Source of the DNA: a virus
Length of the DNA stretch: 43,233 nucleotides
Strand: one strand, 5' to 3'
Virus record (IMG/VR): IMGVR_UViG_3300042114_000008
How positions within the stretch are numbered: position 1 is the first letter of the stretch; each line of letters begins with the position of its first letter. Under the pieces are notes generated by a model, which made no database searches, had not been told where the DNA came from, and was given only the letters and a program-made list of their open reading frames with translations. The position numbers were made by a program, and so were the translations under genes. Shown one piece after another: positions 1 through 43,233 of this stretch.

Positions 1-120
1 CAGTTGTTTCTGCAGGTTTTTGTGCAGTTGTTTCTGCAGGTTTTTGTGCAGTTGTTTCTGCAGGTTTTTGTGCAGTTGTTTCTGCAGGTTTTTGTGCAGT
101 TGTTTCTGCAGGTTTTTGTG
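1..120 (-). repeat. Five perfect tandem copies of a 24-nt unit (CAGTTGTTTCTGCAGGTTTTTGTG on + strand). The same array occurs at 43110..43229.
   Basis: Direct reading: units at 1-24, 25-48, 49-72, 73-96 and 97-120 are identical. On the minus strand each unit encodes AQKPAETT in the frame of the flanking gene. Confidence 0.95.
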
Positions 121-136
121 TTACTTCTTGTGACAT
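1..136 (-). CDS. 5' part of a gene cut by the window boundary (MSQEVT followed by QKPAETTA repeats). It continues at 43233..42838.
   Basis: ATG at 136-134 is preceded by TAAGGAAT (RBS). The frame stays open through the repeats to position 1. The same frame at the other window end runs into the 75-aa ORF 42838..43065. Confidence 0.7.
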   Translation of the reverse strand, partial: MSQEVTQKPAETTAQKPAETTAQKPAETTAQKPAETTAQKPAETT

Positions 137-157
137 ATTTATTCCTTATGTATTAGT

Positions 158-192
158 TTAAAATAAAAGGACTAGTTATTACACTAGCCCTT
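158..192 (-). terminator. Intrinsic terminator downstream of the major capsid gene
   Basis: Minus strand reads AAGGGCTAGT-GTAATA-ACTAGTCCTT, a 10-bp stem with one G.U pair, followed by TTATTTTAA. It lies just after the capsid stop codon (210-212). Confidence 0.6.
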
Positions 193-209
193 ATTGTTTA
201 TACTACAGA

Positions 210-1256
210 TTAGTTACCTGAAGTATAGTCGTTGTAATGTTTAACAGTTACAACAGCATCAGCAGCGATGTGCTCTAATCTTACAATCCAAGCTTGATTT
301 AAGATTGTACAACCAACAATTGCTTTCCATCCAATAGTACCAACTTGGTCAAGTGGGTCATTAGAACCAGCAGAACCAATAGGTTTAACGATTGTTTGAA
401 TACCTTGTTTACCTCTTACAGTAGTTGTTGCATAAGCATCAGCTCCAAAGATAAGAGTTTGTTCTACAATGTTTTCACCAGTAGCATCTACAGTACCATT
501 GTCAAGAGTAATAATTCCCTCGTCATTGTTAGACTCAATGAATCTTACATCCATTAATCTACCAACTTCATTGTCGTGAAGCTTAGCACCAGAATTAGCG
601 TAATCTTCCATATCTTGCCAACCATCTAATCCTCTTAAAGATTCAGTTGTATAGATAGAACATACACCAACATAAGCACTTCTTACAGGCTTAGTACCAA
701 TTTTATTAGTACCATCAATCATCATTCCTATTTTCTTAGCACCTTGAGCTTTTAACTTAAGGATAGCTTTTTTAACATCAGCTTTAGTAATGTCTTTAGA
801 ACCTGTAATTACAGCTTCTCTTGAAATTGCACCACCACAGAAAACAACATTTGTTCCACCTCTAAGTGCATTTCTTTTTACGGCTTCCATAGATTGAGAA
901 GCGTGGTCACCCATAACATTTAAGAAATCACTTTGAATCTTTCTGAAATCATATAAATCTAATTCATCAGTATATGTTACATAATCTCCATAGTGAGCAA
1001 CTTCATACTCAACCTCTTCTCTTACAATAGTTCTAGCTTGTTTAACAGTACCGTTATACTCAGCAAGAGGAGTAGTTGTTGGTAAGATATTTTTATATCT
1101 AATTGCAAAACCTTTCTTTGTATTGCTATTTGCAGGGATAGATTTAGTTTGTGCATACTTATCCCAGATAAGCATAGGTACAATTCTTTCTAGCAATGTT
1201 TGGTCATAAACCGCTAGTACTTTAGGTGATACGAAACCAGCTCTTGTGTTTGGCAT
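210..1256 (-). CDS. Major capsid protein (HK97-fold class, probably N4 gp56-type)
   Basis: 348 aa with an AAGGAT RBS. It is the last gene of a portal-scaffold-capsid triplet and is followed by a strong terminator. Size and the C-terminal DPLDQVGTIGWK...ILNQAWIVRLE region resemble podoviral major capsid proteins. Confidence 0.75.
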   Translation of the reverse strand: MPNTRAGFVSPKVLAVYDQTLLERIVPMLIWDKYAQTKSIPANSNTKKGFAIRYKNILPTTTPLAEYNGTVKQARTIVREEVEYEVAHYGDYVTYTDELDLYDFRKIQSDFLNVMGDHASQSMEAVKRNALRGGTNVVFCGGAISREAVITGSKDITKADVKKAILKLKAQGAKKIGMMIDGTNKIGTKPVRSAYVGVCSIYTTESLRGLDGWQDMEDYANSGAKLHDNEVGRLMDVRFIESNNDEGIITLDNGTVDATGENIVEQTLIFGADAYATTTVRGKQGIQTIVKPIGSAGSNDPLDQVGTIGWKAIVGCTILNQAWIVRLEHIAADAVVTVKHYNDYTSGN

Positions 1257-1310
1257 ATTTAATCCTTGTGTGAAAATAAAATTAGTTTTATGTCATTTCG
1301 GACATAGAGA

Positions 1311-2261
1311 CTATTCGGCGTCTCTAAAATCCATATCCATCAATTCTGAAGCAGACATATTCCATATATCATCAACACTTAAATCTGAAGCTTTTTTAGA
1401 AGTGTTATCTCCACCACCACCAGCACCAGCTTTAGCCCTTAACTCTTGCTCTCTAGGATTTACCTGTCGTTGTTGAGTTGCAGAAACTTGCTTTTGTTGA
1501 GGTGCTTGAGATTGTTGTTGTTGTCCAGCGTACATTTTAGCTCCTACTGCGTTGTAATGTTCTAAGAAACTACCACCTACAGTGTGAGTTAATTTTAAAG
1601 CTTCAGCAATTACTGGCTGAGCTAAACCATCTTTTACTTGTTTTGTAAAAGCTCTATAATCATTAACATTAGTACCAACTACATCTATAAATTCTTTAGG
1701 TAAAGATGGTACTATTCTTGCTAATTCACTAGACAACTCAGCGTCTTTTTGAACTTCAAATGCAGCAATATCTAAATCAGAGTATTCAACTAAGCTTGAA
1801 GCTGGAGTATAATCTCCACTGAATTCTTCAACATCAAGTAAATCTACTTTAGCATCAGTTACTAACTTTTTAATAGCAGATATATTACCAGCTTTTAAAT
1901 CTTTAAGAAGCAATAGGTCTTCTTTTGAAATACCATTTGAATCTAATAAGTCAGGCTTATTAGCAGTAGTATTCTTAAAGTAAGTAGCTAATTCTTCTTT
2001 AGTGTCAAACTTTAATTCAATACCATTAACCTCAACAATTACATGGTCAGTTGATTGTGCTTGTTGATTTTCATTACCAGCTGATTGTCCTTCTTTGGAA
2101 GTCGTTTCTTGATTTGTGTTAACAGTGATATTGTCTTGAGTTTTAGGTAACTCATCATTTCCTGAATTGTTAATAGGGTTGCTATCATTGTTATCTCCTG
2201 TATTTTTATCGGCTTCAGCTTCAGCTATAAGCTTTTCTAGTTCGTTCTCAATTTCATCCAT
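1311..2261 (-). CDS. Scaffolding protein (putative)
   Basis: 316 aa, acidic and Q/N-rich with low-complexity and helical character. It sits between the portal and capsid genes and overlaps the portal stop by 8 nt. Confidence 0.55.
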   Translation of the reverse strand: MDEIENELEKLIAEAEADKNTGDNNDSNPINNSGNDELPKTQDNITVNTNQETTSKEGQSAGNENQQAQSTDHVIVEVNGIELKFDTKEELATYFKNTTANKPDLLDSNGISKEDLLLLKDLKAGNISAIKKLVTDAKVDLLDVEEFSGDYTPASSLVEYSDLDIAAFEVQKDAELSSELARIVPSLPKEFIDVVGTNVNDYRAFTKQVKDGLAQPVIAEALKLTHTVGGSFLEHYNAVGAKMYAGQQQQSQAPQQKQVSATQQRQVNPREQELRAKAGAGGGGDNTSKKASDLSVDDIWNMSASELMDMDFRDAE

Positions 2262-4296
2262 TAATATCTCCTCTTGCTATTTTAGCTAATTTTTCTTGCA
2301 TATCCATATACGATTCTCCAGGTCTAAGACTAGACTCTACTTGATGAGCTTCAGTTTTTGCTTTCTTCTCTTCGCTTTGTGCAAACTTGTATTGACTATC
2401 TGCATTAACTTTAATACCATCTAGTTGAGCTCTATTGGCAGCAACCATTGCAGCACTATTCATCTTGTTAATTTCAGCATACTCACGTTCAAGTTTAGCT
2501 TGAGCCATTTGCATATTAAGCTCAACCATTTTCTCTTGCATTGGATTAGGTTGTTCTTTATAAGTTCTAAGTTTAGTTGCATCTTCATACATATCAAACA
2601 AATCAAACATTTGAGCAACTAAAGCTTTTATTGCTTCTGGAGGAACTTCGTTATCTCCAAGTGCTTTTGTTTGTTGCATTAACATATTAAGTTGTTGTAG
2701 TTTCTGCATCTTGGCGACATCAGTTCCTACAGTAACTATAATACTTGCTTTGTTCATATCTTTAAATGCGTTCAAGTCATAGAACTTCTCAGCCATTACT
2801 TCTTCTGTATCATCTTTATCTCCGTTGCTATCAGTAGCAAACAATTCAATTATCTGTTCATCATCAAGAAATACCTCAGCCATTACTAACCACTCTTTAA
2901 ACATTCTAGATAGTAATCCAGAGATGTTTCTAACAAGTGCAGACATCTTTTGTTGAGACATCGTAAGACCATTTCCATTTGATTTGCTTATGTTATCCTG
3001 AGTTAAAGCAGGAGACATAGCAGTAATACCTGACATTTGATCAGTCTCATTACTAACCATTTGTAACATATTGAATACAGAATTTGGAATTGAATTGTAT
3101 TGACCGTCTGTAATACCGTCAGGTCTATTAACCATTATATAACGATTTCTATTCTTAAGCCTAGTAAACTCTGTAAAGTCTAAAGCTCCTCTTTGAATAA
3201 ACTTTTGACCATTGTTTGCCAATGCTAAGTTATCAAGAATACCTTTAGTTATACCATTCTTAACATTCTGATTTTCAGAAAGAAAGAATGCCACAGATTT
3301 ACCCCATAAGCTAGTTGCTCGTTTAGAGTAGTTTACTTTATCGTATGGTATTTTACCAGATGGATATGGATTATCCATAACATCTATCAGATGGTCAAAG
3401 TCCTCAACCCAATATGCTACTATTGGTATTGATTTACCGTCACTATTAAGGTCATAAAATCCCCAGTAACTAATAAATTTAACTTTCTTTCTACCAAGAT
3501 TTGAACTTGTCTTGTTTAAGTCTACTCCATATTCTAAAGAAGCAGAATCTCTTACAGACTCAAGCACACTACTTGAACTAAATCCATTAGTATTACCATT
3601 GTTGATTTTAGTCTTTAATTCTGATAATTGTTCTTTAGAAAATAATCCCATTTCAACAATGTCATAGTAAGTCTTATATTCTTTCTCTATGAAGAATTTC
3701 ATCTCTTCCATAGTTCTTGCAGTATTATCTGGAAAACAGTTCTCGTTTCTACATACTCTTGCAGTAGGATGATTAGCGATAGTTAATGTTTTGACATATT
3801 CAACATCAAACATACTATTTTCTAATTCCTTGATATAGACAGGGTTTCTGTCGTCTGCAAGTATAGCTTCCATTGGAAGTGTTTTCCGTTCTTTGATATT
3901 CCTCTGTTTGTAATTCCATCCAGTTCTAATCCAAGTAGTACCTTCTCTTAGAGCAGTATCAACTAAATCTTCAATGAAATCTTCACGATTGAAGTCTCCA
4001 GAGAATGTATTATTTAACCAAGACTCAACTTTATCAGGATATCTTAGTCCACGAATATGTCCAAGCTTTGCAGGATTATTAGTTGATAGGAAAGGCTCAG
4101 TTATATTAGGCTTTTGCATCTCTATAATCTTAGCTATTTCCTTAACAAGTAATCTCTTGTTTGGAGCTTGCTTATCTACTCCTTCGTATGCGTCATTCCA
4201 TCTTGATATCAAGGTGTCAATGTTAGCCTTTGAGCTTTTAGCATTCTCATAATCTTTACTTAAGTCTTTATAGACCTTTTCTTTATCATATGCCAT
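2254..4296 (-). CDS. Portal protein (putative)
   Basis: 680 aa, lying immediately upstream of the scaffold and capsid genes as in T7 gp8-gp9-gp10. No other ORF of portal size is present in the head module. Confidence 0.65.
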   Translation of the reverse strand: MAYDKEKVYKDLSKDYENAKSSKANIDTLISRWNDAYEGVDKQAPNKRLLVKEIAKIIEMQKPNITEPFLSTNNPAKLGHIRGLRYPDKVESWLNNTFSGDFNREDFIEDLVDTALREGTTWIRTGWNYKQRNIKERKTLPMEAILADDRNPVYIKELENSMFDVEYVKTLTIANHPTARVCRNENCFPDNTARTMEEMKFFIEKEYKTYYDIVEMGLFSKEQLSELKTKINNGNTNGFSSSSVLESVRDSASLEYGVDLNKTSSNLGRKKVKFISYWGFYDLNSDGKSIPIVAYWVEDFDHLIDVMDNPYPSGKIPYDKVNYSKRATSLWGKSVAFFLSENQNVKNGITKGILDNLALANNGQKFIQRGALDFTEFTRLKNRNRYIMVNRPDGITDGQYNSIPNSVFNMLQMVSNETDQMSGITAMSPALTQDNISKSNGNGLTMSQQKMSALVRNISGLLSRMFKEWLVMAEVFLDDEQIIELFATDSNGDKDDTEEVMAEKFYDLNAFKDMNKASIIVTVGTDVAKMQKLQQLNMLMQQTKALGDNEVPPEAIKALVAQMFDLFDMYEDATKLRTYKEQPNPMQEKMVELNMQMAQAKLEREYAEINKMNSAAMVAANRAQLDGIKVNADSQYKFAQSEEKKAKTEAHQVESSLRPGESYMDMQEKLAKIARGDING

Positions 4297-4297
4297 A

Positions 4298-4858
4298 TTA
4301 CGCCTCGTATGTAGGAGCTACATATTCTGGAAGAGTAGGAATAAGAACAAGTGCAGAACCAGTTTCATATGGAGATAAAGCATCTATGTTAGTATTTAGT
4401 TCTGAAACTAAACCAGCAGCAGTACTTGATCCAGAGTTAACTGCAAACGCAGTAACATTAGCTTTGTACTCTGCTTTCTTAACTTTAAGACCATCATCCA
4501 TACTATACATATCTCTCTTGACTTGAGCTTGTTTAATTAACTCAGAGTTAGTTTGTTCGTGTATTAATTTTAATTGTCTATCAACAAGAAATTTCTTACC
4601 TTGCACAGCTTCACTATTTACTTGACTATTTAATGCTTCAAGAGTTAATTTAGTTACGGCATCAACATCTACTGCATATGCATTAGAATGAAACTGTACT
4701 AATGCTGTAGCTATTTGCTCATTACTTAATCCAAAAGTTTTAAAGCTCTTGTTAAGTTCTTCAACTCTACTCTTAGACATTGACGCAGATTGATTAACTA
4801 CAGTTATTGCATTAGCATCAAACTCTGTCTTTAAATGTACGTTCGTAAATTTTGTCAT
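4298..4858 (-). CDS. Hypothetical protein of the structural module
   Basis: 186-aa ORF whose stop lies 1 nt before the portal start. No motif recognised. Confidence 0.5.
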   Translation of the reverse strand: MTKFTNVHLKTEFDANAITVVNQSASMSKSRVEELNKSFKTFGLSNEQIATALVQFHSNAYAVDVDAVTKLTLEALNSQVNSEAVQGKKFLVDRQLKLIHEQTNSELIKQAQVKRDMYSMDDGLKVKKAEYKANVTAFAVNSGSSTAAGLVSELNTNIDALSPYETGSALVLIPTLPEYVAPTYEA

Positions 4859-6824
4859 ATTTCTCCTTTCGTTTTTGTTCTTTTAAATCATATTGTTGTG
4901 CAAACATCTTGTCGTAGTTTGCTCCAATCTTATAATTCTTATATTTTAATGTTAAGTCTTTACGCTTAGCATCTTCGTCCATTTCTTTTTGCTTAGCTTC
5001 ATAAGCAGCTTCAAATAATGCTTGTTCTTCATCCTCATCTTCTGCTTTAAATTCTAAGTCTAATGACATAGCTTGAAATCCAGAACCTACTAACAGTGCA
5101 GTACTAGATATATATCCTTTTACAGTAGGAGTTAAGTAATATACTCCATCAATTAATTGTGAAGTAAAGCTACCATTTTGTACAGATTTTGCAGCAACTG
5201 TAGCATCAGTAGTAGTAGTTGCGAAGAATCCTTTCCAAGCTAAGTACGCAGCAAATACAATTATAATTGCACGCATAATCCTTTGCTCGTTTTTACCTCC
5301 AATACCAAAAGTTAACAATATTGATAATGTCCATATTGTAACAGTAGCTATAGCAGTCATCTCTCCAGCGTATGCGGCAAGAAATTCTGCAGCATCAGGA
5401 CGCATTAAAAATATAGCAACAACTGCTAATATCATAACTACTGTAGCATCAGAAGAACAAGGTACAGTGTAGTTTGTCTTTACTCCAAGGAATAAAAATA
5501 AAACTATAATCTTTAATTGATTACCAGCAGAATTAAATCTAGAATAATTTAATCTATATTCAAATACATTAAATGATATTGTATCTACATCTACAGTATA
5601 GCTTCCAGGATAAGTTTCACTTAAATCAAATAGTGCTACAATATCAGAAAAATTAACTTGTTTTATATACGATGATATACTAGCTTCTAGTTTATTCTTA
5701 TCAAATGTTTCTTGAAGCTTATCTAAATGTGTGTATCCAGATTGTAATGAAGCTTTAGCAGCATTAGAACTATCAGATGTTGTAGCATATCCAAAACCAA
5801 GTTTTACACTATTGAATACTCCAGGATATTCACTAAATGAAGAATCAAATGAACTCTTAAGATTAAAGAAGTCAACTATTTCTACATCTGTAGATGGAGT
5901 ATATGCTGGAAGCGCATTATACTCTGCAAGTTCAGCGTCAAGTTTAGACTTAGTTTCTTGTAGCCATTCATATAAGTGGTCTGCAGAAGTTACTATTCCT
6001 AATGGTTGAGCATTAGTATATGGAGCTGGCTCAGTATCATCATATTTCCAAAACTGATAATCTTTACAAAACTCATTAATAAGATAGCTGAAGTAACTTC
6101 CAGAAGGATTCCATAATGGACTATCTATTGGAAGTATTTGATTATTGTAATAATAATTGTCAACTATATATGTAGAGTATGGATGTTTATTTTCTCCAAT
6201 GTATGTAAAATATTGAGTACCATAACTATTAGTATAAGATTCCCCATTGATTCCAAGCTTTCCATAATATTCAAAAGTTCCATCAGTATTATTTCCAGCC
6301 CATTCGTTTGTGTCTATATAATACTTAATTGCGTGATTAGGATAATATGGAACAGTCCTAATTAAACCTCTTCCATTTTCATTATCATATAGAACAATAT
6401 TATTGTTAGTAAGTATTGGATTAATATAAGATGGAGTATTGTCATACTTTCCGCCAAATCTAAGCATACTTGATGATGTTTGGTCTACTGTACTTCCAAG
6501 TATTACACCAGTAGATATATGCATATCAGCTATTGAAGCATTAAGAACATACTTATCTCCATCAAAATGAGTTCCAAACTGAATATATAGATAGTTATGA
6601 TAACAAGATAAAGCTACTTGAACTTTACTAGAATATGAAGTACTATCAAATTTAGACCTTTTAACATCATTAACAAGTATATCAGTAAAAGGATTAAGTC
6701 TATTTCCTGAAGCATAAGAATAAGAACTTCCAGAATATGTATCATATACTTTAATATTATCCATAAACAAATTATAGTTTGTAGTAAACTCAGATATATA
6801 AGCTAGTCTTTCAACTCTGGTCAT
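4818..6824 (-). CDS. Large structural-module protein with an internal cluster of about 4 transmembrane helices and a charged C-terminal tail. Candidate ejection or tail-associated membrane protein.
   Basis: 668 aa. The N-terminal roughly 430 aa are rich in Y/N/S/T. Hydrophobic segments follow: LKIIVLFLFLGV, ATVVMILAVVAIFLM, MTAIATVTIWTLSILLTFGIGG and IMRAIIIVFAAYLAWKGFFA. The tail is K/E/D-rich. Confidence 0.5.
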   Translation of the reverse strand: MTRVERLAYISEFTTNYNLFMDNIKVYDTYSGSSYSYASGNRLNPFTDILVNDVKRSKFDSTSYSSKVQVALSCYHNYLYIQFGTHFDGDKYVLNASIADMHISTGVILGSTVDQTSSSMLRFGGKYDNTPSYINPILTNNNIVLYDNENGRGLIRTVPYYPNHAIKYYIDTNEWAGNNTDGTFEYYGKLGINGESYTNSYGTQYFTYIGENKHPYSTYIVDNYYYNNQILPIDSPLWNPSGSYFSYLINEFCKDYQFWKYDDTEPAPYTNAQPLGIVTSADHLYEWLQETKSKLDAELAEYNALPAYTPSTDVEIVDFFNLKSSFDSSFSEYPGVFNSVKLGFGYATTSDSSNAAKASLQSGYTHLDKLQETFDKNKLEASISSYIKQVNFSDIVALFDLSETYPGSYTVDVDTISFNVFEYRLNYSRFNSAGNQLKIIVLFLFLGVKTNYTVPCSSDATVVMILAVVAIFLMRPDAAEFLAAYAGEMTAIATVTIWTLSILLTFGIGGKNEQRIMRAIIIVFAAYLAWKGFFATTTTDATVAAKSVQNGSFTSQLIDGVYYLTPTVKGYISSTALLVGSGFQAMSLDLEFKAEDEDEEQALFEAAYEAKQKEMDEDAKRKDLTLKYKNYKIGANYDKMFAQQYDLKEQKRKEKYDKIYERTFKDRV

Positions 6825-7182
6825 CTAATGCTCCAATCATACGATTTAGACTAATAAATGAAGCACGAATTTGTTTTTTGTATAGCTCATACTTTTCCCA
6901 GTCTTTATTCTTAGCTGCATTCTTAAGGTTTATCCAACCTCGCTTAAAGTCTGCTCTAGCCCAATGTGCCTCTAAGAATATCTTAGCAATTTTATCCTCT
7001 GGTTTAGTATCAGTAAATACTTCTCCTTTTGCTAGTCTTTCTCTAGCTAATTTAATATTATTATTAAATTCAATAGTATCAAAACCTGGATTTGAAATTC
7101 TACTAAACTTAGTAAAATCAAATGGTTCTGAAGATTCATCAACAAGGGTCTGACACCCAATCTGTAAAGTCGTTCCAGGCAT
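6811..7182 (-). CDS. Hypothetical protein
   Basis: 123-aa ORF in the structural module. It overlaps its neighbours by 44 and 14 nt. Confidence 0.45.
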   Translation of the reverse strand: MPGTTLQIGCQTLVDESSEPFDFTKFSRISNPGFDTIEFNNNIKLARERLAKGEVFTDTKPEDKIAKIFLEAHWARADFKRGWINLKNAAKNKDWEKYELYKKQIRASFISLNRMIGALDDQS

Positions 7183-7594
7183 CTTTTAATCCATCCTCTA
7201 TTGGTTTTAGTACTTCATCTTCAAAAGGTGAAAGTAATTCATCTTGGAATACTTCCCATACTCCACCAGCTTCTTCCCATCCTGGAATTGTGTCATCAAG
7301 AAATTCGTCAACATTTTCAACTGTTCTATCAAGTTCTTCCCTGATTTGAACAAGTACCATATGTATTTCACGAATAATCTTGTCACCTAAACATATAGGC
7401 TTTTTACTTCCATAGTTCTCGCGAATGTATGGCAACATTTCAACTTCTCCTACTAGTCCATTGTCATTGCCAAATTTAGCTATAACACTTCCAAGTTCTC
7501 TTGATAATGGAGCTATAGCCATTTGTTCTGCAATAACACAAGTCTTTGCATTATCCATAAAAGACTTATTGAAGTCCCAATAAGCTATTGTCAT
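7139..7594 (-). CDS. Hypothetical protein
   Basis: 151-aa acidic ORF. Its start lies 3 nt after the stop of the micro-lipoprotein ORF. Confidence 0.5.
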   Translation of the reverse strand: MTIAYWDFNKSFMDNAKTCVIAEQMAIAPLSRELGSVIAKFGNDNGLVGEVEMLPYIRENYGSKKPICLGDKIIREIHMVLVQIREELDRTVENVDEFLDDTIPGWEEAGGVWEVFQDELLSPFEDEVLKPIEDGLKDAWNDFTDWVSDPC

Positions 7595-7596
7595 AA

Positions 7597-7716
7597 CTAT
7601 TTCTCACAAAAGATTTTATCGCCTACTTTAGTTGGAGTTTTACATTCAACAAGTACAGTTGAAAAGCATCCACTAAACATTAAACTAATTCCTACTATTA
7701 TTAAAACTTTTCTCAT
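7597..7716 (-). CDS. 39-aa lipoprotein (not in the ORF track)
   Basis: Translation: MRKVLIIVGISLMFSGCFSTVLVECKTPTKVGDKIFCEK. It has a classic signal peptide plus lipobox (MFSG|C). An AAGGATAAAGT RBS precedes the ATG at 7716-7714, and the TAG stop is at 7597-7599. It fits exactly between the two flanking ORFs. Confidence 0.6.
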   Translation of the reverse strand: MRKVLIIVGISLMFSGCFSTVLVECKTPTKVGDKIFCEK

Positions 7717-7719
7717 ACT

Positions 7720-7932
7720 TTATCCTTTTTTATTTTTATTCCAGAAGTACAATCCAAATAATCGTACACCAGCATACATTATATATGCAACTGCTTTACA
7801 TCTTTCTTTAACACAAGATAGAAGCATTTTATCGGCTTCTAGTCTTGTTATTTTTTGTCTAACATAATTCAAGTCGTGAACATAGCAACAATCTTTCCAT
7901 ATACAATCAGGAAAGAGAGTACAGCTATTCAT
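7720..7932 (-). CDS. Small Cys-rich protein with a DUF1353 / phospholipase-A2-like HD...D motif
   Basis: 70 aa. CCYVHDLNY...TRLEADKML...YIMYAGVRLFG matches my recollection of the DUF1353 pattern HDxxY..(S/T)RxEAD..Y.aVRxFG. It also recalls the PLA2 CCxxHD catalytic motif. Confidence 0.4.
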   Translation of the reverse strand: MNSCTLFPDCIWKDCCYVHDLNYVRQKITRLEADKMLLSCVKERCKAVAYIMYAGVRLFGLYFWNKNKKG

Positions 7933-8357
7933 AGCTTACTACCCTCTATAAACATAATATCTAATTCTTCTTCTGTTAGATTTAAAGCTATACCTGCATT
8001 AACTATATGCTCATTACCTCTTTTAATATCTAACGAATACTCCCACCATATTTGCATAGCTCTATCAGTTGATAACATAGCTTCTATATCATCAAGTAAA
8101 CCATACTGTAATAGTATTAGTCTGGCTTGTCTAGGAGTTAATATCATACTCATTCTAGCTTCTAACTCATTAGCTTCTTGTTCTGCTTGTATAGCTTCTA
8201 AATCAGGTGTACCATCAGTATTATATTTACTAAATGGAATTCCCTCTTCTTGTGTTATACACTCTACCCAATCAGATTCAATAAGGAACTCTTGTCCTTG
8301 CTCTATTCCGAATAACTCTTTGTTTGTGTTTATGTAGTATTTCATATTATTCTCCAT
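7929..8357 (-). CDS. Hypothetical protein downstream of the tail fibre genes (possible fibre-associated or assembly protein)
   Basis: 142-aa ORF that overlaps its neighbours by 1-4 nt. The suggestion rests on position only. Confidence 0.3.
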   Translation of the reverse strand: MENNMKYYINTNKELFGIEQGQEFLIESDWVECITQEEGIPFSKYNTDGTPDLEAIQAEQEANELEARMSMILTPRQARLILLQYGLLDDIEAMLSTDRAMQIWWEYSLDIKRGNEHIVNAGIALNLTEEELDIMFIEGSKL

Positions 8358-10144
8358 TATCTAAGTTCCGACCATCTGCTTAAATATGCAGATGAGTTCC
8401 AAGTTACATTAGTACCAGTTAGTATGTATGATGAGCCATTTGGTACTATAGCAGTTAATGCATCGCCAATATATGTTGTTGCATCATTTCTATGCGTACA
8501 ACTGTCTTTTCCATCTACAATAAGAGATATAACTTTAAGTCCACTATTAGCTGTTCCCACTGCAAGTTGCACAACTATAGGTTTACCAGTGGTATTTGTA
8601 TAAGTAACTCCAACAACTCTACTAGCTGCCATATTCTGCCAAGTCTGATTTAAGTCAAACTTGTGCAATACATTCAATCCATCTACTTGCATTGTATCTA
8701 CATACACAGTCTTAGGTAACTCTTCTACATATAAAGGACTACCATAATTATCAGCATATACTATTGTATTCATATAGTTACGAGATGTTGTAATTTCTGT
8801 ACCAGCACTTGTGTACCATTTATTAGTAATTACATTATAGAAATCTCCGCCATTTGCAGGATTTATTACACCATAGTTAGGTGCTACTGTAGATTTACCT
8901 CTAGCACCAGTATTATCATAATAAAGATAATTCTTACCAGCAGTAAATGCTACTCCACTAAATGTTTCATTCTTACTTAATGTAGTTATCTTAGTACCAT
9001 TACTATCTATACCAGTAGCAAAAGGTATTATTGCATTTTGTACTTGTAAGTTAGAAGTATCTGTTGCTCTATGATAAATTGCCGGGCTTGCTGTAGTAAT
9101 TAATGAATTAGCAGTTATTGTACTTTCTGCTGCAGTCAAGTTAGCATTTAACTCTTTAGTATTTCCTCTTGCGTAATCTACAATATCCCAATCGCCAGTA
9201 GTTGAAGTTGGCTTAGCAATTTGCAACATAACTTCTGATTGACTTGCACTTGTATGTACACTTAATCTTAATATGCCATTTTCATCTACTGTTGTTAAGA
9301 AGTTACCTATAAGTTTATTGCTTCCATCTATGTATGAGTTAGCCCAACCGTACATAATGTGTTGGTGCCCACTATTATTTGTAATACCAGTAGTTGATGT
9401 AGTAATTGAGATTTCAGTTGATGAAAATACCTGACCATAGATTGCACCAAGTTTACCTGTATCATTTAATGCCATTGCTCCTGCACTATAAAAGTTGCTT
9501 GCATACCAATTCTCAACAGCTACTAAATCTTTAGTAGTAACAAATCCTAACTTCCTACCTAAGTGATGTGGTATCTCGTGTCCTGCTATTCCAGAACCTT
9601 CGTACTTAACAATAGTAAATCCAGTAAAAGGATTAAAATGACAAGTATAAGCTTTATCATGATTAGTAGTACCTGATACTCTATGTGTTGTTTGAAAGTT
9701 CCAAGAAACCATATTATTAGTTGTACTATTATGTCCTGCATCAGCACCTACAGTAAACCCAGTAGAATTAAATGCAGTTAATCCACCAGCTAGTGTTGCT
9801 TCTGCTTCTGTAGTGTTACTATTAATCTCTTTAGTAGCACCTCTAATAGTATCGTACAGAAAGTTATTAGTAGCTTCTACTCTATCTTTTAACCAAACTA
9901 AGCCGCCAAACTGTTCACTTGCATCATTACCCCATTGTGTACTCATATCTATATTTGTAGTAGCACTACTACTTGTATATAGTGTAGTATTAAACCCTTG
10001 TGTGGTTACTATATTATCTACTGCTAGATTACCTTGTAGCAAATGATATGCTGTTATTCCTGATAGTCCTATATGACTACTAGCATTACTTGTATTGGTA
10101 TTGGTCTTAGTAATTATACTATATACCATATCTGTTATCTTCAT
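8357..10144 (-). CDS. Tail fibre / receptor-binding protein (putative)
   Basis: 595 aa, very rich in T/S/N/G. It lies in the tail module between TerL and the portal and is coupled to the upstream fibre-like ORF. Confidence 0.5.
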   Translation of the reverse strand: MKITDMVYSIITKTNTNTSNASSHIGLSGITAYHLLQGNLAVDNIVTTQGFNTTLYTSSSATTNIDMSTQWGNDASEQFGGLVWLKDRVEATNNFLYDTIRGATKEINSNTTEAEATLAGGLTAFNSTGFTVGADAGHNSTTNNMVSWNFQTTHRVSGTTNHDKAYTCHFNPFTGFTIVKYEGSGIAGHEIPHHLGRKLGFVTTKDLVAVENWYASNFYSAGAMALNDTGKLGAIYGQVFSSTEISITTSTTGITNNSGHQHIMYGWANSYIDGSNKLIGNFLTTVDENGILRLSVHTSASQSEVMLQIAKPTSTTGDWDIVDYARGNTKELNANLTAAESTITANSLITTASPAIYHRATDTSNLQVQNAIIPFATGIDSNGTKITTLSKNETFSGVAFTAGKNYLYYDNTGARGKSTVAPNYGVINPANGGDFYNVITNKWYTSAGTEITTSRNYMNTIVYADNYGSPLYVEELPKTVYVDTMQVDGLNVLHKFDLNQTWQNMAASRVVGVTYTNTTGKPIVVQLAVGTANSGLKVISLIVDGKDSCTHRNDATTYIGDALTAIVPNGSSYILTGTNVTWNSSAYLSRWSELR

Positions 10145-11661
10145 ATTAAAACTCCTGTTATTAAACTTCCTAATGCGCTATCAATAGTATCTATTGTCTG
10201 CACACTACCACCGGCTTGAGATAACAAGCTATTAAATCCTACAATACTATACCCAGTAATATTACAACTAGCGTTTATATCTATTGTAATAGGTAATGTC
10301 ATTGTATCAGGTATTACCATTAAACTATTAAATGGTATAGTGTCTCTATCAAAAGCGCTTATCTCAATAGTAGTACTCTGAGTATAGTATATACTATTAG
10401 TTGTTGTATCTCTAAGATTAAATGTAACAGTACCTACTGCGCCATTAGCCCCAGTATCTTCAAACACTACAGTTGATATAAAGTTATAACTACCAGCTTC
10501 TTTAATAGTACCAGTGTTAGTGCCTATCTCAAATGCTGTTGTATCTGTGCTCTGAGTAATAACACTAAATGGCAATACTTGCTCTACGCTTGTTAAAGCA
10601 ATAGCATAAGCACCTCCAAATTGCCCTTGCGCATTAGCTGTATTCAGTTCTAATATGCTTGCTATCAACCCATTAATGTCAGATTGCTGAGATACATTAA
10701 TAGCATCTCTTTCAAGTAATTCTGCTTCTATCTTATTTGAGCTGTATGTTTTAAGTGCACTAGGTGTATCGTCATCTAATATACCATTTGATACTAACTC
10801 TTGCGCTTTAGTTGCCCAATGAAGTGAACTATACTCAGTAGAATTTGTATAACTAAATGTACCATCTCCATTAGAAGTATAGAGTTTAACCAATACATCC
10901 TCTGCTTCAGTAGCATAGCTATCAGCTGTTTTCTTTTGTGCTTCTGCAATCCATCTATCTAGCTTACTTGCATCTGCACTATCACTAGACTCTTCTGCTT
11001 TAGTAGTAGCTACTCCAGCATTACTCTCTGCGTCTAATATGCTCTGCTTTAATGGCTCAGAAGTAACAAGAGTTAACTTATCTTCAAATAAAGAAAGATT
11101 ATCAAGCTTTGGCTCTAATATATTCTTTGTATAATCAAGCATAGACTGCATATCAAAAACATCTTCTATAAGACCTATATTGGCAGATACAGTATCTAAA
11201 CTAGACGAAGATATTGAGTTAGTAATTTGTTCAATTATCTCAGTCTGGTCTACTGCAGATCCTATAGTACTTAATAAGGTTGTATTCTTGTTGTCTAAGT
11301 CATCTCTTAACTCGGATGCATTCTCTATTATCGCAAGATATTTAGCAATAGAAGCATTAACGAATTCCACGTGTGCAAACACTGTATCACTAACTTCTGA
11401 ATTCATTATTCCTTGGCTTATTAAGTCTGTAAGATTTAACATAAGCAATGACTCATTATAGATAAGTTCTCCACTTACAACAACATAATCAGTTATAACT
11501 TTATTTGTCTTGTCATAAGATATATCTAGAGAAAAAGTGTTTGCATTTAATCTAAAAGTATATATATCTCCAATAACTGAAGACAATGTAAAATCTTTTA
11601 TATCATACTCTTTGCTCCAAAAACCAGCAACTCTATCAGTTAAAAGTTTAGCCATTCCCAT
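10141..11661 (-). CDS. Tail fibre / tail spike-like structural protein (putative)
   Basis: 506 aa, rich in S/T/N/D. It lies in the tail module and overlaps the next ORF by 4 nt. Confidence 0.45.
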   Translation of the reverse strand: MGMAKLLTDRVAGFWSKEYDIKDFTLSSVIGDIYTFRLNANTFSLDISYDKTNKVITDYVVVSGELIYNESLLMLNLTDLISQGIMNSEVSDTVFAHVEFVNASIAKYLAIIENASELRDDLDNKNTTLLSTIGSAVDQTEIIEQITNSISSSSLDTVSANIGLIEDVFDMQSMLDYTKNILEPKLDNLSLFEDKLTLVTSEPLKQSILDAESNAGVATTKAEESSDSADASKLDRWIAEAQKKTADSYATEAEDVLVKLYTSNGDGTFSYTNSTEYSSLHWATKAQELVSNGILDDDTPSALKTYSSNKIEAELLERDAINVSQQSDINGLIASILELNTANAQGQFGGAYAIALTSVEQVLPFSVITQSTDTTAFEIGTNTGTIKEAGSYNFISTVVFEDTGANGAVGTVTFNLRDTTTNSIYYTQSTTIEISAFDRDTIPFNSLMVIPDTMTLPITIDINASCNITGYSIVGFNSLLSQAGGSVQTIDTIDSALGSLITGVLI

Positions 11662-12101
11662 TAATACTCCTCAATATAAGATGGACGGTCATTGACAAAG
11701 TCTTGCAGTATATGCTCTGATTGCATATCGTAATCTCTAGTTAAATGATATTCGTGTTTTGCTATGTCATCCCAATACTGCTTCATATAGATACCACTTC
11801 TTGCTGTTTCAATACTAGCCAATATGTACAATGCTACGGCTTGATATAAATCTGCATCCATTGTTATTTCTTCAGTCAAAGAAGTAATTTCCTCAGGAAC
11901 TGTAATGAAAAAATCTCTGTCTATTCTCTTTAATACTTTCTGACCAACTGATATATTTGAAGCATAAGCTATTGGTACTGTATCTTTACATACTTGTAGT
12001 ATAGCAGTATTAATCCTTGTTAAGAATTGTGGAATTTCCATAGTTTCATCTCTGTTTGAAGATAAACTTAATATCAATGTTTTTAAATTGTTTCCTGTCA
12101 T
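11661..12101 (-). CDS. Hypothetical protein (possible head-tail adaptor, by position only)
   Basis: 146-aa ORF coupled to the TerL stop and to the next ORF's start. Confidence 0.3.
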   Translation of the reverse strand: MTGNNLKTLILSLSSNRDETMEIPQFLTRINTAILQVCKDTVPIAYASNISVGQKVLKRIDRDFFITVPEEITSLTEEITMDADLYQAVALYILASIETARSGIYMKQYWDDIAKHEYHLTRDYDMQSEHILQDFVNDRPSYIEEY

Positions 12102-13642
12102 TAACTATAATAATCATCTAAAGACTCATCATCGTTAAGCTCTGTCATTCCTGACATAACCTCCGAACCGTATACTTTACTTGGAGGTATTACAAAGTTA
12201 GGGTCAAGAAAGTTGGCTAAACAATCTGCAGCATCATCGTGTGCAGTTGTTCCACCAGTCTTAATGTATCCCTTTAATTCATAATATAATTCAGCCATAG
12301 CATCTTTGTCCTTGTCTCTAGGAAAATGAATCTTCTTAGATTTCATCATAGGTTGTAAGGCATTAATCCTATATTCTTTTGCAAGTGAAGAGTTATTCTC
12401 TAATCCTTGATAATAGAAATAGTTATTTGTATTCTGCATCCTTACACTTATGAAATGGTCAAGTACTTGTTGCAATGCTGCTTTCTCTGCTCTTGTTTCA
12501 AGTGGTCTATACTCTCTAATATGTTCAAACAAATGTTCTATAGTTTGAGATGGGTCTAGATGTCCACAAGTTATCTTAACAATAAACCAGTGACCATCAC
12601 CATTAACACCTATAGTTATAATTACAGTGTAATCTCCACTTGATTTCTTAGATACAGCTAAATCCATAGTTGTATAGAAGTTCATTTGTGGAAAGTTCTT
12701 AATTATATCGTTATAGTTGTATTCTACAAAATAGTCGTCTTTGAATATTCTCATATCTTCATTAACTACCTCAAGCATCATCTCACGATAGAAGTCTGCT
12801 TCTGCTCCCATTTCCTTAGCCTCAATATATTGTGCCATTATTCTTTCAGGCGTAAACCTATCAGGCCACGACGATACTATATCTTGTACAGGAACTGGAA
12901 ACTCATTAGCTATTGGAAACTTACAGACTTTATATGATGAACTTCTAGACATAAGCATAAGTAAGTCATCATCTGTCATTGGTGTTCCAACTACAATCTT
13001 CTTATAATGAGTAATATCAACTGCATTTGCAACAGTAGAATAGTACCAAGTTTTAAGTTTGTTTCTTTCGTTTACAGATGTTAAAATTGCATCAGTAAGT
13101 ATATCATCGAAGATAAGAAGCTGAGGTCTATAGCCACCCTTCTTTGTACCCCTCATTGATTGTCCAGAACCCTTAGCTTGTATGTGTATCGTGTGACCAT
13201 TTGAATTAGTCAATGCAAGATAGTCTACTTTATCTGCTATAACCTTACCACGCTTATCTTTAGCTAACCATAAGAACTCTTGAAGAACTTCAGAGTTATC
13301 CCATAAATCTCTAATAGCTCTTAATTGGTCAATTGCTTGCTCAATCGTTGCAGAGAATATTATAAGGTTATGTACTATTCCAAAGTTATCCATTTGTCCA
13401 GTCGTTGCTACATACAATGGTGTAAAGTTTGTCATTACTGTAGACTTAGCAGCACCCCTATGGCATAGTGCCAAGAAGTTCTGTGAGCTATCACATACAG
13501 CTTCATCGTAAATTTGGTAATGCATCTTAGGTGTTTTGTTTTGTTCTTGTGGTAAATGTGTATTAACCCAAGAAAAGAACTTTCTAGAATATTGGAGTGG
13601 TCTATATGGCAACCTATAATCAGGTCTTATGATAGCACTCAT
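12101..13642 (-). CDS. terL: Terminase large subunit
   Basis: 513 aa. ATPase motifs: HRGAAKSTVMT (Walker A-like) and QLLIFDDILTD (Walker B). A C-terminal RNase-H-like nuclease region contains TTMDLAVS...GDYTVIITIG and TAHDDAADCLAN. Confidence 0.85.
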   Translation of the reverse strand: MSAIIRPDYRLPYRPLQYSRKFFSWVNTHLPQEQNKTPKMHYQIYDEAVCDSSQNFLALCHRGAAKSTVMTNFTPLYVATTGQMDNFGIVHNLIIFSATIEQAIDQLRAIRDLWDNSEVLQEFLWLAKDKRGKVIADKVDYLALTNSNGHTIHIQAKGSGQSMRGTKKGGYRPQLLIFDDILTDAILTSVNERNKLKTWYYSTVANAVDITHYKKIVVGTPMTDDDLLMLMSRSSSYKVCKFPIANEFPVPVQDIVSSWPDRFTPERIMAQYIEAKEMGAEADFYREMMLEVVNEDMRIFKDDYFVEYNYNDIIKNFPQMNFYTTMDLAVSKKSSGDYTVIITIGVNGDGHWFIVKITCGHLDPSQTIEHLFEHIREYRPLETRAEKAALQQVLDHFISVRMQNTNNYFYYQGLENNSSLAKEYRINALQPMMKSKKIHFPRDKDKDAMAELYYELKGYIKTGGTTAHDDAADCLANFLDPNFVIPPSKVYGSEVMSGMTELNDDESLDDYYS

Positions 13643-14181
13643 TCTATTACATCCACATCTATAATATTACCAGATTTGTCAACCATCATACCACGTTCTG
13701 AAATCTCTGTAAGCTTTTCGTTTATAGACATCTGTAAAGATTGTCCTGATGAATCGCCTTTTAGACTTACTTCGTGGTCTATTTTCTCTTGTTTTAAATA
13801 TGGTTGTAAAGCTTTAATTGCTTCAGTGACATCTCTATTGCTAGCATTAGGGTCATCTATGATTTGCATACCTCTTCTGATAATCTTCTTTCGTTCTCCG
13901 AAATACAAAGATTGTTCATCAGGTCTAAGAAATAATATCAATTCTTGAACCCACTTACTTCTATGGAAGTTAGCAGCTACAGTTCTTGCTTTCTCTATTG
14001 GAACATTAAATACAGCTGAATATACTTGAGATACTACACCACCATCAATTATCTTTTCGCAAAAAGTAACAGCATTGTTAAACCTCTCAACATCAGTTAT
14101 ATTGAAGTTCTTTCTGAAAGTCTCAAGCTCTGCTGATTGTTGAGCATCCCTCTCTTTATACGGTTCTAAATCTTTAGACAT
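13639..14181 (-). CDS. Terminase small subunit (putative)
   Basis: 180-aa ORF directly upstream of terL and overlapping it by 4 nt. It has a strong RBS (GAAAGGAGAAAATAATG) and is the first gene after a non-coding gap. Confidence 0.4.
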   Translation of the reverse strand: MSKDLEPYKERDAQQSAELETFRKNFNITDVERFNNAVTFCEKIIDGGVVSQVYSAVFNVPIEKARTVAANFHRSKWVQELILFLRPDEQSLYFGERKKIIRRGMQIIDDPNASNRDVTEAIKALQPYLKQEKIDHEVSLKGDSSGQSLQMSINEKLTEISERGMMVDKSGNIIDVDVIE

Positions 14182-14224
14182 TATTTTCTCCTTTCATAAA
14201 ATTAGTTTGACTTGTTATCTCAAG

Positions 14225-14252
14225 ACAGTACACGCTTTTACCTGTGCACTGT
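14225..14252 (-). promoter_or_regulatory. Stem-loop at the boundary between the replication and packaging modules
   Basis: Minus strand reads ACAGTGCAC-N10-GTGTACTGT, a 9-bp stem with one G.U pair. There is no U-tract. It contains the ACAGTGC core also seen upstream of early genes. Confidence 0.35.
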
Positions 14253-14262
14253 ATTAAAGTAA

Positions 14263-15423
14263 TTAGTCTATTACTGAGACACTAAATGTTTGTCTAGTGA
14301 ATTCTCCATTTTGTAATCCATATGTAATGGAAGTCATTGTACCTATACCTCTATTGTATCCGTGATGCGCAGCCCAATCGTTAAGCGGTGCTATGTTTCT
14401 ATGTGACTCAACTCTACATAAAGGTAAATCAATAACTGAATCCTTATGATTATGTCCGAAGTGTGAGTAATGAAATCTTGTTTCTGCATAGTCCATAGCT
14501 TTATGTTTTACCATAATCTCTCCAGCTTGATGCATACGCATACCATCTCCGTGAGCAAACTGAAGTAATGTACTACCAAATCTATGGTATTTAATGCTAC
14601 TAGGACTAGTGTCAATTACTACTCTAGGTTCATTTCTAAACCAAGAAGATATAATCTCTCTAATTGCATGACCAGTAGACATATCGTGATTACCAGCTAT
14701 ATTATAGAAGTAAACTATCTCGTGTTTAAGTAAAGCTTTTTCTATCATTTCAATCAATGATAAGTATGCAACTTTAAGTATCTTTGGATATCTACCATCT
14801 ACTGCTAATTGGTTTCCACTTTTTGGTGTAGCATTCTTGAAGTCGTCAGTTTCCGTAAGGTCTCCCAAGTCCGCAACAATAGCATACTTAGATTTTGGAG
14901 ATGACTGAACTAAGTGATTGCAAGCAGTCTCAAAAGTTGTTCTTGCTATATCTAAGTCCCAATCTCTATCTCTTGTTTCTTTAGCCCAAGTTAATGCACC
15001 AAAGTGAACATCATTACTTATGTACAATGTACAGCTATCCTCAAGAGCTTCAGGGATAGGTCGCAGTTCATAACTTCTGTTTGGTAGCTCTCTTGCAATA
15101 TCAGCAATAGCATCACGCATAGCTTCAACTTGTTTTTGCATTGGTACTGAAGTTTTAATCCACTCTAGTATTGGCTTTCCATCTTTAAATAATGTAGATG
15201 CACCAGTTAATACAGTGCTATCATCGCCTTTGTTGCCAGATTCTAGTGGAAGTATATTCCTTCTTCTTAAAGTTTTAATTCTTCTTTGTATTGAACCTCG
15301 TGTTAGCTCTATACCATCAGCTTTAAAAAAGTTAATCATTTCGGCTATGTTGCCACCAGCCATTTTATAAGTATCACAAAATAGTCGTTCACTAGTTTTT
15401 GCAGTTCCTGTTGTATCAGACAT
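14263..15423 (-). CDS. Calcineurin-like metallophosphoesterase with an N-terminal HTH-like region
   Basis: Motifs in order: ISNDVHFG (DxH), ADLGDLTETDD (GDxxD), IAGNHD (GNHD/E), FAHGDG and HFGHNH (GHxH). The N-terminus NIAEMINFFKADGIELTRGSIQRRIKTLRRRN looks like an HTH. The start was moved to the ATG at 15423, which has an AAGGGA RBS. Confidence 0.65.
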   Translation of the reverse strand: MSDTTGTAKTSERLFCDTYKMAGGNIAEMINFFKADGIELTRGSIQRRIKTLRRRNILPLESGNKGDDSTVLTGASTLFKDGKPILEWIKTSVPMQKQVEAMRDAIADIARELPNRSYELRPIPEALEDSCTLYISNDVHFGALTWAKETRDRDWDLDIARTTFETACNHLVQSSPKSKYAIVADLGDLTETDDFKNATPKSGNQLAVDGRYPKILKVAYLSLIEMIEKALLKHEIVYFYNIAGNHDMSTGHAIREIISSWFRNEPRVVIDTSPSSIKYHRFGSTLLQFAHGDGMRMHQAGEIMVKHKAMDYAETRFHYSHFGHNHKDSVIDLPLCRVESHRNIAPLNDWAAHHGYNRGIGTMTSITYGLQNGEFTRQTFSVSVID

Positions 15424-15468
15424 AAAGTTCCCTTGAGTTATATTCCCAACCTCTCTCAACCAATACAA

Positions 15469-15606
15469 CTAAGTATAATACAATCTCAAAGCTCTTCGTT
15501 TTGCAGTAATTTCATTAGGAGCGAATACAGTAATTCTATCTCCGTTAATAACAACATCCCATTTATTATTATCTGTACATTCTACAGTTACTTCATCTAT
15601 TATCAT
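15469..15606 (-). CDS. 45-aa hypothetical protein (not in the ORF track)
   Basis: Translation: MIIDEVTVECTDNNKWDVVINGDRITVFAPNEITAKRRALRLYYT. Its ATG overlaps the upstream TGA (ATGA coupling). It exactly fills the gap between the flanking ORFs. Confidence 0.45.
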   Translation of the reverse strand: MIIDEVTVECTDNNKWDVVINGDRITVFAPNEITAKRRALRLYYT

Positions 15607-15854
15607 AATGAATAATCACTACATTTAAATATAGATGGGTCATCAACTTCAAATGTATCTCTATCCCATCTTAGTTTAATTGCAAGTCTAGGACAATTAA
15701 TAGGATTATCAGGCTCATAAAACTTACAGTTATTACAGCATTGCTCTTCGTCTTCATTACTTAATTCCTCAATATCATTACTCTCGTTACACTCAGGACA
15801 TAGTCCATTGTTATCAGTAAGATTATACATTACATTACAATTCCAACATTGCAT
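15603..15854 (-). CDS. Cys-rich zinc-ribbon protein
   Basis: 83 aa with CWNC...CPEC and CCNNC...CP cysteine pairs and an acidic linker. Confidence 0.5.
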   Translation of the reverse strand: MQCWNCNVMYNLTDNNGLCPECNESNDIEELSNEDEEQCCNNCKFYEPDNPINCPRLAIKLRWDRDTFEVDDPSIFKCSDYSL

Positions 15855-16720
15855 TACACTATACTCCCTTGAATTAAAATACCATCTTTGTTTACTTGTT
15901 CATACTTAACTTTGAACTTTCTACCAATAAGACTTTCTTTTGTTGCATTACGAAGCTCTTTGCTAGTAGCTTTAAATGCTTGCCATCTCTCTTCTCCTTT
16001 TAAATAGAATATACATATTAATGTACCCCATTCTCCAGGAACTGTGTCACTTATTTGAACATCAGTACAAGTAACATCAATTATATTTTCAGCTTTAATC
16101 TTAATAGCCAAAATACTTCTACCTTTATCAGCTATTGTATGAGATTCGTGAAAGCAAAATGCTCCCTCTCCACCTCCAGATATTAAATCATCTGCATATT
16201 CCATACATAAATCTAGTTCTTTAGGAAGGATTGTAGTCTTTACAATTTTACAATGCTTTGATGACTTTGAGAAATCTGTAAATATATTATTAAACATATA
16301 TCTTCTATCTTTGAATTGATGTGATGTTAAATCAATTTTATTGTATTGTAGAATATCAAATATTCTAATGCTACAATCTTTATCACTTGATATTCCAACT
16401 TTTTCATACTGAGACATATGACTTGATAATGAACTATGGACTCTATCATTTATAAATCTACCAGTAGAACCTTTGCCATTAAACTCACATTCAATAATGA
16501 AGTTAGATCGTATAGTTAATAGTTCTTCTGCTATCTCTTTTATGCATAGCTTCCTACCTCCAGATGTATACATAATAACTAAATCATTATGCTTGTGTAT
16601 CTGCAAGTATTGACCATCAAACTTAACCATAGTATACCATCCATCTTTTTTAAGTTTAGATTGTGCAACCTTAGTAATATCAGTACCTTTATATTGTTCT
16701 CTAAATGTAAAGTATTCCAT
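15854..16720 (-). CDS. ATP-dependent DNA ligase (covalent nucleotidyltransferase superfamily)
   Basis: 288 aa. Motif I is VKFDGQYLQIH (KxDG, compare the ligase motif KYDGQRAQIH). Later matches are IIECEF (motif III-like), GGEGAFCFHE (motif IV-like) and LAIKIK (motif V-like). Confidence 0.65.
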   Translation of the reverse strand: MEYFTFREQYKGTDITKVAQSKLKKDGWYTMVKFDGQYLQIHKHNDLVIMYTSGGRKLCIKEIAEELLTIRSNFIIECEFNGKGSTGRFINDRVHSSLSSHMSQYEKVGISSDKDCSIRIFDILQYNKIDLTSHQFKDRRYMFNNIFTDFSKSSKHCKIVKTTILPKELDLCMEYADDLISGGGEGAFCFHESHTIADKGRSILAIKIKAENIIDVTCTDVQISDTVPGEWGTLICIFYLKGEERWQAFKATSKELRNATKESLIGRKFKVKYEQVNKDGILIQGSIV

Positions 16721-16977
16721 TATAGCTCCTTTTTATCGTGAAGTTTATTCATAATATCTCTTACTTTCTTAGCAGTATCTTCACTCATATATACTGCAAA
16801 TGCTCTTTGATGTTTTCTATCAGCTGAGATATAGAACTTATTTATAATTGGTATACGATTAACATAGAACTTCTCTTGTTTATCATCAGACCAATCAGGA
16901 ATCCAGTTTTTGTCCCATTCTTCTATCTTTGGTAATAGTTTCTCAAGACTACCAAATATTACATCTGGTCTAGCCAT
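16720..16977 (-). CDS. Hypothetical protein
   Basis: 85-aa ORF coupled to the ligase start. Confidence 0.5.
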   Translation of the reverse strand: MARPDVIFGSLEKLLPKIEEWDKNWIPDWSDDKQEKFYVNRIPIINKFYISADRKHQRAFAVYMSEDTAKKVRDIMNKLHDKKEL

Positions 16978-16979
16978 AA

Positions 16980-17552
16980 CTACATCCTTTGAGCAAGATG
17001 AAAGTTAGCTTTATACCATTTAGCTTCAGCTTCAGGTGTAGTCCACTTTTCAAATTTACCATCAACTAGTCTTCCTTCTCTAGAATTAATTTCTTTCTGA
17101 ACTTCATCCATAATTATTCTAGCATCAAATCCTAGTTGTTCTATTGCTTCTATACGATATACAATACCATCAGCAAGACCATCAAGTTTGACGAAAGTAT
17201 TATCACTAACGTGCACTTTCTTACCGTTTGTAGTAGTTGGATTCTCTCTGAACTTAGCCCATATTCTAGCCATTTTAGCAGCATATGGTTTACAGTATTT
17301 ACCCTCGTAACCTTGCATTTCAAAGTCCTCTTCTATAGACTTTCTAAAGAATGTTTCATAGTCGAATTTCTGAACATCTAAGTGTCTATCTTTTCTGAAC
17401 TTATCTAAGTTATCGAATATGTCTTTAAATTCTTCATTATCTAACATTTCTAATAACTCTCCGCAAGCATCAGCATATCCACTGTAATAATTAAACTCAT
17501 CATGAATCATATCGTGATCTGCTATTTGTCTCTTATCTAAGCCATAATACAT
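16980..17552 (-). CDS. Hypothetical protein (weak all-alpha NTP-pyrophosphatase-like C-terminus)
   Basis: The track ORF extends to 17699 but overlaps the upstream gene by 119 nt, so I start it at the internal ATG (MYYGLDK...). GLADGIVYRIEAIEQLGFDARIIMDEVQKEINSR loosely resembles MazG-type helices. Confidence 0.3.
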   Translation of the reverse strand: MYYGLDKRQIADHDMIHDEFNYYSGYADACGELLEMLDNEEFKDIFDNLDKFRKDRHLDVQKFDYETFFRKSIEEDFEMQGYEGKYCKPYAAKMARIWAKFRENPTTTNGKKVHVSDNTFVKLDGLADGIVYRIEAIEQLGFDARIIMDEVQKEINSREGRLVDGKFEKWTTPEAEAKWYKANFHLAQRM

Positions 17553-17580
17553 CTTATCGCTTATATTCTTTTTAATTGAA

Positions 17581-18066
17581 TCAATCAAGTTTCTTCCTTT
17601 GTTTAAAATCAGATAATATCTCTGATAATTCTTTTGGTACTTCGTTTGGAAATGCATATAGATAATGAAACTTATATTCATCTTTATCCCATAGTGCATA
17701 CAACTTCATACCATCCTTTTTATTTTCAAGACCTTCTACTATTTCATATTCGTAGCTTGAACCCTTTGCTAGTTTATCCATATCAGCTCTGGCTATACCA
17801 AAGTTTATATTCATCTTCTGTAATGTTTGTAATATATCTAGGTAATGTTTCTTTACGTATTCATCAGCTTTAACTTTACAATCCCAATATGTCATACCTG
17901 CGGCTACGAATAACCTAGGAAAAGGTTTCTTGTTATAATAAACAACTATATTCCCCCTTGTCTCTGCGTTTGAACAATGATAAAAAAGAGGAAGTCCACA
18001 GACCACCTCTTTAGTCGATGTTTTACTACCTCTTGGAACGCTTCCATAGACAGCAAAAGGTTTCAT
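17581..18066 (-). CDS. Hypothetical protein
   Basis: 161-aa ORF in the replication region. Confidence 0.5.
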   Translation of the reverse strand: MKPFAVYGSVPRGSKTSTKEVVCGLPLFYHCSNAETRGNIVVYYNKKPFPRLFVAAGMTYWDCKVKADEYVKKHYLDILQTLQKMNINFGIARADMDKLAKGSSYEYEIVEGLENKKDGMKLYALWDKDEYKFHYLYAFPNEVPKELSEILSDFKQRKKLD

Positions 18067-18395
18067 TAATCTTCGTCACTCTCTTCAGGATATTCTCCGT
18101 GAATAGGTGCAGCGTTAGCTGTTCTTAGAGATTGTTCTGCCCAATTACCATTGTACATTACTTCTCCAAAATATCTTTCTAAGAATCCAATAGAAGTGAT
18201 TTTACCAATCATTCTCTCTTTATCTTTATCGCTTCCAACTACAAAGTTAGATGGAATATTGTTCTTAAGATTTTGAATGTAACCTTCTTCAATTAATAGC
18301 CTAAAGCTTTCGTTTTCAGATAGTTCAACCAAAGCATCTCTAAGAGATACTTGATATTCTAATTTCTCTATATCTACAGTGTTGTTTTCTTCCAT
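18066..18395 (-). CDS. Hypothetical acidic protein
   Basis: 109-aa ORF with an acidic C-terminus (EYPEESDED), lying downstream of the SSB gene. Confidence 0.5.
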   Translation of the reverse strand: MEENNTVDIEKLEYQVSLRDALVELSENESFRLLIEEGYIQNLKNNIPSNFVVGSDKDKERMIGKITSIGFLERYFGEVMYNGNWAEQSLRTANAAPIHGEYPEESDED

Positions 18396-18405
18396 AGATT
18401 ATTCC

Positions 18406-19062
18406 TTACAGAATATCATCATCATCATCAGATGAAGCAGCAGCAGAACCTTCAGTAGAACCAACAGTAGCAGTTTTGCTATCTTTTGAATCAACAATAA
18501 GTGTACCATTTTCTTTAGCAGCAATATGAGCTTTTGTATAATATGGTTTTAAATCAGTTGTTAATGCTTCAACAACAGCAGGTTTTGCACCAAGTTTTTT
18601 TTCAGCTACAGTATGACCAGTTGCGAACAATGTTCTATGGATTTGTTTCTCTATTTTTTCTTTGTTTTGATATTCATCGTAAACTTCTTGGAAGGCAACT
18701 TTAACAACTTGACCTAATGGCTCAGTAAATACAGTACACTCTTCAGTGTTTTTCTCAGACATTTTAACTTTAGCAGTTTTAGTTGCACCAGTTTTCATAC
18801 CAGTTACAGTAACGAATTCTTGCCATTTAGCATAATCTACATTGTCTTTTCCTGTAGTCCATTTCTCATCAACACACATATCGAACACTAATGCTCTTTT
18901 ACCAGCAGAGTTTTCGAATATGAAAGTTGCTCTATTGTTACCACTTCTATCTTGTTTAAGTATTACAGCTTTAATTGTTACATCGTAAACACCAGTTCTC
19001 ATTCCACCAGATTGACCTGCTTTTTCAGCAGCAGCTTCGTCTTTTTTAAATACAAATGCCAT
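18406..19062 (-). CDS. Single-stranded DNA-binding protein (putative)
   Basis: 218 aa in the replication module. It has a flexible S/A/T-rich linker and an acidic tail (SSDDDDDIL), typical of phage and bacterial SSBs. Confidence 0.55.
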   Translation of the reverse strand: MAFVFKKDEAAAEKAGQSGGMRTGVYDVTIKAVILKQDRSGNNRATFIFENSAGKRALVFDMCVDEKWTTGKDNVDYAKWQEFVTVTGMKTGATKTAKVKMSEKNTEECTVFTEPLGQVVKVAFQEVYDEYQNKEKIEKQIHRTLFATGHTVAEKKLGAKPAVVEALTTDLKPYYTKAHIAAKENGTLIVDSKDSKTATVGSTEGSAAASSDDDDDIL

Positions 19063-19088
19063 ATTTTATTCCTTATTTTAGTTTTATA

Positions 19089-19574
19089 TTAAAGAATTTC
19101 TTCAGTTTCAACAACTGGAGTTTTATCTTTGTTTGGGTTAAATGGACTATTGGCCATCGCCTCAGCAGTAAATGTAGCAGGATCTTCAACAGTTTTAGCT
19201 AATGCTTGACCTTCAGCAGATTTAGCTCCACCTTCTTCATATTTACCTTTCATAAATAATTGAAGTGCTTCATTTGCAAGCTCTTGTGCTCTCTTCTCAA
19301 TTCTATAAGCAATAGATGCTTGTAATTTACCAACACCTTTTGCTTTACCCTGAGACATTTGAATCTCAGCTTCAGGTAAATAACCTTGAGTATATCTACA
19401 CCAGTGGTAAGTTGTACCATTTTCTTCGTATGAAGGATTAGTAGTTCCTCCGCCTCTTTGTGGTTCGCATACTTCCATTAGCTCGTCAAGAGTAATTTCT
19501 TCAGCTTTCAATTGTTTCAATGCTGCATAAAGATTACCTTTGTTAAATGCAGTTACTAATTTTTCTAAACTCAT
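19089..19574 (-). CDS. Hypothetical protein
   Basis: The start was moved to the ATG at 19574 (MSLEKLV...), which has an AAAGGA RBS. This removes the overlap with the upstream ORF. Confidence 0.5.
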   Translation of the reverse strand: MSLEKLVTAFNKGNLYAALKQLKAEEITLDELMEVCEPQRGGGTTNPSYEENGTTYHWCRYTQGYLPEAEIQMSQGKAKGVGKLQASIAYRIEKRAQELANEALQLFMKGKYEEGGAKSAEGQALAKTVEDPATFTAEAMANSPFNPNKDKTPVVETEEIL

Positions 19575-19584
19575 TATTGTCCTT

Positions 19585-19890
19585 TTATCGTGGTGGTGGC
19601 ATAGATTTAATTCTATCACCATACTCTTTTATGTATTCATCTGCAGACTGATGACCTCTTATATACATTATACAATCGGTAACTGTCTTTAAGACACCAA
19701 AATTACTTAAACCTAGAAGAACGATTAATGCCTCTCCGTTTCTTTCTAATTGGCATAGGGTGTCGAAGTCATTTAGGTCGAAACCTAAAGACTTTAGTTG
19801 AGAGGCAAATCTCTTCACCCTAGATATATCACCGTTAAAGTAATCACTTAATCCTTTGACTAATTCTTGACGCTTAGCTTTCGTATCCAT
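19585..19890 (-). CDS. Hypothetical protein
   Basis: 101-aa ORF that overlaps the ATPase gene end by 17 nt. Confidence 0.5.
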   Translation of the reverse strand: MDTKAKRQELVKGLSDYFNGDISRVKRFASQLKSLGFDLNDFDTLCQLERNGEALIVLLGLSNFGVLKTVTDCIMYIRGHQSADEYIKEYGDRIKSMPPPR

Positions 19891-20593
19891 AATACTTATT
19901 TACCGCCTCTATTATAGCCTTTGCTGAGTTTGGAACTTTTCCATCAAACATTCCTCTAGGACTTTTAGCTGTAGAAAACTTAGTAGGTTTATACTGCATA
20001 TAACAAGCAGTCATATCACCAGCATATATGTTTTGATTTGGAATATCATCTTCAGCATATTCAGGCTTAGTAAATAATACTATAGTAAATTGAGATTCAA
20101 TGTAACCATATTTATATTCCTTACCTTTCATTTTTGCAAATAGTTTAACTTCATTAAATCCTTCAGCTTTTTGCTCAGGCAATGCAGTAACTATAAGCTG
20201 TTGAGGTAAATCTTTAAATTTAGATATCATATCATAAACTAACTCATTATGTTTTCCCCATTGAGAATAACCACTAAACATTACAGCACAATATTTTTCT
20301 ATTATTTCTCCAGATGCAGTAGCACTATCAAAAAATACATATTTATATGCTTTGTATTCCGCTTGTTTGTCTTCAGGCAATTTATCAGGGTCTCTGAGAG
20401 CGTCAAGCAATGCCATCATCTGCTTTACACTTTTAACATATTTTGTACTATGTTTAGAAGCTTCTCTATCTGGCATAACTTTATTCTCTGTATTAATAAT
20501 TAGTACTTCTCCTACAGGCAAATCTTCTGCCATAGTTGATTTACCAGTTCCACTTTCTCCGACAACTAATATCGGAACTTGTCTATAACTCAC
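19874..20593 (-). CDS. P-loop ATPase, AAA_24 / Sak4-like (RecA-fold recombination/replication ATPase)
   Basis: 239 aa with a GTG start behind AAGGAG. Walker A is VVGESGTGKST and a Walker-B-like strand is YVFFDSATA. Size and context (SSB, FEN) fit phage AAA_24 proteins. Confidence 0.55.
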   Translation of the reverse strand: MSYRQVPILVVGESGTGKSTMAEDLPVGEVLIINTENKVMPDREASKHSTKYVKSVKQMMALLDALRDPDKLPEDKQAEYKAYKYVFFDSATASGEIIEKYCAVMFSGYSQWGKHNELVYDMISKFKDLPQQLIVTALPEQKAEGFNEVKLFAKMKGKEYKYGYIESQFTIVLFTKPEYAEDDIPNQNIYAGDMTACYMQYKPTKFSTAKSPRGMFDGKVPNSAKAIIEAVNKYYGYES

Positions 20594-20602
20594 ATATTCT
20601 CC

Positions 20603-21022
20603 TTAAAAATTATATACATTCATAGCATTTATTTCATCTGCAGTCAAATTAACTACTTTATGCTCAGTTGAAAACTCAGAACCATCAGGAAGAGTTATAA
20701 CTACCCTAGATTGACATTTTAACTTCTCAACAACTTCTGTAAGAGCAGTAAAGCTATCGAAGAATACATATTCATATTGCATATACTCAGCTTGTTTATC
20801 AGCTGGTAGTTTCTCTAGATTTGCAAGAGCATTTAATAAAGCAATTATCTGTTTGTAACTTCTAATATATTTAGTAGTAAAAGCATCAGCTTCATTCGTA
20901 GGCAATTTCTTATCCTCGATATTTATAATTAAAGTCTTACCTCTAGGTAAAGACTCAACACTTGTCTATTTACCAGTTCCGGAACCTCCGACTATAGGTA
21001 TTGGTACATTTTTTGCATTCAT
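20603..21022 (-). pseudogene. Decayed tandem paralogue of the AAA_24-like ATPase, with an in-frame TAG inside Walker A and a shortened C-terminus
   Basis: A single 140-codon frame reads MNAKNVPIPIVGGSGTGK*TSVESLPRGKTLIINIEDKKLPTNEAD...KLPADKQAEYMQYEYVFFDSFTA. It aligns with VVGESGTGKSTMAEDLPVGEVLIINTENKVMPDREAS...KLPEDKQAEYKAYKYVFFDSATA of the neighbouring gene. The TAG lies at 20966-20968. Confidence 0.7.
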
Positions 21023-21453
21023 TATTCTCCTTTTTTTAGATTTGGTAAAGCTTGAAATTCAGCTTGTGTAAATGAACCATCAACTGTATCAACATATACT
21101 ATATGATTTGGAATATCATTTGGAATAAAATAAGAGATTATTTTACCATATACTCTATGATGGTCTTTTTTGACTTTTATTAATTTGAACCAAACATCAT
21201 TTGATTCAACAGTATTTCCATCGTAGAAATAAGATATTTCTCTCTCTACTTCATTAATATTTGGTAAACCATCGTGCTTCAATGTGAAGTACTCATCGTT
21301 TCTTCTTACAAATGATACCGTATGATAGAAATGAGATTGATGTAAGAACTTATATTCTACATCATCTATAATTATAATATCAATACTCTTTGTAATATCA
21401 CTTTTTTTATGAAGAGTCTCAAATTTGTGTTTTTGTAGTACACACACTTTCAC
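21022..21453 (-). CDS. Hypothetical protein
   Basis: 143-aa ORF. Confidence 0.5.
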   Translation of the reverse strand: MKVCVLQKHKFETLHKKSDITKSIDIIIIDDVEYKFLHQSHFYHTVSFVRRNDEYFTLKHDGLPNINEVEREISYFYDGNTVESNDVWFKLIKVKKDHHRVYGKIISYFIPNDIPNHIVYVDTVDGSFTQAEFQALPNLKKGE

Positions 21454-22030
21454 TCCTTTTAAGCTTAAGTAATACTAAGTATCCTATTAAATCAGATATA
21501 ACATCTTCATCTTCAAGTTCACTAGCATTTTTAATCCTAGATAGTTTATCATCTATACGAACATTAATTTGCTCTATACTATCAGATTTAGAGAATATTC
21601 TAATAGGCTCTAATGCAGAATTACCATACTTTTTGTTTTTGTCAATAAGCATAAGTGCAATGTCGTGAGTAATAGCTAATACAGATGACTGGAAATCTTG
21701 TGGTTCAAAATCACTACTATCTTCAGTAATGAATTCATTAAAAACTGAGTCTTTAATTGTTTCTACTGAATCCATTCTAATATCATATGTAAAATCACGT
21801 GCCATATCATCGTTTCTACTGTATGTAGTATTTGCAGCTTTAAGTCCATAACGACTAACTTCTTCCCATCCGTCATCTTTACTACCAAGTTTTATCCAAC
21901 CATCACTATATGCAAGCTGTGGCTCATAATATGGGCTTAAATAATTGTCATATATCTTAACTACTCTAGCTACATTCATATCTGGAGTTTCAACTATGAA
22001 TCCACCAGGTAAGTACTTGAAATATCTCAT
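21419..22030 (-). CDS. Hypothetical protein with a DUF1599/MazG-like C-terminal helical domain (weak)
   Basis: 203 aa. KNKKYGNSALEPIRIF...VRIDDKLSRIKN...EDVISDLIGYLVLL resembles the KxxxYG...RxxDKxxR...DxxxY pattern of DUF1599 / Nmad-type domains. Confidence 0.3.
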   Translation of the reverse strand: MRYFKYLPGGFIVETPDMNVARVVKIYDNYLSPYYEPQLAYSDGWIKLGSKDDGWEEVSRYGLKAANTTYSRNDDMARDFTYDIRMDSVETIKDSVFNEFITEDSSDFEPQDFQSSVLAITHDIALMLIDKNKKYGNSALEPIRIFSKSDSIEQINVRIDDKLSRIKNASELEDEDVISDLIGYLVLLKLKRSESVCTTKTQI

Positions 22031-22845
22031 AGCTCTACTCCTTCTAGTTGTGCTATTGGAACAATTTTCTCTCCATCGAAACAGTCCATTCTAACTAACA
22101 TATGATTTATTATTGCATCAAATCTTGAGTTGAAGTATGGAACTATATCTTCGAATGTAGCTTGTCCATTTAGTTTGCCATAGATAATATCTCTAGCACC
22201 TTTATCTCCAATTCCTGGAGCGCCTGCTACATTATCTGTAGTATCTCCCATTAGAGTTTGGCATAAATACCATTGCTCTATTGTGTTCTCATCATTTGGT
22301 TGTCTCCATTCTCTATTATTATAATCATAACAATATGTTGGATTAGCATTAATAACATCTTTGTCTATTGCTGCTACTAAATAACCTTGTGTTCTAGCTA
22401 AGTAATTAACTACATCATCAGCTTCTGCACCTACCTCTTTATATATCAATACCATTGGATGTTTTAATCTAGTTATAATTAACCGTTTAAGGTCATTAAT
22501 ACCTGAGATTTTAACTTCTTTACGATTAGCTTTGTAACCTAAATCTACAGTGTTTCCAAGTTTATTAACTCTGAAGTTTACACCTGATGGACTTATCTTA
22601 TTTCTAAAGCTTTTCTTTGGACTTAATACAATTACAGGATTTACAGAATCATCTTTTTGATAAGTAACTATACCTATCTTACCGTCAATTCCTCGTACGA
22701 ATATCTCTTGAGTTATCTTTGCAATCTCTCCACAAAACTCAAAGTATGCTTTTTCCAAATCACATAGAGTATTGTTTTCAAGTTGATGTCTACTACAAGA
22801 TTTATATACAAGACTATCAGCATCTATTGCTATATTGTATATCAT
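22027..22845 (-). CDS. 5'-3' exonuclease / flap endonuclease (FEN, PIN-like domain plus H3TH)
   Basis: Motifs: IAIDADSLVYKS, GAEADDVVNYLA, AAIDKDVINA and LMGDTTDNVAGAPGIGDKGARDI (compare GDxSDNIPGVPGIGxKTA). The start was set at the ATG at 22845 (MIYNIAID), which has an AAGGAAAG RBS. Confidence 0.85.
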   Translation of the reverse strand: MIYNIAIDADSLVYKSCSRHQLENNTLCDLEKAYFEFCGEIAKITQEIFVRGIDGKIGIVTYQKDDSVNPVIVLSPKKSFRNKISPSGVNFRVNKLGNTVDLGYKANRKEVKISGINDLKRLIITRLKHPMVLIYKEVGAEADDVVNYLARTQGYLVAAIDKDVINANPTYCYDYNNREWRQPNDENTIEQWYLCQTLMGDTTDNVAGAPGIGDKGARDIIYGKLNGQATFEDIVPYFNSRFDAIINHMLVRMDCFDGEKIVPIAQLEGVEL

Positions 22846-22928
22846 TAATCTTTCCTTATTATTGCACAAATAAGTATTCCTATTAGGAAACCAAGAAGCA
22901 TTAAATCTACTTGTTCTGAAAATATCAT
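22845..22928 (-). CDS. 27-aa hydrophobic micro-protein (not in the ORF track)
   Basis: Translation: MIFSEQVDLMLLGFLIGILICAIIRKD. A GGAG RBS lies 8 nt upstream. Its ATG overlaps the TGA of the previous micro-ORF, and its TAA overlaps the FEN ATG (TAATG). Confidence 0.4.
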   Translation of the reverse strand: MIFSEQVDLMLLGFLIGILICAIIRKD

Positions 22929-23008
22929 TTTATTACTCCAGTAAATCTAAGAACATTTATAGATAGCAATGTAAATGCTACACCAGCAAAGAATCCTGAA
23001 TAAAACAT
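22925..23008 (-). CDS. 27-aa hydrophobic micro-protein (not in the ORF track)
   Basis: Translation: MFYSGFFAGVAFTLLSINVLRFTGVIK. Its ATG lies 1 nt after the stop of the 762-aa gene. No clear SD, so translation would depend on coupling. Confidence 0.3.
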   Translation of the reverse strand: MFYSGFFAGVAFTLLSINVLRFTGVIK

Positions 23009-23009
23009 A

Positions 23010-25298
23010 TCAATCATCGGTGTGAATACCATATTTATCTATACCTAACCTTTCGTTCATTTGAACATACAGAGAACCCTCTAAGTATCCAGGTCTTGGA
23101 AAGTTTCCAGACTCTTCTATTATGTCCTCTATCATTGACCGAATTTCATCGGCACTAAATCCAAGGTCTACCATATGTGTCATCATCCTGAATAGCCCCA
23201 TATGTAAACCTTGACCTGAAGATACATTGTAGAAGTACTTAAATTCGTTCTTTCTATCTTCCCATAGTAAAGTTCTTCCACCTTTACTTATTCTTGTTAT
23301 CTTTTTAGTTTCAGTAGGAAGTTGTGATACTATTTCAGAAGCCAATAATGGTTCTCCAATATTACTATACACTTCGTTTCCTCTGTATCCATAAAAGAAT
23401 TGTGACTGTGGTAAGTCGTCTATATCTGCACCAATTACTCCAGCTAATGCTTTCATAAAGTGTTTCCATCTAGTAGAGTCAAGCTCTATTTCTATATCTA
23501 ATGGCATTATAATCCTGTATTTATAAGGATTATGGGGGTCTGAACCTCTAGACATATGATAAGTATAATCAGATAGATTATCTCTCATCTCATCTATAGA
23601 TACATCAGTTTTATCTATGTCGAATACTACCCAAGTAGCAGGTGATATGATGTTATCTTTACGACGAATTCCACCTTCAGTTCCTTTAGTATATTCTGAT
23701 ACAGATGCACCCTCTTCTTCAGTTTTAAATCTGAAAGGTATATATGCACAATCATTACATAGTAATTTAGCAAGGTCTGACCATACAGCTTGTTTACATT
23801 TGTATCCAGTTGCTGCTTCTTTTGCTATAGTTTCTTTCGCTACCCTTTTAGCAAGGTCTGGCTCAAGTCCATTTTCTATATTTAAAGCAGTTAGTTCAGC
23901 TACAGATGATACTGCTTTATACGAAGCCCAATGTTCATAATCTATAGTTACTCTACAATGTTCGTGATAAGATAATCGTCCCATTATATACTCAACGTGA
24001 GATGTAGTTCCTAGTTTAGAGTTTGCACCTCTAATAAGAGCTTCTATTTGATTGTCACTCTTTAAGATACGAAGCTTAATAAGTTCGTGAAGAGTAAACA
24101 CTCGTTGAGGTTCTTTGCCAAACATATCTAATACTATCTCGTAAGGCTCTCTTCTTGCCATATTAATAAACTTTGTTAAATCATTAGATGTTAACTCGGC
24201 ACTATATATAGCTTGAAGCATATGTTCTTTTTCTATAGTATGCGACATATCCCATACGGCATATGCACCAGCTAATTTAAAAGCTTTCCAATGTCTATGT
24301 TGTTGCTCAAGAATTCTATGCTCTTCCTCATCAGGAATAAGCTTAGCTTTCTCTGCACACCATATCTCATATTGGTCTTTTAAATCCATACAGTCTTCTG
24401 TAGGAACAATTATATTTAAGTCACTATCTTTAGCTACTAGATTACCAGCTATTTTACAAGATAATTCTCTGATATACTCTTCCTTGTCTTTTAGACTAAG
24501 TTTCTTTTCTTTAAGCTTAGCCATATAAGATTTAACATCTTCAATAGTCTCAGCTTCTTGTCTAAATACAGGATATACAAAGTAACATCTACGAGCTAGC
24601 TTTGAGATAAATTCAGTTTCGAATTTCTTAAGTATTTGTTTTTCCTCAAGAATACCCTTTTCTGAACCAATGAATAAAGCATTCATTCCCATACCTTTGA
24701 CTTCATCACTCTGTTGCTCTTTATCCTTCAGAACTTTAACCTTACAATCTCCAGCATCGAATAACTGAGATACAACTTCGACATTTGGAATAAAGTCCAA
24801 GTTACTATCAATAGCAGTTGATACCTCATCTACTATCATAGACGGTAAACCAATTCCTTCAGCTTTGAAAGAATTAAGGTTTGCCAACAATCCAGGAACT
24901 GTACTTAATGCATTTGATAATGGCATAAGCTTAGGAACTGGAACATCATTCTCCTTTGCAAGTATTTCAGCTTTATTTTTACGAATCATTTGAATTACAT
25001 CTAGCCCAGGTTTAATGATTTTTTCAAGCTTAGTAACAGAAGAAGTTTTCTTAGCTCCAGATTTTGCCAGTATGAATACTATCATATTAGCTGGAACTTG
25101 ATTATCATCTTCTATGTGTATCTTGTAATGGAAATGTCCAACGAAAGATGCCATTGTAAAGTTAGCAATAGCAAGTCCCATAGTATATGGAACATCATCT
25201 CCAAGTACAGATATCATAGCCTCTGCTACTTTATTTTTATTTTTGTCGAAAGCTCCCTCAGCTCTAAGAGAGTCTTCGAACTGCGAAAGTACACTCAT
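23010..25298 (-). CDS. Putative replicative helicase-primase: N-terminal P-loop (DUF3987-like) domain plus a C-terminal archaeo-eukaryotic-primase-like domain
   Basis: 762 aa. ILAKSGAKKTSS is Walker A-like and SMIVDEVSTAID is Walker B-like. The C-terminal WVVFDIDKTD (DxD) and YHMSRGS...YRIIMPLD resemble AEP/prim-pol motifs. It is the largest replication-module ORF. Confidence 0.4.
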   Translation of the reverse strand: MSVLSQFEDSLRAEGAFDKNKNKVAEAMISVLGDDVPYTMGLAIANFTMASFVGHFHYKIHIEDDNQVPANMIVFILAKSGAKKTSSVTKLEKIIKPGLDVIQMIRKNKAEILAKENDVPVPKLMPLSNALSTVPGLLANLNSFKAEGIGLPSMIVDEVSTAIDSNLDFIPNVEVVSQLFDAGDCKVKVLKDKEQQSDEVKGMGMNALFIGSEKGILEEKQILKKFETEFISKLARRCYFVYPVFRQEAETIEDVKSYMAKLKEKKLSLKDKEEYIRELSCKIAGNLVAKDSDLNIIVPTEDCMDLKDQYEIWCAEKAKLIPDEEEHRILEQQHRHWKAFKLAGAYAVWDMSHTIEKEHMLQAIYSAELTSNDLTKFINMARREPYEIVLDMFGKEPQRVFTLHELIKLRILKSDNQIEALIRGANSKLGTTSHVEYIMGRLSYHEHCRVTIDYEHWASYKAVSSVAELTALNIENGLEPDLAKRVAKETIAKEAATGYKCKQAVWSDLAKLLCNDCAYIPFRFKTEEEGASVSEYTKGTEGGIRRKDNIISPATWVVFDIDKTDVSIDEMRDNLSDYTYHMSRGSDPHNPYKYRIIMPLDIEIELDSTRWKHFMKALAGVIGADIDDLPQSQFFYGYRGNEVYSNIGEPLLASEIVSQLPTETKKITRISKGGRTLLWEDRKNEFKYFYNVSSGQGLHMGLFRMMTHMVDLGFSADEIRSMIEDIIEESGNFPRPGYLEGSLYVQMNERLGIDKYGIHTDD

Positions 25299-25841
25299 CT
25301 ATTCTCCTAGAATTAGCAATAAGTCATCTTTATACTCTCTGATAATATTCTTAGCACAAGATTTATTAGCAATATATAACCAAGATGGTAAGTTTTTCAA
25401 AACATAAGTGGAACCAACCTTTAGAATACCATTGTAATTAATACAAATTAAATACTTAAGTTCAGTAAAATTACAAAAATTTGGCTTCCATCCATTATTA
25501 GCGCTAGATATAGCTTTTTTAACTCTAAGTTTAGCTTTTTCTAATTCGTAGTATTTTTTAGCTTCTGCTTCAGTTTCGAGAACATTAATATAGTCAAGTC
25601 TATTAATAATACCACTGTATACTGAATCTAAAATAGAATTTCTATCTACAAACCAATACTCTGAATCATCCGTTAGAAACACATTTATTTCACAAGTAGG
25701 TGTTACTCTATATTCAAATTCTGGAAAATTCCAAAATGGAGTTTCATTATCTACCCAAACTCCAACAGTTTTGCATTTAGTCTGAATTTTTGCACCATTT
25801 TTAAAAGCAGTCATTACTGCTATTTGTTCGTCTATTGTCAT
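25299..25841 (-). CDS. Hypothetical protein
   Basis: 180-aa ORF whose stop abuts the start of the 762-aa gene. Confidence 0.5.
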   Translation of the reverse strand: MTIDEQIAVMTAFKNGAKIQTKCKTVGVWVDNETPFWNFPEFEYRVTPTCEINVFLTDDSEYWFVDRNSILDSVYSGIINRLDYINVLETEAEAKKYYELEKAKLRVKKAISSANNGWKPNFCNFTELKYLICINYNGILKVGSTYVLKNLPSWLYIANKSCAKNIIREYKDDLLLILGE

Positions 25842-25845
25842 AGTT

Positions 25846-26133
25846 TTATCCTTTCTTCATAAAGATATATATATCATTATCATTGTTATATTCTATTGAT
25901 ATACATAATGTTGTATTGTTTTTTATTCTTTCTAGTATCTCATCATAGTGCCAAGTTCTAGGCTCACAATGCAGATTCTTTCTAGTCTCATCATCTGTAT
26001 GCTTAAATTCAGGTGAAACGCTTATTCTAAGTGGAAATAAAGCCTTTATATATTTATAAACATCTTTTTTTGAAGCCTCTATTTTTCCATAACTACTTTG
26101 TTTGAATTCGTATATAAATCTATATATGTCCAT
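25846..26133 (-). CDS. Hypothetical protein
   Basis: 95-aa ORF. Confidence 0.5.
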   Translation of the reverse strand: MDIYRFIYEFKQSSYGKIEASKKDVYKYIKALFPLRISVSPEFKHTDDETRKNLHCEPRTWHYDEILERIKNNTTLCISIEYNNDNDIYIFMKKG

Positions 26134-26135
26134 CG

Positions 26136-26432
26136 TTATAATTTCATCCTTTCGATTATATATAAAGGTACATACGGATTTTCATCGTAGTTACCATATT
26201 CTATGTCATCAATGATTGTAAAGTCTGGACTATATCCAGAAGATTTACCATCTAAAAGTTCACACTCTGTACTAAAATGAACGCGATTGTCACTAGTCCA
26301 TATATTATCTTTAGTATCAGCACAAGGAATAACTCTTGCAACTGTTACAATTTTTGTAAATATAGTACCTGCATAATTCTCAATATGTATGGAAACTATA
26401 TCTCCAATTTTAAGTCCACTTACTGTATCCAC
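26136..26432 (-). CDS. Hypothetical protein
   Basis: 98-aa ORF. Confidence 0.5.
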   Translation of the reverse strand: MDTVSGLKIGDIVSIHIENYAGTIFTKIVTVARVIPCADTKDNIWTSDNRVHFSTECELLDGKSSGYSPDFTIIDDIEYGNYDENPYVPLYIIERMKL

Positions 26433-26854
26433 TTTGTGTCCTTGTTTGATTGAGCAAACAGATATATCCTATCTGTATTCTTAACAGCATATATGTTAGC
26501 CTCTCTTCTTATTGTCTCTTCGTCATCGAAGTCCTCATTGTACTGAGTATATAGCTGAACGATACAATAATATATCTCTTCTCTATTTAATCTATGAGCT
26601 TTAGCGAATGAACTTAAGCATACATCACACCACCTCTGTTTGTCAATAGGCATAAAGCCTTCTATCGCTTCAATGTCTAAATACTCTGGTATATCAATTT
26701 GTCCTTCCATTGTGTTAACTCCTCTTCCATTTATTAGTCTTATTGAGTTTTGTAGTTCTTGAATTTCTTTAATAGCTTCATCTATATCACCCTTTGTGTA
26801 ATAAAGGTTTAGATATCCAATTTTTGCTTGATTTAATATCTTAATCGCTTTCAT
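26420..26854 (-). CDS. Hypothetical protein
   Basis: 144-aa ORF with an AAGGAACAAAGATG RBS. Confidence 0.5.
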   Translation of the reverse strand: MKAIKILNQAKIGYLNLYYTKGDIDEAIKEIQELQNSIRLINGRGVNTMEGQIDIPEYLDIEAIEGFMPIDKQRWCDVCLSSFAKAHRLNREEIYYCIVQLYTQYNEDFDDEETIRREANIYAVKNTDRIYLFAQSNKDTKWIQ

Positions 26855-26942
26855 CTTTGTTCCTTATAATGTGTTAATTAGAGATTCTTTGGTTTTGAAT
26901 AACTCACTACTATTATATTCTTTTGATTCTCCATATACATAG

Positions 26943-27071
26943 TTAGTTATGTTTACAGAATCTTCTTTTTATAGTAATGAAAATTGCTTTTATTTTGCTT
27001 GATACAATTTTGTTGTCTTTCATAAAGAACATAACATCATTTACATCGTGTTCAGTTATTATTTTACTCAT
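26943..27071 (-). CDS. 42-aa hypothetical protein (not in the ORF track)
   Basis: Translation: MSKIITEHDVNDVMFFMKDNKIVSSKIKAIFITIKRRFCKHN. It has a strong RBS (AAAGAGGTAAACTATG). Confidence 0.45.
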   Translation of the reverse strand: MSKIITEHDVNDVMFFMKDNKIVSSKIKAIFITIKRRFCKHN

Positions 27072-27246
27072 AGTTTACCTCTTTTATTATTTTTAAACTT
27101 AGTGAATCAGCGTGTCTGCGAGTCACATCGTGGACACAAAGCGTAGCGTAGCGTAGCGACTGTCCTAAGATGTTACGATGCAAGACGAAAGCTGAATGAA
27201 CGATGCAGTGTCTTAGAGTATCTGACCCATTGCCTACAGCTCTCAA
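27064..27246 (-). CDS. Doubtful 60-aa TTG-start ORF inside a GC-rich island. It may instead be a structured RNA or a foreign insert.
   Basis: The frame is open and coupled at both ends: the TTG overlaps the upstream TGA, and the stop overlaps the next ATG. However, it has a TTG start, atypical composition, and a (GCGTA)3 microrepeat at 27140-27158. Confidence 0.3.
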   Translation of the reverse strand: MRAVGNGSDTLRHCIVHSAFVLHRNILGQSLRYATLCVHDVTRRHADSLSLKIIKEVNYE

Positions 27247-27743
27247 TCTCTTGAGTAATCTACCTCTAAAGCTGGTACTGATTCTCTCATAATTCGTTCT
27301 CGTACCTCTTGTACCGGATGGAGTTTATAGTCTACTACATCATCTATCCATACTTGTGTTTTAATGTATGATTCATCACTGAAGAATACAATAACCTCTT
27401 TCTTATCTGTCTGAGCAATGAAACCTTTAGATATGAATATCTTAGTTACTTCATACTGTCTTTGTTTTGAGTTTATAGTATGCCCTACTGCATAATATAA
27501 TGTATTCTCTTGTGCTTGGTCTGCATATACAGTCAAGAATTCTAGTTCTCTATAGCTTTTATATATTCTAGCTATAAGATAATCTCTTTCCTTGATAAGT
27601 TTCTTGGCTTGTTCAATCTCATCTTTTATCCATTTGTTGTTGTCGTGTGGGTTGGCAATGTCTAGCATATGTTGCATAGCATTAACCGCCTCTTGGATTG
27701 TGTAAAATCCTTTGCCTTTGGCTCTTTCTGGTCTTATTCTCAT
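27243..27743 (-). CDS. Hypothetical protein; first gene after a 576-nt non-coding region
   Basis: 166-aa ORF. Confidence 0.5.
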   Translation of the reverse strand: MRIRPERAKGKGFYTIQEAVNAMQHMLDIANPHDNNKWIKDEIEQAKKLIKERDYLIARIYKSYRELEFLTVYADQAQENTLYYAVGHTINSKQRQYEVTKIFISKGFIAQTDKKEVIVFFSDESYIKTQVWIDDVVDYKLHPVQEVRERIMRESVPALEVDYSRD

Positions 27744-27961
27744 AGTAATCTACCTTTCCATACTAAGTAAAGCCTAACAATTAATCAATTAATTTTAGGT
27801 ACTCTTAATCCTTTTTATATATTATAATATAATATACCTTAAAGACACCTTAAACTTATAACAAATTGTAAAAAGATTTGTAAATTTATTTATTTATAAT
27901 CTCTTAAGAATTTGTTATCCCATAGAGCAATTACTATTGAACTACGGAAATAACTTCGTAC

Positions 27962-28025
27962 GAATATACAGTGGACTCGAACCACTTTATACATTAGCTT
28001 TATGTACAATCATCCTGAGTATACT
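27962..28025 (-). other. tRNA-like element lacking a D-arm (pseudo-tRNA or tRNA 3'-half remnant)
   Basis: Minus strand reads AGUAUAC-UCAGGAUGAUUG-UACAU-AAAGCUA-AUGUA-UAA-AGUGG-UUCGAGU-CCACU-GUAUAUU-C. The T-arm is canonical (5-bp stem, UUCGAGU loop) and there is a 7-bp acceptor-like pairing. The 5-7-bp stem carries a 7-nt loop that lacks U33. There is no D-arm, and the variable region is 3 nt. Confidence 0.3.
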
Positions 28026-28319
28026 ATGGAGCATCTTGTATTTTACTAGTTGAACCTTCCAGATGCCTGTAACTAAACCTACAGTCAAGTGCACTCGCTA
28101 TAGGACTTTGGTGATAATATCTTGTATGAGTTAAAAAATTAGTAGATATGCCCCATACATATTTTATGGACAAAATAAATTAATTTATCTAGCTAAGTAA
28201 AAATTAAGGTTTGAACAGTAATTTCTAGCTTATATGTAGCTTAATAATTTATACTAATAAAAGTTGTCCAATTTTATATGGTAGGGCATATTTAAAAATT
28301 TTATAGTTGAGCATTAAGA

Positions 28320-28589
28320 TTATGCTGACATAGCTCTTAGTTTATCTTGAAACTTGTCGAAACCTCTGTCAAGATTAGCCATTCTTCTTTCAGTTTTAGT
28401 CATCTTTGGAAGTCTTAATCCTGCAACATATCTTACATTTGAACCTGTAAAAGATTGTACGAATGGTACTCTATTTATTACATCTATAAATCTTTGTTTA
28501 AGCTCTGGCATATTCCGTTTCATTTGTCCGATATGTTTATCCGTATCTCTTTCTGCTGTCGTTCTTTTTTTACTACCGAATAAATTCAT
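28320..28589 (-). CDS. Hypothetical basic protein
   Basis: 89-aa ORF, K/R-rich, with an AAGGATG RBS. Confidence 0.5.
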   Translation of the reverse strand: MNLFGSKKRTTAERDTDKHIGQMKRNMPELKQRFIDVINRVPFVQSFTGSNVRYVAGLRLPKMTKTERRMANLDRGFDKFQDKLRAMSA

Positions 28590-28629
28590 TTATACATCCT
28601 TATATATTTTAAATTAAAGATGAGCATTT

Positions 28630-28911
28630 CTACTCATCTTCTCCTAGGAATTGTTCCCACAATGGTCTTTCAGTTCGTGCCTTCTTAATCATTTGGTACT
28701 TAATTTCAACAGTGTTTTGTACAATTGACTTTATGATTGTTTCTTCAGCTTCTGCAGTTTCAAATTGTTTTGGAAACATAGCTTTAAATACACCTATTAC
28801 GGTAGAGATATCCCTCTTTGCATACTCACGAGCATCAGCTCTCATACTTTTCTCGTCCGTTGCATACTCTTTTTCACTAGTTTTACTAGCTTCTTTTTTA
28901 ATTAATGCCAT
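28630..28911 (-). CDS. Hypothetical protein
   Basis: 93-aa ORF with an AAAGGATG RBS. A 7-bp stem-loop (AGATGAG-N8-CTCATCT, 28608-28629 region) follows its TAG stop. Confidence 0.5.
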   Translation of the reverse strand: MALIKKEASKTSEKEYATDEKSMRADAREYAKRDISTVIGVFKAMFPKQFETAEAEETIIKSIVQNTVEIKYQMIKKARTERPLWEQFLGEDE

Positions 28912-28940
28912 TATACATCCTTTGGTTTTTGATTTGGATT

Positions 28941-29088
28941 AGCAACGAATTGCTTTTTCACATAACTGCACGAAGTGCCAAAAAGAAACACAAATTATAG
29001 TAAGGTTAGAACCACAAAGGATTTGTGGAGTGTTAGCTTCAGTGTTGAGGTAGGACCTTTGTTAATGGAACGTTCCAGCTCGGCTGGA
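28941..29088 (-). promoter_or_regulatory. Cluster of short GC-containing hairpins and palindromes between the RNAP operon terminator and the next gene
   Basis: On the + strand: AGCAA-CGAA-TTGCT (28941-28954); GCAC-GAA-GTGC (28968-28978); CCACAAA-GGA-TTTGTGG (29012-29028); AGGT-AGG-ACCT (29048-29058); the 12-nt palindrome TGGAACGTTCCA (29066-29077); and TCCAGC-TCG-GCTGGA (29074-29088). Confidence 0.45.
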
Positions 29089-29090
29089 CG

Positions 29091-29122
29091 AAAAAAAAAT
29101 GTCAAGGCTTAGAAGCCCTGAC
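29091..29122 (-). terminator. Rho-independent terminator after the RNA polymerase genes
   Basis: Minus strand reads GTCAGGGCT-TCTA-AGCCTTGAC, a 9-bp stem with one G.U pair, followed by A and T9. It begins 3 nt after the stop of ORF 29125..30204. Confidence 0.8.
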
Positions 29123-29124
29123 TA

Positions 29125-30204
29125 TTAGCACAATCCATAGATTGAGTTTAAGATATGTTCTCTTAGCAGAGTTTTATATTTCTTTATGTGTTTGTATTTA
29201 CGACCATCTGCGATTTGTTCCATAATTTCGTATAGTAATTCTGAGTCTAGGATTTCACACATAATATCTTTCCATAATCCTATTAGTTCATCTACTTGGT
29301 TGTAGTGACATCCATAAGCATCGTGAATAGTATGTACGAAGAAATCTAGTCCCAGAATAATTCTTCTAGCAATGTATCCATCTATTGAGTGGATTAGGTT
29401 TGGAGCCATTCCAGCATTATATTTTGATGGTTTGTACTCTGTAACAAATCCAGTGTAGTGAAATCTATGTCCAGCTTTAGAAGTTCTTTCTGCTGTAATT
29501 TCATTTTCTGATTTAACATCATATTTAACATTGAATCCATCTGGAAGTGTCCATCTGTATATAGGAATGTGTTCGCTATTTAGCATTTGAATTTTAGCCA
29601 TAGCTTCCATTGCTTTAGGAGCAATAGAGTATAGAGCATCCTCGAATAATTTAGATAGCTCTGTAGTATCAACTTCACTACCGAAGTGTTTTTCCAAGAT
29701 TGGAACAAGAACATCCCAAGCTGATTGTTTACCATATAATGTTGTCATTAATGGTTTCTTTGTATGTTCACGAAGAAGTACATCTTCCTCGCCGATTAAA
29801 TTGTTTAGTTTATCAGCAAGTATTTGATATCCATCAATTCTTTGATGTGGAACATCTCCTATATTGCATACTCTAGCTGTAGATAAATCTCCAGTTAGTA
29901 TAGCATATAGTTGTAGTGCTTGATTTGAACAGTCAACATATTTTAGTCCTGAGACTGGTAGTCCATTCTCGTGCATTACATAATTATATATTGCTACCTG
30001 AAATAGTTTTGGTTCATCAGTATTTTTGAGTATCCACTCTGTGTCCATAAATTTAGCTTTCCATTCGTCTATATTAGCATCGAAGAATTCGTCTAGTTGC
30101 TCGAATAGTATTTTATCGTTACCGAAGTAAGATACTATATCTAGCTTAAGCCAGAATAGTCCTCTTGGTGTTAGCATTTGTTTAGGCATTGTGATTGTAG
30201 ACAT
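29125..30204 (-). CDS. Single-subunit (T7-like) RNA polymerase, catalytic C-terminal subunit (N4 RNAPII large-subunit analogue)
   Basis: 359 aa. VDCSNQALQLYA corresponds to T7 motif A (DGSCSGIQH). REHTKKPLMTTLYGK corresponds to motif B (RxxxKxxxMTxxYG). NLIHSIDGYIARRI...HTIHDAYGCH corresponds to T7 FVHSQDGSHLR...LIHDSFG (motif C). Confidence 0.85.
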   Translation of the reverse strand: MSTITMPKQMLTPRGLFWLKLDIVSYFGNDKILFEQLDEFFDANIDEWKAKFMDTEWILKNTDEPKLFQVAIYNYVMHENGLPVSGLKYVDCSNQALQLYAILTGDLSTARVCNIGDVPHQRIDGYQILADKLNNLIGEEDVLLREHTKKPLMTTLYGKQSAWDVLVPILEKHFGSEVDTTELSKLFEDALYSIAPKAMEAMAKIQMLNSEHIPIYRWTLPDGFNVKYDVKSENEITAERTSKAGHRFHYTGFVTEYKPSKYNAGMAPNLIHSIDGYIARRIILGLDFFVHTIHDAYGCHYNQVDELIGLWKDIMCEILDSELLYEIMEQIADGRKYKHIKKYKTLLREHILNSIYGLC

Positions 30205-30250
30205 ATTAGTTCCTTTAGAATAAGTATTATTGTTCCATTGTCATTATCAA

Positions 30251-30282
30251 TGTAAGTGTAGTTGTAAGGTATATGTAAGGTA
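30251..30282 (-). repeat. Three helically phased direct repeats TGTAAG(T/G)(G/T)TA in the spacer between the two RNAP subunit genes
   Basis: On the + strand: TGTAAGTGTA at 30251, TGTAAGGTA at 30263 and TGTAAGGTA at 30274, spaced 12 and 11 nt apart. The neighbouring hairpin AGTAACA-N13-TGTTACT (30296-30322) overlaps the upstream stop codon. Confidence 0.5.
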
Positions 30283-30317
30283 ATTGGTAATGAATAGTAA
30301 CAATCTGTTTGTCACTG

Positions 30318-31229
30318 TTACTCGAAGTTAGGAATTAGTCCTCCCTTTTTAATTGTGTTACCTTGTGGATTAATATCGTATCCAGTAGAATATATTCTAC
30401 CTCTGAAGTCGAAACGATATTCGAAGTGCATAGGAATTTCTTCCATGGTAGCATAAGTTTCCTCTGTAGATAACAGTAGGTCATTAGCTTTTTTTCTTGA
30501 CATTCTATCTGAATTTCCTTCTGATAGGAATTTGTCGTAGCTATAGTTTAATTCTAGCTCTTCATCTTGTGAGTGTATCCAAGATTGTTTTTGTAGCTTG
30601 TTTAATGCATCTAGCACTAGCTGAGGTTGCTTTTCAGAACCTCTGCCAGTTGTGCATTTACGCTTTGTTAGTTTATATCCTCCTCTTGATTTCTCTGTCC
30701 AATCATCTGGACATTCGATTAGAGGAAGTCTAAATCTATTGTATGTAGCTCTGAGATTTAAGTTCTCTGAGAATAATATCTCTGAACGAAGGTATGTGAA
30801 TGTTGCAAATTGCCCATCTTCCATACGCTTTACAGATTTAACGATGTCATAGAATATTCCATCGAATTCTGCTATGACATCCATAGCTACATTTAGTGAT
30901 TCCTCTTGGAACATTTTATTAAACTCTCTATCAAGATACATAGTTTTAATTACAGTTTCAAGTGGTATATCCCTTGTACTGGCAGTATGACCTTTAACAG
31001 GTATACCGCTCTTGTCATTTCCTAGGATTGACAGAAGTATTATTATTACTTCCATAATTTCTAGGTCTTCAGCTACTATTTCTCTAGCTGATAACATTTC
31101 GTGAAATTGTGGTATATATGAGTATACCGTTTCTGCGAACTCTGCAATTTCTTTGTTTAGCTCTTCGTGGAGCTTTTGGTTATCGAACTCTTGTTCGATT
31201 TGTAGTTGTGTGAGTCCTGCTATGTTCAT
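30318..31229 (-). CDS. Single-subunit (T7-like) RNA polymerase, N-terminal subunit (N4 RNAPII small-subunit analogue)
   Basis: 303 aa ending in FDFRGRIYSTGYDINPQGNTIKKG. This aligns with T7 RNAP MDWRGRVYAVSMFNPQGNDMTKG (DxxGR motif). It is immediately followed, after a 113-nt spacer, by the catalytic subunit gene. Confidence 0.75.
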   Translation of the reverse strand: MNIAGLTQLQIEQEFDNQKLHEELNKEIAEFAETVYSYIPQFHEMLSAREIVAEDLEIMEVIIILLSILGNDKSGIPVKGHTASTRDIPLETVIKTMYLDREFNKMFQEESLNVAMDVIAEFDGIFYDIVKSVKRMEDGQFATFTYLRSEILFSENLNLRATYNRFRLPLIECPDDWTEKSRGGYKLTKRKCTTGRGSEKQPQLVLDALNKLQKQSWIHSQDEELELNYSYDKFLSEGNSDRMSRKKANDLLLSTEETYATMEEIPMHFEYRFDFRGRIYSTGYDINPQGNTIKKGGLIPNFE

Positions 31230-31240
31230 TTGTTATTCCT

Positions 31241-31447
31241 TTAGAATTTGAAGTATTTAGTATCCTCTTTTACAGTCTTAGTAATCTCTGCCTTTAACAT
31301 ATTTACTAAGTCTTCAGATACAACATTGTTTCTCTTACATACTATGAATATTTCTCTGAATATTCTTTTAGCATCTGATAACTCTTGCTGAGACAATTGT
31401 GCATCAGTAGCTTTAGGTTGTTGTTTCTTGTCATTGAATAAACTCAT
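31241..31447 (-). CDS. Hypothetical early protein
   Basis: 68-aa ORF in the early region upstream of the RNAP genes. Confidence 0.5.
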   Translation of the reverse strand: MSLFNDKKQQPKATDAQLSQQELSDAKRIFREIFIVCKRNNVVSEDLVNMLKAEITKTVKEDTKYFKF

Positions 31448-31450
31448 AGT

Positions 31451-31837
31451 TTATACCAAGAAAGTACCGTGTTGAATACTGTGACTTCTTAGGAAGTATT
31501 TATTGTTTAATCTCTCTGCTCTTCTATACGATAGGTCATATGCTGAAGCATAGTCAATACCGTGAATAGCCATAAGATTGTTAGCTCTAGCTATTATCTC
31601 ATCGTTTGTTAGAGTAATGCTTCCGCTCTCGATAATGTTTTTGTTCATATTAGCTTCAAATCTCATTGATTTGTTTAGCAATACTATGAACTCATTAATA
31701 TTTCCATTGATTAAAGCTTCTGTGATTGCTCTTGAATAGCTTGTATTCATTGATTGTAATTGTTCGATTGCTTGAGCTTCTGTGATTGAACCTTCGATTA
31801 GGTCTTGGTTTAATTCTGTGTATGTGAAATTTGTCAT
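31451..31837 (-). CDS. Hypothetical early protein
   Basis: 128-aa ORF with an AAAGGATATAAAATG RBS. It is preceded by a conserved leader motif. Confidence 0.55.
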   Translation of the reverse strand: MTNFTYTELNQDLIEGSITEAQAIEQLQSMNTSYSRAITEALINGNINEFIVLLNKSMRFEANMNKNIIESGSITLTNDEIIARANNLMAIHGIDYASAYDLSYRRAERLNNKYFLRSHSIQHGTFLV

Positions 31838-31863
31838 TTTATATCCTTTAGATAAATTGGTAT

Positions 31864-31907
31864 ATTGCCTTTGGCACTGTAACGCTTACGGTTTAGTTCA
31901 TTGAACT
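31864..31907 (-). promoter_or_regulatory. Early-gene leader: 20-nt conserved motif plus a 5-bp/3-nt-loop hairpin
   Basis: Minus strand reads AGTTC-AAT-GAACT (31895-31907), then GTAA-GCG-TTAC, then GTTACAGTGCCAAAGGCAAT (31864-31883). The last contains the mini-hairpin TGCC-AAA-GGCA and ends 26 nt before the ATG. Confidence 0.45.
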
Positions 31908-31938
31908 CCATAGGACACACATAATATGTCCTAGCAAT

Positions 31939-32103
31939 TCAAATCCATTTGCTAAAATAATAAGCTATTTTATCATCTAGTCTTAATCTGTACCAGTAGC
32001 TTAGTTGTTGACATTCTATTAGTCTGTCTTTAAGTACTTCTACTGCGAATATTACAAGCAAACATATAGTTGCTATAGTTAATGCGTTTGATATTTCTTC
32101 CAT
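31939..32103 (-). CDS. 54-aa small membrane protein (not in the ORF track)
   Basis: Translation: MEEISNALTIATICLLVIFAVEVLKDRLIECQQLSYWYRLRLDDKIAYYFSKWI. It has an AAAGGATTAACAATG RBS and one TM helix. Confidence 0.5.
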   Translation of the reverse strand: MEEISNALTIATICLLVIFAVEVLKDRLIECQQLSYWYRLRLDDKIAYYFSKWI

Positions 32104-32126
32104 TGTTAATCCTTTAGATATAATGA

Positions 32127-32156
32127 GGCAATTAGCCTGTGTTGTAGCATTGCTAC
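32127..32156 (-). promoter_or_regulatory. Hairpins upstream of the 54-aa early ORF
   Basis: Minus strand reads GTAGC-AAT-GCTAC (32144-32156), a 5-bp stem with a 3-nt loop, followed by AGGC-TAATT-GCCT (32127-39). Confidence 0.4.
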
Positions 32157-32203
32157 ACTATTTAGTAAACACCATAGAACCATCAGAAGATAGCTCTAGC
32201 TGA

Positions 32204-32488
32204 TTACATACCAGTTGATGTCCCAAGGATAATTGCACCTGCAATACCTAAAGCCATACCAGCCAATGATGACATTGAATGAGTTTTGATAAGCTCTTTT
32301 CTATCGCTATTTGCATACTTAATCACTTGGATAAGCTCTGCATCAGATAGTTCTGCCAGTTCTGCTCTGAAGTATTTGTTTGCTATAGTTCTTGCTCTTT
32401 CAGTTCCAATAGTTGAATCTATTGCCATAAGTAATGGTGAAGTAGTAGCAGTTGTTTCCGTAGCAGTTGTATTAGTTGTAGTCGTCAT
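32204..32488 (-). CDS. 94-aa early protein with a Thr-rich N-terminus and a C-terminal TM helix; probably the first gene of the genome
   Basis: Translation begins MTTTTNTTATETTATTS and ends LAGMALGIAGAIILGTSTGM. I start it at the ATG at 32488 behind AAAGGATTTTACA. The track's TTG-started extension to 32578 covers the conserved leader and is rejected. Confidence 0.55.
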   Translation of the reverse strand: MTTTTNTTATETTATTSPLLMAIDSTIGTERARTIANKYFRAELAELSDAELIQVIKYANSDRKELIKTHSMSSLAGMALGIAGAIILGTSTGM

Positions 32489-32516
32489 TGTAAAATCCTT
32501 TGTGATTTGATTGTTT

Positions 32517-32589
32517 GTTGCCTTTAGCACAGTAACTCTTGTAGACCATATCAGTGTTGATATCCGTTGTATGTACAAGCTTGGCTTGT
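32517..32589 (-). promoter_or_regulatory. Early-gene leader: 20-nt conserved motif plus hairpins
   Basis: Minus strand reads ACAAGC-CAA-GCTTGT (32575-32589; 6-bp stem, 3-nt loop), then ATATCA-ACAC-TGATAT (32548-32563), then GTTACTGTGCTAAAGGCAAC (32517-32536). The last is 17/20 identical to the motif at 31864-31883 and ends 28 nt before the ATG. Confidence 0.45.
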
Positions 32590-33192
32590 GGTGTGTTAGA
32601 GTTGGTTATGTATTGTGTGTTAGATTGGTTGGTAATGGCTTATGTGTTTGCTGTGGTGTTTGAGGGTTCCTCATAACCCTAGCCTTACCATTTCTCCTAC
32701 CATCACATAACAGTGTTAGTGCTTGTAGTAGTAAAAGGAAGCTTAGTACGAATTACTAGCTTAGCATAGGGGGGGGGTGGTGTGGTTTTAGCCAGTTTCA
32801 CAGGCTCTGGGGTTGTGGGGGTTCATTCGTAATTTTTTTTGTGAAATTTTCGAGATATGAGCCACATTCAGTTGTTTTTAAGTTTGCATAAACCACATAT
32901 ATGCAACATAACTTTATATATTACACACATAATATCAACATATTATTATGCAGTAAGCAACATAATACGCACATATTGTATGTAACAAAAATCTCTTTGT
33001 ATTATAAAGGTAGCCAATAGATAGAGAATCCACTGCTGGCTACGGTTGTGGGCTCGACTGTTCTGCCTAACTACGGGTTAACGCAAGATATACAGATGGT
33101 ATATACATAGAAATGACTAGCATTAACTATGGTTGTAGATACGGTGTGTTCAATGGTGTGTGCTATGTGATAGCAGGTGGATTGAAGCACAG
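32590..33192. other. 0.6-kb non-coding block between the last late gene and the first early gene. Candidate genome terminus, terminal repeat or control region.
   Basis: No ORF with an RBS on either strand. It contains G9 (32769-32777), G4 and G5 runs (32809-32821) and T8 (32833-32840). Direct repeats: GTGTGTTAGAGTTGGTT (32591) and GTGTGTTAGATTGGTT (32615), and GCAACATAA twice (32903, 32957). Hairpins lie at 32663-32680, 32739-32762 and 33010-33043. Confidence 0.6.
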
Positions 33193-33393
33193 TTATTTCA
33201 TAACAATCTGTTTGTGAAAATAAGTATCTACTTGATGAAATGTACATATATCAGATGTTGAATAGTGTCCATTTTCATTTGGTTTGAGTCTTATTGGTTT
33301 AGCATTAAGCTCAAGGATTTGTGAGATTACTAGAGAAGCTGGAGCGTTGCTATCGAACTCAACAACTACTCCATTGTCTAGTTGTATTAACAT
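33193..33393 (-). CDS. Hypothetical protein (last gene of the late/lysis operon)
   Basis: 66-aa ORF starting 2 nt after the endolysin stop. Confidence 0.45.
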   Translation of the reverse strand: MLIQLDNGVVVEFDSNAPASLVISQILELNAKPIRLKPNENGHYSTSDICTFHQVDTYFHKQIVMK

Positions 33394-33394
33394 A

Positions 33395-33835
33395 CTAAGC
33401 CTTTAATTCAAAGTGTGGATAGTCTTGTAGTGTGTGCTCAGCAATGTCACCATCGCCATCCCAGTCTGCACCCCATACAAGCTCTACTCCTAATCTCTTA
33501 GCACATTTCATAACAACATCTTTTTGTTTATAAAATCTATCTAAATTGTTCCAATCAACTGGATATGGACAAATGTCGATAGCAAGGCTTGGAAGATGAT
33601 TGTGTTTAGATTTTTTAACAGTACCATCTTTATCGGTTACAGTTTTACCAGTCTTAACCCATCTTCCATTACTAAAGACTCTTCCTTGTTTATAAAGAGC
33701 TAGCTGCTCAGATGGAGTTCTATGTCCAAATACTATAGTAATGTCAAGCTCTTTAATAACTTCTAACATTACTCTTTTAATATCTGGATGACATGTATCT
33801 AATTTAGTTAAAGAAGCTTTACCAAAATTAGGCAT
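33395..33835 (-). CDS. Endolysin, peptidase M15 (VanY / L-alanyl-D-glutamate peptidase type)
   Basis: Motifs: HRTPSEQLALYKQGR, SKHNHLPSLAIDI (SxHxxGxAxD-like zinc site) and DYPHFEL. The start was set at the ATG at 33835, which has an AAAGGAG RBS. Confidence 0.8.
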   Translation of the reverse strand: MPNFGKASLTKLDTCHPDIKRVMLEVIKELDITIVFGHRTPSEQLALYKQGRVFSNGRWVKTGKTVTDKDGTVKKSKHNHLPSLAIDICPYPVDWNNLDRFYKQKDVVMKCAKRLGVELVWGADWDGDGDIAEHTLQDYPHFELKA

Positions 33836-34058
33836 TGAATGTCTCCTTTCTAAGTTCGTTATATGCTTCATTGAACATATCAGCTCTAGTTGGATTAGCT
33901 TTTGATTTAGCTATTCCATCAATCATAATAGTTGCTATATCTTTTGTAATACCATCAGATGTATCAGTTAATAATCTATTAATACCATATCCAATAGCAG
34001 ATTTAGCAACCTCAGTTCCAGCAACTCTTAAGAGAAATTGCAATATAAATGTTAACAT
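33828..34058 (-). CDS. Small lysis-cassette protein with a hydrophobic N-terminus (holin candidate)
   Basis: 76 aa beginning MLTFILQFLLRVAG, directly upstream of the endolysin and overlapping it. Confidence 0.3.
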   Translation of the reverse strand: MLTFILQFLLRVAGTEVAKSAIGYGINRLLTDTSDGITKDIATIMIDGIAKSKANPTRADMFNEAYNELRKETFNA

Positions 34059-34067
34059 AAGATTCCT

Positions 34068-34343
34068 TTACTTAATAACAAGACCAAGTAATGCAACTAT
34101 TACTGCGCTAATGACAATCCAATTAACCTTCCTAAGCGAATCTTCAATATCATCAAGCCTAGCATTTGCAACTTTTTGTCTTTCTTGAAGAACTCCAACT
34201 TCTGTGTTTACACGATTATGAAATTCATCACCTTTCTCTATACTAGCAGCAAGCTTATTAAGCGTTGCATCAAGATGAGTTAACTTCTCTGCTAATATAA
34301 TAGAATTTACGTCAGTTGTTCTTCTTTCTTGAAGTGGTGGCAT
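34068..34343 (-). CDS. Small coiled-coil protein with a C-terminal TM anchor (holin or lysis-accessory candidate)
   Basis: 91 aa ending VNWIVISAVIVALLGLVIK. It lies between the giant virion protein gene and the endolysin. Confidence 0.3.
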   Translation of the reverse strand: MPPLQERRTTDVNSIILAEKLTHLDATLNKLAASIEKGDEFHNRVNTEVGVLQERQKVANARLDDIEDSLRKVNWIVISAVIVALLGLVIK

Positions 34344-34380
34344 AAATTGTCCTTATTTTTTCTTTGGTTTACAAGCCATA

Positions 34381-37300
34381 TTATTCTCCTTCGTTTCTGT
34401 ATTCTCTTATAGATTTATATCTAGTCTTGTCATATGGTGTATCGTACTTAGGAGCGTCTGTGTTGTCCTCGCTAGTAGCACTGTATGTGCTTTCATTAGA
34501 ACCTATGCTAGAGGTATCATTATCTTTCAGATAAGTCTGTTTGTCATCAGATACCTCGCCTACTTCATCAGAAGCAAATGCATCATATATCATCTGAACT
34601 ACTCCACGATTATCAACATACTCTCCATCAGAATTTCTATATGGAGCAAGTCTATCTTTCCATAACAAGTCAGGCTCAGTTATTGGATTACGAACTACTT
34701 CATCATCCATATAGTATGCTCCTTGTTTGTAAATGTCTCTGTATACTCCAGGAATTAACTTGTGTATATTTCTAGTTTCATATAGAGCACCATCTCCAGT
34801 TACGAAACCATATGGCATATCAACTAAAGATTCAACTGGAGACACAGAGCTAAGATGTGTATTAGTCTCATCACTAAGATATAGAATACTAAGAGCTATA
34901 GCAGCAGCTTTTAATGGATTATGCTTAACAGTTTTAGCAACAGCAGGCAATACAGAAGCAGCCCACTTAGCAAATACAGCTAATCCATACTTATCAATAG
35001 CATCAATAAACACTGGAGCTATCTCATCCATTTGACCGAACATATCATTTGTTCTCATCATAGCATCGATATTGTTTGAACCAGAGTCTTTAAATCCACG
35101 GTACATCATATATCTAGCTTGGAAGTCAAGGTAAGAGAAAGCGTCCTTAGCAAATCCACCAGTTATTGCATTTTGATTAAACATAATTTCATTTGTTATT
35201 CTATCTAAATGTCCACCAGTTAATTCACTAAGCATATTATTAAGCATTGAACCATTAGTTCTAACACCGTCTAATGTATTGATCGACAATCCATCTTTAA
35301 GCATTTGTACTACTTCATTATCTCTATACTTAGCTATAAGTTCAGGAGTTAATTTACCTTGTGCAGTAGCTAAATCAAATTCAGCAGTAATAGCTTTGAA
35401 TTCTCTCCAGGCTCCAATAGCATCTTTATTGTATCTTAATGCCTTAATTGGATTACCGTGAGCTAACATATGGTAGCTATACGACACTAGAAAGGCATTC
35501 TTAAAGGAACTTAAATTCTTCAAAACATTACTCTGTTTAAATATTGACACTGTATCTTTAAGTAATCTATCAGCTACTTTAAGACCATAGCTAGTATCAG
35601 CATTAGATAAACTAAATTCATTACGACCTATTAGTTTATCCTTGAATTCTTTGTTTACATATACAATTTCATCTCTAGCAAACTTAGGCAATCTATACGA
35701 TTCTTCAAGTGATAACTTAACGAATCCATCTTGCTTATTTTTACTAAACATAGATTTGAATGTATCATCACTATGTGTCAATATCTCTGTGAAAGTATTT
35801 AGTTGAGCATCTTTTCTTCTGAGTGTAGCTTCAGTATTACCAAGCATCATAGCTAAGTCTCGTTTAAGACCCATCTTAGTTCTTATTTCTAAATCAGCAA
35901 CACTCATAAATCCTCTAGCAGATACTTTAAGTCCGTGCTTCTCTGCATATTCATAAGGATTAGCAACATCAGTTACTTTAATTCCTTTGACATCTTCTCC
36001 AACTTTAGCTGACATACTATCAAAACCAAGTGCTCCTGCTTCAAGTTTAGGATCTGCATCGTGTACATATCGTTTCATCTTGTTATCCCAAATCTTAGGA
36101 TTATCAAATGAATCTTGTATATACCCTTTTTGCATAAGATTTAAGTCATTAGTAAATGCAAATATAGCAGTACTTCTATCTTTCATGCTTTTGGCAATAG
36201 ATAGCAAGTCTTGTACTTCAGCAGTATCAACATTCTTAGCATACCATTCCCATCCATCTACATTGTCCATAGCTTTAATTGAAATCATTTGGTCAATGAT
36301 ATCTTCATATCCTTTTAGATTGTAATGTTCAGCTATAACACTAGCATTATTAGCATAGAATCCTCTTTGGTTTTCACCTCTACCTATTCCATATGTACTT
36401 GCATCTATATGCTTTTGCATTCTAGAATATAGTTGATAGTGGTCTGCAAACCAAACATCAGCTTCAGCCTTACTCTTTATACCACGAAGTCCAATAGCGT
36501 CAGTAAAGAATACATTTCTCATATATTCATCTTGATTCTTATCTTTCAATAACTTCTGGATATGCTTAGTAAGTCTATCACCAGCTTCATCAGCCAATTT
36601 CTTAGACGGTGTTGTTATTCCTAATATTTTAGAAAATGTCTTATGTTCTTTAGAGTATTCATATTTATTCTTAAGATGCTTACCAGTATCACTTATAGAA
36701 TCCAAGAATTCTTTAAGCATACCTTTATGTTCAGCATTTAAGTTTTTGTTTACTCCATCGTATGCAGTTTCTCCATACTTTTTTGAAGCTTCTCTTAATG
36801 CAGATAATTGCTCATCTACTATATGAGATTCTCTCCATTTAGTTTGCATCTCTGCAAATGCTGGATTCTTTTCAGCCATATCGTCAAGAATACTCTCAAC
36901 TTTATTGTAAACTATAATGTCAAAACCATTAACTTTATCAAGAGTATCTTCTATAGACTTCCATATACCATTAGCTCTTGGAGACATATCTCCAGACTTA
37001 GATTTAAAGAAATCAAATATTCTCTTAGCATTACCAGCAAATGAAGCTTTGTCAAATCCAGATTTCATACCTTCGCTAAACGATTGTTTCGCTTGTTCAG
37101 AACCAGCTTCAGCATTCTTAAGTCTTTCAGCCTCTTCTAATACTTTACGAATTTCTTCGTCAAACATATCGAACTTACCAGCTTCAGTTTTAATTGCATC
37201 ATCAATTTGTTCAGATGGAATATCAATAGGCTTTCCACTTGTAATAGCTTCATCTATTGATTTAGCTGTAGCAGTACCAGATTCTAATACTTCACTTGCA

Positions 37301-40300
37301 GTCTGTCCTCTAGTTCCAGAACCGCTAGACATAATGTCATTAGCTAGCTTATTTCTAATCTCTCTAATTCCAGACATCTTAGTTCCAACTGGATATCCTC
37401 TTTCAGTGAAGAATTGTCTATCACCTTTAATTGATGATTTAAGATTTGGATTATATTCAACTCCAGCTCTAAATCTATTATACAGATATTCATTAGCAGA
37501 TTTCCAAGCACCTTTGCTAACTCCATCTGGAGCAGGTATCATAGTTTTCTCACTAAATCCTTTACCTTGAATTGCAAGAGCTAATTGTCTTTCAAATACA
37601 TCGTCTCCAGCTTTTGGTATAGACACTTTAGTATGAACGATTTCATCAATCATAGCATCTACTATTGTATGATGCTCTTGATTTCTGTGAGTCATTGTAG
37701 TCATATATGAAATCATTGTTTCAATCTTAGTCATACCAGTTGCTGGAACCATTTCACTCCAAGGCTTTTTAACTATCTCTTTAACTTCGTTTTGAAAATC
37801 TTCTACCTTCAAGAATTCTCTGCTTTTATCTTTAAAGATTTTATCTAAATTTCCTTTACGAGGCATATCAATTTTACCTTCACTAAGTTCTTTAATAGCC
37901 TTATTACCAAAGTCTTCATCTTGTAATTGTTTCATAAGACTTCTGTATTTAGCATCAACTTCTTTTCGCATTTCTTTTGGATAGGTTATTGCATCGTGTT
38001 TAGTCTGAAGATTTAAATCTTTTCTAATTGTACGAGCAATCCAAGCATCAATACTATGAATAAATCTAGGCATTAAAGCCTTAGAAAATTCATCTTTAGT
38101 ACCATTTACTATATTAACTTTACCAATAGTTTTAGTTTTTCCACCTGATGTTTCAACTATGTTATAAGTCTTATATCCAGACAATTCTATTTCAACTTTC
38201 TTACCGTCAGGTAATGTCCAAGAGAATTTACCAGTAGTGTTAGCTTTAAATACTTCATCCATCTTTTTAGCAAATTCTCCAATAGCAGGAACTTCTTTAG
38301 CCATTGCAGAGTAATACTCTTGCACAAACTTATTAGCATTATCAATTGTTTTAAGCCAAGGTAAATCAGCAAGTGCAGCCTCTGCAGTACCTTTCTCCAT
38401 AGAGCCATACATATCAGGAGTATATACTGTCTTAACATCATCTTTACTTACAGCCGAACCTTTTAGATTCTCAAAGAAACCGTCGTCAGCTTTATTAATA
38501 TGATTTCCAACAGTCTCTCTGAAGTCAATTCCATCTGCTTTCTTAAATACTCTTTGTGCAAGCTTAACATCTCCAGTGATTACAGATATAAGAGCAGCAA
38601 CACTATTAACAGCGTCACTAGTCTCTTCTGAATGCTTAATTTTAAAGACATTCTCTTTATCAGTTAATCCTAATTTATTAGAATTATAATCTTTAAGCAA
38701 TGTATTAAACTCTATATTAGCAGCTTCCTTAGTTTTAGCAACATCTTTTGCTGGAACATTTGGCATATGCTTATCTACAAGCAATATTCTTGCTCTTCCA
38801 ACATCTTTGAAAAAGTCAGGATTAGCGTCTATATCTCTCTTCTCAGATAGACTAAGTTTATATTCGAAAGGTCTTTCAGCATTTTTACTATATCTATCAA
38901 GTATTCCTTTTTCTATATAATCAGCAACTGCTTGTCTCTTGTTAACTATTACTTTGTTTTTTTCATAGTCAAACTCAAATGACTTATCTTTTGCAATACC
39001 TCTTTTTTCTTTGATAGATTTAACTGATACTTTTCTAGGAATTACCATTATATCATCATAAGCTTTAGTTCTTGCTTCACCAAATTTACTAACTTCATCA
39101 GCAGTAGTTAATTTACCAGCTACTTGTTCTCGTGCAGAGAATTCTTTATCAAGTCTTTTAGACTCTCTAAATGCTAGTTCATCAGACTTAATCTCGCCAT
39201 TATTGAAAGCAGTCACATCGTACAGTCTGTTTCTATGTCCCTCTAGTTCAGCAACTCCTTGTGGAAATTTATACTTAACATTATCAGGTATATTGTTTAT
39301 GTCTAGGTTTTCTCTTGGAAATGCAAGTTTTGCCTTAATCTTTAAATCATCAGATGCTTTAAGCATTGCAGTCTTATCGACTTTATCAATTACAGCTTTA
39401 GCAATAAGTGGACCTCTAGCATCTTCAGATAGTGAATGATATTTTTCGGTATGATATGCAGCAGTTCCACCAGCTTTATTTTTGTTAGCATCTGATGCAA
39501 GTTTAAACTCAGTTTTAATATTACTTGAATAATCTATTGGTTCATACTCTGATATCTTAGCATTTTCAACTTTAGATTTAACTGCATTATCTATATCGTC
39601 TTTAGTTGGTATAGTTATGTTATTAGCTCTAGCTTCTGCATATAATGCTCTTTTTCTATAGAGTTGTTTTTGAGTATCATCAGTAACTTTATCAGCAATT
39701 TGATTATACAATTTAGACTCAAATTTATCTCTAAGTTGAACTTTCTCAATATCAGATAGATTTTTAGTAGATTTTATTTTAGCTTCTGTCTTACCATAAG
39801 CATCAAGATTGTTTACAGCTTTGCCGAAAGATTTCATTGCATCATCTGCATATGCATCTTCTTGTCCAGCTTTCATACGGTTAAGTTTAAGCGATGCAGC
39901 TTGACTATCTCCACCTAAATGAGATGTGAGATAATCACTAGCATACTGTCTACCACCAGTATCAGTAAAGGTTTCTTGTAATTTACTACCTCCAGGTAGA
40001 ATAACTTCATCTTTCTTCTTAAATCCTTCAAGTCTTCTCTTTTCAGCAATGCTTCTAACCTTAGGGTCTACCACTTCTTGAGTCTTAATACCTTTTTTCA
40101 TAGTTCTAGTTTTATCAGTAACAACTGCAGGACCACCTTTAGGAGAACCTTCAGTATCTACAACATAATTCTTTAATGATGTTCCAGTGTATTTTTTAAC
40201 TGCAGTATCAAGACCTTCTACTCCAACTTCTAAAATATCAGCAGCAATCTCACGTGCTATAGGCTTAGCTATTTCAAATGCATTACTAACTTTATCTTTT

Positions 40301-41130
40301 ACTTTTTGAGTAGCAGTTGGAAGCGGAGCATCAACTCCAGTTCCACCGAATTTTCTAGAAGTAAAATCATAAGCTCTCATTAATGGTGCAGTACCAGCAG
40401 TACCAACAAATCCTACTGATGCATCAAGTAATGTTCTTTGCGCAATAGTATCTGGGTCTTCTTGAAGAACTGCTCCAACACCAGTTCCTACTGCTCCTAG
40501 TTTTAAAGCATTAGATGTAGCATCTTTAAGAAGAGCACCTCTAAGTTCAGACTTATAATCTTGTTTCATAAATTTAAGAGCATCATCAGATACAAAGTGT
40601 GCAGTAACATTATCAGCCAATTCTTTAGGCTTAGCATTTAGTGCGATTCTTGTATTAGACATAGCTCCAATTTTATAAAACGGAAGATATGCAACAGCTT
40701 CTGCTGCAAGTCCAGTAATATCTGAACCTAGTGTACTTCCACGATTTGCTACTTCTCTTTTAAAATCAAGATTAGCTTTAGTTGCAACATCAGATAACTT
40801 ATCTGTAATATCTGGAGTAGCATCATATGAAAATGGTTGAGTAATAGCACTTCCAATAGCTTGGAATATGCTAGAGTCTTTGTTTGTTTTTACAAAATTA
40901 TCTGCAAATCTTTCAGGATTCATAGCATTTTCAATTACATTTCCAGTGCTAGAAATTCCTTTCATTAAAACATTACCAATAGTTGGAGTTATAGTTTCAA
41001 GAACTCCAACTTTCTTATCTCCTGCAATTCTACTTGCTTCGTCAAATCCATACTTAAGCTCATTTTCACGCATTTGTTTCGGAGTTAAGTATCCTCCTGT
41101 GTAAGCAGGAGCTTTTTCTAAATTAGCCAT
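34381..41130 (-). CDS. Giant virion-associated protein with a central T7-like single-subunit RNA polymerase domain (N4 vRNAP analogue)
   Basis: 2249 aa. SKDDVKTVYTPDMYGS is motif B-like. MPRFIHSIDAWIARTIRKDLNLQTKHDAITYP parallels NLIHSIDGYIARRI...IHDAYG of the 359-aa RNAP subunit and T7 FVHSQDGSHLR...IHDSFG. It sits in the late/virion operon at the position of the T7 internal core proteins. Confidence 0.7.
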   Translation of the reverse strand: MANLEKAPAYTGGYLTPKQMRENELKYGFDEASRIAGDKKVGVLETITPTIGNVLMKGISSTGNVIENAMNPERFADNFVKTNKDSSIFQAIGSAITQPFSYDATPDITDKLSDVATKANLDFKREVANRGSTLGSDITGLAAEAVAYLPFYKIGAMSNTRIALNAKPKELADNVTAHFVSDDALKFMKQDYKSELRGALLKDATSNALKLGAVGTGVGAVLQEDPDTIAQRTLLDASVGFVGTAGTAPLMRAYDFTSRKFGGTGVDAPLPTATQKVKDKVSNAFEIAKPIAREIAADILEVGVEGLDTAVKKYTGTSLKNYVVDTEGSPKGGPAVVTDKTRTMKKGIKTQEVVDPKVRSIAEKRRLEGFKKKDEVILPGGSKLQETFTDTGGRQYASDYLTSHLGGDSQAASLKLNRMKAGQEDAYADDAMKSFGKAVNNLDAYGKTEAKIKSTKNLSDIEKVQLRDKFESKLYNQIADKVTDDTQKQLYRKRALYAEARANNITIPTKDDIDNAVKSKVENAKISEYEPIDYSSNIKTEFKLASDANKNKAGGTAAYHTEKYHSLSEDARGPLIAKAVIDKVDKTAMLKASDDLKIKAKLAFPRENLDINNIPDNVKYKFPQGVAELEGHRNRLYDVTAFNNGEIKSDELAFRESKRLDKEFSAREQVAGKLTTADEVSKFGEARTKAYDDIMVIPRKVSVKSIKEKRGIAKDKSFEFDYEKNKVIVNKRQAVADYIEKGILDRYSKNAERPFEYKLSLSEKRDIDANPDFFKDVGRARILLVDKHMPNVPAKDVAKTKEAANIEFNTLLKDYNSNKLGLTDKENVFKIKHSEETSDAVNSVAALISVITGDVKLAQRVFKKADGIDFRETVGNHINKADDGFFENLKGSAVSKDDVKTVYTPDMYGSMEKGTAEAALADLPWLKTIDNANKFVQEYYSAMAKEVPAIGEFAKKMDEVFKANTTGKFSWTLPDGKKVEIELSGYKTYNIVETSGGKTKTIGKVNIVNGTKDEFSKALMPRFIHSIDAWIARTIRKDLNLQTKHDAITYPKEMRKEVDAKYRSLMKQLQDEDFGNKAIKELSEGKIDMPRKGNLDKIFKDKSREFLKVEDFQNEVKEIVKKPWSEMVPATGMTKIETMISYMTTMTHRNQEHHTIVDAMIDEIVHTKVSIPKAGDDVFERQLALAIQGKGFSEKTMIPAPDGVSKGAWKSANEYLYNRFRAGVEYNPNLKSSIKGDRQFFTERGYPVGTKMSGIREIRNKLANDIMSSGSGTRGQTASEVLESGTATAKSIDEAITSGKPIDIPSEQIDDAIKTEAGKFDMFDEEIRKVLEEAERLKNAEAGSEQAKQSFSEGMKSGFDKASFAGNAKRIFDFFKSKSGDMSPRANGIWKSIEDTLDKVNGFDIIVYNKVESILDDMAEKNPAFAEMQTKWRESHIVDEQLSALREASKKYGETAYDGVNKNLNAEHKGMLKEFLDSISDTGKHLKNKYEYSKEHKTFSKILGITTPSKKLADEAGDRLTKHIQKLLKDKNQDEYMRNVFFTDAIGLRGIKSKAEADVWFADHYQLYSRMQKHIDASTYGIGRGENQRGFYANNASVIAEHYNLKGYEDIIDQMISIKAMDNVDGWEWYAKNVDTAEVQDLLSIAKSMKDRSTAIFAFTNDLNLMQKGYIQDSFDNPKIWDNKMKRYVHDADPKLEAGALGFDSMSAKVGEDVKGIKVTDVANPYEYAEKHGLKVSARGFMSVADLEIRTKMGLKRDLAMMLGNTEATLRRKDAQLNTFTEILTHSDDTFKSMFSKNKQDGFVKLSLEESYRLPKFARDEIVYVNKEFKDKLIGRNEFSLSNADTSYGLKVADRLLKDTVSIFKQSNVLKNLSSFKNAFLVSYSYHMLAHGNPIKALRYNKDAIGAWREFKAITAEFDLATAQGKLTPELIAKYRDNEVVQMLKDGLSINTLDGVRTNGSMLNNMLSELTGGHLDRITNEIMFNQNAITGGFAKDAFSYLDFQARYMMYRGFKDSGSNNIDAMMRTNDMFGQMDEIAPVFIDAIDKYGLAVFAKWAASVLPAVAKTVKHNPLKAAAIALSILYLSDETNTHLSSVSPVESLVDMPYGFVTGDGALYETRNIHKLIPGVYRDIYKQGAYYMDDEVVRNPITEPDLLWKDRLAPYRNSDGEYVDNRGVVQMIYDAFASDEVGEVSDDKQTYLKDNDTSSIGSNESTYSATSEDNTDAPKYDTPYDKTRYKSIREYRNEGE

Positions 41131-41139
41131 ATAGCAACC

Positions 41140-42138
41140 TTATTTTTTCTTTTGTTTAATTAAGACGTTATTAACTCCAGGAGCATTAGTCTCATCAATA
41201 GTATAATTATCAGCAACAAAGTTATAGAATGCATTTTGAATTTGGTCTTCGTTATAAGATTTAAATTCAGGTCTTCGTGTAATAATATCATTAAATTTAT
41301 TTGTAGCATCTTGTAGATTTGAAAGACTTTGTTCTCCAACTACAGTTTTTGGAACAATTGAATTACCAATAGAATCAAGTAGTCCTCTTGGTACTTTCTG
41401 ATGAAATGCATTGAATGCGGTAGCAGGTTTCTTAATAAGTCCACCTTCTACACCACTATCAACTTTGCCTTGAGCAATCTTTTCAGTAGGAACGTGTTTA
41501 TCAAATATACTAGGAGGAGGACTTCCTTTAGGTTGAGTAATTCCAGTATTAACATTTTGAACCATATTCTGATTCTTAGTATTCTCAAGAGTTACAGCAT
41601 TTGTTCCATATTGTTTAGCATTTTGCATTCCTGCATCGGCAGTATATTTACTAGACGCTAAAGAATTATTAGATACAAAAGCATCAGCGTTAGCTTTAAT
41701 GCTAGCACCTTGTACGGAAGCATTAGCAGATACTTGACTAGAAGCAAGACTATACTTACCAGTAATCTCAGCCTTTTCTTTCTCAGTAGTTGCCTTAAGC
41801 ATTTCGGCTTGATAATCAGACTCAAGTTTAGACATCTTAGCAGCATAATCTAATTTATGACCAGCCATAGCAGCATCAAAAACTTTTAATGCATTTTCTT
41901 TAGAAGCATTAGCTGTAGTATTCGCTACATCTAGAGTTCCTTGATTTTGTAATAATTGTTCTTGAAGCTTATTTTGTGCTAGTGCTGCAGCAGCTTTTTT
42001 AGTATCATCTGCAGCAAACTGGTTAGTAACTACTTTCTGCATACCACCTAAAGCATTATTCATAAGCAATGTATCTTGAGCAGTTCCTTGAAAATTGACT
42101 TGTCCACTTGGAGCAGCTATGTTTCTATTAAATACCAT
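41140..42138 (-). CDS. Virion protein (possible internal/ejection protein)
   Basis: 332 aa, A/Q/N/S-rich, immediately upstream of the giant RNAP-containing protein. Confidence 0.35.
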   Translation of the reverse strand: MVFNRNIAAPSGQVNFQGTAQDTLLMNNALGGMQKVVTNQFAADDTKKAAAALAQNKLQEQLLQNQGTLDVANTTANASKENALKVFDAAMAGHKLDYAAKMSKLESDYQAEMLKATTEKEKAEITGKYSLASSQVSANASVQGASIKANADAFVSNNSLASSKYTADAGMQNAKQYGTNAVTLENTKNQNMVQNVNTGITQPKGSPPPSIFDKHVPTEKIAQGKVDSGVEGGLIKKPATAFNAFHQKVPRGLLDSIGNSIVPKTVVGEQSLSNLQDATNKFNDIITRRPEFKSYNEDQIQNAFYNFVADNYTIDETNAPGVNNVLIKQKKK

Positions 42139-42147
42139 GGATACTCC

Positions 42148-42828
42148 TTATTTAATATTCTGAAGTCTAGTTGTTTCTGCAGCTTTGCGAGCATTATAAT
42201 CAACTTGAGCTTGAGGACTTGTATCTCTAGAAGTCCAATCAATAGCAGACAGTCCAGCCTTATCATCAATAAATTGACCATATTGCTTATTCATCATATC
42301 TCTGTTGTAGGCATTGTTAGCTTTAGTTTCTTTAAGAGAAGCTCTAGAATTCATATAACCTAATCCTTGAAATAATGCACTTGCAGTATTTTTAAAAGCA
42401 TCAGTTCCTACGAAATCTTTAATAGCTGTACCACTACCAGTTAACGGACCCCAGTCAAAGTTGAAGCTTGATGTAGATTCTGGAGTATTTTGTTGAATTC
42501 CTGGAACTACAAATGCTTCATTTGAGGTATCTAATATATTATCTACAGCAGGATAATCAGAACTATATTTGTATGGAGATTTAACACCATCTAAAACACT
42601 AATTCCACCAGCTCCAAGTCCAGTAAAATCAGTAATATTAGACGGAGTTAAATAATTACTTGATTGTTGAAGCATATCACTAGGATTGTATTTTGCAGTA
42701 GAATAATCAAAACCGCTATCTCCAATTCCTCTCCATAATTCATCAGTCTTTATAGTCTTAACTGGAGCGTTAGGATTCTTTGTTGCAATTTTTCCTGCGT
42801 ATTTCTTTTTGTTTTCAGGTTTTGCCAT
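42148..42828 (-). CDS. Virion protein (possible internal/ejection protein)
   Basis: 226-aa ORF in the late operon. It shares the stop-RBS-start junction TAAGGTTGC(C/T)ATATGGC with the giant gene. Confidence 0.35.
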   Translation of the reverse strand: MAKPENKKKYAGKIATKNPNAPVKTIKTDELWRGIGDSGFDYSTAKYNPSDMLQQSSNYLTPSNITDFTGLGAGGISVLDGVKSPYKYSSDYPAVDNILDTSNEAFVVPGIQQNTPESTSSFNFDWGPLTGSGTAIKDFVGTDAFKNTASALFQGLGYMNSRASLKETKANNAYNRDMMNKQYGQFIDDKAGLSAIDWTSRDTSPQAQVDYNARKAAETTRLQNIK

Positions 42829-42837
42829 ATGGCAACC

Positions 42838-43233
42838 TTACAGCACTACAGATACTGCATATAAAGGTTCATTTACTTCTTTAGCAAAACCTTTTTCATC
42901 AACTCCGTGAGAAATTCTTGTCGCTTCTTGTAAGAACTTAACAATTCCTTGTGGCAATAACACTTCAGTGTTTTGTTGAAAGTCAAATGTAAATTCATTA
43001 ATAGAAACAAATATAGAATGTTTCTTTTCAGCAGAAGATAAACTATGAACTTTAACTTTAGTCAATTCTCCAAGAGGATGAACTTTCTTAGTTTCTGCAG
43101 GTTTTTGTGCAGTTGTTTCTGCAGGTTTTTGTGCAGTTGTTTCTGCAGGTTTTTGTGCAGTTGTTTCTGCAGGTTTTTGTGCAGTTGTTTCTGCAGGTTT
43201 TTGTGCAGTTGTTTCTGCAGGTTTTTGTGCAGT
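42838..43233 (-). CDS. 3' part of the boundary-spanning gene: AQKPAETT repeats, then ...QKPAETKKVHPLGELTKVKVHSL... and a 75-aa C-terminal domain
   Basis: The frame of track ORF 42838..43065 (TTG-started in the track) stays open upstream through the repeat array to 43233. It is the same frame as the repeats at 1..136. Confidence 0.7.
   Translation of the reverse strand, partial: TAQKPAETTAQKPAETTAQKPAETTAQKPAETTAQKPAETTAQKPAETKKVHPLGELTKVKVHSLSSAEKKHSIFVSINEFTFDFQQNTEVLLPQGIVKFLQEATRISHGVDEKGFAKEVNEPLYAVSVVL
43091..43233 (-). repeat. 24-nt tandem array: a 19-nt partial unit, five perfect units and 4 nt
   Basis: Units begin at 43110, 43134, 43158, 43182 and 43206. Positions 43110-43229 are identical to 1-120. 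Confidence 0.95.

Follow-up and report, generated by a model that had tools for sequence, protein, structure and literature searches.

A complete ~43-kb genome from an apparently undescribed phage lineage, a probable deep sister of the Schitoviridae with N4-type RNA polymerases

The window (the whole 43,233-nt stretch of DNA analyzed) closes on itself to give an assembly of ~43.1 kb. An identical 24-bp tandem repeat is found at both of its ends (first and last ~120 nt), the junction of the ends is spanned without a break by a JGI contig, and five independent assemblies measure 43,027–43,233 bp. The overlapping ends, the junction-spanning contig, and the agreement among assemblies therefore indicate that the genome is complete and circularly closed at ~43 kb and is not a fragment. 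The window is thus the complete genome of an uncultured phage, with its functional modules all present. An earlier sequence-only reading had placed all supportable genes on one strand, and this was borne out: ORFs with a family match are all on the minus strand, 93.5% of the window is covered by genes on that strand, and the plus strand offers only eight ORFs of 100 aa or more, each nested in a minus-strand gene and without a PHROG match. In order of transcription, small early ORFs are followed by RNAP1 and RNAP2, then by primase, exonuclease, Sak4, SSB, ligase, and Mre11-like exonuclease genes, then by TerS?, TerL, tail genes, portal, scaffold, and major capsid protein (MCP), and finally, across the window ends, by proteins of 127, 226, and 332 aa, a giant protein, holin-like genes, and an endolysin (Table 1). 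This is the coarse order already read from the sequence (early, replication, packaging/tail, portal-scaffold-capsid, internal proteins, lysis), and the coordinates given there for the giant protein and the split polymerase were exact.

Table 1. Features of the genome in order of transcription, with positions in the window.
Feature	Position	Strand	Remarks
704-bp non-coding region	32489..33192	-	between lysis genes and first early gene
Hairpins, 6-bp stem/3-nt loop	33175-33161, 32589-32575		inside the non-coding region
22-nt motif AGNGTTACNGTGCNAAAGGCAA, copy 2	32518..32539	-	~52 nt upstream of ATG at 32488
Third hairpin, 6-bp stem/3-nt loop	32157-32143		early region, ~330 nt downstream of the non-coding region
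22-nt motif AGNGTTACNGTGCNAAAGGCAA, copy 1	31865..31886	-	~50 nt upstream of early-ORF ATG at 31837
RNAP1-like subunit, 303 aa	30318..31229	-	T/DxxGR motif in FDFRGRIY
RNAP2-like subunit, 359 aa	29125..30204	-	motifs A, B, C
Strong intrinsic-terminator-like hairpin	29101..29122	-	9-bp stem + T9; begins 3 nt past RNAP2
Primase, 762 aa, N4 gp43 homologue	23010..25298	-	PHROG 2135 at 2e-67
Rest of replication/recombination module	14263..22869	-	PHROG and Pfam matches
5'-3' exonuclease	22027-22869	-	
Sak4-like	19874-20593	-	
SSB	18406-19062	-	
ATP-dependent ligase	15854-16720	-	
Mre11-like exonuclease	14263-15468	-	
Terminase genes	12101..14181	-	late operon start
Putative small terminase subunit (TerS?)	13639-14181	-	
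TerL	12101-13642	-	PHROG 38 at 7e-76
Tail and adaptor region	4298..12101	-	146-aa, 506-aa, 595-aa fibre (DUF7483), small ORFs, 668-aa, 186-aa proteins
Portal	2254-4296	-	Pfam SU10_portal 6e-62; N4 gp59 3e-43
gp57-like scaffold	1311-2261	-	tblastn 7e-4
MCP, N4-gp56 family	210-1256	-	TIGR04387 'N4-gp56 family' 1.5e-56, over cutoff
127-aa post-capsid gene, high-end part	42838..43233	-	C-terminal domain within 42838-43065, plus some repeats
226-aa putative ejection protein	42148..42828	-	N4 gp52 position; synteny only
332-aa putative ejection protein	41140..42138	-	N4 gp51 position; synteny only; directly upstream of vRNAP
Giant protein, N4 gp50 vRNAP homologue, 2,249 aa	34381..41130	-	profile, fold, synteny
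N-terminal ~380 aa, all-helical	39991..41130	-	AlphaFold model poor, pLDDT 57
Polymerase domain, aa ~385-1260	37351..39978	-	motifs, profile, AlphaFold
Motif T/DxxGR	aa 390-394 of giant protein		DTGGR
Motif A	D839 of giant protein		
Motif B	K896, K900, Y908 of giant protein		
HSID	aa 1025-1028 of giant protein		
Motif C	H1045-D1046 of giant protein		
C-terminal domain, aa ~1500-2130	34741..36633	-	homologous to N4 gp50 C-terminal domain
Lysis cassette	33395..34343	-	downstream of vRNAP
M15-type endolysin	33395-33871	-	PHROG 465 at 5e-35; Peptidase_M15_4 on JGI gene

The early region encodes two small polymerase subunits. RNAP1 matched PHROG 2166, annotated 'N4-like RNA polymerase' (2.3e-16), and N4 gp15 (4.7e-5, phmmer), and its T/DxxGR region matched T7 RNAP weakly. 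RNAP2 matched Pfam RNA_pol (3.6e-18), the RNAP2 chain of N4 RNAPII in the PDB (6dt7_B, E 1.9e-20), and N4 gp16 (7.8e-24, phmmer). These similarities identify the pair as homologues of the two-subunit RNAPII of N4. The terminator-like hairpin just past RNAP2 is probably the end of the early operon, a boundary also supported by the coding-strand GC skew, which switches at the hairpin. At the other end of the region, the non-coding stretch contains C-rich tracts and short hairpins; the early promoters probably lie here, and the physical ends of the genome or the origin may do so too. Its equivalent in the relative L010 is ~1.4 kb long. As a candidate early promoter we identified the 22-nt motif AGNGTTACNGTGCNAAAGGCAA, present in two copies in the window against a chance expectation of 0.01. 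Those loci of relatives that were examined do not contain the motif. Folding prediction gave no significant hairpin for it, and short 6-bp-stem hairpins are only marginally enriched; no N4-style hairpin promoter emerged.

The giant protein matched a PHROG RNA polymerase (4e-11) as well as the phage's own RNAP2 (2e-9, BLASTP), and it belongs to a family of ~30 giant homologues among 1.84 billion representative proteins. Its full-length profile aligned with a profile of nine Schitoviridae virion RNA polymerases (vRNAPs; probability 99.7%, E 3e-25), and the two run colinearly from motif A onward, C-terminal domain included. Against an expected ~23, the protein contains no cysteine at all, a feature shared by nearly all members of its family and by all nine Schitoviridae vRNAPs checked, while RNAP1 and RNAP2 of the same phage have two and five. 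As with gp50 in N4, its gene lies downstream of the capsid gene. All four T7-like polymerase motifs are present and, in an alignment of 25 homologues (18–41% identity), no variation is seen at G821, D839, R871, K900, Y908, H1045, or D1046 and hardly any at R394. The profile alignment puts K900, Y908, and D1046 onto K670, Y678, and D951 of N4, which are catalytic (PMC2784036), and the T/DxxGR stretch matched the C-terminus of the RNAP1 family (E 1.6e-5). The AlphaFold model of the polymerase domain (pLDDT 84.3, pTM 0.81) was matched by Foldseek to T7, mitochondrial, and N4 RNAPII polymerases; there were 63 PDB matches at E≤1e-3, and among the 50 matches listed all were T7-type RNAPs. The protein thus has an intact single-subunit T7-like RNAP domain, in which ~420 aa of helical insert separate motif T/DxxGR from motif A. 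The sequence-only reading had named the lack of this fold in the 2,249-aa protein as a refutation, and because the fold was detected it is not refuted on that count. Together with the matches of RNAP2 to 6dt7_B and of RNAP1 to its PHROG, the fold indicates that the proposed N4-like polymerase kit is genuine, with all its parts present.

The C-terminal part is homologous to that of gp50: hhalign of aa 1500–2249 against the Schitoviridae vRNAP profile spanned 561 columns at E 8.9e-27 (N4 alignment columns 2798–3525). In N4 this domain (2124–3500) is an autoinhibitor of the polymerase (PMC13434306). The N-terminus is ~380 aa long versus ~1,000 aa for the N-terminal domain of N4, and profile searches of it against that domain and RNAP1 gave no match. 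The polymerase core alone matched the Schitoviridae vRNAP cores weakly (hhalign E 0.0036) and is nearer to RNAPII and T7-type enzymes than to those cores by both sequence and fold; orthology of the polymerase module to gp50 is therefore less certain than that of the C-terminal domain. Overall, the alignments identify the giant protein as a real homologue of N4 gp50, consisting of a short helical N-terminus, a T7-like polymerase domain, and a gp50-type C-terminal domain.

The primase is the sole large replication protein in the genome; it matched N4 gp43 (1.6e-25, phmmer) and nothing in Pfam, NCBIfam, or the PDB. The PHROG annotation labels of the module are those of N4 gp42, gp44, and gp45, and the module is syntenic in the relatives L061 and L067. 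A DNA polymerase gene was detected neither in the genome nor in the replication module of the two relatives read. In the late operon, TerL matched N4 gp68 (8e-61), and its closest relatives among the matches listed are all Schitoviridae, about equidistant at 29–32% identity. By their family matches, MCP, portal, TerL, and primase are N4-type rather than T7-type. The tail and adaptor region differs among relatives. The 127-aa gene wraps around the window ends, with its start codon and remaining repeats in positions 1–~156; its 24-bp tandem repeats encode QKPAETTA units, it is intact in L001, and homologues follow the capsid gene in relatives. The 226- and 332-aa proteins both lack cysteine and had no match in family searches; in N4, gp52, gp51, and gp50 form a conserved ejection operon (PMC13434306). 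The lysis cassette encodes a 91-aa protein, whose hydropathy profile shows a transmembrane segment at the C-terminus, a 76-aa protein, and the endolysin. From TerS?/TerL through tail, portal, gp57-like, MCP, and small proteins to the vRNAP, the late genes are colinear with those of N4 from gp69 to gp50.

A nucleotide search of 50,697 phage records gave no match, tblastn with the giant protein likewise gave none, and the best capsid identity to any record was 33%. The layout was not found described in the literature and phage records searched. With capsid identity at ≤33% and TerL at 29–32%, the lineage thus appears to be undescribed, as had been suspected. IMG/VR scans yielded 16 related loci, including at least six long relatives of 40.5–46.8 kb. 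In the relatives examined the late genes follow one another as they do here, on a single strand; RNAP1 was seen in L010 and L011, and RNAP2 also in L010. The phage therefore belongs to a lineage and is not a single case, and this lineage is a deep sister of the Schitoviridae and a deep relative of coliphage N4.

The reading we favor, and consider probable, is that the window is the complete ~43.1-kb genome of a virulent podophage from this deep sister lineage, with N4-type polymerases and backbone and an N4-like three-stage programme. By analogy with N4, the cysteine-free giant polymerase would be packaged into the phage head and, at ejection, leave it with the DNA and with the two cysteine-free proteins encoded just upstream. 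It would then transcribe the early operon (~33.2 to 29.1 kb) up to the terminator after RNAP2, and the early products RNAP1 and RNAP2 would form an RNAPII that transcribes the replication genes. For the co-oriented late operon, read-through or the host polymerase would then account for expression. Because no DNA polymerase gene was detected, DNA synthesis would rely on a host polymerase or on the gp43-like primase.

An alternative reading of the giant protein is that it is an internal/ejection protein like those of other phages with N4-gp56-type capsids (Pagevirus, vB_PunP_Y3), its core being either captured later (RNAPII/T7-type) or ancestral, and that it is not a direct orthologue of N4 vRNAP. 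We consider this unlikely, although the core profile matches RNAP2-type small polymerases (~1e-30) and N4 gp16 (1.5e-16) but none of the Schitoviridae vRNAPs, a PDB sequence search with the family profile puts N4 RNAP2 and not mini-vRNAP first, Foldseek ranks T7-type polymerases far above the N4-like vRNAP segment (rank 39, E 5e-4), and phages of 40–49 kb with N4-type capsids and giant internal proteins do exist. The colinear alignment from motif A to the C-terminal domain, in which the three catalytic positions fall exactly on those of N4, argues for orthology instead, as does the gp50-like order of N-terminus, polymerase, and C-terminal domain (PMC13434306). The giant proteins of vB_PunP_Y3 and Pagevirus did not match the core profile, a weak negative, given that this profile also missed the N4 vRNAPs. 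N4 vRNAP is a highly divergent T7-like enzyme, and asymmetric divergence therefore explains the core scores equally well. Suggested by the wording of the sequence-only reading, a T7-like phage (Autographiviridae-type backbone) into which an N4-type polymerase kit was horizontally transferred would account for the one-strand genes, the ~43-kb size, and the coarse early, replication, structural order. This is very improbable: capsid, portal, terminase, primase, Sak4, SSB, and the gp57-like protein are all N4-type, and there is neither a full-length early RNAP nor a T7-type DNA polymerase. The 'T7-like gene order' of the sequence-only reading is accordingly superficial, with the terminase first in the late region and the order from there following N4 gp69 to gp50. 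Finally, the presence of N4-type hallmark genes and the frequency of partial metagenome contigs could suggest an incomplete or mis-assembled piece of an ordinary ~70-kb Schitoviridae genome, but this has been largely refuted and is the least credible reading, given the overlapping ends and junction-spanning contig, five independent assemblies at 43.0–43.2 kb, relatives of similar size, every module present at 93.5% coding, TerL only 29–32% identical to every listed Schitoviridae record, a vRNAP ~1,250 aa shorter than that of N4, and replication modules without a DNA polymerase here and in two relatives.

Compared with known systems, the phage from this deep sister lineage resembles T7 and the Autographiviridae in its podophage-size (~40-kb) genome, single coding strand, coarse early/replication/structural order, and T7-family single-subunit RNAP. 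However, its early RNAP consists of two small N4 RNAPII-type subunits, a second polymerase resides inside a giant late protein, the terminase precedes the structural genes rather than following them, capsid, portal, and terminase are not T7-type, and no family A DNA polymerase was found. Pseudoalteromonas phage vB_PunP_Y3 ('Poorviridae', 48.9 kb), whose ORF30 was assigned to N4 RNAP by its authors via PSI-BLAST only (PMC11654794), and Bacillus Pagevirus (~40 kb) share a distantly related capsid (26–31% identity), a 40–49-kb genome, and a huge protein (3,421 aa and 1,679 aa) downstream of the head/tail genes. They differ in their lambdoid/host-dependent regulation (Cro, O/P, sigma factor) and lack RNAPII genes. 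The gp66 polymerase of the crAss-like phage phi14:2 has a two-barrel fold, whereas the giant protein here has a right-hand T7-like fold. By analogy only, gp66 is comparable as a very large packaged polymerase that is ejected and starts early transcription (PMC13434306).

The contrast with N4 drawn in the sequence-only reading was correct: N4 has 70,153 bp, a gp50 of 3,500 aa, and late genes on the opposite strand. Here the late operon points the same way as the early and middle genes, and the genome is ~43 kb versus 69–78 kb in nearly all listed vRNAP-bearing records (one is 55.9 kb). The vRNAP is N-terminally shortened (2,249 aa versus 3,022–3,629 aa in nine Schitoviridae), and nothing in it corresponds to the ~1,000-aa N-terminal domain of N4; it carries the ~420-aa insert, its core is much nearer to canonical T7/RNAPII motifs, and it has no BLAST-level similarity to theirs. 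No DNA polymerase or helicase gene was detected, the replication module starts with the primase rather than with the exonuclease as in N4, and protein identities are 24–32%. What is shared with N4 and the Schitoviridae is a giant protein of the late operon that lacks cysteine and combines a T7-like polymerase core with a homologous C-terminal domain, an RNAPII heterodimer of gp15/gp16 homologues, an N4-gp56-family capsid, gp59-type portal, gp68-type terminase, and gp43-type primase, Sak4, SSB, and exonuclease in families bearing N4's PHROG labels, and a colinear late operon.

The window is a complete, circularly closed genome of about 43.1 kb, because the same 24-bp tandem repeat makes up ~120 nt at both of its ends, a JGI contig (L001) crosses the junction, and five independent assemblies of the phage (43,027 to 43,233 bp) agree. 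The repeat sits within a 127-aa gene that is intact on the junction-spanning contig; the break in the window falls inside this gene, directly downstream of the capsid gene. At the start of the encoded protein stand at least five perfect 8-aa repeats (QKPAETTA, the 24-bp unit at the DNA level), followed by a domain that is conserved in relatives. The protein may be a head-decoration or capsid-associated protein, and the number of its repeats probably differs among the assemblies. The G+C content is 33%, no tRNA genes were found in the window, and the minus-strand gene set takes up 93.5% of the sequence. The sequence-only reading had described a strictly one-strand genome, and this was borne out: every family-matched ORF is on the minus strand, while on the plus strand the eight ORFs that reach 100 aa are all nested in minus-strand genes and none of them matches a phage protein family (PHROG). 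Coding-strand GC skew holds at a steady 0.1-0.25 over the genome except across the early operon (~28000-34000), where it is near zero or reversed, and the boundaries of this shift match the leader and the terminator listed in the table.

Features of the genome in order of transcription (all on the minus strand)
Feature	Position	Strand	Content or placement
Non-coding leader	33192-32489 (704 bp)	-	first in transcription order, followed by small early ORFs
RNAP1	30318-31229	-	after the small early ORFs
RNAP2	29125-30204	-	after RNAP1
Strong terminator-like hairpin	29122-29101	-	directly after RNAP2
Replication block		-	small ORFs, gp43-like primase, 5'-3' exonuclease, Sak4, SSB, ligase, Mre11-like exonuclease
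Late block		-	putative small terminase (TerS?), large terminase (TerL), tail genes, portal, gp57-like scaffold, major capsid protein (MCP)
Post-capsid block		-	127-aa repeat protein, 226-aa, 332-aa and 2,249-aa proteins
127-aa gene	around the break: 1-156 and 43066-43233; intact in L001:11121-11504	-	within the post-capsid block
Lysis end		-	two small membrane or holin-like ORFs, M15 endolysin

Two ORFs of 303 and 359 aa in the early region, RNAP1 and RNAP2, lie 113 nt apart and constitute, by homology, a heterodimeric RNA polymerase of the N4 RNAPII type. RNAP2 matched Pfam RNA_pol (3.6e-18), the RNAP2 chain of the N4 RNAPII structure (6dt7_B, 1.9e-20) and N4 gp16 (7.8e-24). For RNAP1, matches were obtained to the PHROG 'N4-like RNA polymerase' (2.3e-16) and to N4 gp15 (4.7e-5), and its T/DxxGR motif reads FDFRGRIY. 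Small unsplit T7-family RNA polymerases of 532-706 aa were also seen in many uncultured phage contigs from IMG/VR (L012-L023 and L027; 7-74 kb). They match the RNAP1 and RNAP2 profiles alike and look like enzymes of the N4 RNAPII type in single-chain form.

The giant 2,249-aa protein encoded next to the lysis end was far less readily recognized. It is labelled hypothetical in the JGI gene call, and direct searches of Pfam, NCBIfam and PDB sequences gave no match, nor did tblastn against 50,697 phage records. Only PHROG 2051 (RNA polymerase; aa 839-1080, 4e-11) and profile methods succeeded. A BLASTP comparison with the phage's own RNAP2 was also positive (2e-9), spanning motifs A to C. Word-indexed protein searches with the giant protein, its family alignment or its core alignment returned only near-identical copies or small RNAP2-type proteins, and the family came to light when 1.84 billion representative proteins were searched exhaustively with HMMER. 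This search returned 44 proteins at E <=1e-3, about 30 of which are giant proteins of 1,400-2,900 aa, with family members mostly at 1,870-2,480 aa. In an alignment of 25 family proteins (18-41% identity), residues G821, D839, R871, K900, Y908, H1045, D1046, R1221 and E1225 are invariant, and R394 and K896 nearly so. By alignment, these residues correspond to those of the T/DxxGR, A, B and C motifs of T7-like polymerases, for which the N4 virion RNA polymerase (vRNAP) equivalents are R424, D559, K670, Y678 and D951 (motif list in PMC2784036). The T/DxxGR motif was assigned to DTGGRQY at 390-396, and profile comparison supports this, the region matching the C-terminal end of RNAP1-family proteins (E 1.6e-5). 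Upstream of it, neither jackhmmer nor hhalign with RNAP1 gave an extension.

Structure prediction led to the same superfamily. With the family alignment as input, AlphaFold modelled aa 380-1270 at a pLDDT of 84.3 and a pTM of 0.81, and Foldseek returned 63 matches in the PDB at E <=1e-3. The 50 of these that were listed are all T7, mitochondrial or N4 RNAPII polymerases with a probability of 1.00, and phage T7-like RNA polymerases were likewise at the top of the BFVD fold matches. Inserts and domain placement keep the global TM-scores of the core model low (0.22-0.30; 0.48 on 6dt7_B). The motifs and the modelled right-hand palm/fingers/thumb fold together indicate that the core belongs to the T7-like single-subunit RNA polymerase superfamily; AlphaFold and Foldseek thus found in the 2,249-aa protein the single-subunit fold that had been proposed for it. 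Between T/DxxGR and motif A lie ~420 mostly helical residues, far more than in T7 or RNAPII. This insert (aa ~420-815, window 37900-39900) is confidently modelled and contains the conserved residues D638, E651, R655, R659 and Y691. It occupies the place of a small palm-insertion module in T7. The N-terminal 420 aa of the giant protein were poorly modelled (pLDDT 57). In one relative (L046, 8654-14811) the giant polymerase gene appears as two successive ORFs, the first of 1,629 aa and the second of at least 426 aa; the gene could truly be split, or a frameshift or an error of assembly could be the cause.

How the giant protein relates to N4 gp50 was judged against a profile built from the vRNAPs of nine Schitoviridae (N4, Pokken, RHEph16, RD-1410W1-01, KpCHEMY26, D497, YH30, JSF3 and VBP32). 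With the full-length family profile, hhalign gave a probability of 99.7% (E 3e-25) over 1,082 columns spanning motif A to near the C-terminus, and the alignment puts K896, K900, Y908 and D1046 on N4 R666, K670, Y678 and D951. The C-terminal domain was the main source of this signal, with an E-value of 8.9e-27 for aa 1500-2249 alone as compared with 0.0036 for the polymerase core alone; the N-terminal 836 aa gave nothing against this profile in hhalign. The core profile, on the other hand, matched RNAP2-type small polymerases at ~1e-30 and N4 gp16 at 1.5e-16, and no Schitoviridae vRNAP was matched in the core-profile search. Among PDB sequences, the family profile matched N4 RNAP2 best (7.5e-14). 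The giant protein thus shares with gp50 its place in the genome and its architecture of N-terminus, polymerase and gp50-type C-terminal domain, but its polymerase module is much more canonical than that of N4. N4 gp50 has a large N-terminal domain (about aa 1-997; PMC13434306) whose counterpart is absent here, and the N-terminal 380 aa of the giant protein show no similarity to it.

The giant protein contains no cysteine in 2,249 residues, where about 23 would be expected from the rest of the proteome. N4-like vRNAPs are cysteine-free (PMC2784036), and the same was found for nearly all family members and for nine of nine Schitoviridae vRNAPs, whereas RNAP1 has two cysteines and RNAP2 five. Judged from composition, the lack of cysteine is a further ejection-protein signature of the giant protein. 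The 226-aa and 332-aa proteins encoded just upstream are also cysteine-free. No transmembrane segments were found in either, so it is synteny and the lack of cysteine that support their putative assignment as ejection proteins.

The replication module is unusual in what it lacks. N4 has a DNA polymerase and a separate helicase, whereas neither gene was detectable in window 14263-29100, and no large ORF gave a DNA polymerase match in Pfam, PHROGs or NCBIfam. The sole large replication protein, and the sole ORF above 401 aa between RNAP2 and TerS, is a 762-aa N4 gp43-like primase, itself without a match in Pfam, NCBIfam or PDB. The whole module, from primase to Mre11-like exonuclease, is likewise present without a DNA polymerase or separate helicase in two relatives (L061 and L067). 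The phage may replicate with the help of the host replisome, or its DNA may be polymerised by the gp43-like protein.

When IMG/VR was scanned with alignments of the giant protein and of the portal, 16 related loci came up, and the longest contigs among them measure 40,549, 43,281, 44,764, 45,317, 45,449 and 46,780 bp. The phage belongs to a lineage and is not a single oddity. Relatives are 47-58% identical to the window in the capsid protein, 38-46% in the portal and 24-32% in the best-matching vRNAP segment. In those examined, a single strand carries the order TerS-TerL ... portal-scaffold-MCP-small proteins-vRNAP, and in L010 and L011 the early region comes next on that strand; RNAP1 and RNAP2 were both seen only in L010 (41% and 43% identity), and RNAP1 also in L011 (29%). 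In the capsid genes of two relatives, L050 (13092-15035) and L056 (13057-14407), ~0.25-0.9 kb separate two pieces matching the window's capsid protein, which could be due to an intron, an intein, a homing-endonuclease insertion or a frameshift. A metagenome-contig scan found one contig only, already known, and a single-protein scan with the primase found the same phage only. Among phage records, megablast with the first 25 kb of the window gave no match, and the closest cultured capsid match, in Stenotrophomonas phage StenR_269, is 33% identical. All 25 TerL matches listed are Schitoviridae of 70-78 kb from many subfamilies at a uniform 29-32% identity. Because TerL is about equally distant from so many subfamilies, the comparison suggests an outgroup position relative to Schitoviridae. 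As for the host, a 99% identical whole-genome contig of the phage (L041, DZCE01000009.1, 43,087 bp) sits in the bin of a public sulfidic-cave MAG ('SulCav_PC08_64') that carries the label Arcobacter nitrofigilis. It is a viral contig inside a bacterial genome bin; the binning is a weak hint of a Campylobacterota host, in line with the low G+C.

Early promoters of N4 phages are DNA hairpins with a 5-7 bp stem and a 3-nt loop that are read by the vRNAP. A hairpin scan that recovered P1 and P2 in N4 (L007) found three hairpins (6-bp stem, 3-nt loop) in or beside the early leader. Their enrichment is marginal and their loop sequences differ; one has a similarly placed counterpart in L010. The sole statistically clear repeat is a 22-nt motif with two copies about 50 nt upstream of two early ORFs, where 0.01 would be expected by chance. 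No significant hairpin was predicted for it, nor did it turn up in those loci of relatives that were examined. A sigma-70-like scan found fewer sites than in shuffled sequence. The view that N4-type hairpin promoters are demonstrably present was rejected; the motif copies themselves are candidate early promoters. Beyond the gene content, motif conservation, fold, C-terminal domain homology, absence of cysteine and synteny documented here, a transcription programme can be proposed from N4 biology (PMC13434306). The giant polymerase would be packaged, would be ejected along with the 226-aa and 332-aa proteins, and would transcribe the early operon; RNAPII would then transcribe the middle genes, and the late operon would be expressed by the host polymerase or by read-through.

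One joint reading, which we hold to be possible yet doubtful in its entirety, is that the clade follows a minimal version of the N4 infection strategy. Its shortened, canonical polymerase may be ejected without the ~1,000-aa N-terminal ejection and membrane domain and may recognise promoters that are linear (the 22-nt motif) instead of hairpins. The phage may have given up its own DNA polymerase, and its hosts may be Campylobacterota (Arcobacter-like, in sulfidic caves), whereas the Schitoviridae records listed have alpha-, beta- or gammaproteobacterial hosts. Since the catalytic core is still near the canonical T7/RNAPII enzymes, it could represent the ancestral state behind the aberrant N4 vRNAP, or an independent fusion of an RNAPII-type enzyme to a gp50-type ejection protein. 

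Knowledge of the three-polymerase programme of N4 and of its 3,500-aa ejected polymerase has come essentially from a single family, with genomes of ~70 kb. In the sister lineage this strategy fits into 43 kb and the polymerase is about 1,250 aa shorter, which shows what can be dispensed with: a large N-terminal domain, a DNA polymerase of the phage's own and a divergent orientation of the late genes. Structural and ejection studies gain a smaller, more canonical virion polymerase, and intermediate sequences become available for testing whether the N4 vRNAP originated by fusion of an RNAPII or T7-type enzyme to an ejection protein. Screens for N4-like hallmark genes need profiles of N4 vRNAP and DNA polymerase, and would thus probably miss the clade. 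A survey of 'hidden N4-like viruses', for example, started from N4-vRNAP profile matches and took as high quality only contigs carrying all seven hallmark genes, DNA polymerase included (PMC10654107), a filter that this clade probably fails.

The closest known systems share parts of this layout; a literature search found no described phage with all of it. 'Poorviridae' (vB_PunP_Y3, 48.9 kb) and Pagevirus resemble the present phage in having a giant internal protein and a distantly related capsid of the N4 type, but unlike it they use lambdoid or host-dependent regulation and carry no RNAPII genes. The T7-like gene order proposed earlier holds only at the coarsest level: terminase genes open the late region, and the late operon (TerS?, TerL, tail, portal, gp57-like, MCP, three small proteins, vRNAP) is colinear with that of N4 in its own direction (gp69, gp68 (TerL), tail, lysis, gp59 (portal), gp58, gp57, gp56 (MCP), gp55-gp51, gp50 (vRNAP)), the position of the lysis cassette excepted. 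Direct comparisons with N4 gave 8e-61 for TerL and gp68, 3e-43 for portal and gp59, 1.6e-25 for the primase, 7e-4 for gp57 and 2.5e-4 for MCP, which also exceeds the cutoff of the curated N4-gp56 family model TIGR04387 (1.5e-56). The exonuclease, Sak4 and SSB fall into PHROG families bearing the annotation labels of N4 gp42, gp44 and gp45. No match to N4 was detectable for the tail proteins, and the 180-aa ORF upstream of TerL is kept in relatives yet has no family match.

Schitoviridae genomes are roughly 70 kb (59-80 kb), with late genes on the opposite strand. In N4, which is 27 kb larger than the window, the late operon is opposite to the early and middle genes, whereas here it is co-oriented with the rest in 43.1 kb; among the records listed, all but one of those bearing a vRNAP are 69-78 kb, the exception being 55.9 kb. 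By profile comparison and its lack of cysteine, the giant protein is of the gp50 type, although Schitoviridae vRNAPs have ~3,000-3,600 aa with a ~1,000-aa N-terminal domain and this one 2,249. The phage shares with Schitoviridae the heterodimeric RNAPII (gp15 plus gp16) and, among the seven hallmark genes of PMC10654107, the N4-type MCP, portal and large terminase, but not the N4-type DNA polymerase. With Autographiviridae it shares the placement of all genes on one strand, but not the single full-length early RNA polymerase (~800-900 aa, as compared with the two ORFs here), the terminase-last order or the T7-type capsid, portal and DNA polymerase; its capsid, portal and terminase match N4 families.

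Follow-up and report, generated by a model that had tools for sequence, protein, structure and literature searches.

The early region of the uncultivated phage genome IMGVR_UViG_3300042114_000008 carries two kinds of candidate promoter, a triloop hairpin (hairpin 1) and a 24-nt motif repeated in front of early genes. Under the best explanation, a tentative one that falls somewhat short of an even chance, window positions 31838–32823 form the control region for early genes, at the leading end of a ~43-kb podophage that has not been cultivated; the window is the whole stretch of DNA analysed, 43,233 nucleotides, and represents a complete ~43-kb phage genome. An N4-style programme with hairpin 1 as entry promoter and the 24-nt motif as promoter, and with two other hairpins (hairpins 2 and 3) as extras, is favoured with the same reserve, at a little under even probability. 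In such a programme the polymerase-bearing giant virion protein would act first and the phage-made, split T7-like RNAPII next. The polymerase genes and the terminator, the anatomy and the pattern of conservation are demonstrated; the assignment of polymerases to elements and all start sites given below are inferred.

In phage N4, the vRNAP early promoters P1–P3 lie at the first-injected genome end as hairpins with a 5–7-bp stem and a 3-nt loop. They feature a G-purine-A template loop with its central purine at −11, a sheared G:A pair and a GC-rich heptamer, and transcription starts 11 nt from the loop centre with a template A4 'ruler' (PMC4496689). Early and middle hairpin promoters of phage LUZ7 were mapped by ONT-cappable-seq; they have stems of at least 4–6 bp and loops of 3–4 nt, prefer a G start 13–15 nt from the hairpin, occur in tandem and serve both phage polymerases (PMC9163698).

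Genome organization and relatives

Searches of GenBank phages, with the DNA of window positions 31000–34400 and by tblastn with the giant protein, gave no match, and relatives were therefore taken from metagenomes. The giant polymerase protein yielded 46 cluster representatives. L002 and L006 are the nearest diverged relatives, L003, L004, L005, L011 and L012 are more distant, and L021 is a natural variant 97% identical to the window. Scans for tRNAs and Rfam families across the window found no match.

Three independent contig breaks, at 32819 (the IMG/VR contig), 32824 (L022) and ~32647 (the start of L021), mark a probable genome end ~230 nt upstream of hairpin 1, and the early genes probably adjoin this end. 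The hairpins lie upstream of the early genes, at what we infer to be the first-injected end.

All genes are on the − strand, so the + strand is the template, as a preliminary description of this DNA had held. The early operon is closed by the sole clear terminator (29101–29122), and L003, L004, L005 and L006 have an equivalent terminator past the RNAPII large gene. Two hairpins are located past the terminator; the one at 29012–29028 presents a GGA loop on the template strand and has counterparts in L002 (CGACAAG-TCC-TTTGTCG, with a compensatory change) and L003 (CTGTAC-TCC-GTACAG). Further hairpins follow the stops of g1 and g2. The post-g1 hairpin contains G-T wobbles, on the sense strand only, and in L021 its loop has become TTCG and one wobble a Watson-Crick pair. 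Positional counterparts of the post-g2 hairpin in L002 and L006 have cUUCGg loops. A TCTATGGTG box located past the post-stop hairpin in both the window g2 spacer and the L002 g3 spacer was discarded as too short for significance.

Table 1. Features of the early region and the giant polymerase gene, in window coordinates.
Feature	Position	Strand	Remarks
Giant 2,249-aa cysteine-free protein, T7-like RNA polymerase domain (about aa 560–1250)	34381–41130	−	PHROG match, family motifs, Cys count
Probable genome terminus with short terminal repeat; contains a C8 tract	32647–32823	.	Contig breaks
Hairpin 1, sense ACAAGC-CAA-GCTTGT; candidate P1	32575–32589	−	−4.5 kcal/mol; L002 counterpart; CGGA geometry
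CGGA box	32563–32566	−	GG at 32565–32564, putative start site for hairpin 1
Hairpin hpB, sense ATATCA-ACAC-TGATAT	32548–32563	−	L002 counterpart
24-nt motif, g1 copy GTTACTGTGCTAAAGGCAACAAAC, mini-hairpin TGCT-AAA-GGCA inside	32513–32536	−	Near-identical block in L002
Early operon: g1, g2, g3, g4, RNAPII small and large subunits	29125–32488	−	
g1	32204–32488	−	Early gene
Post-stop RNA-type hairpin after g1: TAGAGCTATC-TTCT-GATGGTTCTA, then TGGTG	32175–32198	−	
Hairpin 2, sense TGTAGC-AAT-GCTACA	32143–32157	−	Lineage-specific, putative element
Degenerate g2 copy of motif hairpin: AGGC-TAATT-GCCT, ACACAG before	32126–32138	−	−3.2 kcal/mol
g2	31939–32103	−	Early gene
Post-stop hairpin after g2: TAGGACA-N9-TGTCCTA	31911–31933	−	−4.8 kcal/mol, z −3.5
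Hairpin 3, sense AGTTC-AAT-GAACT	31895–31907	−	Weakest, least conserved of the three
24-nt motif, g3 copy GTTACAGTGCCAAAGGCAATATAC, mini-hairpin TGCC-AAA-GGCA inside	31860–31883	−	
g3	31451–31837	−	Early gene
RNAPII small subunit gene	30318–31229	−	
RNAPII large subunit gene	29125–30204	−	
Intrinsic terminator GTCAGGGCTTCTAAGCCTTGAC, then T-run; closes the early operon	29091–29122	−	
Post-terminator hairpins TCCAGC-CGA-GCTGGA (29074–29088) and CCACAAA-TCC-TTTGTGG (29012–29028)	29012–29088	−	

The phage RNA polymerases

The giant open reading frame matches an RNA polymerase PHROG, and the DxxGRxY, DASNS, K..YGQG and HDA motifs are present in the consensus of its protein family. None of the 2,249 residues is a cysteine, compared with 0.58% in the other proteins, and 21 of 22 long homologues are also devoid of cysteine. 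The gene sits between structural and lysis genes, and the protein is presumed to be packaged in, and ejected from, the virion. A profile search of PDB sequences with its polymerase domain matched N4 RNAPII (1e-14) and mitochondrial RNA polymerase and did not match N4 mini-vRNAP. The top 50 Foldseek matches of a domain model of moderate quality (pLDDT 70) were N4 RNAPII, mitochondrial and T7 RNA polymerases. By both searches, the domain is closer to these three than to N4 mini-vRNAP, and specific kinship to the latter, the enzyme with the −11 recognition element, was not found. A second polymerase in the genome is N4-RNAPII-like and split.

Three triloop hairpins in the early intergenic regions

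The preliminary description had proposed three hairpins as early promoters for the injected polymerase. The hairpins are indeed present on the + strand: ACAAGC-TTG-GCTTGT at 32575–32589 (hairpin 1), GTAGC-ATT-GCTAC at 32144–32156 (hairpin 2, which extends to a 6-bp stem, TGTAGC/GCTACA, at 32143–32157) and AGTTC-ATT-GAACT at 31895–31907 (hairpin 3). Each early intergenic region contains one of them, with perfect Watson-Crick stems of 6, 6 and 5 bp and 3-nt loops, and the distance of 47–94 nt to the early ATGs is correct, the loop centres being 94, 47 and 64 nt from those of g1, g2 and g3. Hairpins 2 and 3 share the loop ATT and hairpins 1 and 2 the AGC/GCT core, as had been noticed; the core recurs at 29074–29088, where the full + strand site is TCCAGC-TCG-GCTGGA. 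Because all stems are purely Watson-Crick, hairpins 1–3 are able to form on the template strand, with the 5–7-bp stem and 3-nt loop of the N4 type. As single-stranded DNA they are of modest stability (−4.5, −3.9 and −2.1 kcal/mol, respectively), and 16 of 200 shuffles fold as well as hairpin 3.

Hairpins of at least 5 bp with a 3-nt loop are mildly enriched across the window (82, versus 64.9 ± 8.7 in dinucleotide shuffles, 9 of 200 of which reach at least 82), and their density in non-coding DNA is 2.5 times that in coding DNA. An early upstream region of ~100 nt has a chance of 0.07–0.13 of containing one, and the joint chance for all three regions is ~0.0006, a post hoc figure in that the definition was chosen after the data had been seen. 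The occurrence of triloop hairpins in all three spacers beyond chance leaves room for functional hairpins 2 and 3.

The template loops TTG, ATT and ATT have a T at the centre in place of the purine required in N4, and are not of the G-purine-A form. The −9C/−8G in the promoter-proximal arm is present in hairpins 1 and 2 (...AGC) and absent from hairpin 3 (...TTC). Beyond AGC/GCT in two of them, hairpins 1–3 have no shared −17 to +1 block and no common flank; the 24-nt motif, a separate element, is the sole repeated block of this region. A candidate G lies 12–18 nt downstream of each loop centre, but a G falls somewhere in a 6-nt span in ~70% of cases by chance; in hairpin 2, a GG can be read 13–14 nt from the loop centre. 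The hairpins are not followed by a T-run on the sense strand, which led to rejection of their reading as intrinsic terminators.

No counterpart of hairpin 2 or hairpin 3 is present in L002 and L006, both of which retain the same early genes and spacers; the hairpin 3 site is a gap in the L002 alignment. In L021, the hairpin 2 loop is changed from AAT to AAC on the sense strand. These two hairpins may be lineage-specific extras, distinct from the conserved promoters, and could serve as accessory promoters or as mRNA-level structures. Judged by sequence comparison, hairpins 1–3 as a single promoter set are not supported. The earlier proposal is sustained in part: the giant polymerase, the split RNAPII, the probable genome end, hairpin 1 and the AGC/GCT core of hairpins 1 and 2 speak for it, and the grouping of three hairpins into one set finds no support.

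Hairpin 1 and the TNAC hairpins of distant relatives

Of the three, hairpin 1 has the strongest case as an early promoter of the hairpin type and is the only one with comparative support. Its positional counterpart in L002, GTCC-CAAG-GGAC, has a different stem. The layout of hairpin 1, a 6-bp stem followed by 9 nt and CGGA, has the same geometry as hairpins with a TNAC loop in the five more distant relatives. Ten of these GC-clamped TNAC hairpins were found in L003, L004, L005, L011 and L012, all on the sense strand and all within or just past the early region. Pairing is observed in 98% of cells and compensatory changes in 5 of 6 pairs, statistics that are partly circular since the instances were selected as perfect hairpins. 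Of 15 candidate hairpins, 6, hairpin 1 among them, have a GG at +16/+17 from the loop end, where the background rate is 0.033 (binomial 7e-6, uncorrected for the selection of this offset). Searching the early regions of the window, L002 and L006 with a covariance model built on the TNAC class gave no match at E up to 10, and the link between hairpin 1 and the class is therefore one of geometry and position only. TAAC loops are also present in an L006 terminator, so a role of the TNAC class in RNA is possible. Upstream of the first hairpin, a tract rich in A+C and poor in G stands out in L004 and L012 only and was not used as evidence.

Hairpin 1 would be a true hairpin-type entry promoter, with initiation at the GG at 32565–32564, 16–17 nt past its loop. 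The resulting transcript would open with hairpin hpB at its 5′ end. The L002 counterpart of hpB is GATAGT-ATTG-ACTATC, and the difference in L021 is confined to the loop.

A conserved 24-nt motif upstream of the early genes

The 24-nt motif, GKTACWGTGCYAAAGGCAACAAAC, is located ~27–32 nt upstream of the ATG in g1 and g3 and is degenerate before g2. The g1 block is near-identical in L002, with flanks at background identity, and the motif is the sole block preserved when orthologous spacers are compared across genomes with ~50% identity in their RNAPII proteins. In the g1 spacers of the window and L002, conservation continues from the motif to the Shine-Dalgarno (SD). A 19-nt pattern of the motif has two exact matches compared with 0.06 expected, and no further copies were found in the window. 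The nhmmer matches with E <0.1 are confined to early intergenic DNA of the window lineage, L002 and L006, and all have the sense orientation. Scanning IMG/VR gave 23 loci, among which relatives of the window proteins are encoded only by the same phage (L030); the remaining 22 encode none and were dismissed as chance matches. A motif-like match at 9689 of L011 was rejected as lying inside an apparent conserved coding sequence, on the author's reading of the translation. A small upstream ORF was likewise rejected as a reading of the motif, because the copies differ in frame with respect to both the preceding ATGs and the gene that follows.

In 3 of 5 strong copies, the mini-hairpin inside the motif includes a T-G pair when read on the sense strand. 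This corresponds to a C-A mismatch on the template and argues against an N4-type template-strand hairpin for the motif. The g2 copies, including that of L002 (TTAGTC-AAA-GACTAA, preceded by CACAG), retain the hairpin and lose the sequence, which fits structure-based recognition better than recognition of duplex sequence.

Duplex promoters of the T7/T3 group span about 23 bp, from −17 to +6, and the T3 promoter ends in ...CACTAAAGGGAGA; the CTAAAGG core of the motif has the form of T3/T7-type promoters around +1. Like such promoters, the motif is a near-invariant block of ~20 bp, lineage-specific and repeated before genes. Its YAAA|GG is compatible with G initiation, at a putative start, after an AT-rich −4 to −1 segment. 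The tight distance to the Shine-Dalgarno and the SD-like TAAAGG inside the motif make a leader-RNA or translation element possible. From its conservation, we read the motif as a candidate gene-proximal early promoter that would be recognised sequence-specifically or, failing that, as a putative leader RNA element.

Discussion

The combination of hairpin 1 and the 24-nt motif has to be weighed against other explanations. That each early gene has its own N4-type template-strand promoter in one of hairpins 1–3, read by the injected polymerase, as first proposed, is quite improbable. The perfect triloop hairpin in each of three consecutive early spacers (with the post hoc joint chance given above), the stems formable on the template strand, the N4-like −9C/−8G of hairpins 1 and 2, the G past each loop centre, which for hairpin 2 is at the distance mapped in LUZ7, and the tandem and numerous hairpin promoters of LUZ7 have to be balanced against unconserved loops with a central T instead of a purine, no common −17 to +1 block, a G that chance would often supply, a weak hairpin 3, a hairpin 2 loop mutated in L021, and the lack of any counterpart of hairpins 2 and 3 in L002 and L006, where genes and spacers are kept. 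The motif might be the only early promoter class, and all hairpins, including hairpin 1, might be mRNA stabilisers (5′ or 3′), processing sites, attenuators or incidental. This explanation, rated as rather unlikely, draws on the motif as the only conserved spacer element, on post-stop hairpins with RNA-type cUUCGg loops and sense-strand G-U wobbles (one turned into a Watson-Crick pair in L021), and on a polymerase domain nearest to duplex-promoter enzymes and N4 RNAPII, not N4 mini-vRNAP; however, it leaves unexplained the fixed hairpin + 9 nt + YGGA geometry of hairpin 1 and five relatives and the strand- and region-specific TNAC hairpins.

It is unlikely, too, that promoter function is limited to hairpin 1 and its counterparts, with the motif working at the RNA level, in the leader or between cistrons of a polycistronic early transcript (as a ribosome standby site, translational operator or stabilising hairpin, for example). 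A constant motif-ATG distance of 27–32 nt, the SD-like core, a wobble tolerated on the sense strand only, g2 copies that conserve the hairpin and not the sequence, and g1-spacer conservation extending from motif to SD would suit such an element, but no cognate RNA-binding protein was identified and, to our knowledge, phages with their own polymerase offer little precedent for 24-nt RNA operators repeated in front of several early genes, repeated promoters being the rule among them. Reading of the early genes by host RNA polymerase, with none of these elements a phage-polymerase promoter, is highly improbable: nothing specific favours it, and an AT-rich stretch with a weak sigma-70-like match lies upstream at 32911–32938. 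Sigma-70-like matches are fewer than in shuffles (19 versus 27) and none coincides with the conserved elements, so a sigma-70 promoter reading was rejected; moreover, the motif conserves the would-be spacer of a sigma-70 promoter, and a giant polymerase protein free of cysteine would be hard to account for if it had no early promoters of its own.

The region resembles N4 in its small hairpins upstream of early genes, among them those of a split T7-like RNAPII, at the presumed first-injected end, and in the AGC/GCT core of hairpins 1 and 2, which mimics −9C/−8G; a giant polymerase protein free of cysteine is common to N4 and LUZ7 vRNAP and the window. Unlike N4, the window hairpins have TTG/ATT instead of G-purine-A loops, no conserved −17 to +1 block, no sense-strand T-run before the start, i.e. 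no template A4 'ruler', and a candidate G start 12–18 nt rather than 11 nt from the loop centre. The polymerase domain shows no detectably greater similarity to mini-vRNAP than to T7, mitochondrial and N4 RNAPII enzymes, and the giant protein has 2,249 aa versus 3,500 in a genome of 43 kb versus 70. LUZ7 hairpin-promoter features are matched by hairpin 1, by the relatives' TNAC class and by the hairpins past the terminator, whereas the three window loops differ among themselves and those of the LUZ7 class are conserved, the hairpin 1 spacing is 16–18 nt, and the starts proposed here are predictions where those of LUZ7 were mapped. The 24-nt motif is long, near-invariant, phage-specific and repeated before genes, as in T7/T3, in a phage with T7-like polymerases, and its CTAAAGG matches the −5 to +2 form of T3-type promoters. 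Unlike those promoters, its remainder is unrelated and contains a small inverted repeat, its g2 copies keep the hairpin and not the sequence, and it is found before the first three genes only.

For annotation, small hairpins before early genes are insufficient for vRNAP promoter calls; here, conservation singled out another element. If hairpin 1 or the motif is confirmed, the phage would provide a second, independent system for studying how T7-like polymerases come to recognise DNA by its structure or by its sequence, as well as new orthogonal polymerase-promoter pairs. N4 and related phages of ~70 kb are known to use hairpin promoters for an injected polymerase, and the same strategy would operate here in a much smaller, uncultivated family. 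A broader reading, possible but at clearly less than an even chance, is that of a compact lineage with an N4-like programme, whose giant ejected polymerase has a catalytic domain of T7- or RNAPII-like appearance and is not detectably a relative of N4 vRNAP. Two promoter grammars would be in use at its leading end, one a hairpin with a non-GNA loop, then 9 nt and YGGA (hairpin 1 and the TNAC hairpins of relatives), the other the 24-nt motif. If true, this would suggest that recognition of hairpin promoters arose separately, or diverged deeply, within the single-subunit RNA polymerases.

An N4-like transcription apparatus in the phage genome

The ORF at 34381..41130 (-) encodes a giant protein of 2,249 residues that matches an RNA polymerase PHROG across residues 839-1080. 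Its family, with members of 1.7-2.9 kaa (46 cluster representatives), has a consensus containing the T7-like motifs DxxGRxY, DASNS, K..YGQG and HDA. None of its 2,249 residues is a cysteine, against a mean cysteine content of 0.58% in the other proteins; the long homologues are cysteine-free too in 21 of 22 cases, and absence of cysteine has been noted for the giant vRNAP of LUZ7/LIT1/PEV2. The products of the two genes immediately upstream (332 and 226 residues; 41140-42138 and 42148-42828) lack cysteine as well, and together with the giant protein they resemble the trio of ejected proteins of N4. The best PDB sequence match of the polymerase domain is N4 RNAPII (1e-14), and its top structural matches are N4 RNAPII, mitochondrial RNAP and T7 RNAP; by PDB sequence and structure comparison, the domain was not detectably nearer to N4 mini-vRNAP than to other single-subunit enzymes. 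The early operon contains a split, N4-RNAPII-like polymerase followed by a canonical intrinsic terminator. Given the giant polymerase, the split RNAPII, the terminator and a probable genome end (see below), the N4-like frame assumed in the preliminary description holds.

No match to window 31000-34400 (DNA) or to the giant protein (tblastn) was found among GenBank phages. Metagenomes yielded relatives with the same gene order: L001 and L021 share 97-99% identity with the window, and the RNAPII small subunits are 45-50% identical to the window's in L002 and L006 and 38-45% identical in L003, L004/L014, L005, L011, L012 and L013.

Early genes, hairpins and motif copies (window coordinates unless a locus is named)
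Feature	Coordinates	Strand	Sequence or remark
Hairpin 1	32575-32589	+ (template)	ACAAGC-TTG-GCTTGT
Hairpin 2	32143-32157	+	TGTAGC-ATT-GCTACA
Hairpin 3	31895-31907	+	AGTTC-ATT-GAACT
Fourth hairpin	29074-29088	+	TCCAGC-TCG-GCTGGA
hpB, 3' of hairpin 1	32548..32563	-	
g1	32204..32488	-	
g2	31939..32103	-	
g3	31451..31837	-	
g4	31241..31447	-	
Split RNAPII genes	30318..31229, 29125..30204		
Intrinsic terminator	29122-29101		after split RNAPII genes
Motif before g1	32536-32513	sense (-)	
Motif before g3	31883-31860	sense (-)	
Degenerate g2 motif	32138-32126		ACACAG + AGGC-TAATT-GCCT
Degenerate g2 motif, L002			CACAG + TTAGTC-AAA-GACTAA
Post-stop hairpin, g1	32198-32175		right after g1 stop
Post-stop hairpin, g2	31933-31911		right after g2 stop
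Post-terminator hairpin	29028-29012		CCACAAA-TCC-TTTGTGG; template-strand loop GGA
Its L002 counterpart	6249-6265		CGACAAG-TCC-TTTGTCG
Its L003 analogue	12267-12281		
Post-terminator hairpin	28968-28978		GCAC-TTC-GTGC; template-strand loop GAA
TNAC hairpins	L003 8191; L004 1413/1670/2414; L005 626/1296/5503; L011 3716; L012 199/1585	sense	

The three hairpins are unusual as a set and unevenly conserved

Every gene of the window is carried on the - strand, so the + strand is the template. Three small triloop hairpins preceding the first early genes had been proposed as N4 vRNAP-type early promoters. All three are present where they were placed, though the stem of hairpin 2 is 6 bp rather than the 5 bp originally noted; the distances from ATG to loop centre are 94, 47 and 64 nt for hairpins 1, 2 and 3. 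Perfect hairpins of at least 5 bp with a 3-nt loop number 82 window-wide versus 64.9 +/- 8.7 in dinucleotide shuffles, a weak excess, and are 2.5 times as dense in non-coding as in coding DNA. With the hairpin definition chosen after the fact, the joint probability of one in each of three ~100-nt early spacers is ~0.0006. Stability as single-stranded DNA is modest (-4.5, -3.9 and -2.1 kcal/mol). The three hairpins are therefore unusual as a set, and none is unusual singly.

The promoters of N4 have the -17..+1 sequence in common, with -8G, an A4 ruler and, on the template strand, a GC-rich heptamer whose centre is a G-purine-A loop (PMC4496689). The window hairpins match them in stem size, loop size and location, and two of the three have -9C/-8G; they differ, however, in the loop, which has a central T, and in having no shared sequence. 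L021 (97% identical) keeps all three, with the hairpin 2 loop changed from AAT to AAC. L002 has a positional counterpart of hairpin 1 with a different stem (GTCC-CAAG-GGAC), and in both genomes the order is this hairpin, a second hairpin (hpB in the window) and then the motif described below. In the alignment with L002, hairpin 3 is opposite a gap, and L006 offers no more than a 3-bp equivalent of it; no counterpart of hairpin 2 was found in L002 or L006. On conservation, too, hairpins 2 and 3 fall short of the N4 type.

A 24-nt motif is the conserved element of the early spacers

Only one block recurs among the early spacers of the window: a 24-nt sense-strand motif, GKTACWGTGCYAAAGGCAACAAAC. 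Its 19-nt core has two exact matches versus 0.06 expected, and the motif also precedes g1 and g3 of L002 and g3 of L006. The copies lie without exception on the sense strand and end 27-32 nt 5' of the ATG. In alignments of orthologous spacers the motif stands as a conserved island, with the flanks, including the proposed promoter hairpins, at background identity. Its centre is a mini-hairpin, TGCY-AAA-GGCA, and degenerate versions in the g2 spacers keep the hairpin but not the sequence. Other IMG/VR matches were taken as chance because their loci encode no relatives of the window's proteins, and a look-alike in L011, which sits within what reads as coding sequence, was rejected. The motif could be a conserved gene-proximal promoter. 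Alternatively it might be a leader RNA element, in view of its SD-like sequence, its tight spacing to the ATG and a T-G wobble that is tolerated on the sense strand only.

Hairpin 1 shares its geometry with hairpins of distant relatives

Across L003, L004, L005, L011 and L012, ten GC-clamped TNAC-loop hairpins were found. Every one is a sense-strand hairpin, located either within the non-coding or intergenic DNA of the early region or directly behind the early terminator. Their stems covary, with 98% of cells paired and compensatory changes in 5/6 pairs, figures that are partly circular as the instances were picked as hairpins. In the majority, a GG comes after a 9-nt interval. YGGW occurs at +15..+18 past the loop in L003, L004 (twice), L011 and L012 (YGGA in four of these five), and hairpin 1 has CGGA at that same offset (6-bp stem, 9 nt, GG at 32565-32564). 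GG at this offset was found in 6/15 candidates versus a frequency of 0.033 among the remaining hairpins of those loci (binomial 7e-6, before correction for ~20 possible offsets). In the window, L002, L004 and L012 a small hairpin follows the putative GG within a few bases, as would be expected of a 5'-stabilised transcript. In LUZ7, the hairpin promoters mapped for both phage polymerases initiate at a G located 13-15 nt from the hairpin (PMC9163698). These comparisons are what chiefly favours reading hairpin 1 as a genuine promoter. Against that reading, a covariance model of the TNAC class found neither hairpins 1, 2 and 3 nor the motif. The TNAC hairpins themselves are likely either the early promoters that those lineages use or stable UNAC RNA tetraloops; because the L006 early terminator also has a TAAC loop, the class could act in RNA.

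Post-stop and post-terminator hairpins

The hairpins after the g1 and g2 stops have cUUCGg-loop counterparts in L002 and L006, and their G-U wobbles are confined to the sense strand; in an L021 post-stop hairpin, the loop has become TTCG and one wobble a Watson-Crick pair. They look like RNA-level structures rather than template-strand promoters. L021 also has a 145-nt insertion at 709-852 (window ~31939), between g2 and the post-stop hairpin, which adds a 47-aa ORF without a motif or hairpin of its own.

Both post-terminator hairpins have template-strand loops of the N4 type and are conserved; they may serve as promoters of the gene block that comes next (replication). The one at 29028-29012, which shows a compensatory change in L002, is the most N4-like in the window, but it would head the next transcription unit.

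Probable genome end and other non-coding regions

The window is a whole phage genome. Its ends consist of one 24-nt tandem repeat, with an identical overlap of 100 nt. The repeat, CAGTTGTTTCTGCAGGTTTTTGTG, is perfect at 1-120 and 43091-43233, the window begins and stops inside it, and its sense-strand translation would be a series of AQKPAETT repeats. The overlap and the shared repeat indicate a circularly closed assembly whose break falls in a gene that carries the repeat and lies downstream of the major head gene. Other parts of the window hold the head, portal, terminase and tail-fibre genes, and the lysis genes follow the giant gene. Upstream of g1 is a 704-nt non-coding stretch where independent assemblies break: an IMG/VR contig at 32819 and, in a ~90%-identical relative, one contig that ends at 32824 and a partner that begins at ~32647. 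We read these three breaks as a probable end of the genome, bearing a short terminal repeat (32647-32823).

This interval contains a C8 tract; L002 and L013 have comparable C7-8 + TAY tracts at the corresponding place. The stretch 32860-33000, immediately internal to the presumed right end of the genome, is AT-rich with iteron-like repeats (ATGTTGC, ATGTKG) and could be an origin or packaging signal. GC skew on the + strand is ~0 to +0.1 in the early region (29000-33000) and -0.1 to -0.29 in the remaining genome. Between replication genes, 27744-28319 (576 nt) is non-coding and very AT-rich and includes a tRNA T-arm-like sequence, GGTTCGAGTCCAC; ARAGORN found no tRNA and Rfam no match in this region. 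The segments 1257-1310 and 14182-14262 have a 13-mer in common, AAACTAATTTTAT, placed ~15-25 nt before the major head gene in one case and before gene 13639..14181 in the other; it is a possible late promoter or leader motif. The second copy has a long hairpin, ACAGTGCAC...GTGTACTGT, on its 5' side.

A model for early transcription

The preliminary description had the system right, and hairpin 1 is probably a promoter, as it held; the reading of all three hairpins as N4-style early promoters is unsupported. In the best model, to which we give somewhat less than an even chance, hairpin 1 would serve as an entry promoter of the hairpin type, the conserved gene-proximal promoter would be the 24-nt motif (or else this motif would be a leader RNA element), and hairpins 2 and 3 would be lineage-specific extras.

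Follow-up and report, generated by a model that had tools for sequence, protein, structure and literature searches.

Virion-packaged single-subunit RNA polymerases (RNAPs) are taken as the hallmark of one family, the Schitoviridae. The type member N4 combines such a virion RNA polymerase (vRNAP), gp50, with RNAPII, a heterodimer of gp15 and gp16 (PDB 6dt7) encoded among the early/middle genes. A role of the N4 vRNAP in early transcription has been published (PMC13492108, PMC13434306), and the gp50 C-terminal domain (CTD) is reported to be necessary for encapsidation (PMC13492108). The largest metagenomic survey of Schitoviridae dropped candidates that were shorter than 2500 aa or lacked the motif A signature ExDGxxxG (PMC10654107); the protein family described here would therefore have been excluded. 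We find this signature in 7/7 Schitoviridae vRNAPs and in 0/28 members of our family.

The DNA analyzed (the window) is a 43,233-nt stretch from an uncultured phage. Its initial annotation proposed that a 2249-aa protein with a T7-like RNAP core is injected as a vRNAP; the ORF lies exactly at the coordinates given there. It starts 9 nt past the stop codon of the preceding gene, with AAGG as ribosome-binding site. The parts of the protein are:

34381..41130, minus strand: complete ORF of the putative compact vRNAP homolog, 2249 aa plus stop, ATG start; ~30 representative clusters in the family
39991..41130, minus strand: N-terminal variable region, aa 1-380, serving as a cargo slot in relatives
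39883..39963, minus strand: T/DxxGR element, DTGGRQY...GG...K, aa 390-416, aligning with T7 414-449
38671..39861, minus strand: family-specific insertion of ~400 aa from DxxGR to motif A, mostly helical by AlphaFold2 (AF2) secondary structure and pLDDT
37831..38670, minus strand: core of palm and fingers (aa 821-1100) holding motifs A-C, from profile and BLASTP matches and the AF2 model
38581..38625, minus strand: motif A, ETSDAVNSVAALISV, of T7/RNAPII type, D839 invariant
38401..38445, minus strand: motif B, KDDVKTVYTPDMYGS, with K896, K900, Y908 and G909 corresponding to T7 R627, K631, Y639 and G640
37978..38070, minus strand: PRFIHSIDAW...KHDAITYP, including motif C H1045-D1046, corresponding to T7 H811-D812
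37231..37830, minus strand: conserved extension past the palm, aa 1101-1300, R1221 and E1225 invariant
36709..37230, minus strand: poorly conserved linker, aa 1301-1474
34801..36708, minus strand: CTD, aa 1475-2110, homologous to the N4 gp50 CTD by hhalign and Foldseek
34384..34800, minus strand: C-terminal tail (aa 2111-2249) of D/Y/E/S/T-rich composition

Both peptides on which the initial annotation had based the RNAP core were located, KTVYTPDMYGS at aa 900-910 and RFIHSIDAWIARTI...KHDAITYP at aa 1022-1051, and two further motifs can be added, motif A (reading SDAVNSVAAL, with D839) and the T/DxxGR element. The T7-like core is thus found with all of DxxGR (R394), A (D839), B (K900/Y908) and C (H1045-D1046), in an order colinear with T7 and RNAPII. 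The equivalents of T7 R425, D537, R627/K631, Y639, H784 and D812 are R394, D839, K896/K900, Y908, H1025 and D1046; these are invariant or nearly so (R394 nearly), except H1025, which varies between His and Gln in the family. H1025 and D1028 align with T7 H784 and D787. Across 21-27 homologs at 18-41% identity, D839, R871, K900, Y908, H1045 and D1046 are invariant.

No Pfam family, RNA_pol included, matched the protein at E <= 0.1. The PHROG phrog_2051 'RNA polymerase' gave E 4e-11, and the family profile against PDB sequences gave E 6e-13 for N4 RNAPII gp16 (6dt7_B) and 0.013-0.05 for T7 RNAP. In hhalign the Pol block matched RNAPII large subunits (E 3.3e-26) and T7 RNAP (E 1.9e-6), and the gp50 Pol domain marginally (E 5e-4); the DxxGR element matched the C-terminus of the RNAPII small subunit (E 2e-4). 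The proposed paralogy with a 359-aa RNAP subunit encoded in the window is borne out by BLASTP (E 2e-9 over aa 839-1086), and this subunit is the nearest relative of the catalytic core. Judged by these alignments, the RNAP similarity lies far beyond chance, and the Pol core is nearest to N4 RNAPII and T7 and far less like the gp50 Pol domain.

The structure models agree. For the AF2 model of the Pol region (aa 370-1310; pLDDT 83.2, pTM 0.81), each of the 50 PDB matches listed by Foldseek is a single-subunit RNAP, and in BFVD mainly phage T7-like RNAPs came first, followed by family A DNA polymerases. Inside the palm and fingers core the model predicts a beta-hairpin (aa 968-1012) that resembles the specificity loop. 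For the CTD model (pLDDT 79) the only significant PDB matches were 9pnt (E 2.6e-6) and 9pnr (E 7e-6), with the next at E 0.26. Both are cryo-EM structures of N4 gp50. Since the model comprises several domains, Foldseek assigns it low TM-scores, 0.21-0.27 on the query.

The same relationship emerges from sequence profiles. An hhalign comparison of the family with seven Schitoviridae vRNAPs aligned the CTDs (aa 1481-~2080 with N4 2698-~3450) at 99.7% and E 1.7e-26, and gave weak colinear matches at motifs B and C. The CTD is also the best-conserved block of the family. This homology to the gp50 CTD, in profile and predicted structure, is the decisive new evidence for the vRNAP kinship of the protein, and the computational checks proposed in the initial annotation, once run, all favor the vRNAP reading.

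In aa 1-380 no similarity was detectable to the N-terminal domain (NTD) of either N4 or T7, nor to the small subunit of RNAPII, and an hhalign search of aa 1-389 against T7 and RNAPII small subunits found no counterpart of the promoter-binding domain/thumb upstream of DxxGR, so autonomous promoter recognition by the protein can only be supposed. One homolog, P0010, carries an ART-PolyVal (ADP-ribosyltransferase toxin) domain in its N-terminal region (aa 278-427). The interval from DxxGR to motif A, ~110-135 aa in T7 and N4, is filled here by the ~400-aa insertion, within which D638 and R659 are conserved. At the other end, the final ~60 aa of the tail are predicted to be disordered.

The protein contains no cysteine (0/2249); elsewhere among the proteins of the window, cysteine makes up 0.78%. 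Cysteine is likewise absent from 27/28 family members and from 7/7 N4-type vRNAPs checked, and from the products of the two genes upstream:

41140..42138, minus strand: 332-aa protein, A/Q/N-rich, cysteine-free, immediately upstream; candidate ejection protein by synteny and Cys count
42148..42828, minus strand: 226-aa protein, cysteine-free; candidate ejection protein by synteny and Cys count

By position, the 332-aa gene corresponds to N4 gp51 and the 226-aa gene to gp52; similarity to these proteins amounts to one weak N-terminal BLAST match (E 0.04), and hhalign gave no match.

The initial annotation placed the gene after those of the capsid and of two A/Q/N-rich proteins. This is correct if the window, whose ends overlap by 100 nt, is taken as a circularly cut genome, but not on the linear window. 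In contigs from other samples the order major capsid protein (MCP), small ORF, 226 aa, 332 aa, 2249-aa homolog can be read directly. The family comprises ~30 divergent homologs or representative clusters of 1400-2940 aa (mostly 1870-2940), from metagenomes only, and the order portal, scaffold, MCP, ..., vRNAP homolog is kept in 10/10 IMG/VR relatives and four other contigs. The portal resembles N4 gp59 (24-28% identity), and a primase, an exonuclease, Sak4 and SSB are also encoded in the window. Further features lie downstream:

32579..33192, minus strand: C/A-rich non-coding stretch between the lysis genes and the first early genes; the ends of contigs from other samples fall at ~32745 and 32824
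30318..31229, minus strand: RNAPII-like small subunit, 303 aa, ending DFRGRIY..NPQG; phrog_2166 'N4-like RNA polymerase' E 2e-16
29125..30204, minus strand: RNAPII-like large subunit, 359 aa; Pfam RNA_pol 3.6e-18, ~33% identity to N4-like RNAP2

The small subunit is kept in relatives, and each of the three relatives with enough flank has split RNAPII genes downstream in the same orientation. The non-coding stretch is a candidate site of the genome end and of early promoters.

We read the 2249-aa protein as a compact homolog of the N4-type vRNAP, made late and injected, and would give this reading a probability of about three in four, considering the T7-type core with conserved active-site residues, the gp50-CTD homology, the lack of cysteine, the position in the virion block, the co-occurrence of RNAPII and the toxin domain of one homolog. 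Counting against it are the marginal match to the gp50 Pol domain, the absence of ExDGxxxG, the lack of a detected N-terminal counterpart to T7 or RNAPII, the low Foldseek TM-scores, the weak resemblance of the two upstream proteins to gp51 and gp52, and an early region in which no repeated promoter-like motif was found; a low-power search of the early regions of the window and five relatives also gave no N4-type hairpin promoter or repeated hairpin family. The protein's packaging, ejection, transcription of early genes and promoter type we infer. The protein would be produced late from the structural operon and steered into the capsid by its CTD. At infection the loosely folded chain, free of cysteine, would pass out through the tail, accompanied by both small cysteine-free proteins encoded just upstream. 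In the cytoplasm the T7-type core would transcribe the first-entering early genes with no need for the host polymerase. Among these would be the genes of the split RNAPII-like polymerase (303 + 359 aa), to which middle transcription would then pass.

The protein might instead be packaged and ejected as proposed while acting mainly as a genome-pulling motor, or in some other non-programmatic role, with host RNAP making the early mRNAs. In T7, transcription is coupled to DNA entry. For the N4 vRNAP such coupling is discussed in PMC13492108. The lack of a recognizable N-terminal promoter-binding domain in hhalign would suit a motor, as would the early region, where no repeated, phage-specific promoter-like motif was found. 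However, sigma-70-like promoters are not enriched in the early region (28 found vs 34.8 expected), the specificity-loop-like hairpin is kept, and the genome retains an RNAPII-like enzyme as in the three-polymerase cascade of N4; we regard a motor as unlikely. Alternatively, the protein could be a polymerase that never enters the virion, for instance a transcriptase of the late or middle phase with no more than one domain in common with gp50; a catalytic core closest to the non-virion RNAPII would fit this, and packaging is so far a prediction. Yet the domain in common is homologous to the one reported to be required for gp50 encapsidation (PMC13492108), cysteine is absent from the protein, its position in the virion block is conserved, a toxin domain is fused to one homolog and the genome already has a separate RNAPII, which together make this explanation very improbable. 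A further possibility is that the polymerase domain has lost its activity and is carried as a relic by an internal virion or ejection protein, which could account for the missing Pfam RNA_pol match, the large insertion and the very divergent flanks. This strikes us as scarcely credible, for homologs down to 18% identity show no change in either catalytic Asp, in the Lys and Tyr of motif B or in His1045, which is unexpected for a relic.

If the vRNAP reading is true, polymerase injection occurs more widely than had been supposed and is feasible in genomes 40% smaller, which suggests that 'bring your own polymerase' infection reaches beyond the known N4 family. The protein would also be easier to handle than the 383-kDa gp50 as a model for the passage of a polymerase through the ~30-35 Å tail channel, and its ~900-aa Pol fragment is a candidate for a new orthogonal RNAP. 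The family would bridge the very divergent gp50 Pol domain and the ordinary T7/RNAPII enzymes, so that the origin of vRNAPs could be tested by phylogeny. More tentatively, and with the odds somewhat against it, the family may represent an unrecognized, uncultured sister lineage of the Schitoviridae with one-strand genomes of ~40-47 kb, in which the injected polymerase keeps ancestral T7/RNAPII-type motifs and the insertion and missing canonical NTD reflect a new mode of promoter recognition. If such ancestral motifs were indeed kept, vRNAPs would have arisen by duplication of an RNAPII-like gene and fusion to an ejection/encapsidation module.

Among known systems, the ejection (internal core) proteins of T7 (gp14-gp16) and other podophages resemble the 2249-aa protein in their position past the capsid gene, large size and presumed ejection route; T7 gp16, to our knowledge, contains no polymerase. 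T7 and mitochondrial RNAPs (PF00940) share with it DxxGR, motifs A, B and C, the H784/D787 equivalents, the specificity-loop-like hairpin and, by the matches of the AF2 model, the fold. Unlike T7 RNAP (PF00940/PF14700), it falls below Pfam detection, is ~2.5 times larger and has no N-terminal similarity that we could find; it is probably delivered with the virion, whereas T7 RNAP is made after infection. N4 RNAPII is the closest sequence relative of its core, but has two subunits where the 2249-aa protein is one chain encoded in the virion operon, in which most of the small subunit has no detectable counterpart and to which the insertion and a gp50-type CTD are added.

The Schitoviridae vRNAPs are longer, at ~2840-3820 aa (N4 ~3500). 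The flanks here had been put at about one third shorter than in N4; they are shorter, but not uniformly so (N-terminal region ~380 aa vs an NTD of ~920-1000 aa, post-Pol ~940 aa vs ~1400 aa). Motif A is of the DAxNSxxxL type here and ExDGxxxG there; HSxD and HD(A/S) are kept where N4 gp50 has GTGD and FDG, and the helical insertion past DxxGR is absent from gp50. The genome of ~43 kb has every gene on one strand, whereas that of N4 has ~70 kb and two orientations, and, unlike in N4, we found neither a DNA polymerase gene nor hairpin promoters in the window. In both systems, however, a single-chain T7-type polymerase without cysteine lies between long N- and C-terminal regions and carries a homologous CTD; its gene stands in the late virion block past portal and capsid, with small proteins encoded between capsid and polymerase, in a genome that also provides RNAPII, an N4-like portal, primase, exonuclease, Sak4 and SSB.

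The 2249-aa protein encoded at 34381-41130 on the minus strand is, with a probability that we put at roughly 0.75, a packaged, ejected and active early RNA polymerase. The ORF was borne out, and the two peptides from which a polymerase had been proposed in the initial annotation are present (aa 900-910 and 1022-1051). Similarity to single-subunit RNA polymerases (RNAPs) is statistically solid: with the 359-aa RNAP subunit of the same window, BLASTP aligned 248 residues at an E-value of 2e-9, and a PHROG 'RNA polymerase' match had an E-value of 4e-11. Searches with the whole protein found no match in Pfam and nothing useful by phmmer against PDB or by BLASTP against gp50, the virion RNA polymerase (vRNAP) of N4.

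Word-indexed protein searches, a profile included, returned near-identical copies only. Exhaustive HMMER searching with aa 450-1649 over 1.84 billion representatives gave 47 matches, comprising ~30 clusters (the family; proteins 1400-2940 aa long, 25-37% identical) and, for the rest, weak matches to ordinary RNAPs of 350-660 aa. None of the 10 family clusters looked up carried an annotation name in any source, and tblastn with the 2249-aa protein and another member, P0031, found no family member in 50,697 GenBank phage records. Local phmmer alignments delimit two blocks of conservation, at aa ~380-1260 and ~1475-2110, and a variable N-terminus. Invariant or nearly so in the 21-28 aligned family members are R394 (DxxGRxY); D839 (motif A); R871; K896, K900, Y908, G909 (motif B); P1021, S1026, D1028; H1045, D1046 (motif C); and R1221, E1225. 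Both catalytic aspartates and the rNTP-discriminating tyrosine are thus kept at 18-41% overall identity, a pattern in the sequences that argues for an active polymerase.

The catalytic block (Pol core) is closest to RNAPII, the two-subunit polymerase of N4 (gp15 and gp16; PDB 6dt7). Against PDB the family profile matched RNAPII gp16 (6dt7_B) at E 6e-13 and T7 RNAP at 0.013-0.05; the N4 mini-vRNAP was not matched. By hhalign, the Pol core matched RNAPII large subunits at E 3.3e-26 and T7 RNAP (623-846) at 1.9e-6, and the gp50 Pol domain merely at 5e-4, while the DxxGR element matched the C-terminus of RNAPII small subunits (E 2e-4). Structure prediction agrees with the T7-like core claimed for the protein: aa 370-1310 gave a confident AF2 model (pLDDT 83.2, pTM 0.81), and all 50 of the PDB matches listed (E 5e-7 to 3e-5) are single-subunit RNAPs (mitochondrial, T7, N4 RNAPII). 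In BFVD, phage T7-like RNAPs came first and vRNAP fragments were weak. The TM-scores of the matches are low (0.21-0.27), as expected because the model is multi-domain with a large insertion. DxxGR and motif A lie ~445 residues apart, versus ~110 in T7 and ~135 in N4, and the interval is a well-predicted, family-specific helical region. Upstream of DxxGR, hhalign found no likeness to the T7 N-terminal domain, the RNAPII small subunit or the N4 N-terminal domain.

The C-terminal domain points to gp50. We aligned seven Schitoviridae vRNAPs from GenBank and set the result against the family alignment with hhalign; aa 1481-~2080 match N4 gp50 2698-~3450 with 99.7% probability (E 1.7e-26), and weak colinear matches coincide exactly with gp50 motifs B and C (N4 1663-1689 and 1882-1958). 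The AF2 model of aa 1440-2249 (pLDDT 79, pTM 0.78) had two significant PDB matches only, 9pnt (E 2.6e-6) and 9pnr (7e-6), both of them full-length N4 gp50 structures from cryo-EM; the next match had an E-value of 0.26. In N4 this domain is reported to be needed for encapsidation and also to autoinhibit the Pol domain (PMC13492108, PMC13434306). A simpler interpretation would be that the 2249-aa protein is a plain gp50 orthologue with a shortened Pol domain. We reject this interpretation, because its Pol core resembles those of RNAPII and T7 RNAP and does not have the gp50 signature; the protein is best described as a new, compact virion RNA polymerase variant with a T7/RNAPII-type core.

The window is a phage genome of ~43.1 kb (33% GC), circularly cut, with a 100-nt end overlap (1-100 = 43134-43233) and all genes on the minus strand. 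Read along that strand, its order is as follows.

Gene order in the window
~33190-32580, C/A-rich non-coding stretch, followed by small early genes (minus)
30318-31229 and 29125-30204, minus, split N4 RNAPII-like polymerase (303 aa and 359 aa)
14263-25298, minus, N4-like replication module: primase (762 aa), exonuclease (280 aa), Sak4/AAA_24 (19874-20593), SSB (218 aa) and ligase (288 aa)
Between replication genes and portal, minus, terminase and tail genes
2254-4296, minus, portal
Between portal and major capsid protein, minus, scaffold
210-1256, minus, major capsid protein
Across the window junction, minus, tandem-repeat ORF and 226-aa, 332-aa and 2249-aa genes, in that order
33193-34343, minus, lysis cassette immediately after the 2249-aa gene: 91-aa XhlA-like protein, 76-aa ORF, Peptidase_M15_4 endolysin (146-158 aa), 66-aa ORF

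Once read across the junction, the 2249-aa gene does follow the capsid gene and the 226-aa and 332-aa proteins, the position originally assigned to it. Neither a DNA polymerase gene nor a helicase gene was recognised anywhere in the window, and no tRNA or Rfam family was found there. Among GenBank phages the portal matches best, at 24-28% identity, those of the Alteromonas AD45 podophages and of Schitoviridae ('N4 gp59-like'), which makes the phage a distant N4 relative with a genome 40% smaller. The family may define an uncultured sister group of Schitoviridae. The order from portal, scaffold and major capsid protein through to the big protein recurs in each of 10 further IMG/VR contigs, which span 24-47 kb (40.5-46.8 kb for six), and in four additional contigs, and the split RNAPII lies on the same strand in all three relatives with enough downstream sequence. 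Thus the lineage seems to have retained N4's cascade (vRNAP, RNAPII, host polymerase). In three relatives (L005 6166-8199, L019 1831-3181, L024 41-1864) the major capsid gene is apparently interrupted, possibly by a homing endonuclease or intron; in L005 the fragments are separated by an HNH_3/DUF723 endonuclease ORF.

Several features bear on ejection. The 2249-aa protein has no cysteine, against ~17 expected from the 0.78% in the window's other proteins; also cysteine-free are 27 of 28 family members, all seven N4-type vRNAPs and both candidate ejection proteins upstream (226 aa and 332 aa), and published work describes the lack of cysteine as a trait of vRNAPs (PMC3821669, PMC10747016). In one family member, P0010 (contig L006, 6867-14192), the variable N-terminal region includes an ART-PolyVal ADP-ribosyltransferase domain (aa 278-427). 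Such domains are typical of proteins delivered together with incoming DNA, and its presence in P0010 suggests that the region can hold effectors as injected cargo. For the 332-aa and 226-aa proteins, homology to N4 gp51 and gp52 was also considered; sequence comparison gave it no support.

Early promoters were sought in several ways. A sigma-70 scan showed sigma-70-like sites to be no more frequent in the early region than expected, inverted repeats and repeated 16-mers in the window yielded no convincing promoter motif, and no repeated hairpin was found in six early regions. The ~600-nt non-coding stretch (32579-33192) is C/A-rich, with a poly-C run and a local GC-skew reversal; an AT-rich block in which ATATGTTG recurs comes before it. 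The stretch may be a physical genome end: some contigs from other samples end within it (~32745, 32824), in which case the early genes would lie at a genome end, as they do in N4. Contig ends give a mixed picture, since several assemblies from other samples break instead in the ~140-aa tandem-repeat ORF in the junction region (1-209 and 42838-43233), between the capsid and 226-aa genes; this ORF has seven N-terminal AQKPAETT repeats, and the window's 100-nt overlap falls inside it. The Shine-Dalgarno context TCTAAAGGA is strongly conserved before early genes (e.g. 32110-32125, 31845-31860, 31235-31250, 30210-30225), which speaks against a host from the Bacteroidota in spite of the 33% GC. No convincing ORFs occupy two long gaps (27744-28319 and 26855-27242), which hold a T-loop-like GGTTCGAGTCCAC as well as a (GCTAC)3 run; neither ARAGORN nor Rfam gave a match in them.

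Compared with the gp50 family, the 2249-aa protein differs in two operational features, its length and the lack of an ExDGxxxG motif A; a metagenomic survey of N4-like viruses was filtered by length and by that motif (PMC10654107). By analogy the protein would work like N4 gp50, to which, as judged from sequence comparison, it is partly homologous.
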